The notes beneath the pieces were generated by a model that saw only the letters and a program-made list of their open reading frames with translations, made no database searches and had not been told where the DNA came from. This document shows positions 1 to 64,000 of a stretch of DNA of 64,000 nucleotides, one piece after another (positions within the stretch are counted from its first letter, which is position 1; every line of letters begins with the position of its first letter). Both the position numbers and the translations under genes were made by a program. The stretch spans positions 1,920,001-1,984,000 of the forward strand of contig OZ252299.1 in assembly GCA_965250285.1 (NCBI GenBank). Reading direction: 5' to 3'. This DNA comes from Myxococcota bacterium (GTDB lineage Bacteria; Myxococcota_A; UBA9160; UBA4427).

Positions 1-717
1 CTCGTCGTAGCCGACCGACAGCGCCTTCTGGATCTCTTCGGTGTACTGGTTGCCACCGGTCGTGATGTCACGTGTGAAGGCGGGCACGCCGTCCTGCACG
101 ATGTTGATGTTCACGACCTGGGCACCGATGTTCACCAACGCCACGATGCCCTCGGGCTCGGGCTCGTAGTTCAGCTCGTAGGCGTTCTCGATGGCAAAGG
201 CGGCGACGTCCACGGCCACCGGCGACAGGCCGGCCTCTTGGATCACCTGCACGTAGTCGTCGATGAGATCCTTCTTCGCCGCGACGAGCAGGACGTCCAT
301 CTGGCCCTCGTTCGTCGTGGTGTCAAGGATCTGGAAGTCGAGGTTGACCTCGTTCACGTCGAACGGGATGTACTGCTCGGCTTCCCACTGAATCTGGTTC
401 TCGAGTTCTTCTCGACTCATCATGGGAAGGCTGACCTTCTTGACGATGACCGAGTGACCCGCGACCGCGGCGGCGACTTCCTTCGTCTTGATCCGACCGG
501 TCTGCACGGCCTCCTGGATCGCTTCGACGATCGCGCTCGAGTTGAGGAAGGCGCCTTGGACGATGGCTTCGGCCGGCATCGGCGCGACGCCGAGGCTGCG
601 AAGCTCGAAGCCCTTGTCCTTCCCCTTCTGCACGATCTCGACGGCCTTCACACAGTTGGAGCCGATGTCGAGTCCGACGAGGCTCTTGCGACCGAAGCTG
701 GGCAACGAAAAGTTCAT
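1..717 (-). CDS. pilM: Type IV pilus assembly protein PilM (3' end runs off the window)
   Basis: My translation from ATG at 717: MNFSLPSFGRKSLVGLDIGSNCVKAVE...WEAEQYIPFDVNEVNLDFQIL...VLLVAAKKD...VNIGA...FTRDITTGG, the actin-like PilM motifs. Absent from the ORF track because it has no stop in the window. Confidence 0.93.
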   Translation of the reverse strand, partial: MNFSLPSFGRKSLVGLDIGSNCVKAVEIVQKGKDKGFELRSLGVAPMPAEAIVQGAFLNSSAIVEAIQEAVQTGRIKTKEVAAAVAGHSVIVKKVSLPMMSREELENQIQWEAEQYIPFDVNEVNLDFQILDTTTNEGQMDVLLVAAKKDLIDDYVQVIQEAGLSPVAVDVAAFAIENAYELNYEPEPEGIVALVNIGAQVVNINIVQDGVPAFTRDITTGGNQYTEEIQKALSVGYDE

Positions 718-740
718 ATTCGGGTTCTCCCTCCGAGCTC

Positions 741-1010
741 CTAGAGCCGGGGCTCCTCGTCCGCGATGGAAACGCTCGATTCGTCAGGCGGCGACACCGC
801 TTCGTCTGCGCCGAGCGCACCGAAGACACGATCCTTGTCGGAGACCTTGAAGCCGAGGGCGAGCAGGATCTTTCGCTTCGTATCGAGGCGGCACGGACGT
901 CCCGCCTCGACGCGATCGATCGTGAGCGTCGAGAGCCCGGCTTTACGGGCGAGCTCGGCCTTGCTCATCATGAGGTTCTCTCGATACCTCTGTACGTTGT
1001 TGCTGGGCAC
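741..1010 (-). CDS. Small XRE-family HTH protein upstream of pilM
   Basis: NNVQRYRENLMMSKAELARKAGLSTLTIDRVEAG is an HTH_3 pattern; GTG at 1010 has AGGAGG just upstream. Confidence 0.85.
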   Translation of the reverse strand: MPSNNVQRYRENLMMSKAELARKAGLSTLTIDRVEAGRPCRLDTKRKILLALGFKVSDKDRVFGALGADEAVSPPDESSVSIADEEPRL

Positions 1011-1067
1011 CGCACCTCCTCCGGATCTGCGACCGCGTGCGCGTGCACGCGAACCGGACTGAGGGAG

Positions 1068-1095
1068 GTATCGGCCCCGTGTTTCGGGGACTTGA
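1068..1095 (-). promoter_or_regulatory. Sigma28 (FliA)-type promoter for HTH-pilM
   Basis: Minus strand TCAA-N16-GCCGATAC, 58 bp upstream of the GTG. Confidence 0.8.
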
Positions 1096-1254
1096 GACAA
1101 CTGCGCTCCGGTTCGTTGTGTCGCGAATCACGATCCGGGGTAGGCAGCTCACTCGCGAAAGCCCCTTCGTCGAGGGATCGGGCGCCGGCAGCCGATTCGC
1201 AGCCGTCACGCGGCGCGCAAGCGCCTCGACTGCGCAGATTGGTGCATAATCCCC

Positions 1255-1282
1255 TCACCCGGGCGCCGAGTCGTGCCGATGA
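1255..1282 (+). promoter_or_regulatory. Weaker sigma28-type promoter for the PilR2-like gene
   Basis: TCAC-N16-GCCGATGA, 28 bp before TTG 1311. Confidence 0.5.
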
Positions 1283-1310
1283 ACCGGGTTGGAGCGACCG
1301 GAGGACCCCC

Positions 1311-2663
1311 TTGCCCGCACGCATCCTGCTCGCCGATCAACGCCCCGGTCAGCGCGAAGCCGTCGAGGCTGCGCTGAACGCGACCGACTGGCAACTCAGC
1401 GTCGCACCCGACGCCCGACGCGCCCTGGCTCTGCTCGCCGCTGATGGCGCCGAGGTCGCAATCTGTGATCCAGAGATGCCGGGGCTCGACGACTTCGAGC
1501 TCGCACCGCAGCTGCAGCGCAGAGAGCCCGCGCTCCAGATCGTGCTCTGCATCGAACGCGACGATCGCGGCCGCTTCGAGATGGCGCAGCGCCTCGGCGC
1601 AGCGGCGCTGATCGCCTACCCCCTCGACCCCGTCGAGCTCGCGTTCGCGATGGGCGAGACGCAGCGACGAATTCAACATCACCAGCGAACGCGTCTGCTC
1701 GAACGAGACCTGACCCTTGCCGTCGGCGAGAAACCGATCGTGGGCGCCAGTGAATCGATGATCGACCTGCTCGAAGCCATGGAGCGTGCGGCGGGATTCA
1801 AGACGCCGGTGCTGATTCGTGGCGAACGCGGAACGCACAGAGAAGTGCTCGCGCGAGCGATCCATACGCAGTCGCTCAGGCGGGCGGGCCCCTTCGTTGC
1901 GGTGCGCTGCAGCGCTGACACGCCCGACAGCATCGAACGCCAGCTCTTCGATGCGCCCCGTACAGACGGAGACAGCCGTCTGCTCGCGTACGTTCGCGCG
2001 GCCCAGGGCGGCACGCTGTTTCTCGACGAGTTGTCCGCGCTGTCGCCGGGTGCGCAGGCGCGGTTGCTGCACCTCCTCGACCACGAAGAGCTCGTCTCCT
2101 CCGAGACCGGCAAGTCGCACCCGGTCGACGTCCGGGTCATCGCCGCGACCCACTGCGACCTCGACGTGACCGGGAGCGACCCCAATGTCTCGGCCGAGCT
2201 GGCAGACCGACTCGGCGCGGCGCTGCTGAGCGTGCCCCCGCTGCGCGAGCGCGCCGATGACATCCCTCTGCTGATCGACCACGCCGTCGCTCGACTGCGC
2301 GCCGAGCTCGGCGTCGACGTCGAAGGCGTTTCGGATTCGGCCATGGACCGGCTCCGGCACTACGAGTGGCCCGGCAATCTCCGCGAGCTCGAGAACGTCG
2401 TCGAGCGTGCCATGCTGCTCGCGAAGACCGACCGAATCACGCTCCATGAGCTGCCGGCGGCCATCGCGACGGCCGTGCCGGAAGGCGGCGGAGGCCGCAA
2501 CGGCGACTTCTCGCTGCGCCGGGCGCGGCGCTCGTTCGAAGCCGAGATGATCCGTCGCGCTCTGCGCAAGACCGATGGCAACCGCACGCGCGCCGCGCGG
2601 CTCCTCGAGATCAGCCATCGCGCACTGCTCTACAAGATCAAGGAGTTTGGTCTCAGGGACTGA
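1311..2663 (+). CDS. Degenerate sigma54-type response regulator (REC-AAA+-Fis HTH), PilR2-like
   Basis: REC (ICDPEMPG), LFLDE, WPGNLRELEN, HTH GNRTRAARLLEISHRALLYKIKEFG; Walker A altered to GERGTHRE and no GAFTGA; start at TTG after GAGGA. Confidence 0.8.
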   Translation: MPARILLADQRPGQREAVEAALNATDWQLSVAPDARRALALLAADGAEVAICDPEMPGLDDFELAPQLQRREPALQIVLCIERDDRGRFEMAQRLGAAALIAYPLDPVELAFAMGETQRRIQHHQRTRLLERDLTLAVGEKPIVGASESMIDLLEAMERAAGFKTPVLIRGERGTHREVLARAIHTQSLRRAGPFVAVRCSADTPDSIERQLFDAPRTDGDSRLLAYVRAAQGGTLFLDELSALSPGAQARLLHLLDHEELVSSETGKSHPVDVRVIAATHCDLDVTGSDPNVSAELADRLGAALLSVPPLRERADDIPLLIDHAVARLRAELGVDVEGVSDSAMDRLRHYEWPGNLRELENVVERAMLLAKTDRITLHELPAAIATAVPEGGGGRNGDFSLRRARRSFEAEMIRRALRKTDGNRTRAARLLEISHRALLYKIKEFGLRD

Positions 2664-2717
2664 GCGGGTCGAGGTGCCGATCGGCGCGGTGCGTCGCGCG
2701 CCGTTCGCCGCGGGCCG

Positions 2718-4106
2718 TCAGTTCTCAGCGTCGGGATCGTCGAGACCGAGCTTCTCGAGCCGATACCTGAACGATCGAAACGAGATCCCGAGCAACCGGG
2801 CCGCGTGCTTCTTGACCCCGCCCGTCTTGCGAAGCGCTTCACGCAGCAGGCTGCGCTCATACTCGTCGACCAGGGACTCGAGCTTCACGCCCTCCTCGGG
2901 GATCACCACGCGACCGGGTGTCGGGCGCGATTCGGTGACCGTCGGGGGCAGCGCATCCAGCCCGATCACGCCGTCCTGCGAGAGCGCGACGGCACGCTCG
3001 ACCACGTTCTCGAGCTCGCGCACGTTGCCCGGGAACGCGTAGGCGATCAGCTCGCTCATCGCCTCGTCGGTCACGCGCTCGATGGGTCGCCCGAGCTCTT
3101 CGGCGTACTTCTCGACGAAGTGCTGGGCCAGGAGGGGCACATCCTCGCTGCGCTCGCGCAGCGCGGGAAGCGCGACCTGAATCACGTTCAATCGATAGTA
3201 CAGGTCTTCACGGAACCGCCCCTCGGCGACCTCTTGGGCGAGATCCCGGTTGGTGGCCGAGATGATCCGCACATCGACGCGCTTGTCGTTCGTGCCGCCG
3301 ACCCGCCGAATCGTCTTCTCCTGAATCGCACGCAGCAGCTTGACCTGCAGGGCCGGCGAGAGCTCACCGATCTCGTCGAGCAGCAGAGAGCCGCCGTCGG
3401 CCGCCTCGAAGAGCCCCTCTTTGTTCTGAACCGCACCGGTGAAAGAGCCCTTCACGTGGCCGAAGAGCTCGCTCTCGAGGAGGTTCTCGGGGATCGCGCC
3501 GCAGTTGAGCGCGACGAAAGGCTGATCCGATCGGTCGCTCTGATCATGAATCGCGCGGGCGACGAGCTCCTTGCCGGTGCCGCTCTCGCCCGAGATGAGC
3601 ACGTTCGTCTTCGTCCCGGCGACCTGGGCTACCAGGTCGAAGACGCGTTGCATGGCCTCGCCCGAGCCGATGATGTGACGGGGGCGGGCCTGGCTGCGAA
3701 GCTCCGTCTTGAGTCGCTTGTTCTCGCTCGACAGGCGCTTCTTCTCGAGCGCCTTCTCGACGACGATGCGCATCTCGTCGACTTTGAACGGCTTCGTCAC
3801 GTAGTCGTACGCGCCATCCTTCATCGCGGCGATGGCGCTGTCCGTGGTCGCAAAGGCAGTCACGACGATCACCGGCGTCTCGGGCGTCACGTCGCGGGCG
3901 ACCTGGAGCAGATCGAGACCGGTCTTGCCAGGCATCTGCATGTCGGTGATGACGAGATCGATCTCGTCATTCTCGAGCACGAGCGCCGCTGTATCGACAC
4001 TCTCCGCCGTCTCGACTTCGAAACCCTCGCGGCGGAAGAAGATCTCGAGGAACTCGCGCATGCTGCGCTCGTCGTCGACGACCAGAATCTTGTGGGGGTC
4101 GCTCAT
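2718..4106 (-). CDS. pilR: Sigma54-dependent response regulator PilR
   Basis: REC, GESGTGKE, ESELFGHVKGSFTGA, HTH ISFRSFRYRL; directly follows pilS. Confidence 0.88.
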   Translation of the reverse strand: MSDPHKILVVDDERSMREFLEIFFRREGFEVETAESVDTAALVLENDEIDLVITDMQMPGKTGLDLLQVARDVTPETPVIVVTAFATTDSAIAAMKDGAYDYVTKPFKVDEMRIVVEKALEKKRLSSENKRLKTELRSQARPRHIIGSGEAMQRVFDLVAQVAGTKTNVLISGESGTGKELVARAIHDQSDRSDQPFVALNCGAIPENLLESELFGHVKGSFTGAVQNKEGLFEAADGGSLLLDEIGELSPALQVKLLRAIQEKTIRRVGGTNDKRVDVRIISATNRDLAQEVAEGRFREDLYYRLNVIQVALPALRERSEDVPLLAQHFVEKYAEELGRPIERVTDEAMSELIAYAFPGNVRELENVVERAVALSQDGVIGLDALPPTVTESRPTPGRVVIPEEGVKLESLVDEYERSLLREALRKTGGVKKHAARLLGISFRSFRYRLEKLGLDDPDAEN

Positions 4107-5857
4107 CGACTCTCCTCGGCCGGGGATGCGAAGCGCGGCAGCCGCACGCGGAAGGTGGTTCCGAGCCCCAACCGGCTCTCGAGGAGCAGCTCACCGCCAT
4201 GCCGCTCGACGATCGAGTGCACGGTGGCGAGGCCGAGGCCCGTCCCCTCCTCCTTCGTCGTGAAGAAGGGTTCGAAGACTTCGGCCTGAAGCTCGTCGGG
4301 GATGCCCTCGCCCGTATCCGAAACAGCGAGCTCCACCCATCCGGCTTCGCCCCAGACCGCGCCCCTCTCCTCGTTACGGACGTTCGAACGCACGTCTTGA
4401 GCCGCCTCTCGGCCGCCCGACGAGACCGTGACTCTCAGGCAGCCGCCCTTGGACATGGCCTGAACGGCGTTCAAGCAAAGGTTCCAGACCACCTGACGCA
4501 GCTGTCGTTCGTCGCCGAGGGCAGCCGCATCGCCTTCCTCCGGGCCCTCTGCACGAATGTCGGCCGGCAATGTCCCACCGAGCACCTTCAAGACCTCATC
4601 GGCGAGCGGCGCGAGTGCGACCCTCTCACGCAAGGGAGGCGCAGGTCGCGAGAACTGCAGGAAGTCGGTGATCAGCTGATTCAGCCGCTCGGTCTCGCGC
4701 AACACGATATCCATGAGCGCACCGGTCTCGGGGCCTTCCGGGATCTGACCGCTGCTCTTGAGGATCTCGATCGAGCCCGAGATCGACGCCAGCGGGTTCC
4801 GGATCTCGTGCGCGATCTTCGCCGCCATTCCACCGACTGCGGCCATGCGCTCCGAGCGCCGAAGCTCGCGCTCCATCGACACGACCTCGGTGACGTCGGT
4901 GAAGATGATCACGTGCCCGATCGGGTCCGCCGCCTCGTCGCGCAGCACCGATCCCGCCAAACCGAGCCAAAGCTCTTCGCCGCGGTCATTGTCGTACACG
5001 AGGCGTGCCCGATCTGGCTGCAGACCCGGGTCGCTGAGCCGCTCCTTCAACGCCACGTCCGTCGCACCGGGGATCAGATCCTCGAGCGCCACGCCGATCG
5101 CATCGCGCGCGCGCATCCCGGTGATTCGTTCGGCCTCGGGGTTGAACGACGTGATGCGACCCTCGAGATCGATCGTCAGCAGCCCGCTCATGATGCTCTC
5201 GATCGTGCGCTGATAGAGATCCCGCAAGACGCGCAGATCGCTCGTCCGCTGATCGAGCGCGCGCCCCGTTCGGTGAAGCTCGCCCGAGAGCACGCTGGCC
5301 AGCAGCCCGACGAGGTACAGTGCCGCGACGTGCACGCCCCAGGTCGCCACTGCGACCGAGAACGCCGACTCGCTCGCGTAGCCCGACTCGGGCATCGATA
5401 CGAAGCGACCCCCGAACAGCACCGCGCCATAGGCGGCCGATGACAGCGTCGCCGCGACCACAGCGCCGGAGCGCCGAAAGAGCACGGCACCGTACACCGT
5501 CACCAGCACGTACAGGAACGTGAAGATCGACTCGAGACCGCCCGTGAAGTACACGAGCGAAGAGACGATGCCGACGTCCGTCGCAATCTGGAGCGTGACC
5601 GCGAGCCGGTCGCTCCATCGCCTGCGTTCGCCGATCGCGAAGACGACCGTCATGAAGAACGCGGCCGCGACGGTGTAGTAGAGCCCGTTGCGCGACGCGA
5701 CGGGCAGCTCGCGACCCAGCGCATGAAGCCCGAGCGTCACACCGAAGCAGGCGAGGATCACGCCGAGACGTGCGGCGGTGAGCCCCATCAGCCTGCGACG
5801 GTCCTCCGAGACCGACCGGCGCTCGAGCGCACCCCCCTCTTCGCTGAGCGTCCTCAT
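4103..5857 (-). CDS. pilS: Sensor histidine kinase PilS
   Basis: Multiple N-terminal TM helices, PAS, AHEIRNPL, G-boxes DTGEG and GTGLGL; lies between pilC and pilR. Confidence 0.85.
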   Translation of the reverse strand: MRTLSEEGGALERRSVSEDRRRLMGLTAARLGVILACFGVTLGLHALGRELPVASRNGLYYTVAAAFFMTVVFAIGERRRWSDRLAVTLQIATDVGIVSSLVYFTGGLESIFTFLYVLVTVYGAVLFRRSGAVVAATLSSAAYGAVLFGGRFVSMPESGYASESAFSVAVATWGVHVAALYLVGLLASVLSGELHRTGRALDQRTSDLRVLRDLYQRTIESIMSGLLTIDLEGRITSFNPEAERITGMRARDAIGVALEDLIPGATDVALKERLSDPGLQPDRARLVYDNDRGEELWLGLAGSVLRDEAADPIGHVIIFTDVTEVVSMERELRRSERMAAVGGMAAKIAHEIRNPLASISGSIEILKSSGQIPEGPETGALMDIVLRETERLNQLITDFLQFSRPAPPLRERVALAPLADEVLKVLGGTLPADIRAEGPEEGDAAALGDERQLRQVVWNLCLNAVQAMSKGGCLRVTVSSGGREAAQDVRSNVRNEERGAVWGEAGWVELAVSDTGEGIPDELQAEVFEPFFTTKEEGTGLGLATVHSIVERHGGELLLESRLGLGTTFRVRLPRFASPAEESR

Positions 5858-5880
5858 CCGGGGGGAGACTCTCGGGCGGA

Positions 5881-7092
5881 TCAGCCGATCGCGTCGGCGA
5901 TCGTGAAGATCGGAAGGTACATGGCGACGAGGATCGAACCGATCGAGCCACCCATGAACACCATCATGATGGGCTCGAGCATCGAAGTGAGCGCGCCAAC
6001 GGCAGCGTCGACCTCTTCGTCGTAGAAGTCGGCGATCTTGGTCAGCATGATCTCCATCGAACCCGTCTCTTCACCCACGGCCACCATCTGCACCATCATC
6101 CCCGGGAAGACCTTCGAGCCCTGAAGCGGCTCGGCGATGGTCTTGCCCTCTGAGATCGACTGACGCGTCGCCTGGATCTCTTCTTCGATGATCATGTTGC
6201 CGGCGGTTCGAGCGACGATGTCGAGACCATCGAGGATCGGCACACCACTCGAGATCATCGTTCCCAGCGTCCGCGTGAAGCGGGCCACCGCGACCTTCTT
6301 GATGATGTTGCCGAAGATGGGCAGCTTGAGCGCCAGCTGGTCGGTGCGATATCGGAACGGAACGCTGCGCTTCCGCGCCTGGCTGAATGCGACGTAGATC
6401 GTGACGAAGCCACCGATCAGATACTGAATGTAGGCCTGCAGCCAGTTCGAGATCCCGATCACGGTCTGGGTCGGACCAGGCAACGTGCCGCCGAAGTCGG
6501 CGAACATCTTCTCGAAGACCGGAATCACCTTCACGAGGAGGAGCACGATACAAGCGATCGCGATCACCGTAACGGTCGTCGGGTAGACCATCGCGCCCTT
6601 CAGCTGCTTGGCGAGCTTGTCGGCCTTCTCCAGCTGCACCGCCAGGCGGTTGAGGATCGTGTCGAGAATACCGCCGACCTCACCGGCAGCGACCAGGTTC
6701 ACATACAGCGAATCCCAGACGTGCGGATGCTTCGCGAGCGAATCGGCGAATGTGGCGCCCTGCTCGACGTCGTTGCGGACCTCCTTGAGGGCCTTCTTGA
6801 ACGTCGGGTTCTCCTGCTGGTCGCCGAGGATCTGGAGGCACTGAACCAGGGGCAGACCGGCGTCCACCATGACGGCGAACTGCCGCGTGAACACGACGAG
6901 GTCTCGCACCGTCACCTTCGGCTGAAGGAAGGTGAAGATCTCGCTGATGTCCTTGGGCTTCTCCTTGACCTTTCCCGGCACGATGCCCTGGGAGCGCAGC
7001 TGCCCCATCACGGCTTCGGCGGTGGCCGCCTCGAGCTCGCCCTTCTTCATCGCGCCGTCGCGCGTCTTTCCCTGCCAGAGGTAGATGGGCAT
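5881..7092 (-). CDS. pilC: Type IV pilus platform protein PilC
   Basis: FTRQFAVMVDAGLPL, AGEVGGILD, VGEETG, LEPIM...MYLPIF. Confidence 0.95.
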   Translation of the reverse strand: MPIYLWQGKTRDGAMKKGELEAATAEAVMGQLRSQGIVPGKVKEKPKDISEIFTFLQPKVTVRDLVVFTRQFAVMVDAGLPLVQCLQILGDQQENPTFKKALKEVRNDVEQGATFADSLAKHPHVWDSLYVNLVAAGEVGGILDTILNRLAVQLEKADKLAKQLKGAMVYPTTVTVIAIACIVLLLVKVIPVFEKMFADFGGTLPGPTQTVIGISNWLQAYIQYLIGGFVTIYVAFSQARKRSVPFRYRTDQLALKLPIFGNIIKKVAVARFTRTLGTMISSGVPILDGLDIVARTAGNMIIEEEIQATRQSISEGKTIAEPLQGSKVFPGMMVQMVAVGEETGSMEIMLTKIADFYDEEVDAAVGALTSMLEPIMMVFMGGSIGSILVAMYLPIFTIADAIG

Positions 7093-7167
7093 CGAATCAC
7101 CCTCCGCCGGACGAGCCGGCATTCGAACTCAGGAGCGCGCCGTGGCGGCGCCTCCGCGTCAATCGAA

Positions 7168-8247
7168 CTAGCGCGCTGCGCCGCCCGCCTTCATGATCAG
7201 TTGCTTCAGCTCGTCCGTGTCGGGGCTGCGGCCCTCGGCCCGGTCCATGTCGATCATGCGCCGCTGCACCAACGAGGCGAGCGACTGATTCATCGTCTGC
7301 ATGCCGAACTTCTGCTGCCCGACCTGCATCGACGAGTAGATCTGATGGATCTTGTCCTCGCGAATCAGGTTGCGGATCGCGGCATTCGGCACCATGACCT
7401 CGAGCGCCATCGCACGCCCCGGCCCATTCGCCCGCGGCAGCAGCGTCTGGCTCACGACCCCTTCGAGCACGAACGAGAGCTGCTGACGAATCTGCGACTG
7501 CTGATAGGGCGGGAACACGTCGACGATTCGGTTGATCGTCTGCACGGCCGAGTTCGTGTGCAGCGTCGCGAACGCGAGGTGGCCCGTTTCGGCGACGGTC
7601 AACGCCGCCTCGATGGTCTCGAGATCGCGGAGCTCACCGATCAGCACCACATCGGGGTCCTGGCGCAGGATGTACTTCAGAGCTTTCTTGAAGCTCTCGG
7701 TATCGGCGCCGACCTCGCGCTGGTTCACCACGCAGTTCTTGTGCGGGTGCAGGTACTCGATCGGGTCCTCGACCGTGACGATGTGTTCGTTTCGCTCGGT
7801 GTTGATCTTGTCGATCATCGTCGCCAGCGTGGTCGACTTGCCCGAGCCGGTCGGCCCGGTGACGAGAATGAGCCCGCGCGGCTTCTCCGAGAGCTCGGCC
7901 ATGACCGGCGGCAGCCCGAGATCCTCGAACGTCATGATCTTGAATGGGATGGCACGAAAGACGCCAGCGACGTTGCCGCGCTGAATGAAGACGTTGCCCC
8001 GGAAGCGGGAGAGCTTTTGCACACTGAAGGAGAGATCGAGCTCGTTCGTCTCCTCGAACTTGTGCTTCTGCGCGTCGGTCAGCACCGAGTAGCAGAGCTG
8101 CTTGGTCTCCTGCGGCGAGAGCGGCGGCATCTTGAGCGGGCACAGCTTGCCGTCGATTCGAAGCTGCGGCGGGGTCCCCGTCGTGATGTGGAGATCACTC
8201 GAGCCCTTCTCGATCATTGCCTTGAGCAGCTGGTGCATGTTGGCCAT
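7168..8247 (-). CDS. pilT: Pilus retraction ATPase PilT
   Basis: SDLHIT, GPTGSGKSTT, LRQDPD, ETGHL, AIRNLIRE; start MANMHQLL at 8247. Confidence 0.96.
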   Translation of the reverse strand: MANMHQLLKAMIEKGSSDLHITTGTPPQLRIDGKLCPLKMPPLSPQETKQLCYSVLTDAQKHKFEETNELDLSFSVQKLSRFRGNVFIQRGNVAGVFRAIPFKIMTFEDLGLPPVMAELSEKPRGLILVTGPTGSGKSTTLATMIDKINTERNEHIVTVEDPIEYLHPHKNCVVNQREVGADTESFKKALKYILRQDPDVVLIGELRDLETIEAALTVAETGHLAFATLHTNSAVQTINRIVDVFPPYQQSQIRQQLSFVLEGVVSQTLLPRANGPGRAMALEVMVPNAAIRNLIREDKIHQIYSSMQVGQQKFGMQTMNQSLASLVQRRMIDMDRAEGRSPDTDELKQLIMKAGGAAR

Positions 8248-8285
8248 GGTGAATCGATTCCTTCGCGGTCCGGCGCCTGCCCGAC

Positions 8286-9983
8286 CTAGTCGATCGTCGA
8301 AACGCGGAAGACTTCGCTGAGCGTCGTGACGCCTTCCATCATCTTCTTCAACGCCGATCGGCGGAGGGACTGCATCCCACCACGGACGGCCTCGCGCTTG
8401 ATCTCGGCGGCCGAAGCACCGTTCAGAACGAACTCCTTGAGCTCGTCGGTCATGACCATGACCTCGTAGATGGCGACTCGGCCCTTGAAGCCGGTCTCCG
8501 AACAGTTGCTGCAGCCCGCGCCCTTCTTCGGCTGGAACGACGTCGACTCCTCCTCGGAGAGGCCGGCCGCGACCAGGTCGTCCTTGAGGACCTCGGGGTC
8601 GTCGGTCACACACTCGGGACAGATCCGGCGAGCCAGACGCTGGGCCACGATGCAGTTGACGGCGGACGAAACGAGGAAGGGCTCGATGCCCATGTTGAGC
8701 AGGCGGTTGATCGTGGACGGCGCGTCGTTCGTATGCAGCGTCGAGAGCACCATGTGGCCGGTGAGCGCGGCCTTGACCGCGATCTCGGCCGTCTCGAAGT
8801 CACGAATCTCACCGACCATGATGATGTCGGGGTCCTGACGCAGGAACGATCTGAGCGCTGCAGCGAAGTTCAGGCCGATGTCTTCGTGCATCTGTACCTG
8901 GTTGATGCCGCCGAGATTGAACTCGACGGGATCTTCGGCCGTCGACAGGTTCTCGCCGGGGGTGTTGAGCTCGGCGAGCGCCGAGTAGAGCGTGGTCGTC
9001 TTACCCGAACCGGTCGGGCCGGTCACCAGCACCATGCCGAACGGCAGATGAATGGCCCCCTGAAAGTCGGTGAGCTGGTGCTCCTCGAAACCGAGCTTGG
9101 TCATGTCGAGCTGAAGATTGCTCTTGTCGAGGAGACGCAGGACCACCTTCTCGCCGAAGAGCGTCGGCAGCACCGAGACACGAAAGTCCATTTCGCGGCC
9201 CTTACCGAGCTTCAGCTTGATGCGGCCATCCTGCGGCAGACGCCGCTCGGCGATGTCGAGCGCAGACATGATCTTGAGTCGAGAAGTGATCGCGTTCTTG
9301 AGCTTGAGCGGCGGCTTCATCACCTCGTAGAGGACGCCGTCGATGCGATATCGCACCCGAAACGACTTCTCGTACGGCTCGATGTGAATATCCGACGTGT
9401 TTCGCTTGATCGCGTCGGTCAGGATCAGGTTGACGAGCTTGACGACCGGCGCATCCTCGGCCTCCTTGCCCGCCTCGGCCGCGTTGAATTCGTCTTCGGC
9501 CTCGACGACGTCGATCCCGTCATCGTCGAAGCCGGCCATGACGTCCTCGAGCACGTCGGCCTGCTCATAGTGCGCTTCGATCGTGGCGCGGATCGTCTCC
9601 TCGGAGGCAACGACCGGCTGGATGTTGTACCCGGTGAGGAACTTGATGTCGTCGAGCGCGAAGATGTTCGACGGATCGGGGGTCGCCAGGATCAGCGTCG
9701 AGCCCGCGCGGTTCACGGGCACCACGGTGTGCTTGAGCGCGACTTCTTCGGGAATGAGCTCGATGACTTCGGGGTCGATCTCGAAGTCCGAGAGGCTGAT
9801 CGAAGGCACGCCGTACTGCTTGGCGACGAAGTCGGTGAGCTCTCCCTCTTCGAGGAAGCCGAGCTTCGTGATCTGCGCGCCGAGACGTTCGCCCTTCGAC
9901 GCGGCCTCTGCGCGCGCCTTCTGAAGCTGCTCGGTCGAGAGCAGATTTTCTTTGACCAGGAGCTCGCCAATGCGCTCGTTCAC
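8286..9983 (-). CDS. pilB: Pilus assembly ATPase PilB
   Basis: MshEN-like RIGELLV N-terminus, SDIHIEP, GPTGSGKTTT, RQDPD, Zn-binding CxxC pairs. Confidence 0.96.
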   Translation of the reverse strand: MNERIGELLVKENLLSTEQLQKARAEAASKGERLGAQITKLGFLEEGELTDFVAKQYGVPSISLSDFEIDPEVIELIPEEVALKHTVVPVNRAGSTLILATPDPSNIFALDDIKFLTGYNIQPVVASEETIRATIEAHYEQADVLEDVMAGFDDDGIDVVEAEDEFNAAEAGKEAEDAPVVKLVNLILTDAIKRNTSDIHIEPYEKSFRVRYRIDGVLYEVMKPPLKLKNAITSRLKIMSALDIAERRLPQDGRIKLKLGKGREMDFRVSVLPTLFGEKVVLRLLDKSNLQLDMTKLGFEEHQLTDFQGAIHLPFGMVLVTGPTGSGKTTTLYSALAELNTPGENLSTAEDPVEFNLGGINQVQMHEDIGLNFAAALRSFLRQDPDIIMVGEIRDFETAEIAVKAALTGHMVLSTLHTNDAPSTINRLLNMGIEPFLVSSAVNCIVAQRLARRICPECVTDDPEVLKDDLVAAGLSEEESTSFQPKKGAGCSNCSETGFKGRVAIYEVMVMTDELKEFVLNGASAAEIKREAVRGGMQSLRRSALKKMMEGVTTLSEVFRVSTID

Positions 9984-10099
9984 GAGCCACCCCCTCCGCA
10001 GCCGGTGCGTGCGCTCCTTCGAGAAACGCGCGCGCGCCGAACGACAGCTGACTTCGAAGCCCCAGTTGCTTCACGCAAAAGGGCCGCAATCTCGCTGGG

Positions 10100-10127
10100 T
10101 TATCGGAAGGTGATCGGAGCGACTTTA
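10100..10127 (-). promoter_or_regulatory. Sigma28-type promoter for pilB-pilT-pilC-pilS-pilR
   Basis: Minus strand TAAA-N16-TCCGATAA, 117 bp upstream of the pilB start; the -35 overlaps the upstream TAA stop. Confidence 0.8.
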
Positions 10128-11210
10128 CCCGGAGCGCCGCATCATTTCGGCAATCGTGATGCGGCTGGCACGCAGCACGATCACGCCGAGCAGGGTGAGG
10201 CTCAGCCAGAACGCCGCCCAGACGAGCACGCCCATCGCCAGGGCCGCGGCCGGATCGACGCCGAACCGGATCAGAACCGCCTGAAACGCCAGCTGATACG
10301 GGCCGATGAAGCCGGGGGCCGACGGCAACGCGACGGCGACGCCGACGGCGGCGAGGAGGACCCACGATGTCACGATCATCTCCCAGGGGGAGTCGAAGGA
10401 CACCACGTCGGGGCCGAAGGCCCAGAAGCCGATCAGCATCGGTCCGGTCGATGCCACCAGCCAGATCAACGCCGTGTGCAAAGCGATCCAGAAGAGGTGC
10501 CCACCGCGGCCGAGCGCCCCGAGCCCATCGCTGAAGCCGCGAAGCACGCGTTCGGCCAGCTCGCGGGCGCGCGTCGGCGCCGGGCGCAGACACCAGAGCG
10601 CCGCCGCGATCAGGGGCTCGGGGGCCAGGCGCAGGGCGAACAAGACCGCGAGCGGTGCGAGGGCAACCGGCAGGAGCAGGATCGAACCCTCCTGCAGAAT
10701 TCCCGCCGCATCGGAGTGCGCGCCCACCCACGACAGCGAGATCACGGCGAGCAGCAGCACCGACACGACGTCGAGTACGCGCTCGATCACGACCGTGCCG
10801 AGGATCGCGCTCCGCGAGACCCCGGCCTCATTGGCGAGCGTGACCGAGCGGATCAGCTCGCCCATCCGCAGCGGCAGTAGATTGTTCGCGAGAAAGCCGA
10901 TCGAGGCCGCTCGAAACAGGACGCTCGTCTCGATCGACGCGACCGGGTCGGTCAGATGGCGCCATCGCAGCGCCCGCAGATACACGCTCACCACGTAGAA
11001 CGGTGCGCTGGCGACCAGCAGCGCGAAGAAGTTCGCCCGCTGCATCGCTTCGAAGACCTTGGCCAGCGGGATGCCGCGCACGGCGATCCACACCGACACC
11101 AGGGTGATCCCCAGCCCGAGCCAGAACCGCCAGTCGCGCACCCAATCCGACAGGCTCGGCGGGCTCTCGAGAGCGTCGTCGTCACGGCCGGGCGGTTCGG
11201 CCGCGGTCAT
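10125..11210 (-). CDS. UPF0104 / lysylphosphatidylglycerol synthase TM-domain (flippase-like) protein
   Basis: LRALRWRHL, NNLLPLRMGELIRS, IERVLD, LPSAPGFIG; ATGA overlap with ribF. Confidence 0.85.
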   Translation of the reverse strand: MTAAEPPGRDDDALESPPSLSDWVRDWRFWLGLGITLVSVWIAVRGIPLAKVFEAMQRANFFALLVASAPFYVVSVYLRALRWRHLTDPVASIETSVLFRAASIGFLANNLLPLRMGELIRSVTLANEAGVSRSAILGTVVIERVLDVVSVLLLAVISLSWVGAHSDAAGILQEGSILLLPVALAPLAVLFALRLAPEPLIAAALWCLRPAPTRARELAERVLRGFSDGLGALGRGGHLFWIALHTALIWLVASTGPMLIGFWAFGPDVVSFDSPWEMIVTSWVLLAAVGVAVALPSAPGFIGPYQLAFQAVLIRFGVDPAAALAMGVLVWAAFWLSLTLLGVIVLRASRITIAEMMRRSG

Positions 11211-12151
11211 GCGCGTGTCAACCACGCGCGCGCGTCGTCGACGTCACGACGGATCCGTTCGCGGAGCGCGTCGATCGAATCGAACTTCTGCTCGCCGCGC
11301 AGCTTGTGCTCGAAGGAGAGCTCGACGATCCCGCCGTAGAGGTCGCCTGAGAAGTCGATCACATGGGCTTCGGCCACCAGATCGCGGCCGTCATCGAACG
11401 TCGGCCGGAAGCCGACGTTGGTCACTGCGCCGAAGGTCTGGCCGGCGATCGGCCCCTCGATGCCACGGACATGGCCGGCGTACACGCCCGCGCCAGGCAG
11501 AATCTCGTTGTCGGGCGCCAGGTTCGCGGTGGGAAACCCCATCTCGCGGCCCCGCTTCATGCCTTCGACCACCGGCCCCCGCACGCAGTACGCCCGACCG
11601 AGCAAATCCGCCGCCTCCTCCACCGATCCATCGGCAATCAGGCCGCGAATCCGCGTCGAATTGACGTCCCGGTCACCGACGGTCACTTCGGGGATGATCG
11701 TGACCGAGAAGCCGCGATGCGGGCCCTGCTCGGTCAACAGCCTCATTGAGCCTTCCCGGTCTCGACCGAAGTGGAAGTCGTAGCCGACGTAGACCTCGAG
11801 CGGACCAATGCCCTTGTCGATCTGCTCGTCGATGAACTGATCGGGGGGCGTCCGCGCGAACTCGCGATCGAAGGGCTGGAGCACGACCCAGTCGAGGCCG
11901 ATCGACTCGAGAATCTCGAGCTTCTGCTCGGTCGTTGCCAGCAGCTTCGGGCCGGCGTCGCCCTGGAGCACCTTCCGGGGGTGCGGATCGAACGTGTAGA
12001 GGATCGCCTCGCCCTCGAGCTGGCGAGCCCGGTCGATGACGGTGTCGAGGATCTTGCGGTGGCCGACGTGCAGGCCGTCGAAGTTGCCGATCGTCAGAAC
12101 GGGACGCACCGGTCGCCGCGAGAACTCCGCTACGCCTCGAACGACCTCCAC
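11207..12151 (-). CDS. ribF: Bifunctional riboflavin kinase/FAD synthetase
   Basis: IGNFDGLHVGH, TFDPHP, GYDFHFG, STRIR, GFPTAN, EAH. Confidence 0.96.
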   Translation of the reverse strand: MEVVRGVAEFSRRPVRPVLTIGNFDGLHVGHRKILDTVIDRARQLEGEAILYTFDPHPRKVLQGDAGPKLLATTEQKLEILESIGLDWVVLQPFDREFARTPPDQFIDEQIDKGIGPLEVYVGYDFHFGRDREGSMRLLTEQGPHRGFSVTIIPEVTVGDRDVNSTRIRGLIADGSVEEAADLLGRAYCVRGPVVEGMKRGREMGFPTANLAPDNEILPGAGVYAGHVRGIEGPIAGQTFGAVTNVGFRPTFDDGRDLVAEAHVIDFSGDLYGGIVELSFEHKLRGEQKFDSIDALRERIRRDVDDARAWLTRA

Positions 12152-12191
12152 CGATCGGTCTCCCTTCGCGCCGTCGCTGCCGGGGCCGCGC

Positions 12192-13079
12192 TCAGCGCGC
12201 CCCGCCCTCGGGTGCGCTCGACCGAAAATACTCGAAGAACTCGTGCTCTGGAGACAGCACGAGCGTCGTGCTCTCATCGATCGTCGCGCGGTACGCGCGC
12301 AGGCTGCGCACGAACGCGAAGAACTCGGGATCGGCCGAGTACGCCTCGGCGTAGATCGAAGCGGCTTCGGCGTCGCCGGCGCCGCGGGTGATCTCAGATT
12401 CGGACCGCGCCTGGGCCAGCAGGGTCCTCGCCTCGCGCTCGGCCTTCGCGCGAATCTCACGCGCCTCGCGCTCGCCCTTTGCGCGGTGTTCGCGGGCGAT
12501 GGCGAGGCGCTGCTCGCGCATCTGATTGAAGGTCGACTCTTCGTTCTGCTTGGGAATATCGGTGCGGCTGATGCGCAAATCGACCACGGTCACGCCGGTC
12601 TCGGCGAGCGTCTCGGTCGCTTCGACGGCAATGTCTCCCAGAACGTCCGCGCGCGCGAGGATCTCGTCGAGCGGCAGCCCCGAGATCTTGTCACTGACCC
12701 GCGACTGCAGGCGAGCCCGGATCACTCGCGTCGACGCATCGACGCTCGGGTAGCGACGCGCGAACGCCAGCGCGTCGCTGATGTGCCACACCGCAAAGTA
12801 GTCGACGAGCAGCGTCTCGTTGCCGACGATCATCTCGGACGGCTCGACGCCCAGATATCGAAGCCGCATGTCCTGGGTTCGAACCGACTCGATCACGGGC
12901 AGACGCAGCGACCAACCGGGCTCGGTGATGACGCGGTTGGGCGCGCCGAGCCGCAGCACGATGTTGTTCTCCCACTGCTGCGTCACGATCACCGGCCCCC
13001 AGCCATAGCTGCCAGCCCAGAGGCTCGTGATGCCGACGATGAGCACGAGCCAGATCGTGAAGATCAGAGTCCGAATCAC
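12192..13079 (-). CDS. hflC: FtsH protease modulator HflC
   Basis: TM plus SPFH domain, C-terminal AYSADPEFFAFVRSLRAY; GTGA overlap with hflK. Confidence 0.88.
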   Translation of the reverse strand: MIRTLIFTIWLVLIVGITSLWAGSYGWGPVIVTQQWENNIVLRLGAPNRVITEPGWSLRLPVIESVRTQDMRLRYLGVEPSEMIVGNETLLVDYFAVWHISDALAFARRYPSVDASTRVIRARLQSRVSDKISGLPLDEILARADVLGDIAVEATETLAETGVTVVDLRISRTDIPKQNEESTFNQMREQRLAIAREHRAKGEREAREIRAKAEREARTLLAQARSESEITRGAGDAEAASIYAEAYSADPEFFAFVRSLRAYRATIDESTTLVLSPEHEFFEYFRSSAPEGGAR

Positions 13080-14281
13080 GGGTTCGATCCTCCGGTCGTG
13101 GTCGAAGCGGTCGTCGAGGTCGTCGAGGTCGTCGAGGTCGAGGCGCCGGTCGCAGGCGCTGGCGTCGTCGGAGCGGTTCGAGAGGCTCCTCCGGGCGGGG
13201 GCGCAGAGACGGCGGGTGCCAGCGCGCCCGCGCGCTCGGAGAAGATCGGGATCACGCTCGAGGCCGCCGGATCGACGAGCATCTTCTCGGCGCGGGCCAG
13301 CACCTCTTCGAGCGTCTCGATGTACAGGCGCGTCCGCGTGACGTCGGGGGCGCGGCGATACTCGGCCACCAGCGCGGTGAATCGCTGCGACTCACCGCGG
13401 GATTCGAGCACGCGGGCCTGCTTGTACGCCTGCGAGCCCTCCTCGAGCTCGGCCGCCTCGGCGCGAGCGCGCTCGATGATCTCGCGAGAATCACCCCGCG
13501 CGCGCGAGATCGCACGATCTTCGTCCTGCTGGGCCGCCTTGACGTCTTCGAACGCCCCACGCACCTGCGCGGGCGGGTGGACCGTCTGGAGCGAGATCTT
13601 GTCGATGTCGAAGGGCGAGCGTTCATCGAACGTCGGATCGGCCGGCTCGCTCGGCAGACCGTCCGGCTCCTGGATGATCAGGGCGGAGTACTGCGACATG
13701 ATGCCTTGCAGGATCGAGCGCGCCTCGCGCTCGATCTTCTGCTTCTCGAAGATCAGCACGTTGTCGACCGTCTTGCCGCCGATCACCTGCCGCACCGAAG
13801 CCTGGGTGGCGTCGTGCAGGATCAGATCGGGCTCGATCATGCCGAACTCGAACGAGTACGGGTTGTTGATCGAGTACTGCAGCTCGTAGGAGACGCTGAC
13901 GATGTTGTTGTCGGCGGTCTGCACGAAGCGCGAGAAGGTGCCCTCCTCGCCGCCGCGGTTCTCACGCTGACCGTCGTCACTCATCGCCGGCCGATTGCCG
14001 TCTTCCATGCCGAACGAGATCGATCGAATCTCGACCACGTTGACCGGTACGGCGATTTCGAGCGGCGGCGGCAGATGCCAGCCGAGCCCCTCCTGGCGAA
14101 CCACGCGGTCGAACTCGCCGACCTTCATGATCACGGCCGCCTCACCGAGTTCGAGGCGATAGAAGCCCGTGCTCGCCCAGCCGCCGAGCAGGCCGAGCGT
14201 GACGAGGATCAGCAGTCCGTTGGTGACCGCGCGCGCCGCGCCGCTTCGGATGCGGCGCGCGGTCTCGTCGCCTTCGGCCAC
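13076..14281 (-). CDS. hflK: FtsH protease modulator HflK
   Basis: GLGWHLPPP, QTADNNIV, PPAQVRGAFEDV, APDVTRTRLYIETLEEV. Confidence 0.88.
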   Translation of the reverse strand: MAEGDETARRIRSGAARAVTNGLLILVTLGLLGGWASTGFYRLELGEAAVIMKVGEFDRVVRQEGLGWHLPPPLEIAVPVNVVEIRSISFGMEDGNRPAMSDDGQRENRGGEEGTFSRFVQTADNNIVSVSYELQYSINNPYSFEFGMIEPDLILHDATQASVRQVIGGKTVDNVLIFEKQKIEREARSILQGIMSQYSALIIQEPDGLPSEPADPTFDERSPFDIDKISLQTVHPPAQVRGAFEDVKAAQQDEDRAISRARGDSREIIERARAEAAELEEGSQAYKQARVLESRGESQRFTALVAEYRRAPDVTRTRLYIETLEEVLARAEKMLVDPAASSVIPIFSERAGALAPAVSAPPPGGASRTAPTTPAPATGASTSTTSTTSTTASTTTGGSNP

Positions 14282-15082
14282 CTAGACCTCCAGCTCGGGC
14301 TGCTCCGGCGTCGACGCGGGCGCGTCGCCGGCGTTCTCGGCCAGGTGCTGCACGAAGGGCTTCAGCAGATCGATGGGGAACGGAAAGATCGTCGTCGAGC
14401 TGTTCGTGCCCGCGATCTCGGCGAGCGTCTGCAGGTAGCGAAGCTGGATCCCGGCGGTTTCGCTCGAGAGCGTGGCCGCCGCATCGGCGATGCGCTGGGC
14501 GGCGAGCACCTCACCATCGGCGAGCGTCACCTTCGCGCGCTTCTCACGTTCGGCCTCGGCCTGCTTGGCCATCACGCGCTGCATCTCCTGCGGAAGATCG
14601 ATCTGCTTCACCTCGACCGCACGCACCTTGACGCCCCAGGGCTCGGTCTGCTGGTCGATGATCTCCTGCAGCTGCTGATTGATGCTGTCTCGTTCGGCGA
14701 GCAGCGTATCGAGCTCGGCCTGGCCGCAGACGCTGCGCAGCGTCGTCTGGGCGAGCTGCGACGTACCGAAGAGGTAGTTCTCGACCTGGATCACGGCCTT
14801 GTCGGGGTGCAGCACGCGGAAGTACAGCACCGCATTCACCTTGACCGAGACGTTGTCGCGCGTGATCACCTCTTGCGAGGGCACATCCATCACGATCTCG
14901 CGCAGACCGATGCGCACCATGCGGTCGACGCCCGGAATGATCCACTTGAGACCGGCGCTCTTGGTGCCGGTGTAGCGGCCGAGACGAAACACCACGCCCC
15001 GCTCGTACTCGGGCAGCACCCGGACGCCGGCGATGAAGATCACCGCAGCGAGGCCGATCAGAATGATGGGAAACAAAGACAT
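14282..15082 (-). CDS. Slipin/stomatin-family SPFH protein
   Basis: EYERGVVFRLGR, QEVITRDNV, AQTTLRS, QAEAEREKRAK, LRYLQTL. Confidence 0.92.
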   Translation of the reverse strand: MSLFPIILIGLAAVIFIAGVRVLPEYERGVVFRLGRYTGTKSAGLKWIIPGVDRMVRIGLREIVMDVPSQEVITRDNVSVKVNAVLYFRVLHPDKAVIQVENYLFGTSQLAQTTLRSVCGQAELDTLLAERDSINQQLQEIIDQQTEPWGVKVRAVEVKQIDLPQEMQRVMAKQAEAEREKRAKVTLADGEVLAAQRIADAAATLSSETAGIQLRYLQTLAEIAGTNSSTTIFPFPIDLLKPFVQHLAENAGDAPASTPEQPELEV

Positions 15083-15269
15083 GCTCACTCCCGACGGTCG
15101 ACGCCGGGGGTGAGGTCGTGGTGACCATCCGGGTCACCCGCCCCCCCAGCGGATTTCGACGCGCTTGAATCGTATCGAAAAGGTCGCCACACGGCCGCGC
15201 CATGAACGGCTGCGCACAGGCGGGTCGATTCGCCCCCCGCGCCCGCTCGACGGTGCGCCGACCCGGTCT

Positions 15270-16583
15270 TCAGTCGGCGCCCAGCGCCCGTCGGACGCGC
15301 AGTCGCAGGCCGTCGACGGCTACGACCTCGACGGCTTCACCGGCTTCGACCGGCTCCTCGGCCTCGACGTTCCAGTACTCGCCCCGGATGAAGATCTTGC
15401 CGGCCGGATCGAGCGCGGTGCTCGTTCGCCCCACCAGCCCGATCATCTCGTCGACACCCGCGACCTGATCCTTCATCAGACTGCGGCCGACGAGGAACGC
15501 GACCATGCCGGTAAAGGCGCCGAAGCCGACGACCACCGGCACGAGCACCGACCAGAAGTCGATGGTGAGGTCGGACATCTCCGGCACGTCGAACACCATC
15601 GTGCCGCCGACCAGAAAACAGAGGATGCCCGCGGCGAAGAGGACGCCGAAGCTGGTCACGAAAATCTCGGCCACGAGCAGCCCGATGCCCAACAGGATCA
15701 GCAGAATGCCGACCCAGTTGAAGGGCAGGATCTGCATCGCGAAGCCCGCGAGTACGAGGCACACGAGCCCCGTGGCCCCGGGCAGAAGCAGCCCGGGGTT
15801 CTGGAACTCGACGTACAGCCCGGCAAGCCCACCGAAGATCAGCAGCGCCACGATGTTCGGGTCGGCCAGAAAGCTGAAGATCGCCTGCAGCGTCGTCATC
15901 TCGAGCGAGCGCACCTCGACCGCCCCGAGCACGAGCTCGGTCTCCTCGCCGTCGACCTCGACGACGCGCCCGTTGATCTCCTCGAGCAGCTCCGCGCGAT
16001 TCTTCGCGATGAGGTCGACGACATTGAGCTCGACGGCCTCTTCGGGACCGATCGCCACCGAGTTGCGCACGGCTTCGGCGGCCCATTCGACGTTGCGATT
16101 GCGCTGCTTCGCGACCGATTCGATGTACGCGATCGTCATGTTCTCGATCTTCTCGGCCATGTAATCGCGGCTGTCGCCCTCTTCCTTCGTGTTGTCGCCG
16201 CCGACCGTGACCGGGTGCGCCGCGCCGATACTCGTGCCGGGCGACATGGCGGCCACATTGGCCGCCATCGTGATGAAGACACCCGCCGATCCGGCCCAGG
16301 CGCCGCGAGGCGTGACGTAGACGGCGACCGGCACGCGGGCGTTCAGCATCGACTGGATGATGTCCTGCGTCGATTGCAGCAGGCCGCCCGGCGTATCCAT
16401 CTCGATCAGCAGCAGCGCCGCACCATCGCGCTCGCTCTCGGCGATCGCGGTGTCGACGTAGTCGGCGACCGCCGGGTTGATGCCGCCATCGATCGTGATC
16501 ACGTTCACGTGGTTCGCATTCGCCGACGTCGCGAGCAACATCGACGCGACGACGAGCCCCAGCAGCTTGAATCCGCGGCGCAT
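15270..16583 (-). CDS. nfeD: NfeD family membrane-bound serine protease (long form)
   Basis: MDTPGG, AGSAG, GAAHPV, TM region, C-terminal OB-fold GEYW; upstream of slipin. Confidence 0.9.
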   Translation of the reverse strand: MRRGFKLLGLVVASMLLATSANANHVNVITIDGGINPAVADYVDTAIAESERDGAALLLIEMDTPGGLLQSTQDIIQSMLNARVPVAVYVTPRGAWAGSAGVFITMAANVAAMSPGTSIGAAHPVTVGGDNTKEEGDSRDYMAEKIENMTIAYIESVAKQRNRNVEWAAEAVRNSVAIGPEEAVELNVVDLIAKNRAELLEEINGRVVEVDGEETELVLGAVEVRSLEMTTLQAIFSFLADPNIVALLIFGGLAGLYVEFQNPGLLLPGATGLVCLVLAGFAMQILPFNWVGILLILLGIGLLVAEIFVTSFGVLFAAGILCFLVGGTMVFDVPEMSDLTIDFWSVLVPVVVGFGAFTGMVAFLVGRSLMKDQVAGVDEMIGLVGRTSTALDPAGKIFIRGEYWNVEAEEPVEAGEAVEVVAVDGLRLRVRRALGAD

Positions 16584-16618
16584 GGGTGCCTCCCTCGAAC
16601 GGCGCGATTGTGAGCGAC

Positions 16619-17833
16619 TCACGCCCGTCGCTCGCGGGCGATCTTCTCGATGCGATCGAAGAGCTGCGCCGCGACCTCGCGCTTCGGCAGGAGCGGCAGC
16701 TCCTCGACGTCGCCGCCGGGCCGCACGAAGAGCACGGCGTTGTCGTCGGTGCCAAAGCCGGCGTCGGTGCGCGAGATGTCGTTGGCGACGAGCAGATCGC
16801 AGCCCTTGCGCTCGATCTTGCGCTTCGCAGCGCCGACGACGTCGTGGCTCTCGGCTGCGAAGCCGACGACGATGCGGTCCCCCTTCTGCTCGCACACCTC
16901 GCTCAGAATGTCGGTCGTGGCGACGAGCTCGAGGTGCAGCCCGCTGCTCTCCGCGAGCGCCTCCTTCTTGATCTTCAGCTCTTCGGCGCGCGCGGGCCTG
17001 AAGTCGGCCACGGCCGCGGCCTTGATCACGATCGTCGAAGCCTCGAGCTGGCCGAGCACGGCCTCGCGCATCTGCGCGGCGGTGCCCACGTCGAGTCGCT
17101 CGACGCCCGACGGCGTTTCGAGGGAGACCGTCGGTCCGACGATGAGAAGCACCCGCGCGCCCCGGCCCGCCGCCTCCTCGGCAATGGCGAAGCCCATCTT
17201 GCCCGTCGACCGGTTCGTCACGCTGCGCACCGCATCGATCGGCTCGGCGGTGCCGCCGGCGGTCACGATCACCGTTTCGCCGGCCAGGCTCTTGGCCGTC
17301 AGCGCGGCCTCGGCTGCGGCCACGATCGCCTCGGGGGGCGACATCCGACCGAGGCCTTCCCACCCGCAAGCCAGCTCGCCGGCCTCGGGCCCGACGCGCA
17401 GCACACCGCGCTCGGCGAGCACCGCCACGTTGGCTTCGGTGGCGGGGTGGGACCACATATGGACGTTCATCGCCGGGGCGACGAGCACCGGCGCCCGGGT
17501 CGCGAGCAGCACCGCCGTCACCAGGTCGTCCGCGCGGCCGTGCACCATCCGCGCGAGTAGATCGGCGGTCGCCGGGGCGACGATGACGAGCTCGGCCCAG
17601 TCGGCGAGCCCGATGTGATCGATCTCCGATTCCTCCCCTGGGTCGAAGAGGTGCTGGCGAACGGGCTCGCCCGAGAGCGTCTGGAGCACGAGCGGGCTGA
17701 CGAACTCGGCCGCCGACCGGGTCAGCGCGCAGCGCACCTCGTGGCCCGCCTTCTTGAGCTGACGCACGAGCTCGGGCGCCTTGTAGGCGGCGATCCCACC
17801 GGTCACGGCCAGGACGATGCGGCGTGAATCCAT
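16619..17833 (-). CDS. coaBC: Phosphopantothenoylcysteine decarboxylase/ligase
   Basis: TGGIAAYK, APATAD, PAMN, LACG, TAGGT, STGKMG, AAVADF, GFAAE. Confidence 0.96.
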   Translation of the reverse strand: MDSRRIVLAVTGGIAAYKAPELVRQLKKAGHEVRCALTRSAAEFVSPLVLQTLSGEPVRQHLFDPGEESEIDHIGLADWAELVIVAPATADLLARMVHGRADDLVTAVLLATRAPVLVAPAMNVHMWSHPATEANVAVLAERGVLRVGPEAGELACGWEGLGRMSPPEAIVAAAEAALTAKSLAGETVIVTAGGTAEPIDAVRSVTNRSTGKMGFAIAEEAAGRGARVLLIVGPTVSLETPSGVERLDVGTAAQMREAVLGQLEASTIVIKAAAVADFRPARAEELKIKKEALAESSGLHLELVATTDILSEVCEQKGDRIVVGFAAESHDVVGAAKRKIERKGCDLLVANDISRTDAGFGTDDNAVLFVRPGGDVEELPLLPKREVAAQLFDRIEKIARERRA

Positions 17834-18156
17834 GCGAAGCGCTCCTTCACCCGACGGCTCCCGCCGTCCCCCGCACCGCGCACCGCGCGCGCGGGCCCCA
17901 TCTCGGTGCCCCCGAAGCCCCGGCCAGCCGGGTACGGGCACTCCCTCTTCGGTGCCCGACCGATCCGCTCGTGACGCCGAACCAGCACCGATCGTCTCGT
18001 CGACCACTCGGGGCGTTGAGCGAAGACCGACACGCTCCGAAACGGTCTCTTCGCAGCCGGAGGAGCCCGCGGGGACGACCTGGAGGAGGGTACCACCCCG
18101 ATCTGGCGCCCGCTCTCGACGGCGGACGCACCGGCGCCGGGCTTCTCGGGACGAAG

Positions 18157-19611
18157 CTAGTGGTCAGCCTTGCCGAGCAACGCCTCGAGTCGGTCGAGCC
18201 GGTCGGCCAGCGCGGCCGGCCCCGGGCCTTCTGCGTAGATGCGCACGCGCGGCTCCGTCCCCGATCGCCGCACGTAGCCGAAGCCATCGTCGAGCTCGAG
18301 ACGGATCGCGCCCTCTTCGATCGTCGCCTCGTGCACCCGGTCGGCCCCCAGCTGATCGGGCGGCGCCTGGCGCAGCGCTTCGAGCGCTGCGATGACATCC
18401 GGCGACGCGGGCAACGCGCGCCGGGCGCACGCCCGTCGGCCGAAGCGGCGCTCGAAGCCGCGCAGTCGCGCGCCGATCGCACCCGGCTCGGTCGCGACGA
18501 GTTCGGCGACGAGGATCCCGGCCAGGATGCCGTCCTTGTCACGCCCGATGGGCGCCCAGGCGAAGCCCCCGCTCTCGTCCCCCGCCACGTCGGCATGGCC
18601 GTCGAGCAGCGCGAGGGAGAGATGCTTGAAGCCGATCGGCCACCGCGTGACGGCGAGCCCGTGCGACTCGGCGACGCGGGCGACCAGACTGCCCGTGGCC
18701 GCGCCGATCGCCACACCGCGCTGGATGCGCCCGGTCTCGGCGAGTCGATCGACCAGCAGCGCACACGCCTCGGTCTCGCTGAGCAGGCGTCCGCCCGGCT
18801 CCACGACCGCGAAACGATCCGCGTCCCCGTCCGTCGCAAGTCCGAGGCACGGCCCTCCCGTGCGCTTGACCGCGCGGACGAGGGGAGCGAGGTGGGCGGC
18901 GACCGGGTCGGGTGGCTGTCCGCCGAAACCGGGATCGCGTTCGGCGCGCAGCGTCTCGACGCGGCACCCGGTCCGCCCGAGGATCGTGTCGAGCACACCG
19001 GCCCCGACGCCGTGCATCGCGTCGTAGAAGACGGTCAGGTCGCTGCGGGCGAGCGCGTCGCCATCGACGACGTCGAGCAGATCGGTCACGTATCGCTCGA
19101 GCAGCTGCACGTCGGCGACGGGCCAGCGCTCGGGCACCGCCGCGCCATCGCCGGGGTGTGCCGCGGCGAGGGCTTCGATCGTGGCGGCGTCGTCGTCACC
19201 GATCGCGCCGCCCCAGCGGCCGAAGACCTTGACGCCGTGATACTCGGGCGGGTTGTGGCTCGCCGTGATCATGACGCCGGCCGCGGCGTCGTAGCGGGCG
19301 ATCGCGCGCGTGAGGACGGGGGTGGGAACGGGCTCGTGGGCGGCGAGGACATCGCAGCCCGCGTCGGTGAGGATGCGCGCTGCGAGGCGGGCCATGCGCT
19401 CACTCAACAGGCGGGTGTCGTGACCGAGCACGATCCGCCGCCCGACGTCGGCGCCGAGCGCCCAGGTGGCCACCGCGTCACACAGGGCGGCGAGTGCGTC
19501 GAAACGGACGTCTTCACCGGCGATGCCACGCCAGCCACTGGTGCCGAACCGAATGGGGCGGGAGCTCGGGGTGGACGCGTCGTCCATCGCGTCGGTCATA
19601 TCGAAGTCCAT
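18157..19611 (-). CDS. Phosphoglucomutase/phosphomannomutase family protein
   Basis: FGTSGWRG, ITASHNP, DGDADR, GDESGG, RSGTEP. Confidence 0.9.
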   Translation of the reverse strand: MDFDMTDAMDDASTPSSRPIRFGTSGWRGIAGEDVRFDALAALCDAVATWALGADVGRRIVLGHDTRLLSERMARLAARILTDAGCDVLAAHEPVPTPVLTRAIARYDAAAGVMITASHNPPEYHGVKVFGRWGGAIGDDDAATIEALAAAHPGDGAAVPERWPVADVQLLERYVTDLLDVVDGDALARSDLTVFYDAMHGVGAGVLDTILGRTGCRVETLRAERDPGFGGQPPDPVAAHLAPLVRAVKRTGGPCLGLATDGDADRFAVVEPGGRLLSETEACALLVDRLAETGRIQRGVAIGAATGSLVARVAESHGLAVTRWPIGFKHLSLALLDGHADVAGDESGGFAWAPIGRDKDGILAGILVAELVATEPGAIGARLRGFERRFGRRACARRALPASPDVIAALEALRQAPPDQLGADRVHEATIEEGAIRLELDDGFGYVRRSGTEPRVRIYAEGPGPAALADRLDRLEALLGKADH

Positions 19612-19651
19612 CGGGTCGAGCCCGCGAGCGAGCGGGCTCGTCTGGCGGACG

Positions 19652-20155
19652 CTAGCGCCCCGAGGCGTATCGCTTCTGCAGATACTCAGCGACGATCGGC
19701 GGCACGAACTCGTCGACGCTCTCGCCGAACTGGACCAGCTCCTTGAGGCGCGACGAGCTGACGTAGAGGTAGTCCTGACTCGACGCGAGGAAGATGATCT
19801 CGACGCGGGGCTCGAGATGGCGATTCATCAGCGCCATCTCGAACTCGTACTCGAAGTCGCTCATCATGCGCAGGCCGCGAATGATCGCGCAGGCGCCGAT
19901 CGCCGTGGCGTGGTGCACCACGAGCCCGTCGAACGTCTCGACCCGCACGCGCTCGTGATTCGCGAGCATCCCTCGCAGCATCTCCAGCCGCTGCTCGACG
20001 TCGAAGGCGCCTGTCTTCTTCACGTTCTTCGCGACCGCGACCACCACTTCGTCGAAGAGGTGCAGGCTGCGGTCGATCAGGTCGAGGTGCCCGTTCGTGG
20101 GCGGGTCGAAGCTCGCGGGGAACAGGGCTACGCGTTTTTGGGTCGAGTCGGACAT
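19652..20155 (-). CDS. coaD: Pantetheine-phosphate adenylyltransferase
   Basis: SFDPPTNGH, IRGLR, DFEYE, SSS. Confidence 0.95.
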   Translation of the reverse strand: MSDSTQKRVALFPASFDPPTNGHLDLIDRSLHLFDEVVVAVAKNVKKTGAFDVEQRLEMLRGMLANHERVRVETFDGLVVHHATAIGACAIIRGLRMMSDFEYEFEMALMNRHLEPRVEIIFLASSQDYLYVSSSRLKELVQFGESVDEFVPPIVAEYLQKRYASGR

Positions 20156-20186
20156 GTCGCCTCGTTCATGGCTCGCGCGACGGGGT

Positions 20187-20741
20187 TCAGGCGTCGTCGT
20201 GGGTCAGGAAGTACAGCACCGTGTCCCCGTAGGCGCGGTCGTCGAGCCGCACCAAACCGGGTACAGGCGGCAGAGCATGGCGCTTCGCCCCCTCGACGAC
20301 CACCCGCGCGCCCGACGCGAGCAGGGCGCCGTCGAGCAGCGCACCGAGGACACCCGACTCGAGTCCGGCGTCGTACGGGGGGTCGAAGAACACCACGTCG
20401 AAGCGGTCGCCCGCCCGCCCCAGCCTCTTGAGTGCAGCCCGCGCTTCTCCGCCCAGAACGCGGACGCGATCATCGAGCCCGAGATCGGCGGCGTTCGCGC
20501 GAATCACGCGCCGCGCTTCGGCGCCGCGGTCGAGCGCGACCAGCGACTTGGCCCCTCGGGAAAGAGCCTCGAGACCGAGTGCGCCCGACCCCGCACAGAT
20601 GTCGAGGATGGCGGCCTCACGCAGCACGTCCTCGCCGAGGATCGAGAACAGGGACTCGCGGACCCGGTCGCTCGTTGGCCGAGTGCCGCGCGGCACGCTT
20701 CGCAGCCGACGCCCGCCCAGTGTCCCGCCGATCACCCGCAT
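20187..20741 (-). CDS. rsmD: 16S rRNA m2G966 methyltransferase
   Basis: MRVIGG, RPTSDRVRESLF, GSGALGLEALSRGA, DPPY; typical rsmD-coaD order. Confidence 0.93.
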   Translation of the reverse strand: MRVIGGTLGGRRLRSVPRGTRPTSDRVRESLFSILGEDVLREAAILDICAGSGALGLEALSRGAKSLVALDRGAEARRVIRANAADLGLDDRVRVLGGEARAALKRLGRAGDRFDVVFFDPPYDAGLESGVLGALLDGALLASGARVVVEGAKRHALPPVPGLVRLDDRAYGDTVLYFLTHDDA

Positions 20742-21182
20742 GCCGCCGACCCTACCCCATCGTGCACGCATCGCCGGTCGGCGATTGGGCACGTCGCCCC
20801 ATCGCTGACTCGTTCGCTCGAGCGTCCGACACGCGTCGGCGTCCGGCTCGTCACCGGACGTGACCCAGAGTCGAACGACCGGCGATCGATCGCTCGGTGG
20901 TACGCCGTTCGGTGGCACCCGACACGGCATGGTGAGACACGCTCGGGTGAATCGAGGGATCGACTAGGGATTTACCCTGCTCGACTGCGCCGCTTCGAGC
21001 CGGGACGCGCGCAACTCGATCGCGTTCCGAAGTGCTTGGTCGAACATCGTCGCCCTGTGTGTATCGCATTCATGTGTCTGCTGTCCGGGACAGGCAGATC
21101 CACATCGGATGTTCATGCGAGCGCAAACCAAGGGAGAACCCCCACCACGTCGTTCAATTCGACGGAATGGGCGCGTTGCACC

Positions 21183-21211
21183 TTGATGGCTCGGTGACCC
21201 GTGCATAACAT
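21183..21211 (+). promoter_or_regulatory. Possible sigma70 promoter
   Basis: TTGATG-N17-TAACAT in the long intergenic region, facing the XRE gene. Confidence 0.45.
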
Positions 21212-21684
21212 GCGCTCGCGTTCGATCCGGATACGCATCTTTGTGACAGCGCGCAACACGCCTTGCACCGTTCGATCACGGCGAAAGCGCACGAAGCAGA
21301 GAAACGGACGCACGAGACACGGCGACGGTACGCTCGAGCACCCGGGCGCGCCCGACGTCTCGTGCGGGATCGAACCGGGGGTGAGTGGGGTCCAAGATCC
21401 AAAGGACGAGCGTGTTTCGCCTCTCCTGTCTCTGCGCTGCACGTGCGACTCAGCACGGTGACGGGCGACGAGGGACGCGAGACGAGGGACGAACCCGCTT
21501 CGAGCCGTCGAGCGATCGATGCGCCCGTCGTCGATCGTCCGAACGATCGAACGACCCCACATCAGAGCAGTGACTGCACGCAGCAGCGCTGACTCGCCGC
21601 GATCGACCGTTGATCGATCGCAATGAGAACCAGAAGCAGAGAACCTGCGACCAAAGAAGAGAACAGAAGGAGAACAGGCTCGTC

Positions 21685-21924
21685 ATGTCCAAGACGTCCG
21701 TCGATCGAATCAAGCGGAAGCTTCCCGAACGCCTCGCCCAGATCCGGGGTGACCGCTCGCAGCGACAGTTTGCGCGCGACCTCGGCGTGTTCCAGCAGAA
21801 CGTGAACCGCTACGAAAACGGCACCACGCCGCATACCGACTTCTTGATCACGCTGGCGACGAAGGAGCGCGTCTCCCTCGACTGGCTGCTGCTCGGCAAG
21901 GGCCGCATGCGGCGCACCCGCTAG
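21685..21924 (+). CDS. Small XRE-family HTH protein (79 aa)
   Basis: ERLAQIRGDRSQRQFARDLGVFQQNVNRYENG...VSLDWLLLGKG; AAGGAG upstream. Confidence 0.88.
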   Translation: MSKTSVDRIKRKLPERLAQIRGDRSQRQFARDLGVFQQNVNRYENGTTPHTDFLITLATKERVSLDWLLLGKGRMRRTR

Positions 21925-22040
21925 ATCGAGCCGGGCAGGCGGCGCCGGGGCGTCTCGAACGCCGCGGCGCCCCGCCCTACTGGGCGCCCGGGCGGCTCCC
22001 AAGCCGCGGCGCCCGGCGCTTTCGAGCGCCCGACCGTTCC

Positions 22041-22166
22041 GGTCGCCGCGTCCCGAGCGTTCAACGCGTCTCGCGGGTTCAACGCGTCTCGCGCGTTCGA
22101 GGCGCCTCGAGCGGTCAGAACGTCTCGCGGGTTCCACGCGTCTCGCGCGTTCGAGGCGCCTCCCGC
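22041..22166. repeat. Degenerate 18-bp tandem repeat, about 7 units
   Basis: Units GTTCAACGCGTCTCGCGG, GTTCAACGCGTCTCGCGC, GTTCGAGGCGCCTCGAGC, GGTCAGAACGTCTCGCGG, GTTCCACGCGTCTCGCGC, GTTCGAGGCGCCTCCCGC. Confidence 0.85.
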
Positions 22167-22433
22167 GCGCTCACTTCGTCTCCAGCGCGCCCGCCACGAC
22201 CGATGCGCCGGACGCCCGCGCTCTCCTTCAGCTCGCAGGCGCTCCGAGTCGATCCCGACCCCACGCACCCGACGGGCGGGCCCCTCGAGGGTCTCGCGGC
22301 CGCATCGCGCCGCAGGAGTGGAACTCCACTACCCACTCCCCATGGGCGCTGCCCCCTCGTTTCACATCACGCGCCGGCAACGCACAACGTAAGCCGCTGC
22401 GCGCAGAGGGCTCCCCTGCGAATGGGCGGTCCG

Positions 22434-22449
22434 TGGCACGCGGCTTGCT
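22434..22449 (+). promoter_or_regulatory. Sigma54 -24/-12 promoter
   Basis: TGGCACG-CGGC-TTGCT, an exact consensus match, 64 bp upstream of ATG 22513. Confidence 0.85.
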
Positions 22450-22512
22450 CTTCTCATCGGGCGAACCCTTCGCGCTCTCGACGACTCGCGGACTGCTGGA
22501 ACCCCGCCCCCG

Positions 22513-22848
22513 ATGCTGCGTCTTCTCGTTCTGATCACCCTCGCCCTGACGACCGCAGACCACTGGACCACGTGGCAGTGCCTGCGCGCGCCCGTGCCGG
22601 GCTGGAACGTGACCGAAGCGAACCCGGCCGCCAGCTGGCTGTTCCAGGCGACGGGCCTCGTGCCCGGGTTGCTCATCGACTCGGCCATCACCGTCGCCGC
22701 GGTGGCGTTCCTCGTCACGACGCAAGCGATCCCGCGTCCGGCGAAGCTCGCGTTCCTCGCGTTGATCTCGGTCTGCACGGGCTACGCGGTGGCGAACAAC
22801 GTGCTCGCGATTCGGGACATGGGGCTGCTCACGGTGGGGGTGTCCTGA
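22513..22848 (+). CDS. Small membrane protein, DUF5658-like
   Basis: ADHWTT...EANP motif plus hydrophobic helices. Confidence 0.65.
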   Translation: MLRLLVLITLALTTADHWTTWQCLRAPVPGWNVTEANPAASWLFQATGLVPGLLIDSAITVAAVAFLVTTQAIPRPAKLAFLALISVCTGYAVANNVLAIRDMGLLTVGVS

Positions 22849-22852
22849 CGAG

Positions 22853-23548
22853 ATGCGACGCTTTGCCCCGATTCTGATCGTGTTCGGCCTCGCGAGCCTC
22901 TCGTGCAGCGGCTTCGGCTCCTTCTCGAATGCGCCGACCGACGCCGCTGCGGTGCTCGTCATCCCGCCGACCGAGCTCAAGGAAGCGCCCGAGCTCGCCC
23001 ATCCCATTCGCGCCGATCAGGATCAGCTCGCGGTCATCAAGGCCGACGCGCTCGACGGACGCGTGCGGGGTGAGATTCTCGACGAGCTCCACGCGCGACA
23101 TACCGGACTCTCGGATCGCGAGCTCATGCGACTCGCGTACACCATCGTCCAGGAGTCGGAGCGCCATGGGATCGACCCGACGCTCACGCTCGCGGTGATC
23201 AAGGTCGAGAGCGGCGGCTACCACCTCGCCGTGTCGCCCGTCGGTGCGCTCGGCCTGATGCAGCTGCTGCCGAGCACGGCCGAAGAGCTCGCCCGGAAGC
23301 ACGGGCTGCACTGGCGCGGCGCCAACTCGCTCTTCGATCCGATTCTGAACGTCAAGCTCGGCACCGCGTACCTCAGCCAGCTCGAGCGCAAGTACGGCAG
23401 CATGCACACCGCGCTCGCGGCGTACAACTGGGGGCCCGGTCGCATCGATCGGCGACTGCGGCGCGGCGCGTCGGTGCCGCGGCTCTACCGCGAGCAGGTG
23501 ATGAAGTTCTATGAGGCCGGCGGCAAGCCCTCGGCCTCGCGCTCGTGA
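22853..23548 (+). CDS. Lytic transglycosylase (SLT domain), probable lipoprotein
   Basis: IKVES, GALGLMQL, ALAAYNWGPG; lipobox-like LASLSC. Confidence 0.92.
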   Translation: MRRFAPILIVFGLASLSCSGFGSFSNAPTDAAAVLVIPPTELKEAPELAHPIRADQDQLAVIKADALDGRVRGEILDELHARHTGLSDRELMRLAYTIVQESERHGIDPTLTLAVIKVESGGYHLAVSPVGALGLMQLLPSTAEELARKHGLHWRGANSLFDPILNVKLGTAYLSQLERKYGSMHTALAAYNWGPGRIDRRLRRGASVPRLYREQVMKFYEAGGKPSASRS

Positions 23549-25074
23549 GCCCCGAGCCAGAGACCTCGACCGGCGTCGGCCGCCTGCGGGACCGCGCCTT
23601 CGTCGCCGCCCACCTCAGCCCCGTGACGCACCAGCTCGGCGACGAAGGCGTCGACGCCGTCCATCGCCGCGCGCGCGCCGTTCTTGTAGCCGTTGACGAT
23701 CACCGCGAAGATGGCGAGCTCGCCGTCCGCCAGCTCGGCGTAGCCCGACAGGCTCGTGACGCGCGCATCCGACAGCAGGCCGGTCTTGGCGCGCACCCGG
23801 CCACGCAGTCCGGCCGCGCGCTTCTCGAGCGTGCCGTCCGCCTGCGCCAGCGGCAGCGAGGCGAGCATCTCGGGACCGAAGGCGAACGAGGCACGTGAGG
23901 CGACGAGGGCCCGGTGCAGCGTCCGGGCCGACACGCGGTTGCGCGTCGACAGCCCCGACCCGTCGACGAGCACCGTGCCGGCACCGAGCACACCCATCTC
24001 GTCGAGCGCCGCTTGCATCGCTGCGAGCCCGGTCGCCCAGCTGCCGGCCTCGCCCGTTGCGGCGCGCCCCATCGACTTCACGAGCGACTCCGCGACCGCG
24101 TTGTTGCTGTACTTCATGAAGAGCTGGACGATCTCGCTGAGCGGGCGCCCCTCGAAGACGAGCAGCTCGTGTCGGGCTTCGTCGGCCTTCCCCCGCCGCA
24201 CGACGCCGGTGACCTCGATTCCTACCGCCTCGAGCTGCATCTTGAGAACGGCACCCGCGTAGATGGCCGGGTCGGAGACGCTGCGCGGAAACACGTCGGG
24301 TTGGGCCCCCGCCGCGAGGCGTCCGCGAACCGAGACGCCCTCGCCCTCGGCCGCGCGTCGACGATCGACGACCAGATTTGGTCGCGTCCGGGGTGCTCCG
24401 GTCGTCGCTCGATTCTCCACCCGAAAGAAGTCGATCGGCGGATCGACGTCGACCCGCACCGGAGCGCCGGGCTTCGGTCCGGCCGTGACCCGCACGAAGT
24501 AGGCGCCGTAGTTGGCGGTGAGCGCGGTGATGGGCGCGTGATACGCGCGCGACGAGACGCGGCCCCAGTCGGGATGGGCGCGCACGGCGTCGAACGCCGA
24601 GTCGTTCACGATGAGGTCGCCCTCGACGCGCCGCAGGCCTTCGGTGCGCAGGGCCGAGGCCACGCGCCACCAGTCCTCGCTGTTCGTGACCGGGTCGCCG
24701 CCGCCGACGACGAGCAGCGCGCTGACGCGCCCCTCGGCGTCGGGCGGCTCGGGCGTGAGCAGCCGCGTCTCGAACTGATGCGTCGGCCCGAAGCGGTCGA
24801 GCGCCGCCATCGCCGTCAGGATCTTCATGTTCGAGGCTGGGATCAGCGAAAGATCCGCATCGTGGGCGTACAGGACGGCCCCGTCACGTGCGCGCCCGAC
24901 CAGGATGCTGGTGCGCGCCCCGGCGAGCCCGGCCCTCTGGCGCGCCCGATCGAGCGCTTGCTCGCGCTTCGCGGCGCGCGTGGACGCGAGATCGCTCGCC
25001 TGTACGGGCGTCGGCGGCCCGCCGCAGGCGAAGAGCAGAGAGAGAAGGAGGGCCGTCAACCCGGTCCGCATCAT
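23509..25074 (-). CDS. dacB: D-Ala-D-Ala carboxypeptidase/endopeptidase (PBP4, peptidase S13), lipoprotein
   Basis: PASNMK (SxxK), GGGDP, SNN, DGSGLS, KTG; lipobox LFAC. Confidence 0.9.
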   Translation of the reverse strand: MMRTGLTALLLSLLFACGGPPTPVQASDLASTRAAKREQALDRARQRAGLAGARTSILVGRARDGAVLYAHDADLSLIPASNMKILTAMAALDRFGPTHQFETRLLTPEPPDAEGRVSALLVVGGGDPVTNSEDWWRVASALRTEGLRRVEGDLIVNDSAFDAVRAHPDWGRVSSRAYHAPITALTANYGAYFVRVTAGPKPGAPVRVDVDPPIDFFRVENRATTGAPRTRPNLVVDRRRAAEGEGVSVRGRLAAGAQPDVFPRSVSDPAIYAGAVLKMQLEAVGIEVTGVVRRGKADEARHELLVFEGRPLSEIVQLFMKYSNNAVAESLVKSMGRAATGEAGSWATGLAAMQAALDEMGVLGAGTVLVDGSGLSTRNRVSARTLHRALVASRASFAFGPEMLASLPLAQADGTLEKRAAGLRGRVRAKTGLLSDARVTSLSGYAELADGELAIFAVIVNGYKNGARAAMDGVDAFVAELVRHGAEVGGDEGAVPQAADAGRGLWLGAHEREAEGLPPAS

Positions 25075-25180
25075 GTCCACCCCGACCCCGTGTCGGCCGC
25101 GCGACGACCGCGTCGGACGCCTCGATGCGAGCGATCGACCGGTCGCGGCGCGCAGGGGCCACCGCCGCGCCGCCCCGTTC

Positions 25181-25208
25181 GAATCGGTCGCGGCGCCGGA
25201 AATCTTGG
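25181..25208 (-). promoter_or_regulatory. Weak sigma28-type promoter for dacB
   Basis: Minus strand CCAA-N16-ACCGATTC, same spacing as the other sites. Confidence 0.35.
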
Positions 25209-25326
25209 GGGGATCGAGCCAGACGCGGGGGCATCTTCCACCGCCGCGTGCTTGACGCCGTCGAGCTTATCCCCGAGGCTGCACGCCGGCAAACCGGAGC
25301 CCGCTCCGGTGACTCTGGGGGGAGTC

Positions 25327-26685
25327 GTGCTCAGCTGGATCTGGCTCGGGATCGTTCTGGTCTCGGTTCTGTGGGCCGCGCTCTGGAGCGGCGACATGGA
25401 GGCCGTCACCGCTTCGGTGACGGAGGGCGCCCGCTCGGCCGTCACACTCGTGATCGGCCTCGTCGGCATCATGGTGTTCTTCCTCGGGCTGACCCGCGTC
25501 GCCTTCGACGGCGGCCTGCGGGACGCGTTCGCTCGAGCCCTGACCCCGGTGACTCGCCGCCTGTTCCCCGACGTCCCGCCCGATCACCCGGCGATGGGCG
25601 CGATGATCATGAACATGGCGTCCAACATGCTCGGGATGGGCAACGCCGCGACGCCCTTCGGTCTCAAGGCGATGCGTGAGCTGGGCCGGCTGACGCCCCG
25701 GCCGGGCATCGCGAGCAACGCCATCGTGCTCTTCCTCGCAATCAACACGTCGGCGATCACGATCCTCCCGCCCGTGGGCACGATCGCGATCCGCGCCCAG
25801 ACCGGCTCGGCCGACCCGTGGGCCATCTGGGTGCCGACGCTGATCGCCACGACGTGCTCGACCTTGACCGCGGTCACCGCCTACTTCCTGCTGTCGAAGC
25901 TGCCGATGTTCGCGATGGCGGCGCGCCCCGAGATCACGTCGCCCCCCGAGCCCGAGGACATCGACGGCGGCGACGACCCCGCGACGTCGCTGTCCTCGGA
26001 CTCGGGGGGCGACGACCCCGCGACGTCGCTCGAGGCGCCGGAGCGCGCGCCGGTGGGCCCCGGCCGCACCTGGCTGGTGCGCATCACGGCGCTGCTGCTC
26101 GGCGTGGCGATCGTGCTCTTCTTCGTCGATGCCGTGCCCGAGCTCGGCGGCGTCGGCGCCTTCAAGGTCTTCGCGCGCGCCTGGCTGCTGCCGCTGCTCG
26201 TCGTCACGATGCTCCTCGTCGGCGTCGGCGGCGGCGCAGACGTCTACGGCTCGCTGATCTCGGGTGCGAAGGAGGGTCTCGAGGTCTCGGTGCGCATCGT
26301 CCCGTACCTCGTGGCCATGCTGGTCGCCGTTGCGATGCTGCGCGCATCGGGCGCCCTCGGCTCGATCATTGCGACGCTCGACCCGTACACCGCTGCGGTC
26401 GGCGTGCCCGCCGAGGTGCTGCCGATGGCGTTCCTCCGGCCACTCTCCGGCTCGGGCGCGTTTGGTGTGATGAGCGAGATCCTGACGACCCACGGGCCGG
26501 ACACGTTCATCGGGTACCTGACGAGCACGCTCATGGGCTCGACCGAGACGACCTTCTACGTGCTCGCGCTCTACCTGGGTGCCGCCGGCGTCGTCGACGG
26601 TCGACATGCGCTGCTCGCGTGCGTGCTCGGCGACATCGGCGGCTTCATCGGCGCCGTGGCCGCCTGCCACTGGTTCTTCGGGTGA
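25327..26685 (+). CDS. Fused SpmA-SpmB (Gate/nucleoside-recognition domain) membrane protein
   Basis: RLFPDVPPDHPA, NMLGMGNAATPFGLKAM (SpmA); GAKEG, LRPLSGSGA, GSTETTFYVLALY (SpmB). Confidence 0.88.
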   Translation: MLSWIWLGIVLVSVLWAALWSGDMEAVTASVTEGARSAVTLVIGLVGIMVFFLGLTRVAFDGGLRDAFARALTPVTRRLFPDVPPDHPAMGAMIMNMASNMLGMGNAATPFGLKAMRELGRLTPRPGIASNAIVLFLAINTSAITILPPVGTIAIRAQTGSADPWAIWVPTLIATTCSTLTAVTAYFLLSKLPMFAMAARPEITSPPEPEDIDGGDDPATSLSSDSGGDDPATSLEAPERAPVGPGRTWLVRITALLLGVAIVLFFVDAVPELGGVGAFKVFARAWLLPLLVVTMLLVGVGGGADVYGSLISGAKEGLEVSVRIVPYLVAMLVAVAMLRASGALGSIIATLDPYTAAVGVPAEVLPMAFLRPLSGSGAFGVMSEILTTHGPDTFIGYLTSTLMGSTETTFYVLALYLGAAGVVDGRHALLACVLGDIGGFIGAVAACHWFFG

Positions 26686-27791
26686 CGCCCGACACCGACA
26701 CGGCCCCGATCGACGACGCGCGACTGACCGAATGGGTCCACGCCTGCGTCGGCCGCGCCCCGCGCGCGCTCGAGCCGATCGCGCCCGGTCTCGGGCATCG
26801 CACCTTCCATCGTGTCCACTTCGATCCGCCCCTGCCCGTCGGGCCCCGCTCGCTCGTGCTGCGCGTCGATCCGCCCGATGCCCGGATCGCCGTCGGCGGC
26901 GTCGCCCCCGAGCCCGAGCTCGAGCCGATTCGCGCCTGCCTCGAAGCGGCTGGCGTGCCCGTGCCTCGCAGCTTCGGTTCGGACGCGGATCGGGGGCTCG
27001 ACCTGCTCGAGGACGTCGGCGACGAGACCCTCGAGGTCGTCGCCGCGACCGCGCCGCCGGAGATCCGGAAGTCGCTCTACCGTCGAGCCATCGAAGTCGT
27101 CGGGCGACTGCAGACGATCGAAGCACCCGCCGCGAACGACGCCCGCCCGGCGGCGTTCGAGCGGCGCCTCGACCGCGCGCTCATCGCGACGAAGGCGCGC
27201 AAGGTCGTCGATTGGCTCCTGCCCGAAGCGCTCGGGCGCGCCGCTTCGACCGGTGAACGCGAGGTCATCGAAACGAGCTTCGACGCGATCGCCGACCTGG
27301 TCGAGGCCGCGCCGCCGCGGCTGGCGCACCGCGACTACAAGGCGGCCAATCTCCACGTGATGCCGCCGCAGCGGCTCGTGCTGATCGATCTGCAGGGCGC
27401 CTTCATGGCGCCGCCCGAGTACGACCTCGTCTGCCTGCTGCGCGACAATCACGTCGCGCTCGACGACGCCGAGATCGAAGCGCAGCTCGCCTTCGCCCTC
27501 ACCGTATTGCCGGCCGCGCCCGACACCGACACGGCGGGCCTGCGCTTCGACGCCCTGACGATCAGCCGGGTGGGCAAGGATCTCGCGCACTACCTCGACG
27601 CGGCGCGCTCGCGCGGAGACGAACGCTATCTGCGCTTCGTCGCAACGGGGCTCGCGCGGATGCAGACCGCCGCCGAGCGGCTGCGCGCCCGCGACGCACG
27701 CTGGCACGCTCTGGCCGATCTGATCACGCAGCTGACGCTGCCCCCGCGGTGCCGCACGCACGCGAAGGAGGCCCCGACGTGCGCGCCATGA
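26682..27791 (+). CDS. amgK: APH-family phosphotransferase, AmgK-like anomeric MurNAc/GlcNAc kinase
   Basis: LLEDVGD, HRDYKAANL, LIDLQGA, YDLVCLLRD; immediately upstream of a MurU-like gene. Confidence 0.72.
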   Translation: MTPDTDTAPIDDARLTEWVHACVGRAPRALEPIAPGLGHRTFHRVHFDPPLPVGPRSLVLRVDPPDARIAVGGVAPEPELEPIRACLEAAGVPVPRSFGSDADRGLDLLEDVGDETLEVVAATAPPEIRKSLYRRAIEVVGRLQTIEAPAANDARPAAFERRLDRALIATKARKVVDWLLPEALGRAASTGEREVIETSFDAIADLVEAAPPRLAHRDYKAANLHVMPPQRLVLIDLQGAFMAPPEYDLVCLLRDNHVALDDAEIEAQLAFALTVLPAAPDTDTAGLRFDALTISRVGKDLAHYLDAARSRGDERYLRFVATGLARMQTAAERLRARDARWHALADLITQLTLPPRCRTHAKEAPTCAP

Positions 27792-28726
27792 TCCTCGCCG
27801 CCGGGCTCGGCACCCGCCTGCGCCCACTCACCGAGCTGCGACCGAAGCCGGCGCTGCCGGTCGGGGGGCGGCCTGTGATCGCCTACCTGCTCGCGCTGCT
27901 CGCGCACCATGGCGTGCGCGAAGTCGTCGTGAACCGATCCTATCTCGGGGACGTGCTGACGAGCGCCGTCGACGCGTGCACACCCGAAGGCGTACGCGTC
28001 GAGTACAGCGACGAGCACGAGCCCCTCGGCACGGGCGGCGGCATTCGCCGCGCGGCCGAGTTTCTCGCCGAGAGCGACCCGTCGATCGTGCTCGCAGGCG
28101 ACATGCTCTTCGATGCCGACCTGACGGCGTTGGCCGAGGCCCACCGCGCCAGTGGCCGGCGCGCGACGGTGCTGCTCCGCGACGATCCGCGCGCCGACGC
28201 GTTCGGCACGATCGGCCTCGATGCCGCCGGCCGCATGCGCCGCATCGCCAGCCGCTTCGACCTGGGCGGCGAACACTACGCCGGTGTCTTTACAGGTGTC
28301 CGTTTCTTCTCACCGTCCGTGTTCGACGACTGGCCCGACGCCGCCGAGTTCGAGGATCTCACCGACTGGCTGGCGCCCCAGCTGCGCGCCGGCGCCGACG
28401 ACATCGGCGGAATGGTGATCTCGGTCACCGAATCGCAGTGGGAGCCAGTGGGGACGCCCGCCGAATACCTCGCTGCAAACTTGAAGCCTCCGCCCCTTTC
28501 GTTTGCATCGAAGCTGAAGCCCCTCGCGCCGAGCGCAGCGGCGCGGGAGGATCTGGTGATCGGCGCCGAAGCGAAAGTTGTAGAACCCGAGCTGTTGCGC
28601 CGATGTGTCGTATGGGACCACGAAACAGTCCCACCCGGCACTCGAGGCGAAGACGGCGTCTTCGCAGGGGGCCGACTCGTGCCGTGTCGCGACGGCGCGT
28701 CGATCGATGGGAAGGGAGCGACATGA
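27779..28726 (+). CDS. murU: Sugar-1-phosphate nucleotidyltransferase, MurU-like
   Basis: RAMILAAGLGTRLRPLT..PKP, EPLGTGGG; amgK-murU adjacency. Confidence 0.72.
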   Translation: MRAMILAAGLGTRLRPLTELRPKPALPVGGRPVIAYLLALLAHHGVREVVVNRSYLGDVLTSAVDACTPEGVRVEYSDEHEPLGTGGGIRRAAEFLAESDPSIVLAGDMLFDADLTALAEAHRASGRRATVLLRDDPRADAFGTIGLDAAGRMRRIASRFDLGGEHYAGVFTGVRFFSPSVFDDWPDAAEFEDLTDWLAPQLRAGADDIGGMVISVTESQWEPVGTPAEYLAANLKPPPLSFASKLKPLAPSAAAREDLVIGAEAKVVEPELLRRCVVWDHETVPPGTRGEDGVFAGGRLVPCRDGASIDGKGAT

Positions 28727-29460
28727 ACGAGGTCGTGTTCGTCGGGACGAGCGACGCCTTCGGCGCCGGCGGGCGGCGCCAGTCGGCGGTGCTCGTGCGC
28801 GGTCGCCGCGGCGGCATGCTGCTCGACTGCGGTGCGACCACGAACACCGGGCTCGCCGAGCTCGGCGTCGACCGCGGAGAGATCGACACGATCCTGGTCT
28901 CTCACTTCCACGGCGATCACTTCGGCGGCATCCCGCTCTTCCTGCTCGCAGCGCTGTACACCGACCGGCGAACCGCCCCGCTCGAGATCGCCGGCCCGCC
29001 CGAGGTCGAGGCGCGCGTACGCGCCCTCGCCCACGCGATGGGCCACGACCTCGATCGAAACGACTGGAGCTTCGACATCCGCTTCACCGAGGTGCGACCG
29101 GGCCTGCACTACTCGCTGGGGCCCGCCGAGATCGACGCGTTCGAGATGAACCACCAGCTCGAGGCCCATCCCCAGGGCTATCGCGTATCTCTCGGCGAGC
29201 GCCTGGTCGCGTACTCGGGCGACACCGGATGGTTTCCGCAGCTGCCCGAGCTCTCGGCCGGCGCCGATCTGTTCATCTGCGAGTGCACGCTGCACCACGA
29301 GGTGCTCGACTTCCACATGAACCTGGATCAGATCGTCGAGCACCGCGAAGAGTTCGATTGCGGCGATCTGATCCTCACGCACCTCGGCGCCGAGATGGCC
29401 GAGAAGCGCGGACGCTGCGAGATCGAAACCGCCGACGACGGCGTCGTGAAGAAGCTCTGA
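28723..29460 (+). CDS. MBL-fold metallo-hydrolase (RNase Z-like)
   Basis: LLDCG, SHFHGDH, YSGDT, ICECT, LTHLG; ATGA overlap with murU. Confidence 0.88.
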   Translation: MNEVVFVGTSDAFGAGGRRQSAVLVRGRRGGMLLDCGATTNTGLAELGVDRGEIDTILVSHFHGDHFGGIPLFLLAALYTDRRTAPLEIAGPPEVEARVRALAHAMGHDLDRNDWSFDIRFTEVRPGLHYSLGPAEIDAFEMNHQLEAHPQGYRVSLGERLVAYSGDTGWFPQLPELSAGADLFICECTLHHEVLDFHMNLDQIVEHREEFDCGDLILTHLGAEMAEKRGRCEIETADDGVVKKL

Positions 29461-29514
29461 GCCAAGGCGTGATGCGCCGCCTTCGACACGACCCAAGTCC
29501 CGACGCCGCGCCCG

Positions 29515-29610
29515 CGCGTTAGATCTGCCCGTCGGCGCCCGGCACGCGTTGGATCTGCCCGTCGGCGCCCGGCGCGCGTTAGATCTGCCCGTCGGCGCCC
29601 GGCACGCGTT
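29515..29610. repeat. 30-bp tandem repeat x3.2 spanning the anmK stop codon
   Basis: CGCGTT[A/G]GATCTGCCCGTCGGCGCCCGGC[A/G] three times. Confidence 0.95.
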
Positions 29611-30748
29611 CACCCAGCACGGCGGCACGAGAGGCACCCGTACACGCGGGCAGGTGATTCGGCAGGCCGAGCACCGCGTTGCGCCCCATGAGCGAGAACG
29701 CGATGGCTTCGACGGCCTCGTCGGGTACGCCATGATCGCGACAGCGCTCGATCTGGAGGTCGGGGAGCGCCGCCTGCAGCGCGTCGATCAGGGTCGGATT
29801 GAAGGCCCCCCCGCCACAGGCGAGCAGTCGACCGGGCCGCTCGGCGTCGGCGTCGATCGCCGGCAAGAGTTCGTCGACGGCGAGCGCGACACTGCGAGAC
29901 GTCAGCGCGACCAGGGTCGCGATCAAATCATCGAGCGCGCGCCCTTCGGTCACACATCGCTTCGCGAGCACCTCGGCTTCGGCCCGACCATACCGCTCGC
30001 GGCCCGTCGACTTCGGCGGCGGCTTCGTGAAGTAGGGATCGTCGAGCAGCTCTTCGAGCAGCTCGTCGTCGACCCTGCCCCGGCGACCGCGCATCCCGTC
30101 GCGGTCCATTCGCTCGCGACCTTCGGTCGCGTGCACGAGGACCGCATCGATGAGCGCGTTCGCGGGCCCGATGTCGAAGGCGACCACACGCCCCGGATCA
30201 CCGCCCGCCGGGAGCCACGTGATGTTCGACATCCCGCCGAGATTCAGAACCGCCCGGCCCTCGCCGACATCGGCGAAGGCCGCGTGGTGAAAGAACGGTG
30301 CGAGCGGAGCACCCTCGCCCCCGGCCGCCATGTCGCGCGGTCGAAAGTTCGCGACGACCGGCCGACCCGTTCGCTCGGCCAACCTCGAGGGCGAGCCGAT
30401 CTGCAACGTGCCGCCGTGCTCCGGATGGTGCGCGACCGTCTGGCCGTGGCTCGCGATCGCGCGCACCCCAGCGAGCGGCACACCCGCTTCGGCGGCGACC
30501 GCCTCGGCCGCGTCGGCCAGGGCCTCGGCGACGAAGGCATCGACCGCGACGAGCTCGGCCAGGACGTCTTCGCCAGGAAGGGACCGATCGGCCAGGCGGT
30601 GGATCCGCGCCTGAGCGTCCCTCGGGAAGGGACGCTCGATGTACGCCTGCAGCTCGAACGGGCGCGCCGAGGCGTCATCGGGCCAGTCGACGAGGGCGGC
30701 GTCGACGCCGTCCGCAGAGGTGCCCGACATCAGGCCAATGATCTTCAT
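29579..30748 (-). CDS. anmK: Anhydro-N-acetylmuramic acid kinase
   Basis: IGLMSGTSADGVD, SHGQT, TLQIG, GGEGAPL, NLGG, FDIGPAN, PKSTGRE, CGGG, EAIAF. Confidence 0.96.
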   Translation of the reverse strand: MKIIGLMSGTSADGVDAALVDWPDDASARPFELQAYIERPFPRDAQARIHRLADRSLPGEDVLAELVAVDAFVAEALADAAEAVAAEAGVPLAGVRAIASHGQTVAHHPEHGGTLQIGSPSRLAERTGRPVVANFRPRDMAAGGEGAPLAPFFHHAAFADVGEGRAVLNLGGMSNITWLPAGGDPGRVVAFDIGPANALIDAVLVHATEGRERMDRDGMRGRRGRVDDELLEELLDDPYFTKPPPKSTGRERYGRAEAEVLAKRCVTEGRALDDLIATLVALTSRSVALAVDELLPAIDADAERPGRLLACGGGAFNPTLIDALQAALPDLQIERCRDHGVPDEAVEAIAFSLMGRNAVLGLPNHLPACTGASRAAVLGERVPGADGQI

Positions 30749-31192
30749 GCGCCGGATCTTAGGCCGCTTTCGCCGCCGGTCCGCAGTCGATCCGCCCGCA
30801 TCGCCCGCCGGCCGGGTGCCGGCCCCCTCGGCGCTGGCTTGGTCCATCGACCGACCGCCTGCCCCAGCGGCACCCGACGAGGGCGCTTGGGAGTGTTCCA
30901 ACTGGTTGACAGCGATATGAAATCGGCCACTCTACGCGCGCTCTCGGCTGCGGCCGGGCCGACTCGGAGCGCCCCCGGGTCGTGGACGTTCCCCGTTCGG
31001 GGGCCAGGGTGGATCGGCGCGTCGCACGTCACCGATCCGCCCGCGTCGGCAGCGAGTCCGAAGCCTCCAAACGTCGGTTTGACGACGACTGGAATCAGCC
31101 GATCCCGGCCCCTGCGCGTGCCCGAGCGGTGCCGCGGGCGGGCCGGACGGGCCCCTGCGGCCCGGCCATCCTCACGCGGAGAACGCGAGACC

Positions 31193-31462
31193 ATGAACGA
31201 CTCCACGCGCGCCCAGGGCTGGGCGATCTGCATCGGGGCGGGGCTGCTCGCCCTGCTCTTCATCATCGGCATCCTGAACGGCAGCTACTGGGCGCTCGCG
31301 GTGCCGGTTGCGATCCTGACGCTCTTCGTGCTCGGGCTGGCCGGCTGGGTCGGCTACACGATCGCGACGATCCAGGTCGAGCCCGACCCGGCGCCCGAGG
31401 TGCTCTCGACCGACGCGCCGGCCGCGTCCGAAGCCGGCGGCGAAGCCGGCGAGACGGCCTGA
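31193..31462 (+). CDS. Small two-TM hypothetical protein heading the GT4 operon
   Basis: GGAGA RBS, two hydrophobic helices, stop 10 bp before the GT4 gene. Confidence 0.7.
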   Translation: MNDSTRAQGWAICIGAGLLALLFIIGILNGSYWALAVPVAILTLFVLGLAGWVGYTIATIQVEPDPAPEVLSTDAPAASEAGGEAGETA

Positions 31463-31472
31463 CGAGCGCACC

Positions 31473-32771
31473 ATGCGCATCGCTCTCCTCACGTATCGCG
31501 GCAACATGTTCTGCGGTGGCCAGGGCATCTATGCCTCATACCTGGCCCGAGAATGGAAGAAGGCCGGGCACGACGTGCACGTCTTCGCGGGCCCGCCGCT
31601 CCCCGACGTGGGCGACGACATCCCGGTGCACGTGATCCCGAACGACAACGTGTTCGGCTTCGACCACCCCGAGTTCTTCGACCCGCAGCGCCCCTTCTCC
31701 CTGCTCAAGCCGCTCAGCCTCTGGGAGCTCGGCGTCTCGCGCTTCGGCGTGTTCCCCGAGATGCAGACGTTCGGCTATCGGCTGATGCGGCGCTGGCCGG
31801 AGTTCCAGCGCAGGTACAAATTCGATGTCGTGTTCGACAATCAGTGTCTGTCGTGGGGCCTGCTCGGCATCCAGAAGATGGGCGTGCCCGTCACCAGCGT
31901 GATCCACCACCCGCTGCATATCGACCGCGAGGCCGACTACTCGATCGATCCCAGGCTCATCAAGAAGATCAAGCGCACGCTCTACTTCCCGCTCTTCATG
32001 CAGCAGCAGGTCGCGCCGCGCCTCGCGCGCATCGTGACGGTGAGCCAGGCCTCGGCGGTCGAGATCGAGCGCTACTTCGGCATCCCGCAGAAAGACGTGC
32101 CGGTGGTCTACAACGGCACCGACACCGATCTCTTCAAGCCCGTGCCCGGCGTCGAGAAGGAGACCGACATGCTCTTCGTCGGTCGCACCGAAGATCGCAA
32201 GAAGGGCATCGGCACCATGCTCGAGGCGCTCTCGATGCTGCCCGAGCACGTCACGCTCAAGATCGTCGACGGCCGGATCCCGACCGATGGCCTGGTGCCG
32301 CGTCTGATCTCGAAGTACGGCCTGCACGGCCGCGTGAAGATCGTCGATCGCATGCTCACGGTGCCCGAGCTCGTCGAGCAGTACTCGACGGCGAAGGTGG
32401 CGATCGTGCCCTCGTTCTTCGAGGGCTTCGGGTTCCCAGCGAGCGAGGCGATGGCCTGCGGCCTCGCCGTGATCGCGAACGCGGCCGGCGCGCTACCCGA
32501 GGTCGTCGGCACCGACGGACACGCCGGTCGACTCGTGCCGCAGCGCGATTCGCATGCCATGGCCGAGGCCATGCGCGATGTGCTTTCGAGCCCCGAAAAG
32601 ACGGCCGCGATGGGCCGCGCCGCGCGAGAACGCGTGCAGCGCATCTTCCAGTGGAGCGAGGCCGCCGCAGGGCTGGTCGATGTCTTCGAAGAGACGATCC
32701 GGGCGCGCCAGGGCGCGTCGCGCATCGGAGGGAGCGCCGGTGCTGCTCACGGTCGACCTCGAGCGGCTTGA
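31473..32771 (+). CDS. Glycosyltransferase family 4
   Basis: GGQG N-terminal motif, VYNG, KG, PSFFEGFGFPASEAMACG. Confidence 0.92.
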   Translation: MRIALLTYRGNMFCGGQGIYASYLAREWKKAGHDVHVFAGPPLPDVGDDIPVHVIPNDNVFGFDHPEFFDPQRPFSLLKPLSLWELGVSRFGVFPEMQTFGYRLMRRWPEFQRRYKFDVVFDNQCLSWGLLGIQKMGVPVTSVIHHPLHIDREADYSIDPRLIKKIKRTLYFPLFMQQQVAPRLARIVTVSQASAVEIERYFGIPQKDVPVVYNGTDTDLFKPVPGVEKETDMLFVGRTEDRKKGIGTMLEALSMLPEHVTLKIVDGRIPTDGLVPRLISKYGLHGRVKIVDRMLTVPELVEQYSTAKVAIVPSFFEGFGFPASEAMACGLAVIANAAGALPEVVGTDGHAGRLVPQRDSHAMAEAMRDVLSSPEKTAAMGRAARERVQRIFQWSEAAAGLVDVFEETIRARQGASRIGGSAGAAHGRPRAA

Positions 32772-33513
32772 CGTCCGCCCCGGCCAGCTGGTGCTCGATG
32801 CCGGCTGCGGGGAGGGTCGCCACTGCTTCGGCATGCTGTCTCGCGGCGCGCGGGTGATCGGGCTCGATCTCGACTTCCCCTCGCTGCGCGATGCGAGCAA
32901 GCGCCTGCGCAAGGAGGCGGCCAGCGCCGACTCGATCGGCGAGATGATCCAGGGCGACGCGTTTCGCCTGCCCTACCGCGACGGCACCTTCGACCGTGTG
33001 ATCTGCAGTGAGGTCATGGAGCACGTCCACGACTTCCGCGGCGCGGCGCGAGAGCTCGCGCGCGTGACCAAGCCCGGCGGCAAGGTCGCCGTGACGATCC
33101 CCACGACGACGAGCGAGCAGATCTACCTCCGTCTCGGCGACGAGTACTTCGAGAGCCCCGGCGGCCACATCCGCATCTTCTCGCCGCGGCAGCTGGCCGA
33201 AGGCCTGGCGTCGGTCGGGCTCGGCACCGTGGGCGTCGGCTTCGCCCACGGCTTTCACACCCCGTACTGGATCCTGCGCTCGGTCATGCACCTGCCCGAC
33301 GCCGACGAGAGTCGGCTCGTCCAGCTCTACCGGAAGTTCCTGATCCACATCACGGGCTCGAAGCTGATGGATCGCGTCGAGAAGCACGTGCTCAACTACG
33401 TGTGCCCGAAGAGCCTGATCCTGTACGCCGAGAAGCCCCTCGAGCCCGCTTTGGCCCCCGCGTCGCGCGGCACACGCGCGGCCCCCGAGCTCGCGGTGCC
33501 CGCCCCGGCGTAG
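32740..33513 (+). CDS. Class I SAM-dependent methyltransferase
   Basis: VLDAGCGEGRH, GDAFRLPY, FDRVICSEVMEH, RVTKPGG. Confidence 0.92.
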   Translation: MLLTVDLERLDVRPGQLVLDAGCGEGRHCFGMLSRGARVIGLDLDFPSLRDASKRLRKEAASADSIGEMIQGDAFRLPYRDGTFDRVICSEVMEHVHDFRGAARELARVTKPGGKVAVTIPTTTSEQIYLRLGDEYFESPGGHIRIFSPRQLAEGLASVGLGTVGVGFAHGFHTPYWILRSVMHLPDADESRLVQLYRKFLIHITGSKLMDRVEKHVLNYVCPKSLILYAEKPLEPALAPASRGTRAAPELAVPAPA

Positions 33514-33522
33514 GCGCGCAAC

Positions 33523-34809
33523 GTGTCGCGACCGCTGCGCGTCTGTTTCGTTGCCTACCGCGGCAACATGAACTGCGGTGGACAGGGGGTCTACCTCTGG
33601 TTCCTGGCCCGCGAGCTCGCGCGCATGGGCATCGAGGTCGACACCGTCGTCGGCCCGCCCTACCCCGACCCCATGCCCTTCTCGGGCAGCGTCGAGCGCC
33701 TGCCGAACCGCGAGTTCTGGGGCAAGTGGTTCGGCCGCGACTACCAGGGGATGATCCCCGAACGCCGACTCGACATCTTCCACCCGCTGAATTTCTATGA
33801 GCTCGCCTCGAGCTGGATGGGGTTCCTGCCCGAGCCCTTCGCGTTCAGCGTGCGCGCGCTGCGTCACCTGTCTGCACGCCTGCGCGCGGGCGAGCGCTTC
33901 GACATCGTGCACGACGTGCAGTGCCTCGGCTGGGGTCTGCTCGGCCTGCGGGCGCTGGGGCTGCCCGTGGTGACGACGGTGCATCACCCACTGACGGTCG
34001 ATCGCCGGGCCTCGTTCATTCGCGACGAGAACTTTCGCGAGGCCATCGGCTCGATGCAGTTCTACCCGATCGGGATGCAGTCGACCGTGGCCCGGCACAT
34101 CGATCGCGTGCTGACGAGCAGCGAAGAGAGCGCGCGAACCATCGTGCGCGACTTCGGCGTGCGCCCCGACCGCCTGCGCAACGTCCGCAACGGGCTCGAT
34201 ACCGATCTCTTCAGCCCCGACGCACGTGTCGAGCGCGACGAGAACGAGCTGCTCTGCGTCGGCCGCGCCTCCGACCCGAACAAGGGCATCCGCACGCTGA
34301 TCGCGGCGCTCGCGCGTGTGCCCGGCGAGCTGCACCTGACGCTGGTCGACAACGACCATCCCGGGAACGAGGTCTTCAAGTGGGCGCGCGAGGCCGGCGT
34401 CGAGAAGCGCCTCACCGTGACCGGCCGCGTGCCCCAGGACGAGCTCGTGCGGCTGTACCGACGTGCGGGTCTCGTCGTCGTGCCGTCGCGCTACGAAGGC
34501 TTCGGCCTCCCGGCCGTCGAGGCGATGGCGTGCGAGACGCCGGTCGTCGCATGTCATGCCGGCGCCCTGCCCGAGGTGATGGAGCTGTGCGGCGGAGGCG
34601 AGGTCGTGGCGCGCGACGATCCAGACGCGATCGCCGCCGGCATCGTGCGGCTGCACGATGCGAAGTCGACGCGCCGTGCGCTCGCGCGCGAAGCGCGCCG
34701 ACGCGTGGTCGAGCATCTGTCGTGGAAGACGGTGGCTCGGGCGACGGCGGAGGTCTACGCGGAGGTGCTCGACGAGCGGCGCAGCCGCGCCACGCTCCCG
34801 TCGAGCTGA
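33523..34809 (+). CDS. Glycosyltransferase family 4 (paralog of 31473-32771)
   Basis: YRGNMNCGGQGVY, NGLDT, PSRYEGFGLPAVEAMAC. Confidence 0.92.
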   Translation: MSRPLRVCFVAYRGNMNCGGQGVYLWFLARELARMGIEVDTVVGPPYPDPMPFSGSVERLPNREFWGKWFGRDYQGMIPERRLDIFHPLNFYELASSWMGFLPEPFAFSVRALRHLSARLRAGERFDIVHDVQCLGWGLLGLRALGLPVVTTVHHPLTVDRRASFIRDENFREAIGSMQFYPIGMQSTVARHIDRVLTSSEESARTIVRDFGVRPDRLRNVRNGLDTDLFSPDARVERDENELLCVGRASDPNKGIRTLIAALARVPGELHLTLVDNDHPGNEVFKWAREAGVEKRLTVTGRVPQDELVRLYRRAGLVVVPSRYEGFGLPAVEAMACETPVVACHAGALPEVMELCGGGEVVARDDPDAIAAGIVRLHDAKSTRRALAREARRRVVEHLSWKTVARATAEVYAEVLDERRSRATLPSS

Positions 34810-34830
34810 GTCGGCCGGCGGCTGGTGCGG

Positions 34831-35625
34831 TCAGGCGTCGCTGCGAGCGACGCGCCGCGGGCGGCCCGCGACGACGATGACGTCGGCGAGCGTGGGCCAG
34901 GCCTGCCCCACCCGGTGCATGATCTGGATCGACGCGTCGGCCACCGATCGCGGCAACGCGTGCATGAGCTGCGACCAGCCCGGCATCCCCCAGCCCATCG
35001 ACAGCCCTTCGACGCTCAGGATCTCGAGCTCGGCCTCGCACTGCGCGCGAATCAGATCGACCTCGTACCGCGTGAAGTGGTCGGACGGCGCGTCGTAGCC
35101 ACGCCGATCTCGCAGCGGCCCGACCCCCAGCACGTCCTGCCGAAAGTCGTCGATCGCTCGGCCTGCACGGCACGCGAGCGAGTCGAAGTTCGCGATTGCG
35201 ATCACGACGCGCCCGTCGGGTCGCGTGACGCGCGCCATCTCGGCAATCGCACGTTCGGGACAGTCGAAGTGGTCGAGGGCCCCCTTGCAGAACGCCGCGT
35301 CGAAGCTGTCGTCGGCGAAGGGCAGCGAGTCGGACCAGCCCTGCACCCAGTCGGGCATCTCCAGGTCGTTGTTCGCGGCGTAGAGCTTCGCCATCCCGGT
35401 CATGCGCGACGACGGTTCGGCGCCGAAGGCCACGACGCCGCGCTCGGCCAACGCCATGGCGTCCTGCCCGACGCCGCTGGCCACGTCGAGGATCTTGCGC
35501 CCGGGCTGCGGATCGGTGCGCTCCAGGGTGATCTCGGTCATGCGATCGAACAGAAATTCGCTGTCCGGGGTCATTCCCGTCGGGATGACGTCGCTCATGT
35601 CTCGGTCGAGGTCGACTACGCGCAT
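34831..35625 (-). CDS. Class I SAM-dependent methyltransferase
   Basis: ILDVASGVG, LPFADDSFD, EMARVTRPDG; start MRVVDLD at 35625. Confidence 0.85.
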   Translation of the reverse strand: MRVVDLDRDMSDVIPTGMTPDSEFLFDRMTEITLERTDPQPGRKILDVASGVGQDAMALAERGVVAFGAEPSSRMTGMAKLYAANNDLEMPDWVQGWSDSLPFADDSFDAAFCKGALDHFDCPERAIAEMARVTRPDGRVVIAIANFDSLACRAGRAIDDFRQDVLGVGPLRDRRGYDAPSDHFTRYEVDLIRAQCEAELEILSVEGLSMGWGMPGWSQLMHALPRSVADASIQIMHRVGQAWPTLADVIVVAGRPRRVARSDA

Positions 35626-35712
35626 GGCGGCGGACGGTAGCCAGGGGCCGCCCCGCCTGCACGCGAGGGGGCCGGCGCCGCGAGGTGCGGGCCCGGGATG
35701 GACCGAGCAGGT

Positions 35713-36984
35713 ATGATCCTCGAACCGATGACGACCGAAACCGGACAGGAGCCGCTCTCGCTCTCCCGTTCTCTGGTCGAGGCCGGCCAGGCCGCCGGCG
35801 AGCGACTCTACTCGTTTCGTGTCTACTACGTCGCGATCTTCGTCTTCCTGCTGCTCTACCTGTTCACGGTGCGCCTGGCCGAGAACGCCCTGGACGCCCA
35901 CTTCCAGGCCGTCGCCGACAGCGCGGTCATCGTGACCGACCTCGACCGCCCGATCTCGGAGCAGATCGACGAGGCTCTGGTGGCGAACATCGACGGAACG
36001 CGCTGGGTGCGCTGGGGCGGTGCCGAGGTCACCACCCTCGTCCTCGCGAGCGACGGCGTGACCTGGCTCTACGTGAACGGCCGCGACATTCCGCAGCCCG
36101 AGGGCCTCGAGCCGACCGACGTCCTGCGCCAGGCGATCGAGCTTCTGCCGGCCCAGGCCGACGTCTCGGCCTCGTTGCCGCACAACGCGCTGCTCGCGAA
36201 TGCGATCCTCATCGTGTACGCGGCCATCCTGCTCCAGTTCCTCTACTTCTACACCCGCGCGACCCAGCGGCGCGATGGCGCGCGCCTCGACGCGGCGCTC
36301 GCGTCCCGCGACGAGACGGCGATCCGCGCAGAGCAGATCTCGGTCGAGCTCGAGACCGTGCGCTCGCGCCTGCAGCAGGTCGAGCCCGCCGAGCGCGAGC
36401 ACGGCGAAGAGATCCGCTCGCTCCAGAAGGAACGCCTCACGCTGCAGTCGCAGCTGCAGCGACTCGCGACGCGCGAAGAGGAGCTGCGCGGCAAGGCCGA
36501 CCAGGCCGTCGAGCTGTCGCAGGAGGTGCGCGCCCTCGAGGACCTGCTCGAAGAGGCCGGCTCCGACCTCGCGAGCAAGGACGACGAGATCCGGGATCTC
36601 GAGCGAAACCTGAAGAAGGTCTCGAGGGGCAGTGGCTCGAGCAAGCGCGGCACCGATGCGATGGGTCGACGGCTGCGCACGCTCTACAAGGGGCTCGAGA
36701 TCGATGACCGCGCTGTCGAGGACATGGTCGGGCTGGGCGACGAGACCATGCGGCTCAAGGCCGAAGAGAAGCTCAAGCGCCTCGAGTCGGAGGCGGACAA
36801 CGTGTCGGTACGTCGCAAGGTCGGCGGACTGCCCGATCAGCTCTCGATCTTCGAGCTGGGCTTCGCCGGCAAGGGCCGCATCTACTACTGCCGCGGCCAG
36901 CAGCAGCGCTTCCGCATCCTGTGCATCGGCGCGAAGAACTCGCAAGACGCCGATCTGGACTATCTGCGACGCCACATGAGCTGA
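35713..36984 (+). CDS. Two-TM, coiled-coil protein with RelE/HigB-like C-terminal domain
   Basis: Two TM helices flanking a ~100-aa loop, long heptad-rich region, C-terminal IFELGFAGKGRIYY...ILCIGAKNSQDADL. Confidence 0.7.
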   Translation: MILEPMTTETGQEPLSLSRSLVEAGQAAGERLYSFRVYYVAIFVFLLLYLFTVRLAENALDAHFQAVADSAVIVTDLDRPISEQIDEALVANIDGTRWVRWGGAEVTTLVLASDGVTWLYVNGRDIPQPEGLEPTDVLRQAIELLPAQADVSASLPHNALLANAILIVYAAILLQFLYFYTRATQRRDGARLDAALASRDETAIRAEQISVELETVRSRLQQVEPAEREHGEEIRSLQKERLTLQSQLQRLATREEELRGKADQAVELSQEVRALEDLLEEAGSDLASKDDEIRDLERNLKKVSRGSGSSKRGTDAMGRRLRTLYKGLEIDDRAVEDMVGLGDETMRLKAEEKLKRLESEADNVSVRRKVGGLPDQLSIFELGFAGKGRIYYCRGQQQRFRILCIGAKNSQDADLDYLRRHMS

Positions 36985-37074
36985 ATCCGGCGCGGCCTGC
37001 TCGACTCAACTCGACGTGAAGCGCGCACCGCGGCCACGCATCGAAGCGCGCCGCTCGGTGGCCAGCCGCCCGGA

Positions 37075-37446
37075 TCAACCGAGGCGGTCATGAAGCAGTC
37101 GCTTCAGCTCGTCTTCGTCCCAGGGCTTCGGCAGGATCGCCAGGATCCCGGCGGCCTCGGCCCGCCCGGCCGGCACCTCTTCGGGCCAACCGGTCAGCAG
37201 CGCACGACCGACGTCGGGCCAACGCCGCGCGACCTCTTCGAGCAGCTCGAGCCCGGTTGTCCCCGGCATCTTCTGATCGGAGAGGACGAAGTCGACGCGC
37301 CGGGCTTCGAGCAGCGCCCTCGCGGCATCGGCGCCCTCGGCGAGCAGCAGCTCGAAGCCTTCACGACGCAGCGAGCGGCGCAGTGCGCTCAGGATCCGCG
37401 ACTCGTCATCCACGAGCAGCAGCGTCGGCGCCGCACCGCTAGCCAC
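37075..37446 (-). CDS. Single-domain response regulator
   Basis: LLVDDE, VLSDQKMPG, LLTG, KPW. Confidence 0.9.
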   Translation of the reverse strand: MASGAAPTLLLVDDESRILSALRRSLRREGFELLLAEGADAARALLEARRVDFVLSDQKMPGTTGLELLEEVARRWPDVGRALLTGWPEEVPAGRAEAAGILAILPKPWDEDELKRLLHDRLG

Positions 37447-37523
37447 GCGCTCGGTTCCGACCCGCCGCCTGGCCTCGCATCGTCACCTGCGAATCCATGC
37501 GGCGCGGCCCCTGGAGCGAGCGA

Positions 37524-39167
37524 TCACGCCACCGCGTCCTGATCGGGGGGCTCGAACGGCAAGGCAATCTCGAACGTCGTGCCTTCGCCGACCGTGCTCT
37601 CGACCCGCATGGTGCCCCCGTGACGCTCGACGATCGCGTACGAGAGCGAGAGACCGAGCCCCGTCCCCTCGCCCGGCTCCTTCGTGGTGAAGAAGGGATC
37701 GAAGATGCGATCGACGTGGGTCGGCTCGATGCCGACGCCCGTATCCGAGATCCGCACGAGCACACCCTCGTCGTGCGCCCGCGTCTCGATGCGGATCAGC
37801 CCCGGCTGGCTCGTGTCAAGCCGGGCCTCGATCGCCTGGTAGGCGTTCACGAGCAGGTTCATGAAGACCTGCTTGAGCTGCATGGGGTAACAGAGCAGCG
37901 GCGGCAGCGCGCCGTAGTCTTTCTCGAGCAGCGCAGAGTGACGCATCATCGTCCACACGATGTGGGCCGTGCTGTCGACGCATGCGTTGAGATCGGCGCC
38001 GTCGAGCTCACCCGTGTCCTGATGCGAGAAGTCGCGCAGATCCTGCACGATGTGACGAATGCGTTCGGCCCCTTCCTGGCTCTCGCGGACCGCCTGGCCG
38101 AGGTCGTCGCGCAGAAAGTCGAGATCGATCTCCTGTTTCACGACCTCGAGTGCCGCCGATGCGTCCTTGGCGGCGCCTTCGTCCCCCGCGTCGACCGCGG
38201 CCTTCAGTCGATCGATCGCGGGCCAGAGTCGGTCGAGATCGCCCAGGTACTCGGCCAGCTGAACCAGGTTCGCGTGGATGAAGCCCGTCGGGTTGTTGAT
38301 CTCGTGCGCAACACCGGCCGCGAGCTGGCCGATCGAAGCCATCTTCTCGGACTGCAACACCTGGCGCTGCAGCTGCTTCAGCTCGGACAGGTCTTCGACG
38401 ATCAGCACGGCGCCGCGCGGCCCGATCGCCTCGGCCTGCATCGGCGCGCAAGACAGCCCGACCGGCCGCCGGGCCCCGCCGGGCAGCAGCAGCAGCGACT
38501 CGCGCCCGGGCGCGCCTTCGAGACCATCGATCACCTGCTGGACCCAATCGAGGGCGGCGGCGTCGCCCAGCAGCGACGCCAGTGCGCGCCCTTCGACGCC
38601 GCCCCGCTCGACCTCGAGAATGTGCTCGGCGGCCGGGTTGGCGTACCGCACGATCGCATCGCCATCGAGGACGAGGAGCCCACTGCCCATGTATTCGACG
38701 ACGCTCGAGCTGAAACGTTCGAGCGCGGCGATGCGTTGGCGCGCCCGGCGGCGCTCGCGCTCGGGACGGTGCCGCTGGATCTGTTCGAGGACGACGACCG
38801 CGAGGCCGCCTTCGGAGTCATCTACGTCGGCGCGCACGCAATCGGCGGCGCCGGCTCGAAACGCCTGCACCGCGAGCTCGCCTTCGCCCTCGTAGAGGAC
38901 GACCGTCGGCGGCCCAGCCGAGCCCACGCCGTCGATCACGGTCTTCCAATCCGCGATGTCGACGCAGTCGAGCAGGATCAAATCGGTCGCGGCTTGCCGG
39001 GCGGCCTCGACGCAGGCCTCGGCCGTCGTGACCGCGACGAGCTCGAGCTCGGCACCGATGCGCGTCAATGCATCGCGCGGATCGGAATCAAGGCGCGCGC
39101 GCGGGTCCTCGGCGCCGCGGGGGCGCTCGAAGAGCACGATGCGCACGGTCGTCGACGGAGCGTCCAT
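37524..39167 (-). CDS. Cytoplasmic histidine kinase (degenerate REC-PAS-HisKA-HATPase)
   Basis: DLILLD receiver remnant, [38 protein letters not shown]. Confidence 0.9.
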
Positions 39168-39224
39168 ACGGAGGACTCCTGGCGAACCGGGTGGGCAGGC
39201 TCTCTGTCGGGGGGAGTCGGGAAG

Positions 39225-39596
39225 CTACCCCAGGGTCTTCGGCGCCCCAACCCCGCGCGGCTCCGCCGCGTCGTCGAACGCGTGGGCCTGATCGGCCGCG
39301 TCGTCCCCCGATGCGGACACGGCGGCCGGGCTGCGCAGCTCGGCGACGTTGATGCCGTGCTTGCCCGCCTTGCGGTAGAAGGTGCTGCGCCCGATCCCGA
39401 GCAGTCTCGCGGCCTCGGAGGCATCCCCCCACGTCTCGATCAGGGCGCGCTCCAGCGCGGCCTTCTCGTACGCATCGAGCGAGAGCGGAAGGTTCCGCTG
39501 GAGCCACTCCGGCGCCGCCAGCGCCGAAGCCGGGGCATCGGGTGCCGGTGTGGCTGCGGGGCTCGGGCCCGAGCTGGATGCGTCGCGTTCCGCCAT
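39225..39596 (-). CDS. Stand-alone Fis-type HTH protein
   Basis: LSLDAYEKAALERAL...GDASEAARLLGIGRSTFYRK with no AAA+ domain. Confidence 0.75.
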   Translation of the reverse strand: MAERDASSSGPSPAATPAPDAPASALAAPEWLQRNLPLSLDAYEKAALERALIETWGDASEAARLLGIGRSTFYRKAGKHGINVAELRSPAAVSASGDDAADQAHAFDDAAEPRGVGAPKTLG

Positions 39597-39603
39597 GCCA
39601 GCG

Positions 39604-39631
39604 GCATCGGCAGATGTTCGGAACGCCTTGA
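39604..39631 (-). promoter_or_regulatory. Sigma28-type promoter for Fis-HK-RR
   Basis: Minus strand TCAA-N16-GCCGATGC, 7 nt before ATG 39596. Confidence 0.72.
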
Positions 39632-39727
39632 GCGGGCGATGCCTTCGCCCGCGCCGCACTCGCGCTTGCTCCGTCTTCCACACGCCTCTATGTTCGTAAG
39701 GCCCCCTCCGCCACGCGGAGAAGTCCC

Positions 39728-41119
<1,392 letters not shown>

Positions 41120-41151
41120 GCGCCGCCTCTCGGCGTCGCCGGAGTTCGCGA

Positions 41152-41628
41152 TTGTCGATTCAGGATCTCGGCAGCGTCGGTGAACTCGTCGCAGCGATCG
41201 CCACGATCGTGACGCTGGGTTATCTCGCGCTCCAGCTGCGCCAGAACACGCTCGCCGTCCGGGCCGGCAGCTCGATGTCGAACATGACCGAGAACAACGC
41301 GGTCACGGCGCTGATCGCCCAGGATCCCGACACCTGCGAGCTCTACTTCGCAGGCCTCGAAGGCACCCGCGATCTCGCGGACGAAGAGCGACGCCGCTTC
41401 GAGATGCTGGTCGCGATGTGGATGATGGTGCTGCAGCAGACGCGCGTCCTCGAGGCCGACGGCTTCTACGACCCCGACCTGGCCGAGGGGCGCCGGGCTC
41501 AGCTCGCCTGGATCACGCAGCAGCCCGGGTTTCGAACGTATTGGGACCGCTGGGGGCCGATGAACCCACCCGGCTTCAGAGGCGAGGTCGAAGCGTTGAT
41601 GGCGACCGCTTCGCGGCCGACCGACTGA
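41152..41628 (+). CDS. Hypothetical protein with N-terminal TM helix
   Basis: GGAG RBS plus TTG; IQDLGSVGELVAAIATIVTLGYLALQLRQNT...PGFRTYW. Confidence 0.65.
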   Translation: MSIQDLGSVGELVAAIATIVTLGYLALQLRQNTLAVRAGSSMSNMTENNAVTALIAQDPDTCELYFAGLEGTRDLADEERRRFEMLVAMWMMVLQQTRVLEADGFYDPDLAEGRRAQLAWITQQPGFRTYWDRWGPMNPPGFRGEVEALMATASRPTD

Positions 41629-42006
41629 CGGCGCCCCTTTCGCGCACCCCGACTTGTGATGTCGGGCGCTTCATTTTTTGCGACGACCTTCCGTTAAGCA
41701 GGTGGCCCGAGCGCGCTGAGACCGGCGCACGCGAGTCCGTCTCTCGCGCACGCCCAGTCGCGCGCGACCGAGCGACGATTTCGTAACACCGGCCGCAAAT
41801 TGGCGTCGGTTCGCTGACGATTCTCGTCCCCTCGCCCGAGTTGCCGCCAACCCGCGCGGCACCCCACAACCGCGCTCCGCAATTTTCGTCCGGCGCGTGG
41901 AACCGCGGTTTCCCTTTTGAAATCGCGAGGGTGGCTCCTTCTCGTCGGCGGTACGGCCGCACCTCCGACGCGATTCGCGCGCAGGCGAGAGCGCGCGCGC
42001 CCGGGT

Positions 42007-42022
42007 TGGCACGGACCCTGCT
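42007..42022 (+). promoter_or_regulatory. Sigma54 -24/-12 promoter of fliA
   Basis: TGGCACG-GACC-CTGCT with GG-N10-GC spacing, 103 bp before the ATG. Confidence 0.78.
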
Positions 42023-42124
42023 CTACCCAGCTGCGAGCGCGCCCGAGTCGGTCAGGGGGGATCGAGGAACGGCGCCCACAGAGGTCGTGAGCGGATGCGG
42101 AACGACGAGGAGAAAGAGGGGACG

Positions 42125-42889
42125 ATGGAAGCTCTGATGCAGGAAGCGCGCGAGGCACACGGTGAGATCCCGGCCGATCTGAAGGAACAGATCGTCCTCG
42201 AGCACAGCCCGCTGATTCGATACATCGTGAACCGGATCGCGGTTCGCCTGCCCTCTCACATCGACCTCGACGACCTGTACAACACCGGCGTGATCGGCCT
42301 GATGGACGCCATCGACAAGTTCGACAACGAGAAGAACTGCAAGTTCAAGACCTACGCGGAGTTCCGGATCAAGGGCGCGATCCTCGACCAGCTCCGCTCG
42401 CTCGACTGGGTGCCCCGCTCGGTGCGCCAGAAGAGCCGCAAGCTCGAGCGGGCCTACGGAGAGGTGGAGCAGCGCCTCGGTCGAAGCGCCACCGAAGAAG
42501 AGGTGGCCGACAGCCTCGGCCTCGAGATCGACAAGTTCCACGTCCTGCTCAACCAGGTGCGCGGCATCTCGCTGGTCAACCTCGAAGAGATTCGAGGCAA
42601 CGGCCAGGACGGCGACCGCACCGGCACCTTCGCCGACATCATCGAGGACGTGAACGCGGAGAACCCCTTCGCGTCGCTCAAGCTCCTCGAAACGAAGCAC
42701 GTCATCAGCGACACCATCGCGACGCTCCCCGAGAAGGAGCGCCTGGTGATCTCGCTCTACTACTACGAAGATCTCAACATGAAGGAGATCGGGAACATCC
42801 TCGGCATCACCGAGAGCCGCGTGTGTCAGATCCACACCAAGTCGGTGATGCGCCTTCGCTCGAAGCTGAAGGGGATGGTCGACCGCTGA
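42125..42889 (+). CDS. fliA: RNA polymerase sigma factor FliA/WhiG (sigma28)
   Basis: LPSHIDLDDL..GVIGLMDA, FKTYAEFRIKGAILDQLRSLDWVPRSVR, LYYYEDLNMKEIG..ITESRVCQIH. Confidence 0.95.
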   Translation: MEALMQEAREAHGEIPADLKEQIVLEHSPLIRYIVNRIAVRLPSHIDLDDLYNTGVIGLMDAIDKFDNEKNCKFKTYAEFRIKGAILDQLRSLDWVPRSVRQKSRKLERAYGEVEQRLGRSATEEEVADSLGLEIDKFHVLLNQVRGISLVNLEEIRGNGQDGDRTGTFADIIEDVNAENPFASLKLLETKHVISDTIATLPEKERLVISLYYYEDLNMKEIGNILGITESRVCQIHTKSVMRLRSKLKGMVDR

Positions 42890-42912
42890 TCGCGAACACG
42901 ACCGTGTTCGTT

Positions 42913-42958
42913 CGAGGCCCTCGCACCTCCTGGTCGGTGCGGGGGCTTCGCGTCTTCT
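42913..42958 (+). terminator. Hairpin between convergent fliA and PP2C
   Basis: CGAGGCCCTCGCACC / GGTGCGGGGGCTTCG stem (with G-U pairs) followed by CGTCTTCT. Confidence 0.6.
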
Positions 42959-42998
42959 GGGCTCGAAAACCGGGTGAAACGTCGCGGGCGGGCCGGAT

Positions 42999-43727
42999 TC
43001 AGCCCTTTTCGTAGCGAACGACCATGGTCGTCACGTTGTCGAAGCCGCCGCGATCGTTGGCCGCGGCGACGAGCTGCTCGCACGCCTGCTGCGGATCCTC
43101 TTCATCGAGCAGGAGGCCGGCGATCTCGGGATCCTCGAGATGGGTGGTCAAGCCGTCAGAGCACATCACGAAGGCGTCCCCTGGCTCGGGCGTCAGCTCG
43201 GCGAGGTCGGGCATCACGGTCGAGCGCACACCCAGGGCGCGCGTCAGCACGTGGCGATGCGGATGCTCGCGCGCCGCTTCTTCGCTGATCTGCTGCCGAC
43301 GCAGCATCTCACCGACGACCGAGTGATCCTGGGTGAGGCAGCGAATGCGGCCGCCACGAACCAGGTAGGCACGGCTGTCGCCGACGTGACCCAGGGCCAC
43401 GCGCTCCTCCGTGACGAGCAGCGACACCATGGTCGTGCCCATCCCCTCGAGCGAGGCGTCGCGGTTCGCGGCGGTGAAGATCTCGCGGTTCGAGCAGGCG
43501 AAGGCCTGTCGCAGCTTCTCGGCCAGCGGGACGGTTGCGCCCTGGAGCGTATCGACGGCGCGAATCGCAGCCTCGGCGGCCATCTCGCTGGCCACCTGCC
43601 CCGCGCGGTGCCCGCCCATTCCGTCCGCGACCAGATACAGGCCCAGCTGGGGCGCCATCGCGTAGCGATCCTCGTTGGCCTGACGGCGGCGGCCCACGTC
43701 GGTGCTCGCTGCGGCGCGGAGAATCAA
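42999..43727 (-). CDS. PP2C-family Ser/Thr phosphatase (Stp1-like)
   Basis: RQANED, VADGMGGH, MGTT, HVGDSR, CSDGL, GGFDN. Confidence 0.95.
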   Translation of the reverse strand: MILRAAASTDVGRRRQANEDRYAMAPQLGLYLVADGMGGHRAGQVASEMAAEAAIRAVDTLQGATVPLAEKLRQAFACSNREIFTAANRDASLEGMGTTMVSLLVTEERVALGHVGDSRAYLVRGGRIRCLTQDHSVVGEMLRRQQISEEAAREHPHRHVLTRALGVRSTVMPDLAELTPEPGDAFVMCSDGLTTHLEDPEIAGLLLDEEDPQQACEQLVAAANDRGGFDNVTTMVVRYEKG

Positions 43728-43791
43728 GGCGAGGGGTCCCTTTCAGCACGCGACGGACGCGTGCGACCGACCGCAGCGCGGCCTCCCTACC

Positions 43792-43819
43792 CCATCGGTG
43801 CATGAGCCCCACAGCTTGA
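43792..43819 (-). promoter_or_regulatory. Sigma28-type promoter for PP2C
   Basis: Minus strand TCAA-N16-ACCGATGG. Confidence 0.65.
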
Positions 43820-43865
43820 CCCCGTCGTGGCGACCGGTCGGCCCCGATGCAGCGCGAAAAACCAT

Positions 43866-43893
43866 TCAATCTCGGCAACTCCGGGGCCGATGA
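43866..43893 (+). promoter_or_regulatory. Sigma28-type promoter for romR
   Basis: TCAA-N16-GCCGATGA, 69 bp before ATG 43963. Confidence 0.75.
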
Positions 43894-43962
43894 TACGCAC
43901 CAGAGGTACGCTTGTGCGGGTGCGGGGGTTCGCGCCCGCCGCGCGCCATCCGGGGGGATCCA

Positions 43963-45813
43963 ATGCCGAAGACGCTCTTGCTCGCCGACGACAGCGTCGT
44001 CATCCAGAAGCTCGTCGGGCTCAGCTTCGCCAACGAGGACGTCGAGCTGACGACCACGGACAATGGCGACGACGCCATCACCAAGGCCCGCGAGCTGAAG
44101 CCCGACCTCGTCCTTGCCGACGTCGTGATGCCCGGCAAGAACGGCTACGAGGTGTGCGAGACGATCAAGGCCGATCCCCAGCTCGCGCACGTCCCCGTGC
44201 TGCTGCTGACCGGCACCTTCGAAGCGTTCGACGAGAATCGCGCGCGGAGCGCCGGCAGCGACGGCCACATCACGAAGCCGTTCGAGGCCCAGGCGCTCGT
44301 CGACCGCGTGAACGAGCTGCTGGCCCAGGCCCCGGCGGCCCCGCAGCTCGCAACGACCACCCCGACGCTCGACGGCCCGGCCGTGACGCGCATCGCCGAC
44401 ATGCCGCCGGCCGAGAACGACGATTCGTTCGACTTCTTCGAGGATGCTTCCGATCCGCTCGCCCAGGTCGACGCCTCGGGCGAGGTGGCCTCGCCCCCGC
44501 CGCTTCCGGCATCGCCCTCGCCGCTCGAGCCGGCCGCACCCGTCGCGACGCCGGCAGCCGACGCCGGGGCGCCGTCCGCTGCGGCCAGCGTTCTGCCGCC
44601 GCTCTCGGGGGCCGACGACGCCGCGTTGATGCCCGATTCTCCGGCCGCCGCCACACCGCCGATCGACGATCTGGCCTTCGACGCGGATGACCTGACGCCG
44701 CCCGATCCCGCTGCGACGACGGTGCACCTGACCGACGAGGCCGAGCCGGCGTCGGCCGCCGGTGCCGCGCCGACGCGCGACGACGACCTGCTGCTCGGCG
44801 ACGAGGCGGCGACCTGGAACGACGATCTCGAGATCGGCCCGGAGCCGATCCGATCGCCGGCCGGCGACGCCACGCAGCTCTCCGACGATCTGTTCCCCGA
44901 TCCGCCGGCAGCGGCGGCGGCCCCCGTCGATCTCGACGCGGCGATCGCTGAGGACACCGGCGCGAGCGCGCCGGCCTCGGCGCTGGTCAGTGATGGCGAC
45001 CGGTCGAGCGACGCAATCGCATTCGGCGAAGCGTCCGCGCCCGCAGCGCCCGATCCGATGAAGACCATGCTGGCCGACGATCTGTTCAGCGATGCCGAGC
45101 CCGCCGCGCCCGAGACGCCCGCGGCAACGCCCGCCGACCTCGACCTCGACCCGACCTCGGCCCCGGCCGAGAACGTCGCGAGCGACTTCGAGGTGTCGTC
45201 CTCGGACCTCGAGACCAGCATCCCCGCCATGCCGCCGCTCGAGACCGACGCGACCGCCGACGAGCCGTTCTCGCCGCCGACACCGCCCACCCGCACTGAG
45301 CCGAGTGCTTCTGCGCCGCCCGAGCCGGTCACCTCGCCGAAGCCCGAACCGATCGAGATCGAGACGAGCACCGACACGACCGACGATTTCCAGATCTCCG
45401 ACGGTCTGCTCGCAGGCGCTCCGCCGGCGCACGAGCCGACCGACTCGAGCTCGGCGCTCGACGCCGCGCCGGAGGCGCTTGGCACCCCGCAGCAGGCGCT
45501 CGACGCCACGCCGCAGGCGATTGACACCCCGCCGGAGGCGCTTGACGCGACGCCGCAGGCGCTCGACGCCACGCCGCAGGCGCTCACTCCGGCTCCGCCC
45601 GACCTCGGCCCCGATCTGACGCCGATCATGCGCGAGCGTGTGCACGAGACGCTCGAGCGCGTGGCTTGGGAGGCCTTTGCCGACCTCTCCGACACGATCG
45701 TCAAGCAGGTCGTCGAGAAGGTCGAGCAGGTCGCGTGGGAGGTGATCCCGCAGATGGCCGAAGCAGCGATCAAGGAAGAGATCCGCCGCATGAAGGGCGA
45801 GAACGACGAGTAG
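43963..45813 (+). CDS. romR: RomR-like polarity response regulator
   Basis: N-terminal REC (LLADDS, LADVVMPG, KPF), ~440-aa Pro/Ala/Asp-rich linker, C-terminal EQVAWEVIPQMAEAAIKEEI motif typical of RomR. Confidence 0.8.
   Translation: MPKTLLLADDSVVIQKLVGLSFANEDVELTTTDNGDDAITKARELKPDLVLADVVMPGKNGYEVCETIKADPQLAHVPVLLLTGTFEAFDENRARSAGSDGHITKPFEAQALVDRVNELLAQAPAAPQLATTTPTLDGPAVTRIADMPPAENDDSFDFFEDASDPLAQVDASGEVASPPPLPASPSPLEPAAPVATPAADAGAPSAAASVLPPLSGADDAALMPDSPAAATPPIDDLAFDADDLTPPDPAATTVHLTDEAEPASAAGAAPTRDDDLLLGDEAATWNDDLEIGPEPIRSPAGDATQLSDDLFPDPPAAAAAPVDLDAAIAEDTGASAPASALVSDGDRSSDAIAFGEASAPAAPDPMKTMLADDLFSDAEPAAPETPAATPADLDLDPTSAPAENVASDFEVSSSDLETSIPAMPPLETDATADEPFSPPTPPTRTEPSASAPPEPVTSPKPEPIEIETSTDTTDDFQISDGLLAGAPPAHEPTDSSSALDAAPEALGTPQQALDATPQAIDTPPEALDATPQALDATPQALTPAPPDLGPDLTPIMRERVHETLERVAWEAFADLSDTIVKQVVEKVEQVAWEVIPQMAEAAIKEEIRRMKGENDE
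45454..45585 (+). repeat. 21-bp coding tandem repeat x6 (ALDATPQ-like) in the RomR linker
   Basis: GCGCTCGACGCCACGCCGCAG and variants. Confidence 0.9.
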
Positions 45814-45915
45814 CGCCCCAGGGCCGCCGCGCCGCGCCGCCCGGACGCCGGTGCGTCGGCCTGCGCTTCGGTGCGCCGTGGTAGACTCCGCGCCTTTCCC
45901 GAGCGGAGTCGCCCC

Positions 45916-46806
45916 ATGGCCCGAGACGGCCAAGCCGGAATCGAAATCAGCACGCCCCCCGACCCGTCGGGCTTCGACGCGCTCGTCGACCGGGCGATCG
46001 CCGAGGATCTGGGTCCGGGCGACCTGACGAGCGAGCTGACGATCCCCGCCGATGCACGTTGTCAGGCGCGCATCGAGGCGCGGGCGCCGATCGTGACGTG
46101 CGGACTGTTCCTCGCGCGCGCCGTCTTCGACCGTGTCTCGCCCGAGGTCGAGTTCAAGGCGCGCGCACGCGAAGGCGAAGCCGCCGCCCCGGGTCGACGG
46201 CTCGCCGACCTCGAGGGACCGGCGCGCGCGATCCTCGCCGCCGAGCGCACTGCACTCAACTTTCTCGGTCGACTCTCGGGCGTGGCGACGCTGACGCGCC
46301 GCTACGTCGATGCGGTCGACGGCACCGGCACCGACATCGTCGACACGCGCAAGACGATCCCGGGCTGGCGCGTGCTCGACAAGTTCGCCGTGCTGTGTGG
46401 CGGGGGCGTCAACCATCGGCAGGCCCTCTTCGACGGGATCCTGCTCAAGGACAATCACATCGCGGCGGCGGGCGGGGTCGGGTCGGCCGTACGGGCAGCG
46501 ATCGAAGGCGCGCCCACCGACATCCGCGTTCAGGTCGAGGTGGAGAGCCTCGATCAAGCCCTGGAGGCCTGCGAGGCCGGCGCCGACTTCCTGCTGCTCG
46601 ACAACTGCAGCCCGGCTGAGATCGTGGCGATGCGCGAGGCCCTCGCGGGCCGTGCCCTGCTCGAAGCCAGCGGCGGCATCAACCTCGAGAACGTGCGGGC
46701 GTATGCGAAGACCGGCGTCGACCGCATCTCGATCGGCGCCCTCACCCACTCGGCCCCCTGTGCCGACGTCGCGCTCGAGATCGATGCCGTGATCGAGGCG
46801 CCGTGA
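45916..46806 (+). CDS. nadC: Quinolinate phosphoribosyltransferase
   Basis: AERTALN, DTRKT, NHR, LKDNH, EVE, LLDN, EASGG. Confidence 0.96.
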   Translation: MARDGQAGIEISTPPDPSGFDALVDRAIAEDLGPGDLTSELTIPADARCQARIEARAPIVTCGLFLARAVFDRVSPEVEFKARAREGEAAAPGRRLADLEGPARAILAAERTALNFLGRLSGVATLTRRYVDAVDGTGTDIVDTRKTIPGWRVLDKFAVLCGGGVNHRQALFDGILLKDNHIAAAGGVGSAVRAAIEGAPTDIRVQVEVESLDQALEACEAGADFLLLDNCSPAEIVAMREALAGRALLEASGGINLENVRAYAKTGVDRISIGALTHSAPCADVALEIDAVIEAP

Positions 46807-47819
46807 GCGAAGGCGCAAGGCAGGTATTGGCGGCGCTGCGGTCGGCGGCCGGCGAAGCGCGCTCGGGCGAAGCGCTGTCGAGCGAGCTCGGCGTGTCACG
46901 AGCCCAGATCTGGAAGCACGTGAGCGCGCTGCGCCGACGCGGCTATGAGATCGGGGGCGAGCCCGGGGGCGGCTATCGCCTCGAATCGGTCCCCGATCGG
47001 CTGTATCCAGAAGAGCTCGGGGTCGGGCGTACAGGCCGCTGGCTCGGGGCCGACATCGAGCATCTCGACGAGACCGACTCGACGAACCGCGTGGCGATGG
47101 AGCGCGGGCGCGCCGGCGCGGCCCACGGCTTCGCAGTGGTCGCCGAAGGCCAGACGGCGGGCCGGGGCCGGCTCGGCCGCAGCTTCTATTCGCCGCCGAA
47201 CCTGAACCTCTACACGTCGGTCGTGCTGCGCCCCGACCTGCTCGTGCCGGACGCGTCGAGCCTGATCCTGGTCGCCGGCGTCGCGGTCGCCGACGCCATC
47301 GCCCAGACGATCGGCGACGACGACGCCGTCTCGATCAAATGGCCCAACGACGTTCAGCTCGAGGGTCTCAAGACATCCGGCATCCTGCTCGAGCTCGCTG
47401 CCGAAGAGACTCGGGTGGACTTCGTGGTCATGGGCATCGGCGTCAACCTGAACGTCGAACGCGACGTGTTTCCGGACGAGTTCCGGCACCTCGCCACGAG
47501 CCTGCGCTCGCACACCGGCGACACCGTCGACCGGGCGGCCTTCACCCGCCGTCTCTTCGACACGCTCGAGGATGCGCTCGAGACCCACGAACAGGGCGGC
47601 TTCGACGCCCTGCGCCCCCGCTTCGACCGCCGATTTCGCATGCCCGGCCAGCGCGTCGAGGTGCGGGGGGTCGGCACCCGCGACGGCGAGGTGACGGCCG
47701 GCGTCGTGCGCGGCCTCGCCGACGACGGCGCGCTCGAGCTCGAAGACGAAGCCGGCCGGCTCACGCGCGTGCTCGCGGGCGACGTGACGGTGGTGAAACC
47801 CGACGAGGCCGAGGCGTGA
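46803..47819 (+). CDS. birA: Bifunctional biotin ligase/repressor
   Basis: N-terminal HTH, DSTN, QTAGRGRLGR, KWPND, GIGVN. Confidence 0.95.
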   Translation: MSEGARQVLAALRSAAGEARSGEALSSELGVSRAQIWKHVSALRRRGYEIGGEPGGGYRLESVPDRLYPEELGVGRTGRWLGADIEHLDETDSTNRVAMERGRAGAAHGFAVVAEGQTAGRGRLGRSFYSPPNLNLYTSVVLRPDLLVPDASSLILVAGVAVADAIAQTIGDDDAVSIKWPNDVQLEGLKTSGILLELAAEETRVDFVVMGIGVNLNVERDVFPDEFRHLATSLRSHTGDTVDRAAFTRRLFDTLEDALETHEQGGFDALRPRFDRRFRMPGQRVEVRGVGTRDGEVTAGVVRGLADDGALELEDEAGRLTRVLAGDVTVVKPDEAEA

Positions 47820-48064
47820 GGGGCGCCCGCCGCGAAGCGCGCGAAAGCGGGCGGCCCCGATGACGCGCCCGCCTCACGTCTCGCGCAGGCGCGGTACGCT
47901 CCCGATGGGCGGTCGAGCACGCGAGCGAACCGGCGCCGCGCAGCGACCCCGCCCAGGCATCGCCCGACACCGAGACCGGCCTCGCGCGGCCGCGCAGCCC
48001 ACGGCGGCGCGGGCGTCGCCGCCGGCCTTCGCCTGATCTCCGTCCCGCCCGAAAGGCCCTTCGC

Positions 48065-48853
48065 GTGAGCGACCCGACGCTGCTCGTTATCGATATCGGC
48101 AACACCAACGTGACGCTCGGCGTCTTCGACTACGAGGGAGAGGAGGTCGACCTCTCGCATCACTGGCGCGTCTCGACCCACCGCGAGCAGACGTCCGACG
48201 AGCTGTCGATCACGCTTCACGCCCTGTTCGACCACGAGGATCGGTCGGTCGCGGACGTGACCGACATCATCGTGTCGAGCGTGGTCCCGCCCGTCGTGCC
48301 GGTCTGGGAGCGCGTCTGCACCAAGCTCTTCGGCAAGCCGCCGCAGGTCGTCGGCCCGGGGATGCGCACCGGGATGCCCGTCCGGTACGAGAACCCCCAC
48401 GAGGTCGGCGCAGACCGCATCGTGAACTCGGTGGCGGCCTTCGAGCTCTACGGCGGTCCGATCATCGCCGTCGACTTCGGCACGGCCACGACGTTCGATT
48501 GTGTCTCAGAGAAGGGTGAGTACCTGGGCGGGGTGATCTGCCCGGGGATCCACATCTCGATGGAGGCCCTCTTCGAGCGCGCTTCGAAGCTGCACCGGGT
48601 CGAGATCGCCCGTCCCAAGAGCGTGATCGGCAAGACGACGACGGGCGCGCTGCAGAGCGGACTGCTCTACGGCTACGCCGGGCTCGTCGACGCGATGGTC
48701 GAGCGGATCCGCCCCGAGATCGGCGGCGACGCCAAGGTGATCGCCACCGGCGGGCTGGCCCGCCGCATCGCGAACGAGACCTCTTCGATCGAGAACGTGG
48801 CGCCGTTCCTGACGCTCGAGGGGCTGCGGATCCTCTTCGAGAAGAACCGCTAG
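48065..48853 (+). CDS. coaX: Type III pantothenate kinase
   Basis: IDIGNT, VGADR, VDFGTATT, ATGG. Confidence 0.96.
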   Translation: MSDPTLLVIDIGNTNVTLGVFDYEGEEVDLSHHWRVSTHREQTSDELSITLHALFDHEDRSVADVTDIIVSSVVPPVVPVWERVCTKLFGKPPQVVGPGMRTGMPVRYENPHEVGADRIVNSVAAFELYGGPIIAVDFGTATTFDCVSEKGEYLGGVICPGIHISMEALFERASKLHRVEIARPKSVIGKTTTGALQSGLLYGYAGLVDAMVERIRPEIGGDAKVIATGGLARRIANETSSIENVAPFLTLEGLRILFEKNR

Positions 48854-48958
48854 CCGCCGCGCGGTCGGCGGGCGCCCCACGGCCTCTCCCCGCGCACAGA
48901 GCCGCTCAGGGCCGCTCAGGGCCACCTCGTGCCGCTTCGCGAGCGCGCAACTTCCGTC

Positions 48959-48986
48959 TCAATCTCATGCCCGTTTCGGCCGATGT
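48959..48986 (+). promoter_or_regulatory. Sigma28-type promoter for the hypothetical-mglA-like-GAF operon
   Basis: TCAA-N16-GCCGATGT, 61 bp before GTG 49048. Confidence 0.72.
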
Positions 48987-49047
48987 GCCAATCGGAGGCG
49001 TGCCCTTCGCGCCTCACCGCACCCATCCGCCAGGAGCGCAGCCCGAC

Positions 49048-50115
49048 GTGTCCGAAGAGGCCCCCAAGACTCGCGTCAAGCTCACCCTCTCGCCCCAGGC
49101 TGAGAAGTACGCCCGACGCGACGCCCCGATCGAGGCCCGGCGGATGGCTGCACGCGGTGCCCTGCCCCTCGAGCCGATCGATCTGGCCACCGTGCTCTTC
49201 GCTCTCTCCCACGACGCCGACGCCGAGGTCAAGTCGACGGCGCGTGCGAGCCTCGACAACCTACCCGAGCACGTCCTCGAGCCCGTGCTCGTCGGTCCGT
49301 CGCATCCCCTGCTGCTCTCGTACCTCGCGCGCGTCCACCGCGAGAACGAGGGGCACTGCGAGAAGCTCGCGCTCAATGCGGCGACCGACGATGCGACGAT
49401 CGCGTTCCTCGCCAGCCTGCCGCTGCGCCGGGTGGTCGACGTCGTGAGCAACAACCAGCAGCGGATGCTGCGCTGCGAAGAGATCGTCGATGCCCTCGGC
49501 GCCAATCCGCTCACGGGTCGCGCCGTCATCGAGCGCATCCTCACGTTCCTCGGGCTCGATCACGAGGACGAAGACGAGGCGAGCGAGGAAGTACTGAGCG
49601 CAGAGGCGGCCGAGCAGGCCGTCCTCGCGTTCCTCGGCGACGAGAACCCCGAGATTGCGAAGCTCCTCGCCAGCGAAGACGAGCTCGACGACGAAGCGCT
49701 CGAGGGCAACCTGTTCGCTGCGGTCCAGAAGATGAGCGTGATGCAGAAGATCAAGCTCGCACGCGTGGGCGGCAAGGAGGCGCGCTCGCTGCTCATCAAG
49801 GATCGGAACAAGATCGTCGCGACGTCGGTGCTCGGCAGCCCGAAGATCACCGAGACCGAGATCGTCGCCATCGCCAACTCGCGCGGCGTGAGCGACGAGA
49901 TCCTGCGGCTGATCAGCTTCAATCGCGATTGGACCAAGAGCTATCAGATCAAGCTGGCCCTGGTGATGAACCCCAAGACCCCGACGCCCCAGGCCGTCAA
50001 GTTCATCAACTACCTCCAGGACAAAGAGCTGCGTTCGCTGATGAAGAGCAAGGACGTCTCGACGCAGATCTCCACCCACGCCCGGCGAATCCTGCAGAAA
50101 AAGGGCAAGATCTAG
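49048..50115 (+). CDS. Alpha-helical (HEAT-like) hypothetical protein
   Basis: AGGAG RBS; MAARGALPL, KIKLA..GGKEARSLLIKD, ALVMNPKTP; strong coding bias. Confidence 0.8.
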   Translation: MSEEAPKTRVKLTLSPQAEKYARRDAPIEARRMAARGALPLEPIDLATVLFALSHDADAEVKSTARASLDNLPEHVLEPVLVGPSHPLLLSYLARVHRENEGHCEKLALNAATDDATIAFLASLPLRRVVDVVSNNQQRMLRCEEIVDALGANPLTGRAVIERILTFLGLDHEDEDEASEEVLSAEAAEQAVLAFLGDENPEIAKLLASEDELDDEALEGNLFAAVQKMSVMQKIKLARVGGKEARSLLIKDRNKIVATSVLGSPKITETEIVAIANSRGVSDEILRLISFNRDWTKSYQIKLALVMNPKTPTPQAVKFINYLQDKELRSLMKSKDVSTQISTHARRILQKKGKI

Positions 50116-50199
50116 CGGACGCTGGCTCGGGGGGTGCCGCGCACGACGTGCCGCACCCCGCCCGGGTCGACTGCAGATCGACGCAGGGGGGAAATCGGG

Positions 50200-51408
50200 A
50201 TGGCAGGCACAGCGGACGCAGGCGAGGTCAACGCGCGCATCGTCTACTGGGGCGTCGAAGGCGGCGGCAAGACCGCCTGCATCGAGACGATTCACGCCAA
50301 GCTGCGCCCGGACCATCGTGGCGAGCTGAAACGCGTGCCGACTCGACTCGACCCCACCGTCGTCTACGACGAGCTGCCCATTGCCCTTGGCAACGTCCAG
50401 GGCGCGCGCACGCAGCTGCAGATCGTCGCCGTCCCCGGTGGTCCCGAGCACGCAGCGACACGCAAGCAGCTCCTCGATCGCGTCGATGGCGTCGTGATCG
50501 TGATCGATGCCGATCCCGCACGTGCCGAAGAGAACGCCTCGTCGGTGGACGAGCTGCGCGACAGCCTTGGCGCGTACGGTCGCTCGCTCGCAGAGATCCC
50601 GTTCGTCGTGCAGTACAACAAGAGCGACCTCGGCGACCCCTACGAGACCGAAGCGCTCCACAAGCGGCTCGGCTTCGGTTCGGCGCCCGTATTCGAGACC
50701 ACGGCGCATCAGGGCCAGGGCGTGCTCCAGGTCTTGTCCACGATCTCGAAGAGCGTGGTCCGCGCGCTTCGCGAAGGGCGAACCGCCGAGGCTGCGACGC
50801 CTGCGGCCCCGCCCCCGCCGCCGGCCACGCCCACGACCACGCCCACGCCCACGCCCACGGCCAAGCCGGTGACCCCGCCGACACCCAGCCCCACGCCCAG
50901 CCCCAAGGCGACGCCGACCCCGGTCGCTGCCGCCGCTGACGACTCGTTGATGGATCCGGGCACACCGCTCGCGATGGACGGCACGGCCGAGCCCGCGACG
51001 CTCGAGCCGATCGCCGAGACGGTGGTCGACCTCGACCTGCCGGGGAGCGCGGAAGTGCTGCTCGAGGCCGAGCCGGTGGGCGCGCCGCCGGCAAGCGATC
51101 CACGCAGCGTCATGGAGGCCGCGATCCTGAGCGAAGGCGCCGGTGTCGCCGAGGCCGACGCCGCCGACGCGGCCGCGAGTGCGACCGAGAACGCATTCGA
51201 TCGCCCCTGGTCCGAGCTCGCCTCGGAGAAGCCGGCACCGGGCGCGCGCTTCGGCGCCGACCTCCGCGTCGTATCCGTCGGCGTGGCCGAGCGGGCCGGA
51301 GACCGCGGCGTCAAGGTGCCGCTCGTACTCGGAAACGACGACGGGGAGACCCTCACGGTGGCGCTCACCGTGCAGCTCGATCCCCTGCTCGAGGACGAGA
51401 CCACATGA
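50200..51408 (+). CDS. MglA-like small GTPase with Pro/Thr linker and C-terminal extension
   Basis: EVNARIVYWG..GGKT, VPG, RK.LL.VDGVV, QYNKSDL are collinear with MglA. Confidence 0.82.
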   Translation: MAGTADAGEVNARIVYWGVEGGGKTACIETIHAKLRPDHRGELKRVPTRLDPTVVYDELPIALGNVQGARTQLQIVAVPGGPEHAATRKQLLDRVDGVVIVIDADPARAEENASSVDELRDSLGAYGRSLAEIPFVVQYNKSDLGDPYETEALHKRLGFGSAPVFETTAHQGQGVLQVLSTISKSVVRALREGRTAEAATPAAPPPPPATPTTTPTPTPTAKPVTPPTPSPTPSPKATPTPVAAAADDSLMDPGTPLAMDGTAEPATLEPIAETVVDLDLPGSAEVLLEAEPVGAPPASDPRSVMEAAILSEGAGVAEADAADAAASATENAFDRPWSELASEKPAPGARFGADLRVVSVGVAERAGDRGVKVPLVLGNDDGETLTVALTVQLDPLLEDETT

Positions 51409-53669
51409 CTCGCCGGCGCGTCGGACTTCACGGCGTCGGCCCCCAGTCGGCGCGCCTGCTGCAGCAGCTCTTCGAGAACCCCGACCTCGAGTGGGTCCGG
51501 CTGTACGACGAGGATCACGACCGGGCCACCGAGGCGCTCGCGGGTGTCGACGTCGCCCTGCTCGAGCGCTGCCGCCCGCTGATCTGCTCACGCTGGGACG
51601 AGTTCGCCGCCGACCCGCCCCTCGATGTCGTCATCGACGAGGGGCATCTGCCGGCGCTGCGCGAGCGCCTCTCGGGCTCGGGCGCGGAGGGTCCCCAGAT
51701 CCTCTCGCCCCAGACGGCGCGCCTGCTCTGGTCGCATGGCCCGCAGCCCGGCGACCGCAAGACCGAGCTGCTCGATGTGCTCGGCGAGATCGTGCGGAGC
51801 GTCGATCTCACCGTCGACGGCAAGGAGCTCTTCGCGCGGATGCTCGAGATCGCGGTGGCCGTGACCGGCGCATCGGGTGGTTCGCTGATGCTGCTGGGCC
51901 CCGAGCGCGACGAACTCTTCATTCAGGTCGCCTTCGGCGTCGAGCCCGAGCTGTGGTCGAAGATCCGCGTGCCGCTGGGCGACGGCATCGCCGGCCAGGT
52001 CGCCGCCGAGGCTCGGCCGATGATCGTCGCGGGCCGCGCCGACGCCGAGCGCTACCGCATCGTGCGGGAGCGTGTCGACGTCGCATCGGCGCTCTGCGTC
52101 CCGCTGGTCCACGACGGCCGCGTCCTCGGCGTGCTCAACCTGCATCATCACACGCGCGCCGATGTGTTCGACGAGCACGACCTCGCGTTCATGGAGGAGC
52201 TGGCCGCGCTCGACGCGGCGATCATCCAGCGCGTGCAGGCCCACGCCGAGCTACGCGCTCAGGCCGCCCGCTACGCCGCGACGCGCGAGGTGCACGCGCT
52301 GCTCGCCGGCCCCGATCCCCTGCCCGAGCGGCTCGCTGCGATCTGCCGCGTCGTGGCCCGCCGACTCGGCGACGGCATCGCCACCCTGTATCTGCCCGAC
52401 GACGCGTCGGACGACGGCCCCTTTGCGCTTGCAGCGAGCTCGCTGCCTGGCGGTCACGCCGGCGCGCGCACGGCCGTCGAGCGGGGCCACGGCCTCGACG
52501 GCGAAGCCGCGCGCACGGGCGAAGCCATTCTGCTGCGCAACGAAGACGGTCGCCTGCGCTACGCCGCCCTGCCCCTGCCGCACGAAGGCCGCACCGAGGG
52601 CGTCCTCGCCGTTCAGGTCGGACACCTGACGGGCGACCCCGACGAGCTCGAGGCGAACCTGCTCGAAGTCGCCGCCGTCATCGCGGACGGCGTCGCTCGG
52701 ACACGCCGCGAGGCCCGCGCTACGGCCCACGCCCTGCGCGTCAGCGCCGCGCACGAGGCGGGGACGCGGCTGCTCGATCACACCGAGCGCGAGACCATCG
52801 CGCACGCGGCGAGCGCCTCGCTGTCGATGCTGCTGGGCGCCGAGCACGTGGTCGTGCGTCTCGAGGATCCGGCGAGCCGACGCTTCCGCATCGACGCCTA
52901 CGTCGGCAGCGCCGACGAAGACGCCCAGTACGCACTGTTCGCCCTCGACAAGGCCGCGACCATCGAGACGATCCGGCGCCGGACGATGCAGCTCGTGCGT
53001 GACCTGCCCGGTCACCCGAAGCTCGGCGCATGGGCGGGTCCGGTCGCTTCGATGATGTCTTCGCCCCTCAAGATCTCGGGGCGCATCGTGGGCACGATCG
53101 CGATCTACGAGAAGCTCGCGGCCGAATCCTTCTTCTCGGGCCGGTTCAACGAGGACGACCTCCAGGTGTTCTCCCACTTCATCGGCAACCTCGAGCGCGC
53201 GCTCGGTCAGGTCTGGCAGCCGACCGACGCGGCCGACGATGCGCTGATCAGATGGCGTGAACGCATCGCCCAGGAGCTGGCCCGTGCATCGAGTCGGCCG
53301 GGCGCGTTGGCGCTGGCGATCTGCTCGATCGACGATCCGCAGCCGCTCCGCGATGCCGGCCCGGAGCATATCGACGAAGCCATGAGGCGGATCGAGTCCG
53401 CACTCGAGCTCGAGCTGCGCAGCTTCGATGCGATGGTCCGGCTCGACGACCACCGCTTCGGCCTGCTGCTCCCCGAGCCGCATCCCGACGCCGGGGCCCA
53501 CGTGCGCAGGTTGGCACACGCCGCGAGCGAGCGCGTGATGCAGCAGGACACACCGGCCGACGCCGCGCGCATCGTTCTCGCGTTCGGCTTCACCGAGAAC
53601 GGACCGAACGAGATGGACGGCGTCGCGCTCGAAGAACGCGCGAGCGAACGCCGCATCGTCATGGTCTAG
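51405..53669 (+). CDS. Multi-GAF protein with degenerate C-terminal GGDEF domain
   Basis: GAF motifs (GIAGQVA..P, CVPL..GRVLGVLNL; SSPL..GRIVGTI); C-terminal LRSFD.MVRLDDHRFGLLLP. Confidence 0.75.
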   Translation: MTRRRVGLHGVGPQSARLLQQLFENPDLEWVRLYDEDHDRATEALAGVDVALLERCRPLICSRWDEFAADPPLDVVIDEGHLPALRERLSGSGAEGPQILSPQTARLLWSHGPQPGDRKTELLDVLGEIVRSVDLTVDGKELFARMLEIAVAVTGASGGSLMLLGPERDELFIQVAFGVEPELWSKIRVPLGDGIAGQVAAEARPMIVAGRADAERYRIVRERVDVASALCVPLVHDGRVLGVLNLHHHTRADVFDEHDLAFMEELAALDAAIIQRVQAHAELRAQAARYAATREVHALLAGPDPLPERLAAICRVVARRLGDGIATLYLPDDASDDGPFALAASSLPGGHAGARTAVERGHGLDGEAARTGEAILLRNEDGRLRYAALPLPHEGRTEGVLAVQVGHLTGDPDELEANLLEVAAVIADGVARTRREARATAHALRVSAAHEAGTRLLDHTERETIAHAASASLSMLLGAEHVVVRLEDPASRRFRIDAYVGSADEDAQYALFALDKAATIETIRRRTMQLVRDLPGHPKLGAWAGPVASMMSSPLKISGRIVGTIAIYEKLAAESFFSGRFNEDDLQVFSHFIGNLERALGQVWQPTDAADDALIRWRERIAQELARASSRPGALALAICSIDDPQPLRDAGPEHIDEAMRRIESALELELRSFDAMVRLDDHRFGLLLPEPHPDAGAHVRRLAHAASERVMQQDTPADAARIVLAFGFTENGPNEMDGVALEERASERRIVMV

Positions 53670-53697
53670 ACGAGCGCCCGGGCCCGGCCGTGCCGCC

Positions 53698-54807
53698 TCA
53701 GCCGAGCAGCGTCTCGGCGGGCACGTACTCGAGACCGAACGCGTCGGCCACGCCCTCACAGTGGATGCGGCCGTCCCACACATTGAGCCCCCGGGCCAGT
53801 GCCGCGTCGTCGCGAAGCGCCGACTCGAGGCCCTCGCCCGCCAGCGCGTGCACATAGGGCAGCGTCGTGTTGGTCAGCGCGAAGGTCGACGTGCGCGGTA
53901 CGGCACCCGGCATGTTCGCCACGCCATAGTGCACGACGTCATGCACGCGGTAGGTCGGATTCGAATGCGTCGTGGGGTGGATCGTCTCGATGCAGCCGCC
54001 TTGATCGACCGCGACGTCGACGACGACCGAGCCCGGCTCCATCGCCTCGATCATGCGTTCGTCGACCAGGGTCGGCGCGCGACGGCCATGGGTGTAGACC
54101 GCGCCGATCACCAGGTCGCTCGTCTTCACCGAACGTTCGATGTTGGTCGGATTCGAGTAGAGGGTGTTCAGCTCACCGCGAAACAGATCGTAGACGTACG
54201 TCAGGCGCTTGAGATCGACGTCGAACACGTCGACTTCGGCACCGAGGGCGTGCGCGACGCGCAATGCGTTGATGCCCACGATGCCGGCGCCGAGCACCGT
54301 CACGCGCCCGCGCGGCACTCCGGGCACGCCGCCGAGCAGCAGTCCCTTGCCGCCTTGATCGGCGCGCAGCAGGTTGGCGCCAATCTGTCCCGCGAGTCGA
54401 CCCGCGACCTCGCTCATCGGTGCCAGGATCGGAAACGCGCCGTCTGGCTGTTGGACCGTCTCGTACGCGATCGCCGCCACGCCGCTCGCCTGGAGCGAGA
54501 CGGTCAGCTCACGGTTGGCGGCGAGATGCAGGTACGTGAAGAGCACCTGCCCGCGCTGCAGGCGCTCGACCTCGTCGAGATTCGGATCCTTCACCTTGAC
54601 GACGAGGGGGGCCTGCCAGGCTGCGTCCGGATCGACGATCTGCGCGCCCGCATCGTGGTACGCCGCGTCGTCGAACCCGCTGCCGAGCCCGGCGCCGGTC
54701 TCGATCACCACCTCGTGGCCCCCGGCCACGAGGCTGCGCACGCCGTCGGGGACGACCCCGACCCGCGCCTCGCGATCGCGTGTCTCCTTCGGCACACCGA
54801 TTTGCAT
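53698..54807 (-). CDS. ald: Alanine dehydrogenase
   Basis: [46 protein letters not shown]. Confidence 0.96.
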
Positions 54808-54868
54808 CGCGGCCTCTCTCGAGCGAAAGGACCGGGCGGGCGCTCGATGCGCGCCCGCCCGGTCCGGC

Positions 54869-56134
54869 TCAGCTCTTGTACGCCTCGATCAGGATGTCCG
54901 AGGTCTCGGGGCGCATGATGCGCTCGTCGGGGCGATCGCCGCCCTTGAGCTGCTCACGCACCTTCGTGCCGCTGATCGAGAACGGCTTCTCGTCGGGGTG
55001 GCGCTCGGTGAGATCGACGCGACCGAGCGACTCGTAGTAGGCCGCAAAGCCGACCTTGCAGGGCTGGATGTGCAGCTCGCCCGCGAGGTTGTCGAAGATC
55101 TCGTGCGCATCGAAGTCGCCCCAGATGGCCTCGCCGTCTTCGAACGGGGCGTCGGCGTGCTTGCGGCCGATCACGATGTCACTGAACCCGTAGTTCTGAC
55201 GATAGATGCCGTGCATCACCGCCTCCTTGGGGCCGCCGTAGAACATCTTGATGTCGAGACCGATCAGCTCGAAGATTTCGCTGATGTCGTAGCCGGCCTT
55301 GTCCCAGATCGCCTCGTCCTTGTCACCCTGGCCGAGCAGCGCCTTCTCTTTCAACGCGTGGTAGCAGGCCATGCGAGTCGTCGCGGGAACGTCGTCCCCC
55401 TTGAGCTCACCGACGAGCGGGTTCAGCACCGCGCCCGTGAAGTGCCCCGCCGCCGTCAGCGACTCGACGCCGTACACGAGCGCATACTCGTGGGCGCGGT
55501 GCAGCGGGTTGCGCGTCTGGAACGCGAGCGCGCGCTCCCACTTCCGATCACGAATCAGGGCGCGCACCATGCGCGGCGAGAGCATGTACTCGCCGTACTC
55601 GGGGTTCACCGGCTGCGGCAGCGCGCGCAGGTAGCCACCGATCAGCTGGCTGCGCGGATCGTTCTCGACCATGCGGCCGCCCGGGTGATCCATGCGATCG
55701 GTGCCGTAGACGCTCTTCACGTACTTGGCCTTGTCCCACGGGTAGACCTCGACGTCGGAGACGATGGCGATGATGTCACCGGCCTCGTTGACGATCGCCG
55801 CCGAGCTCCCGGCGGGCAGCTGTGCGGCCTCTTCGTCCGTGACCGGCAGGGCCAGCGGGATGGTCCATGCGTAGAGCTTGCCTTCGAACTCGATCGCGCC
55901 GTCGTCGAGGCTGCGGTTCCAGGCGTTCGCGTACATCGGGCCTTCGAGGGGCGACAGCGCCCCGTCGGCGATGCGGTAGACGGTCGACAGGTCGGCGGCG
56001 GTGACCGCCACGCGAGGCAGCTGCTCGGCCTCGGCGAGGAAGGCCGCCCGCTCGCTCAGCGGGACGACCCGGTCGACGGGCTCGGCGAGACCGCCGTGAA
56101 CGGGAACCAGATCGGATGCCACTTTCGTACTCAT
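54869..56134 (-). CDS. sat: Sulfate adenylyltransferase (Sat-type ATP sulfurylase)
   Basis: [49 protein letters not shown]. Confidence 0.93.
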
Positions 56135-56277
56135 CTTGACTTCTCTCTACCTCGCTCGTCCGAGGCACTGTCGAGGCGCGGTCGCTGCCTCGGTGGTTGA
56201 ATCGTCGTCGCGAGGGCCAATCCCTCGCCAGGTCGCCGCCCGGCCATCGCGGGCGGCTCGAAATCGGTCTCGGCCGG

Positions 56278-57348
56278 TCACCAGACCGGCCAGGCGGCGC
56301 CCCCTTCCCCGAGCAGGATCCGATCGCCACTGCCATCGATCCTGCGGATGTAGAGTCGTTCGATGCCGTCGTCGCCGGGCGAGATGTAGACCACGTGGCG
56401 CCCGTCGGGGGAGACCGCGGGGTTTCGCTCGTCGCGAATCGAGCTGCCGAGCCGGGCCCGACCGCCCCCCTCGATCCGCATGCGCATGAGCCGCCAGCCT
56501 TCCGGGGTCTCCGTCGTGAAGACGAGCCCCGAGCCGTCGGGCAGAAAGGCGGGCTCTCGCCCCCGTGCGAGCACCACCGGCTCGGGGCCGAGCCGCGGCG
56601 GCTGCGAGACGATGGTCGACAGGTCGCGCTGCTGGCCCGTGCGGGGCGGCCGATTGACCGCCCGGACGTAGACCACCTGCTTGCCGTCGGGCGCGAAGCG
56701 TGGCCCCGACGGGTAGGCGGCGTCGACCACCGGTTCGGGGTGCGCCCCATGGTCGTCGGTCACCACCATGCCCGCAGACGTGCGGCCCGCGCGCTGCTCG
56801 ACGAACGTGATCACCATCGCGCCCGCATGGTCGTAGTCGGCCTCGAGGTGCATGCGGGGACCGCGCGTGACCGCCCTCAGCTCGGCCTCGTCGAGATCGT
56901 ATTCGTAGATCTGGAACCCGCGCTCGAGGTGACCACTGGTGAAGAGCAGCCGGCGGCGATCGGGCGACCAGGCGAGCGGGCGCGCGTTCACGGGCGCGCC
57001 CTCGAAGCGGGTCAGCTCACCGGTGCGCGGGTTCAGCAACGTCACGCGCCCGGGAAACCGACCGAGCCCTTCGGCCGACGCCGGGTCGCGGCCGAAGAGC
57101 GATGCCAGCCCTTCGGCCGTCGCCACGCCGATGCGACTTGGTGAGGCCGAGCTGCGTCCGGATCGCGACTCTTCGATCAGCTCCTGGCGACGCCGCGCGT
57201 CCTCGGGACTCCAGTGCACGAAGGCAATCGGCGAGTCGCTGACCTCGTCGAGCGAGAGCCCGCCCATCGAGCTCGCGCAGCCGATCCCGGTCAGGACGCC
57301 GCTCGCGAGCGCGAGCGCGCCGATGCTGCGAACCCAGCGGCGGATCAT
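56278..57348 (-). CDS. TolB-like beta-propeller (PD40 repeat) lipoprotein
   Basis: Lipobox-like LTGIGC; WSPD, FAPDG, FLPDG, VSPDG repeats. Confidence 0.8.
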   Translation of the reverse strand: MIRRWVRSIGALALASGVLTGIGCASSMGGLSLDEVSDSPIAFVHWSPEDARRRQELIEESRSGRSSASPSRIGVATAEGLASLFGRDPASAEGLGRFPGRVTLLNPRTGELTRFEGAPVNARPLAWSPDRRRLLFTSGHLERGFQIYEYDLDEAELRAVTRGPRMHLEADYDHAGAMVITFVEQRAGRTSAGMVVTDDHGAHPEPVVDAAYPSGPRFAPDGKQVVYVRAVNRPPRTGQQRDLSTIVSQPPRLGPEPVVLARGREPAFLPDGSGLVFTTETPEGWRLMRMRIEGGGRARLGSSIRDERNPAVSPDGRHVVYISPGDDGIERLYIRRIDGSGDRILLGEGGAAWPVW

Positions 57349-57857
57349 TCGTCGGCGACCTCGATCACGCGCCCGCCGTTGCGATCGAACTCGCCGCGCT
57401 TCGGATCGAACAAGAAGAGACCGGCGCCCTCGACGGCCTCACCGAGCACCGACACGACGATCTGCGCGACGCCCGGGAACGGGAAGAGCGGGTGCTCGGC
57501 GAACGCCACATCGTCGTCGCTCAGATAGACGTCGCTGCCCACGTGCGAGTGATACGCGGTCGTCACGCCGCGGCCGTTCTCTTCGGCACTGCGCGCGACC
57601 TCGATCACCTCGGCCTCGTTCATGTAGAAGGCCTGGTGGTTGTCGCGCGGAAAGGCGACCGGATCCTGGGCATGCATCTTCGTCATCGTGTTCGTGATGC
57701 GGTGCACCGTGGTGAACGGATTCGCCTCGGTCCCCGTAATCAATCCACAGCACTCTTCGGGCGCGGCATCGCGCGCGTGGGCGTACAGCTCCATCATGAT
57801 CCGCCCCGGGATGATCGCGGGGGCCAGGCTGGGGTTCAGCTCGATGCTGCGGCCCAT
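57345..57857 (-). CDS. JAB/MPN (JAMM) metallopeptidase, Mec-like
   Basis: PEECCGLI and YHSHVGSDVYLSDDD (HxH-x7-S-x2-D). Confidence 0.9.
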   Translation of the reverse strand: MGRSIELNPSLAPAIIPGRIMMELYAHARDAAPEECCGLITGTEANPFTTVHRITNTMTKMHAQDPVAFPRDNHQAFYMNEAEVIEVARSAEENGRGVTTAYHSHVGSDVYLSDDDVAFAEHPLFPFPGVAQIVVSVLGEAVEGAGLFLFDPKRGEFDRNGGRVIEVADE

Positions 57858-58091
57858 GGTCCATCGCTCACGATTCGAGGTCGGGCGGAAGCCGCCCCCG
57901 GCGCTCGGCTGCGGCAGCCGCTGCCGATCGACAGGTGCGCGATCGCGTGCGGCCCGCTCCGGTGCGGTGGCAGTCTCGACGCCGCCATTCCGAAGCCCAC
58001 CCTGCATGCCCTCCGGGGGCACTGCCGACGGAGTCTACGAGAGAACCGAAACGATGGCGAGCCCCGGATGGCTGCACCCGAGCGCTGTCCT

Positions 58092-58148
58092 GCGCCGAGC
58101 GCACCATGCGGCGCCGAGCGCACCATGCGGCGCCGAGCGCACCATGCG
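58092..58148. repeat. Perfect 19-bp tandem repeat x3
   Basis: GCGCCGAGCGCACCATGCG at 58092, 58111 and 58130. Confidence 0.95.
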
Positions 58149-58220
58149 GCGGCGTGCGCGCCCCGCGGCGGCGCCTGCGCCGACTCAGGTCTCGTCCCAT
58201 GCGGCGCCGCGAACGCCGGC

Positions 58221-58730
58221 TCAGATCTCGTAGCTGTACGCGTCGTGGCTCGCCCGGGGCACCGCCTCGCGCGCAGCGACACGGCACAGCTCGGCGACGG
58301 TCACGTCTTCGAGGCAATCGGCGAAGCGGCGACCGAGCACCGGCCAGATGAAGTCGGGCCGGTGGGCCGCAGCCTGATCGGTGGCCGGGTCGACATCGAC
58401 CCGCGCCGCTTCGTCGGCCGCGGCGTCGTCTACGACGCGGCCCGCTTCGTTGGGCGCTGCGCCCGTCACGAGCGGGCCCTCGACGGCCTCGACGATCTCG
58501 AGCAGCGTAATCTCGGCAGGATCGCGAGCGAGGACGTAGCCACCGCCCGGTCCTCGCTTGCCCTTCACGATGCGCGCGCGCCGCAGCCGCTGGAAGATCT
58601 GCTCGAGATAGCGCGTCGGAATGCCCTGGCGTTCGCCGATCACGCGCACCTGCACGGGCTTCTCGAAGCCGTTGTACGCGACGTCGAAGACGCCGCTCAC
58701 CGCGTAGTAGACCTGCAGAGAAAAGCGCAT
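58221..58730 (-). CDS. Rrf2-family transcriptional regulator (CymR/IscR-like)
   Basis: IGERQGIPTRYLEQIF..L, GKRGPGGGYVLA, ITLLEIVEAVEG. Confidence 0.92.
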   Translation of the reverse strand: MRFSLQVYYAVSGVFDVAYNGFEKPVQVRVIGERQGIPTRYLEQIFQRLRRARIVKGKRGPGGGYVLARDPAEITLLEIVEAVEGPLVTGAAPNEAGRVVDDAAADEAARVDVDPATDQAAAHRPDFIWPVLGRRFADCLEDVTVAELCRVAAREAVPRASHDAYSYEI

Positions 58731-58820
58731 ACTCGGGTCGAGAATGCCCGAAGCCCGCAGCGGCAGCAATGGAGCCAGCCACCCGGCGCGCGAAGCCGCG
58801 TCCGAGAGGATTCAGCGGTC

Positions 58821-59258
58821 ATGCCCGAAGCCCCGACCCGACCCGACGCGACGGCCGGCAGCGAGCCGAGTTCGCTCGACGGGCTGCACCGCCAGATCCA
58901 CCGCACGTTCCTGGGCGCGATCGCAGTGTCGGCCGTCGCGGCCGCCGTTTCGGGCTTCGCCGACACCGAACCGGCACTGTCACAGTCGACGACCTTCGCC
59001 GCCATCGCGCTCGGCCTCGGCTGCGTCATCCTGCGTCGGCTCTCGACGTCGCCGATGATCGGGGCCCGCGCCGAGCTGCGGCTCGATGTCGCAGGGCTGG
59101 CCTGCGGCGCCGGGCTCGCCCTGCTCGGGGCGTTCATCGCCTGGGATCAGGAGGCTGCGCGCACGGGTCTCGCCTACTGCGGCGGCGCATTCATCCTGTC
59201 GGCCCGCCCGCCGATCCCGTCCCATCGCCGCGTGCGCAGGCGCCGCCTCGACGAGTGA
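58821..59258 (+). CDS. Hypothetical membrane protein (about 4 TM)
   Basis: Hydrophobic helices, GAGGA upstream, fills the gap before ABC-F. Confidence 0.55.
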   Translation: MPEAPTRPDATAGSEPSSLDGLHRQIHRTFLGAIAVSAVAAAVSGFADTEPALSQSTTFAAIALGLGCVILRRLSTSPMIGARAELRLDVAGLACGAGLALLGAFIAWDQEAARTGLAYCGGAFILSARPPIPSHRRVRRRRLDE

Positions 59259-59347
59259 GGCGACCCGGCCGGCGCGCCGCAAACGCAACCGGCTCCGGCT
59301 CACTCCCCATTGGACCATCGCGAGCCGGACCCGTAGATTCCCGCCCC

Positions 59348-61405
59348 GTGTTGATCCAGACCGACCAGCTGGCACGCCGCATCGGCGGACGCGTGCTCTT
59401 CGAAGGGCTCACGGTCGTCGTGCGCCCCGGCGACCGCATCGGCCTCGTCGGACCGAATGGCGCCGGCAAGTCGACCCTGCTGCGGATCCTCGCCGGCGAC
59501 GACACCGCCGACGCTGGGCGCTGCGACCGCAGCCGGGGCGTACGCGTCGGCCTGCTCAAGCAAGAGATCGACCCGACCTCGAATGCGTCGGTCTTCGAGG
59601 AGGCAGCTTCGGCGCTCGCGCACTTCGATGCCCTCGAGGCCGAGATGCGAGCGCTCGAGGCGCGCATGGCCGAGAGCGAAGGGCACGTGCCCGCCGACGT
59701 CGCTGACCGCTACGACCGCATCAGCACCGAGTACAGCCAGGGCGGCGGGTTCGAGCGCGATGCCGAGGTGGCGCGCGTGCTCGCGGGTCTCGGCTTCGCA
59801 CAGACCGACTTCGACGCGCCGCTCTCGTCGTTCAGCGGCGGCTGGCTGATGCGGGTCGAGCTGGCCAAGCTCTTCCTGTCGCGGCCCGACGTGTTGCTGC
59901 TCGATGAGCCCACGAACCACCTCGACCTGCCCGCCATCGAGTGGTTCGAAGAGGCCATCACCGACCTGCCGGGCGCGATCATCGTGGTGTCGCACGACCG
60001 CTCCTTCCTTCGGCGCCACGCCAATCGCATCATCGATTTCGATGGCCTCGGGAACGCCGAGGTCGACGAGGCCGGCTTCGAGCGGCACCTACAGCTGCGC
60101 GCCGAGCGGCTCGAGCAGCTGCGCGCTCGCAAGGCGAACCAGGATCGCGAGATCGCGCAGATGGAGCGCTTCGTCGAGCGCTTTCGCGCGAAGTCGACCA
60201 AGGCCAAACAGGCGCAGAGCCGCATCAAGGCCCTCGAACGCATCGAACGCATCGAAGTCCCCGAGCAGAACGAGCGCGTGATGCGCATGCGCATCCCCGA
60301 ACCGCCGCGCAGCGGCCAGCAGGTGATGGAGCTCGACGGGGTCTCGAAGGCCTACGACGACAATGTCGTCTACACCGATCTGTCGCTCACCGTGCAGCGC
60401 GGCGAGCGGCTCGCGCTGGTCGGCCCGAACGGCGCCGGCAAGTCGACGCTGCTGCGGATGATCGCCGGCGCACTCGAGCCCGACGCCGGCGAGCGGTTGC
60501 CCGGACACAACGTCGAGGTCGGTTTCTTTGCCCAGCACCAGCTCGAGAGCCTCGACCAGAAGTCGTCGATCCTCGACGAGGTGAGCCGCAGCGCGACGAT
60601 CGACGACGGTCCGCGTCTGCGCAGTCACCTCGGCGCATTTCTTTTCACCGGCGACGACGTCGACAAGAAGGTCGCCGTCCTCTCGGGCGGCGAGAAGGCG
60701 CGGGTCGCGCTCGCGAAGATGCTGCTGCGCCCGGCCAATCTGCTCGTGCTCGACGAGCCGACGAACCACCTCGACCTGCGCTCACGCGAGGTGCTCGAGC
60801 AGGCGCTGGCGAGCTACGCCGGCACGCTCGTGCTCGTGTCCCACGACCGCGACTTCATCAACACGCTCGCGACGCGCGTGCTCGAGGTGCTGCCCGGCCA
60901 CGTCGAGTCGCACCTCGGCAACTACGACGAGTACCTCGCGCGCAAGGCCGCCCGAGAGGCCGCGCAGACGGCACCCCGGCCGACCCCGGCCACGAAGGGC
61001 GCCGCGACGACCCCGGCCAAGGCCGGGCTGGGTGCAGCGGCTGATGCCGGCACGACCCCGAGCGCGAAGCGCCCCCCTTCGTCGCAGCCGCCGGCCTCGA
61101 CTCAGTCCAAGCAGACCCAGCCGAAGCCGACCAAGGAAGAGCGTCAGCGCGCGCGCGAGCGATCGAAGGCTCGAGACCGGGTGAAGCGCCGGATCGAGAA
61201 GCTCGAAGCCGAGATCCAGACGGCCGAGGAGGCGCTCGAAGCGGTCGGCTACCGACTCGCCGATCCCGAGGTCTACGCGAATGCCGAGCGGCTGCTCGAG
61301 GTGCAGGCCGAGCAGCAGGCCGCGCAGGCCGACGTGGACGCGCGCTACCGCGACTGGGAGCGACTCAACGACGAGCTCGCCGCCCTCGACGACGCGCCGG
61401 ACTGA
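59348..61405 (+). CDS. ABC-F family ATPase
   Basis: Two GPNGAGKST, FSGGW/LSGGE, LDEPTNHLD twice, no TM, C-terminal coiled coil. Confidence 0.94.
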   Translation: MLIQTDQLARRIGGRVLFEGLTVVVRPGDRIGLVGPNGAGKSTLLRILAGDDTADAGRCDRSRGVRVGLLKQEIDPTSNASVFEEAASALAHFDALEAEMRALEARMAESEGHVPADVADRYDRISTEYSQGGGFERDAEVARVLAGLGFAQTDFDAPLSSFSGGWLMRVELAKLFLSRPDVLLLDEPTNHLDLPAIEWFEEAITDLPGAIIVVSHDRSFLRRHANRIIDFDGLGNAEVDEAGFERHLQLRAERLEQLRARKANQDREIAQMERFVERFRAKSTKAKQAQSRIKALERIERIEVPEQNERVMRMRIPEPPRSGQQVMELDGVSKAYDDNVVYTDLSLTVQRGERLALVGPNGAGKSTLLRMIAGALEPDAGERLPGHNVEVGFFAQHQLESLDQKSSILDEVSRSATIDDGPRLRSHLGAFLFTGDDVDKKVAVLSGGEKARVALAKMLLRPANLLVLDEPTNHLDLRSREVLEQALASYAGTLVLVSHDRDFINTLATRVLEVLPGHVESHLGNYDEYLARKAAREAAQTAPRPTPATKGAATTPAKAGLGAAADAGTTPSAKRPPSSQPPASTQSKQTQPKPTKEERQRARERSKARDRVKRRIEKLEAEIQTAEEALEAVGYRLADPEVYANAERLLEVQAEQQAAQADVDARYRDWERLNDELAALDDAPD

Positions 61406-63641
61406 GGGCGGCGGCCCGATCCCGCTCGAGCTCGCCCGTCAGCGCAAAATTCACCCAGCCTCTCAGCTGATCCACCGAAACCACCCGAACTTCAATACGT
61501 TTCCCGAGCCCGAGACTCGGCCCGCCCTGGCGGTCGACCCAGCGGTGCGTCGCCGCGTCGAAGTCACTTCCGAGGGGCAACGCGCGGGCCGGGATCAGCC
61601 CTTCGACGAAGGGGTGATCGAGGGTGACGTAGACCCCCTGCTCGCCTGCGCCCGTCACGATGCCTTCGAAATCCTCGCCGAGATGCCGGGCCATGAGCGC
61701 GGCCTTCTTGAGGTCGAGCATGTCACGCTCAGCCGCCACGGCGCGCCGCTCGAGGGCCGAGAGCCGCGTGGCGAGGTGCGCGAGCACGCCTTCGGGCCCC
61801 GGCGCACGCCGCGCGAGCTTCGCCTTCAGCGCGCGATGCACGACGAGATCCGCATAGCGCCGAATCGGGGATGTGAAGTGCAGGTAGTCATCGAACGCGA
61901 GCGCGAAGTGCCCGAGCGGCGTCTCGGCGTAGCGGGCCTGCTTCATCGCGCGCAGCGTCAGCATGTGTACGAGGCGCTCTTCACGGTGCCCGCGCGCCTC
62001 GTCGAGCACGGCCTGCAGTGCGCGGGTGTCGAGCTGCGCCGGGACGGCGTCGAGGAGTCCGACGCGCAGGAAGAGCGCCGCCAGGTCGTCGATGTCCTCG
62101 TCGGCCGGCGGCTCGTGCACACGGTGGATCGTGGCGCGCCCCGCGCCCGTGAGCATCTGGGCGACCGCGCGGTTCGCCGCCAGCATCGCGTCTTCGATCC
62201 CGCGGTGGGCGTCGGTGCGTTCGAAGCGACGGATGTCGCGCACGCGACCGCGGTCGTCGAGATCGACGACCGGCTCGGGCAGCTCGAAGTCGAGGCTCCC
62301 CTCGGCCTGACGCCGCTGTCGAAGCCGCTTCGCGACGGCGCCGAGCCGCTCGACCCCGGCGACGATCTCGGCCTCGAGACCCTCGGGCGGTCGCCCCTCG
62401 AGCACGGCCCAGGCGTCTTCGTACGCGAGTTTCGCATGACTGCGGATCACGGCCTCGAAGAACTCGGGCCGCTTCACACGGCCCGCCCCATCGACCTGCA
62501 GCTTGACGACCATCGCCAGGCGGTCGACGCCGGGCCGAAGCGAGCAGAGGTCGCTCGAGAGCCGCTCGGGCAGCATCGGGATCGCGCGATCGGGGAAGTA
62601 CACACTGTTGCCGCGCCGCTCGGCCTCCCGGTCGAGCGCGGTCCCGGGTCGCACGTAGTGGGCGACGTCCGCGATCGCGACCCACAGGGTGTCGTCGCCA
62701 CGTCGCGCGCCCGGCTCGACGAACACCGCGTCATCGTGATCGCGCGCCGTCGCCGGATCGATCGTGACGAAGGCGCGGTCGCGTAGATCGAGTCGCCCGT
62801 CGAGGGCCCGCTTCGACAGATCGTCGGGCAAGCCGTCGAGCTCGGTCTCGACCCGCTCGGGAAACGCGATCGGCAGCCGACGGTGCCAGGCCACCGCGCG
62901 AAAGTCTGCCTCGGGTTCGCCGGGGTGCCCGAAACGGTCGACGACGCGACCGCTGGGCCAGCTCCGACCCGCGTGGCCGCGACCGCGCCGCGAAGGCGAA
63001 GAAGCCGGCTCGATCTCCACCGCCACGACCTCACCCGGGCGTGCGCCGGCCAGCTGCTTCTCGGGCACGCGCACCCGCCAGCGCGCGTCGTCCCGGTACG
63101 GCGTCACCTCGGCCGCGCCGTGCCCTCGCTCGAGGATGCCGACCATGCGATCGCGCCGGCCGCCGACGACCTGCACGATCTCGGCGCGACCGGCGTCGAC
63201 GTCGCCGATCGGCTGCAGCACCACGCGGTCGCCGACCCCGGCCTCACCGGCGCGGGGCACCCGCCACGTCCGACCGTTTCCCTCGCTCACCGTGGCGCCG
63301 TCGTCTCGGCCGCGCTCACCGTGCAGGCGCACGACCTGGCCCTCGATGCGGCCGTCGCGACGCGGCCGGGCGTATCGTCCCTGGCCCGCTTCGACGATGC
63401 GGCCCGACCGCACCAGCTCATCGAGCTGGCGCGTGAGCCGACGCTGGGCGCCGCCGTGCAGACCGAGCTGGCGCGCGAGGGTGCGAACGTGCACCGGACG
63501 ACCGCGCGCGCTGGCCTCGAGCAGATCGACGATGCGCGTCGCGAGGGCAGCACCCTTGGCCGGCTTGCCCGCCGAGCGGCGACGCCCCCCGCCGCGCTTG
63601 CGCGCCCCTCCGCCCTGCTTGCCTCTCGCCCTGCGCGCCAT
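61365..63641 (-). CDS. rnr: Ribonuclease R (RNB family)
   Basis: TIDPATARDHDDA, IADVAHYV, RGNSVY, CSLRP, HFTSPIRRYADL, S1 domain. Confidence 0.93.
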   Translation of the reverse strand: MARRARGKQGGGARKRGGGRRRSAGKPAKGAALATRIVDLLEASARGRPVHVRTLARQLGLHGGAQRRLTRQLDELVRSGRIVEAGQGRYARPRRDGRIEGQVVRLHGERGRDDGATVSEGNGRTWRVPRAGEAGVGDRVVLQPIGDVDAGRAEIVQVVGGRRDRMVGILERGHGAAEVTPYRDDARWRVRVPEKQLAGARPGEVVAVEIEPASSPSRRGRGHAGRSWPSGRVVDRFGHPGEPEADFRAVAWHRRLPIAFPERVETELDGLPDDLSKRALDGRLDLRDRAFVTIDPATARDHDDAVFVEPGARRGDDTLWVAIADVAHYVRPGTALDREAERRGNSVYFPDRAIPMLPERLSSDLCSLRPGVDRLAMVVKLQVDGAGRVKRPEFFEAVIRSHAKLAYEDAWAVLEGRPPEGLEAEIVAGVERLGAVAKRLRQRRQAEGSLDFELPEPVVDLDDRGRVRDIRRFERTDAHRGIEDAMLAANRAVAQMLTGAGRATIHRVHEPPADEDIDDLAALFLRVGLLDAVPAQLDTRALQAVLDEARGHREERLVHMLTLRAMKQARYAETPLGHFALAFDDYLHFTSPIRRYADLVVHRALKAKLARRAPGPEGVLAHLATRLSALERRAVAAERDMLDLKKAALMARHLGEDFEGIVTGAGEQGVYVTLDHPFVEGLIPARALPLGSDFDAATHRWVDRQGGPSLGLGKRIEVRVVSVDQLRGWVNFALTGELERDRAAALSPARRRGRRARR

Positions 63642-63786
63642 CGCGCGGAGCTTCGCAGACGTTCGCCTCGACGGCGACGCGTGTCGGCCAACCGACGGCG
63701 CGACCTCGGCCGAGTCGCAACCTCAGGCGGCGACCGACGACGCGTTGACGGGGCTGCCACGTCGCCGTAAGTTCCCGGCCCGCCGT

Positions 63787-63873
63787 GCCCGGGTGGCGGA
63801 ATTGGTAGACGCGCTAGATTCAGGTTCTAGTGTTCGCAAGGACGTGCTGGTTCGACTCCAGTCCCGGGCACCA
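63787..63873 (+). tRNA. tRNA-Leu(CAG)
   Basis: GCCCGGG acceptor stem, anticodon arm CTAGA-TTCAGGT-TCTAG, long variable arm, GTTCGAC T-loop, encoded CCA. Confidence 0.96.
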
Positions 63874-63909
63874 TCCCCTCTCCAGTCCTGATCTGCAGAC
63901 CACGCCCCC

Positions 63910-63999
63910 TCATGGGCCGAGCGGCGCCACCTCGTACGCATCCGCGTCGGGCTCGGCGAGCGTCGCCGTGAACGCCGACATCGTATCGGGCCACTGCGT
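63910..63999 (-). CDS. 3' end of a gene entering from the right edge (possibly a flavin monooxygenase C-terminus)
   Basis: TQWPDTMSAFTATLAEPDADAYEVAPLGP*; only 29 codons visible. Confidence 0.3.
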   Translation of the reverse strand, partial: TQWPDTMSAFTATLAEPDADAYEVAPLGP

Positions 64000-64000
64000 C

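Follow-up and report, generated by a model that had tools for sequence, protein, structure and literature searches.

The bipartite motif T[C/A]AA-N16-[G/A/T]CCGAT is most probably the promoter read by the single FliA of this bacterium, a sigma factor that would work genome-wide and independently of flagella in support of a piliated, polarised cell state. A plain pattern search of the 6.25-Mb genome returned 78 matches, 62 of them intergenic, and 60 of these lie at most 200 nt upstream of a start on the same strand; only one intergenic match was found on the wrong strand alone. The bias depends on the spacer. Spacers of 12–14 and 18–20 nt gave 9–49 matches each, with 0–2 gene-facing intergenic ones, while spacer 15 gave 15 such sites and spacer 17 gave 5. 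The motif is present in 60 of 4406 upstream regions, against a mean of 1.5 in 30 shuffles (maximum 5), and in 6 of 41 within the window (the whole 64-kb stretch of DNA analysed), against none in shuffles.

Motif, FliA and its surroundings

The initial annotation had listed eight gene-facing sites in the window, and every one was confirmed in position, strand and spacer length (16 nt). With a position weight matrix (PWM) trained outside the window only, the six strong sites score 14.2–21.7 and the two weaker ones, before a pilR2-like gene and dacB, 15.9 and 12.6. Housekeeping units before which it had not seen the motif score low in their upstream regions (coaBC 6.9, rsmD 7.8, ald 2.6, sat 0.1, rnr -3.6; its gene names). 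The scan of genome and relatives that it had proposed revealed sites upstream of pil, polarity and chemosensory genes, with conserved sites at pilB, romR and mglB. Since the PWM enrichment is partly circular (the matrix was iterated on facing sites), our claims rest on spacer counts, shuffles and relatives. The candidate regulon comprises 167 sites, or about 130–170 promoters.

The sites conform to T(A/C)AA-N15/16-GCCGATAA, oriented and upstream of starts, with a -35 element that is usually TCAA, not TAAA. The FliA/WhiG consensus is given as -35 T(C/A)A and -10 GCCGA (PMC13595943). We also found an excess of ATG codons exactly 8–9 nt past the -10 box (14 against 3.0 expected, p=3e-6). The sigma28 -10 box spans -15 to -8 (PMC12784957); because +1 thus falls 8–9 nt past it, this leaderless-ATG peak counts for sigma28. 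FliA is the likely reader, and its locus is organised as follows.

37075..39596, minus strand: Fis-type HTH-only protein, PAS histidine kinase and single-domain response regulator (domain search)
39604..39631, minus: predicted sigma28-type promoter for this Fis-HK-RR unit (PWM 21.7)
39803..41119, plus: intact sigma54 activator (REC-AAA-HTH, GAFT loop; domain and motif search)
42007..42021, plus: sigma54-type -24/-12 site upstream of fliA (76/76 related loci)
42095..42889, plus: FliA/WhiG-family sigma28 (TIGR02479 and NF005413 over cut-off)
42999..43727, minus: PP2C phosphatase (domain search)
43792..43819, minus: predicted sigma28-type promoter for PP2C (53/66 loci strict, 63/66 by PWM)
43866..43893, plus: predicted sigma28-type promoter for romR (66/66 related loci, spacer 16)
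43963..45813, plus: RomR-like protein (REC, long linker, Glu-rich C-terminus)

This region is covered by contigs of two runs without sequence differences. The sigma factor, already named FliA in the initial annotation, scores 278.5 bits with TIGR02479 (cut-off 189.6) and 253.4 with NF005413 (cut-off 201). It has Pfam regions r2, r3 and r4, lacks region 1.1, and is the only copy in a genome with 20 sigma70-r2 matches, no other paralogue exceeding 30% identity. Residues R108, S241 and Q245, invariant in 98/98 alignment rows, align to the base-contacting R97, S224 and Q228 of P. aeruginosa (numbering offset inferred), and the backbone contact R101 of that protein is Q112 here, as in WhiG. Mean identity of FliA is 85% across 80 loci, above every neighbour protein.

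The sigma54-type site before fliA, which the initial annotation missed, occurs in every one of the 76 related loci that have 300 nt of upstream sequence, and never on the wrong strand. Autoregulation was rejected, as 0/79 loci have a FliA-type site upstream of fliA. The adjoining activator, whose true start is probably a little further upstream, is the best match in 70 of 80 fliA loci and is a candidate activator of fliA. The Fis-type gene (39225-39596) is predicted to be leaderless, with its ATG 8 nt past the -10 box; many relatives have a full-length activator at its position. For the Fis-HK-RR unit, 43 of the 63 loci compared in relatives have a site on this strand with a PWM score of at least 14. 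RsiG was not found in this genome (PF22802 best 14.2 bits, cut-off 27).

Pilus, polarity and further putative targets

The remaining features of the window are as follows.

1..717, minus strand: 5' part of pilM, followed beyond the window edge by pilN, pilO, pilP and pilQ (PilM_2, PilN, PilO, PilP, Secretin)
741..1010, minus: Cro/C1-type HTH protein (HTH_3), whose gene heads the pilMNOPQ unit
1068..1095, minus: predicted sigma28-type promoter for HTH-pilMNOPQ, TCAA-N16-GCCGATAC (PWM 21.5)
1255..1282, plus: weak conserved sigma28-type site, TCAC-N16-GCCGATGA (PWM 15.9)
1311..2663, plus: REC-AAA-HTH protein ("pilR2-like") with degenerate sigma54-activator domain
2718..9983, minus: pilB-pilT-pilC-pilS-pilR (TIGR02538 and TIGR01420 over cut-off; T2SSF, 6TM_PilS, NtrC-like)
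10100..10127, minus: predicted sigma28-type promoter for pilB, TAAA-N16-TCCGATAA
25181..25208, minus: dacB site (PWM 12.6)
48959..48986, plus: predicted sigma28-type promoter for the cluster below (PWM 21.0)
49048..53669, plus: 355-aa protein, MglA paralogue with C-terminal extension and GAF/GGDEF-like protein

The genes from pilB to pilR, with gaps of at most 76 nt, presumably form one transcription unit. Its site is present in 50/50 loci from all ten families and never on the wrong strand (30/30 same-family loci, this genome included, and 20/20 from nine other families), often in the textbook form TAAAG..GCCGATAA. Outside the class, a promoter-like site precedes 0/5 T4aP pilB loci in five genomes; a single loose match stands 2 nt away from a start. 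The HTH-pilM site is kept in 29 of 30 class loci, a pilM match adjoining in all 30, and the HTH gene of the unit is found in 35/37 class genomes. The weak site at 1255 matches a relaxed pattern in 14 of the 15 scorable loci (the other 15 of 30 were not scorable). The site claimed for the pilR2-like gene stands, but the sigma54-activator domain of its product is degenerate: Sigma54_activat gives 106.8 bits, against 246.8 in its neighbours, and no ELFG/GAFTGA motif was found in the protein. The dacB site was rejected as a conserved member, being present in 1/23 orthologue loci, namely this genome. A second pilT-family ATPase and minor pilins also carry sites. The pilA loci have sigma54-type sites in 17/29 cases and FliA-type sites in 6/29.

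The romR site is found at spacer 16 in all 66 related loci and at spacers 13 and 19 in none. Our first PWM scored only 13 of them at 14 or above, against 66/66 by a position-fixed pattern, because the relatives' sites use GAC/GTC-GAT. The protein is called RomR-like for its REC domain and C-terminal architecture; it had no match among solved structures, and the five genomes outside the class gave a single weak romR-like match with no promoter site. The site at 48959 reaches a PWM score of at least 14 in 24/43 loci, sometimes inside the upstream gene. It had been assigned to an mglA-like operon; the site is confirmed, but the operon's MglA homologue is a distant paralogue (E 1.7e-33 against MglA), and the 355-aa protein has no name in the Atlas. 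The true mglBA lies outside the window with its own site (PWM 22.7), conserved before mglB in 30/30 relatives. Homologues of MglA, MglB and MglC match the solved proteins at E 6e-106, 5e-62 and 2e-15. A sgmX-like gene also carries a site (SgmX model E 1.8e-64, 218.6 bits, far under the cut-off of 1800).

Further candidates are GGDEF/EAL/PilZ/MshEN genes, kinases, a chemosensory cluster, divIVA, bactofilin and a stand-alone mreB; the mreB of the mreBCD operon is not among them. Against a background of 3.2%, sites precede 7/14 GGDEF, 8/17 PilZ, 4/5 FHA and 4/7 N-methyl pilin genes, and 1/44 P450 genes, in families picked after the hits were known. Outside the motility theme are topA, acs, amtB and rpsO. 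The regulon would be global, reaching kinases, genes of the cytoskeleton and of cell shape, and both enzymes and receptors for c-di-GMP. The pilus and polarity targets proposed initially would be one part of its 167 candidates. Gene content suggests that the organism moves on surfaces.

Flagella, FlgM and rival readings

The initial annotation had left it to be checked whether the genome has flagellar genes or FlgM. A genome search gave no flagellin, FliG or rod protein, and no FlgM (best E 0.23 with an HMM built from f10, a family of the sister order). Of the 130 class genomes, 122 have FliA but 57 have flagellin; 67 of the 73 genomes without flagellin have FliA. In other families of the phylum, FliA is over the cut-off in 109/201. 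The motif excess over a spacer-13 control in the same frame (a reversed-pattern control was dropped as too lenient) has a median of +33, alike with and without flagellin. Two genomes, G111 and G113, lack FliA, pilB, romR and mglB and show no excess (11 vs 17; 25 vs 36). The excess is kept in G126, with no fliA match (54 vs 11), and in G116, where only the C-terminal 78 residues of FliA matched (29 vs 10); these are likely assembly gaps. In genus g10 and in G019, FliA is present but the excess is small or absent (-14 to +8).

The genome might simply have lost flagella from an ancestral FliA regulon of flagella and pili, in keeping with the flagellins in the class and with f10, where FlgM is present in 18/18 genomes and FliA-type sites precede the best-scoring flagellin in 7/8 genomes, an flgM-like gene in 6/6 loci, flgJ (in G008) and pilB. 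Such co-regulation, which the initial annotation had offered as the alternative to rewiring, fits the sister order but not the own order, where FlgM is found in 0/112 genomes and a best-scoring flagellin has a sigma54 site in 19/21, one flagellin (G021) having a FliA-type site. Moreover, the flagellar cluster of G110 has three sigma54 sites, neither fliA nor flgM, and no strict FliA site before structural genes. We therefore think co-regulation improbable here; it is true for a deeper ancestor and largely refuted for the order. Uncoupling from flagella is not total, because a FliA-type site precedes a flagellar activator operon in G075. A canonical FliA-FlgM flagellar cascade was rejected for this genome, given the missing FlgM and flagellar genes and the sigma54 sites of the order's flagellins.

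Somewhat less unlikely is that FliA reads the motif as a near-constitutive second vegetative sigma factor for envelope, shape and signalling, not as a switch of the motile state. Its conservation above any neighbour, the failure to find FlgM and RsiG, targets such as topA, divIVA, the mreB paralogue and acs, and the essentiality described for Bdellovibrio FliA (PMC5430801) would agree with this. However, the invariable sigma54 site before fliA requires an activator, the site is at the stand-alone mreB and not at that of mreBCD, and G111 and G113 live without FliA. It is highly improbable that the motif is read by a different sigma factor, of group 2 or the ECF type, or by a transcription factor, the position of fliA being incidental. 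The 20 sigma70-r2 matches and the prevalence of TCAA leave some room for it, but the motif fits the FliA/WhiG consensus (PMC13595943), stands at flgM and flagellin in f10, disappears together with FliA in G111 and G113, and shows the leaderless ATG peak.

Proposed mechanism and known systems

We thus favour FliA as a flagellum-independent global factor. The adjoining activator would switch on fliA from the observed -24/-12 site, and FliA holoenzyme would read T[C/A]AAG-N15-GCCGAT at about 130–170 promoters. Its targets would be pilB-T-C-S-R, HTH-pilMNOPQ, the second pilT-family ATPase, minor pilins, romR, mglBA, the sgmX-like gene, the MglA paralogue, GGDEF/EAL/PilZ/MshEN genes, the chemosensory cluster, divIVA, bactofilin and the stand-alone mreB. 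PilSR made under FliA would in turn activate pilA, the major pilin gene, at its sigma54 promoter, so that the machine would precede the filament. In the flagellar cascade, FliA acts late and serves the filament subunit. Judged by predicted sites, the logic is inverted here: fliA, pilA and, in the own order, flagellin carry sigma54 sites. The initial description as a flagellar-type cascade applied to surface motility does not hold, since FliA sites stand before the machine genes and pilSR, and filament subunits mostly have sigma54-type ones.

The distribution, taken without a tree, suggests that fliA and flgM moved from a flagellar cluster to the romR locus, that the sister order retained FlgM and FliA-type flagellin promoters, and that the own order lost FlgM and shifted flagellin to sigma54; flagella could therefore be lost repeatedly, with FliA staying. 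Tentatively, FliA may have become detached from the flagellum order-wide, as master switch of a polarised, pilus-driven state (T4aP machine, RomR/MglABC, dedicated MreB paralogue, c-di-GMP network), with pilin and flagellin left to sigma54 and control without either known anti-sigma, implying a new route. If so, a FliA-made Fis-only protein might oppose the sigma54 activator of fliA, or there might be a new anti-sigma; either would be a new way of controlling sigma28.

Throughout this class, which is known from metagenomes, one conserved promoter would connect the RomR/MglAB polarity module with the pilus machine. The class preserves a regulon hand-over in both its states: one order has FlgM and flagellin promoters of the FliA type, and its sister has sigma54-type ones and no FlgM. 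This suggests a way for a motility sigma factor to persist after flagella are gone. Many of the 130–170 genes predicted to be co-regulated are uncharacterised and are candidate pilus or polarity factors. In open PMC and bioRxiv we found no publication on sigma28 sites at RomR/MglAB or on the flagellin hand-over, and nothing on transcriptional control of the polarity module.

The system is a variant of a known theme, with precedents in Rubrobacter WhiG acting on pili and the global FliA of Bdellovibrio. As described for Rubrobacter RsiG-(c-di-GMP)-WhiG (PMC8325347) and actinobacterial WhiG regulons (PMC13595943), sigma28 is predicted for T4P operons and DGC/PDE genes with the same consensus. 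Rubrobacter has 12 TSS-supported promoters under RsiG control (PMC8325347), whereas here there are about 130–170 sequence-predicted sites and no RsiG was found; a sigma54 site before the sigma gene and polarity-module targets set our case apart. The Bdellovibrio attack-phase regulon is also global, with TTAAG-N16-CCGATA at 92/140 promoters and Tad (IVb) pili among its members, but that organism is flagellated and its FliA drives flagellin (PMC3627812; PMC5430801), whereas no flagellar genes were found here. Unlike in Bdellovibrio, FliA-type sites are found here at the genes of the IVa machine and of polarity. We take Bd2761, Bd3734 and Bd2492 to be RomR, MglA and SgmX-like. These three are growth-phase specific and pilB is scored silent in the expression table of PMC3627812, and pilA is described as non-FliA (PMC5430801). 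The sigma54-to-FliA hierarchy of Geobacter (PMC2725144) shares a fliA behind an RpoN promoter, and pilA is RpoN/PilR-dependent there; its fliA and flgM belong to the flagellar cluster, whereas the clusters inspected here lack both and fliA is at the romR locus. In the SigJ/SigF hormogonium cascade of Nostoc (PMC6495340), as here, one sigma serves the T4P machine and another pilA, SigJ having about 100 promoters and a J-box at pilB; sigma factors and motif differ, so that the logic is convergent. In Myxococcus xanthus, too, a sigma factor, SigF, is needed for S-motility (cited in PMC9548883).

The FliA-type motif and its candidate genes

All eight motif sites reported in the initial annotation are present as described. 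Genes were called with our own dicodon model across the single-contig 6.25-Mb genome (95% complete), giving 5264 genes and 87% coding sequence. Genome-wide, T[CA]AA-N16-[GTA]CCGAT has 78 matches, of which 62 fall in intergenic DNA (13% of the genome) and 60 face a start at most 200 nt away, versus a mean of 1.5 facing sites in shuffled upstream regions. Spacers of 12–14 and 18–20 yielded only 0–2 facing sites, while 15 yielded 15 and 17 yielded 5. In the window alone, the motif lies at 6 of 41 upstream regions, versus 0 in shuffles. A matrix (PWM) trained outside the window scored seven of the eight sites at 14.2–21.7. The dacB site scored 12.6 and was found in 1/23 orthologue loci, and we reject it as a regulon member. 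The motif had been described as absent before several housekeeping units, and PWM scores there stay below 8.

Among 122 intergenic spacer-16 sites, an ATG lies 8–9 nt past the 8-mer in 14 cases (3.0 expected, p=3e-6), a peak that is absent at spacers 13, 15 and 19. Since GCCGATAA occupies -15 to -8 in the P. aeruginosa fliC promoter (PMC12784957), +1 is expected at this peak, and genes with their ATG there would have leaderless mRNAs. Judged from the sequence, the motif behaves as a promoter.

Scanning the genome with the PWM, as had been proposed, recovered sites at pil, polarity and chemosensory genes. Genome-wide, 167 intergenic sites scoring at least 14 face a gene. Because wrong-strand sites at this score number 34 vs 191, up to about a fifth of these candidates may be false. 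The annotated set of 122 comprises 106 of the 108 genes that score at least 17 and lie outside the window, together with 16 genes that are neighbours or controls.

Candidate genes with a FliA-type site outside the window
mglBA
sgmX-like TPR gene (SgmX model score below cut-off)
unit holding mglC (weak site, 14.8)
second pilT-family ATPase; minor pilins
MCPs; CheA/CheW cluster
PilZ, MshEN, GGDEF, EAL, FHA and kinase genes
bactofilin, divIVA, topA and stand-alone mreB

In families picked after the matches were known, a direct site precedes 7/14 GGDEF, 8/17 PilZ and 4/7 N-methyl pilin genes, versus 3.2% of all genes; the control families gave 1/44 (P450) and 1/37 (AMP-binding).

Four paralogous HisKA_7TM-type genes (G000:C1 2920004, 3996416, 4795692 and 5676448, on this genome's contig) encode 7TM-PAS histidine kinases of ~600 aa, and a strong site lies 21–64 nt upstream of every one. 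Of two mreB paralogues (C1:3416239-3417276 and C1:181009-182046), the stand-alone copy bears the site and the other heads mreBCD-pbp2-rodA-like genes; the stand-alone copy is missing in genomes G111 and G069. Adjoining the MglA paralogue, window 49048-50115 encodes a conserved 355-aa protein without a Pfam or NCBIfam family, whose Atlas clusters comprise Myxococcota and Acidobacteriota. It is a candidate polarity factor.

FliA and the motif across the class

The gene at 42095-42889 exceeds the FliA/WhiG cut-off and is the sole FliA copy in the genome; its relatives are 81–98% identical. P. aeruginosa sigma28 contacts bases through R97, S224 and Q228; the residues aligned with these do not vary in 98/98 rows, given an inferred numbering offset and some duplicate genomes among the rows. 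Around residue 244 in the recognition helix, 98/98 class rows read ESRVCQ; the E. coli, P. aeruginosa and WhiG proteins carry S at 244. This is a class signature; a tie to TCAA tolerance or redox control is speculation.

The pilB site is kept in 30/30 loci of the family (this genome included) and 20/20 of nine other families, often as TAAAG-N15-GCCGATAA, with no wrong-strand site in any of them. With spacer 16 the romR site occurs in 66/66 loci, with 13 or 19 in 0/66; the PP2C site occurs in 53/66. Neighbours provisionally named nadC-like and coaX-like have a site in 0/54 and 0/49 loci. Further sites are found at mglB (30/30, family f1 only), HTH-pilM (29/30), pilR2-like (14/15 scorable loci) and mreB (23/30); two of the seven mreB misses are the operon-type paralogue in genomes without stand-alone mreB. 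One mglB match (L279, G065:C9:247186-247671) carries an in-frame TAG.

The initial annotation had asked whether flagellar genes or FlgM are present; this genome has no match to flagellin, FliG, rod protein or FlgM, nor to RsiG. The class, UBA9160, is named Vahlivitia in 10.64898/2026.07.10.737566. Among its 130 genomes of at least 90% completeness, which are related and hence not independent, FliA passes the cut-off in 122 and flagellin is present in 57; of the 73 without flagellin, 67 retain FliA. Spacer-16 counts exceed the spacer-13 control in 125/130 genomes, with a median excess of +33 with and without flagellin alike. G111 (2.2 Mb) and G113 (2.8 Mb) lack FliA, pilB, romR, mglB and the motif excess.

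FliA very probably reads the motif. However, two kinds of genome count against this reading: G126 and G116 keep the excess though a whole fliA is missing, and FliA is retained in genus g10 and in G019, where the excess is small. In the three g10 loci seen, romR is eroded or missing. The g10 loci L111-L113 keep fliA, have lost PP2C, and have mglB diverged (51–65%) or not found; from their sequence, this is a regulon contraction in progress. The fliA of L132 (G116:C13:88212-88445) comprises only the C-terminal 78 residues and abuts another gene, through either deletion or misassembly. Second fliA copies, 65–80% identical, lie at unrelated loci (L117, L119, L127, L128); a sigma54 site is also present at the copies of G084 and G097.

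Sigma54 sites and the proposed cascade

Upstream of fliA, a FliA site occurs in 0/79 loci, and a sigma54 site (42007-42021, +) is kept in 76/76. An intact activator adjoins fliA, and rpoN is present. At the major pilin candidate (C1:3269475-3270056) we find a sigma54 site and none of the FliA type; across the class, the best pilin loci have the former in 17/29 and the latter in 6/29. Among best-scoring flagellins of the order's flagellated members, a sigma54 site is present in 22/26 rows (19/21 genomes; one gene enters the count twice), and a single row shows a FliA-type site. In the G110 flagellar cluster, sigma54 sites precede flgF, fliC-fliD-fliS and one further operon; fliA and flgM are absent from the positions that they occupy in Geobacter (PMC2725144). 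At the flagellar activator operon, G075 shows a FliA-type site and G115 a looser one; G110 has none.

In f10, a family of the sister order, FlgM is encoded at the fliA/romR locus in 18/18 genomes, and its gene has a separate FliA-type site in each of the six loci read. The best f10 flagellin has a FliA-type site in 7/8 genomes (two mismatches allowed) and no sigma54 site. Loci L085-L090, L116, L118 and L120 of f10 hold a FlgM-domain gene, and no flagellin match was obtained in 10/18 f10 genomes; any removal of FlgM there would have to proceed without flagellar export.

Further sigma54-type sites were seen in this genome: at 22434-22448 (+), ahead of a 111-aa membrane protein/SLT pair (22513-23548); together with FliA-type sites at two pilin-like genes (G000:C1:5772533/5772584 and 6081801/6081850); and singly before each of three tandem 339-aa secreted paralogues (G000:C1:1450264, 1451792, 1453248). 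Many relatives encode a full REC-AAA-HTH activator at the position where window 39225-39596 holds an HTH-only Fis-like gene; such a truncation could convert activator into repressor.

Sites, their conservation, gene content and co-loss are direct observations, and the mechanism that we propose from them is likely overall. Sigma54 and the neighbouring activator would switch on fliA; FliA would transcribe the pilus machine, polarity and c-di-GMP genes and pilSR; PilR would fire sigma54-dependent pilA; the Fis-only protein may feed back; and the pili would move the cell.

Comparison with known systems

The FliA-type regulon is real and class-wide. Sigma28-family control of pili is already known, but our literature searches turned up no paper that places FliA sites on RomR/MglAB or describes such a regulon in UBA9160. 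Control of pili by WhiG, of the sigma28 family, is published for Rubrobacter (PMC8325347) and sigma28-family control is widely predicted in Actinomycetota (PMC13595943); in Bdellovibrio, FliA controls Tad pili and is global and essential (PMC3627812, PMC5430801). The putative Bdellovibrio romR and mglA are growth-phase specific (PMC3627812), whereas here both carry FliA-type sites. Nostoc differs in dividing machine and pilin between two other sigma factors (PMC6495340).
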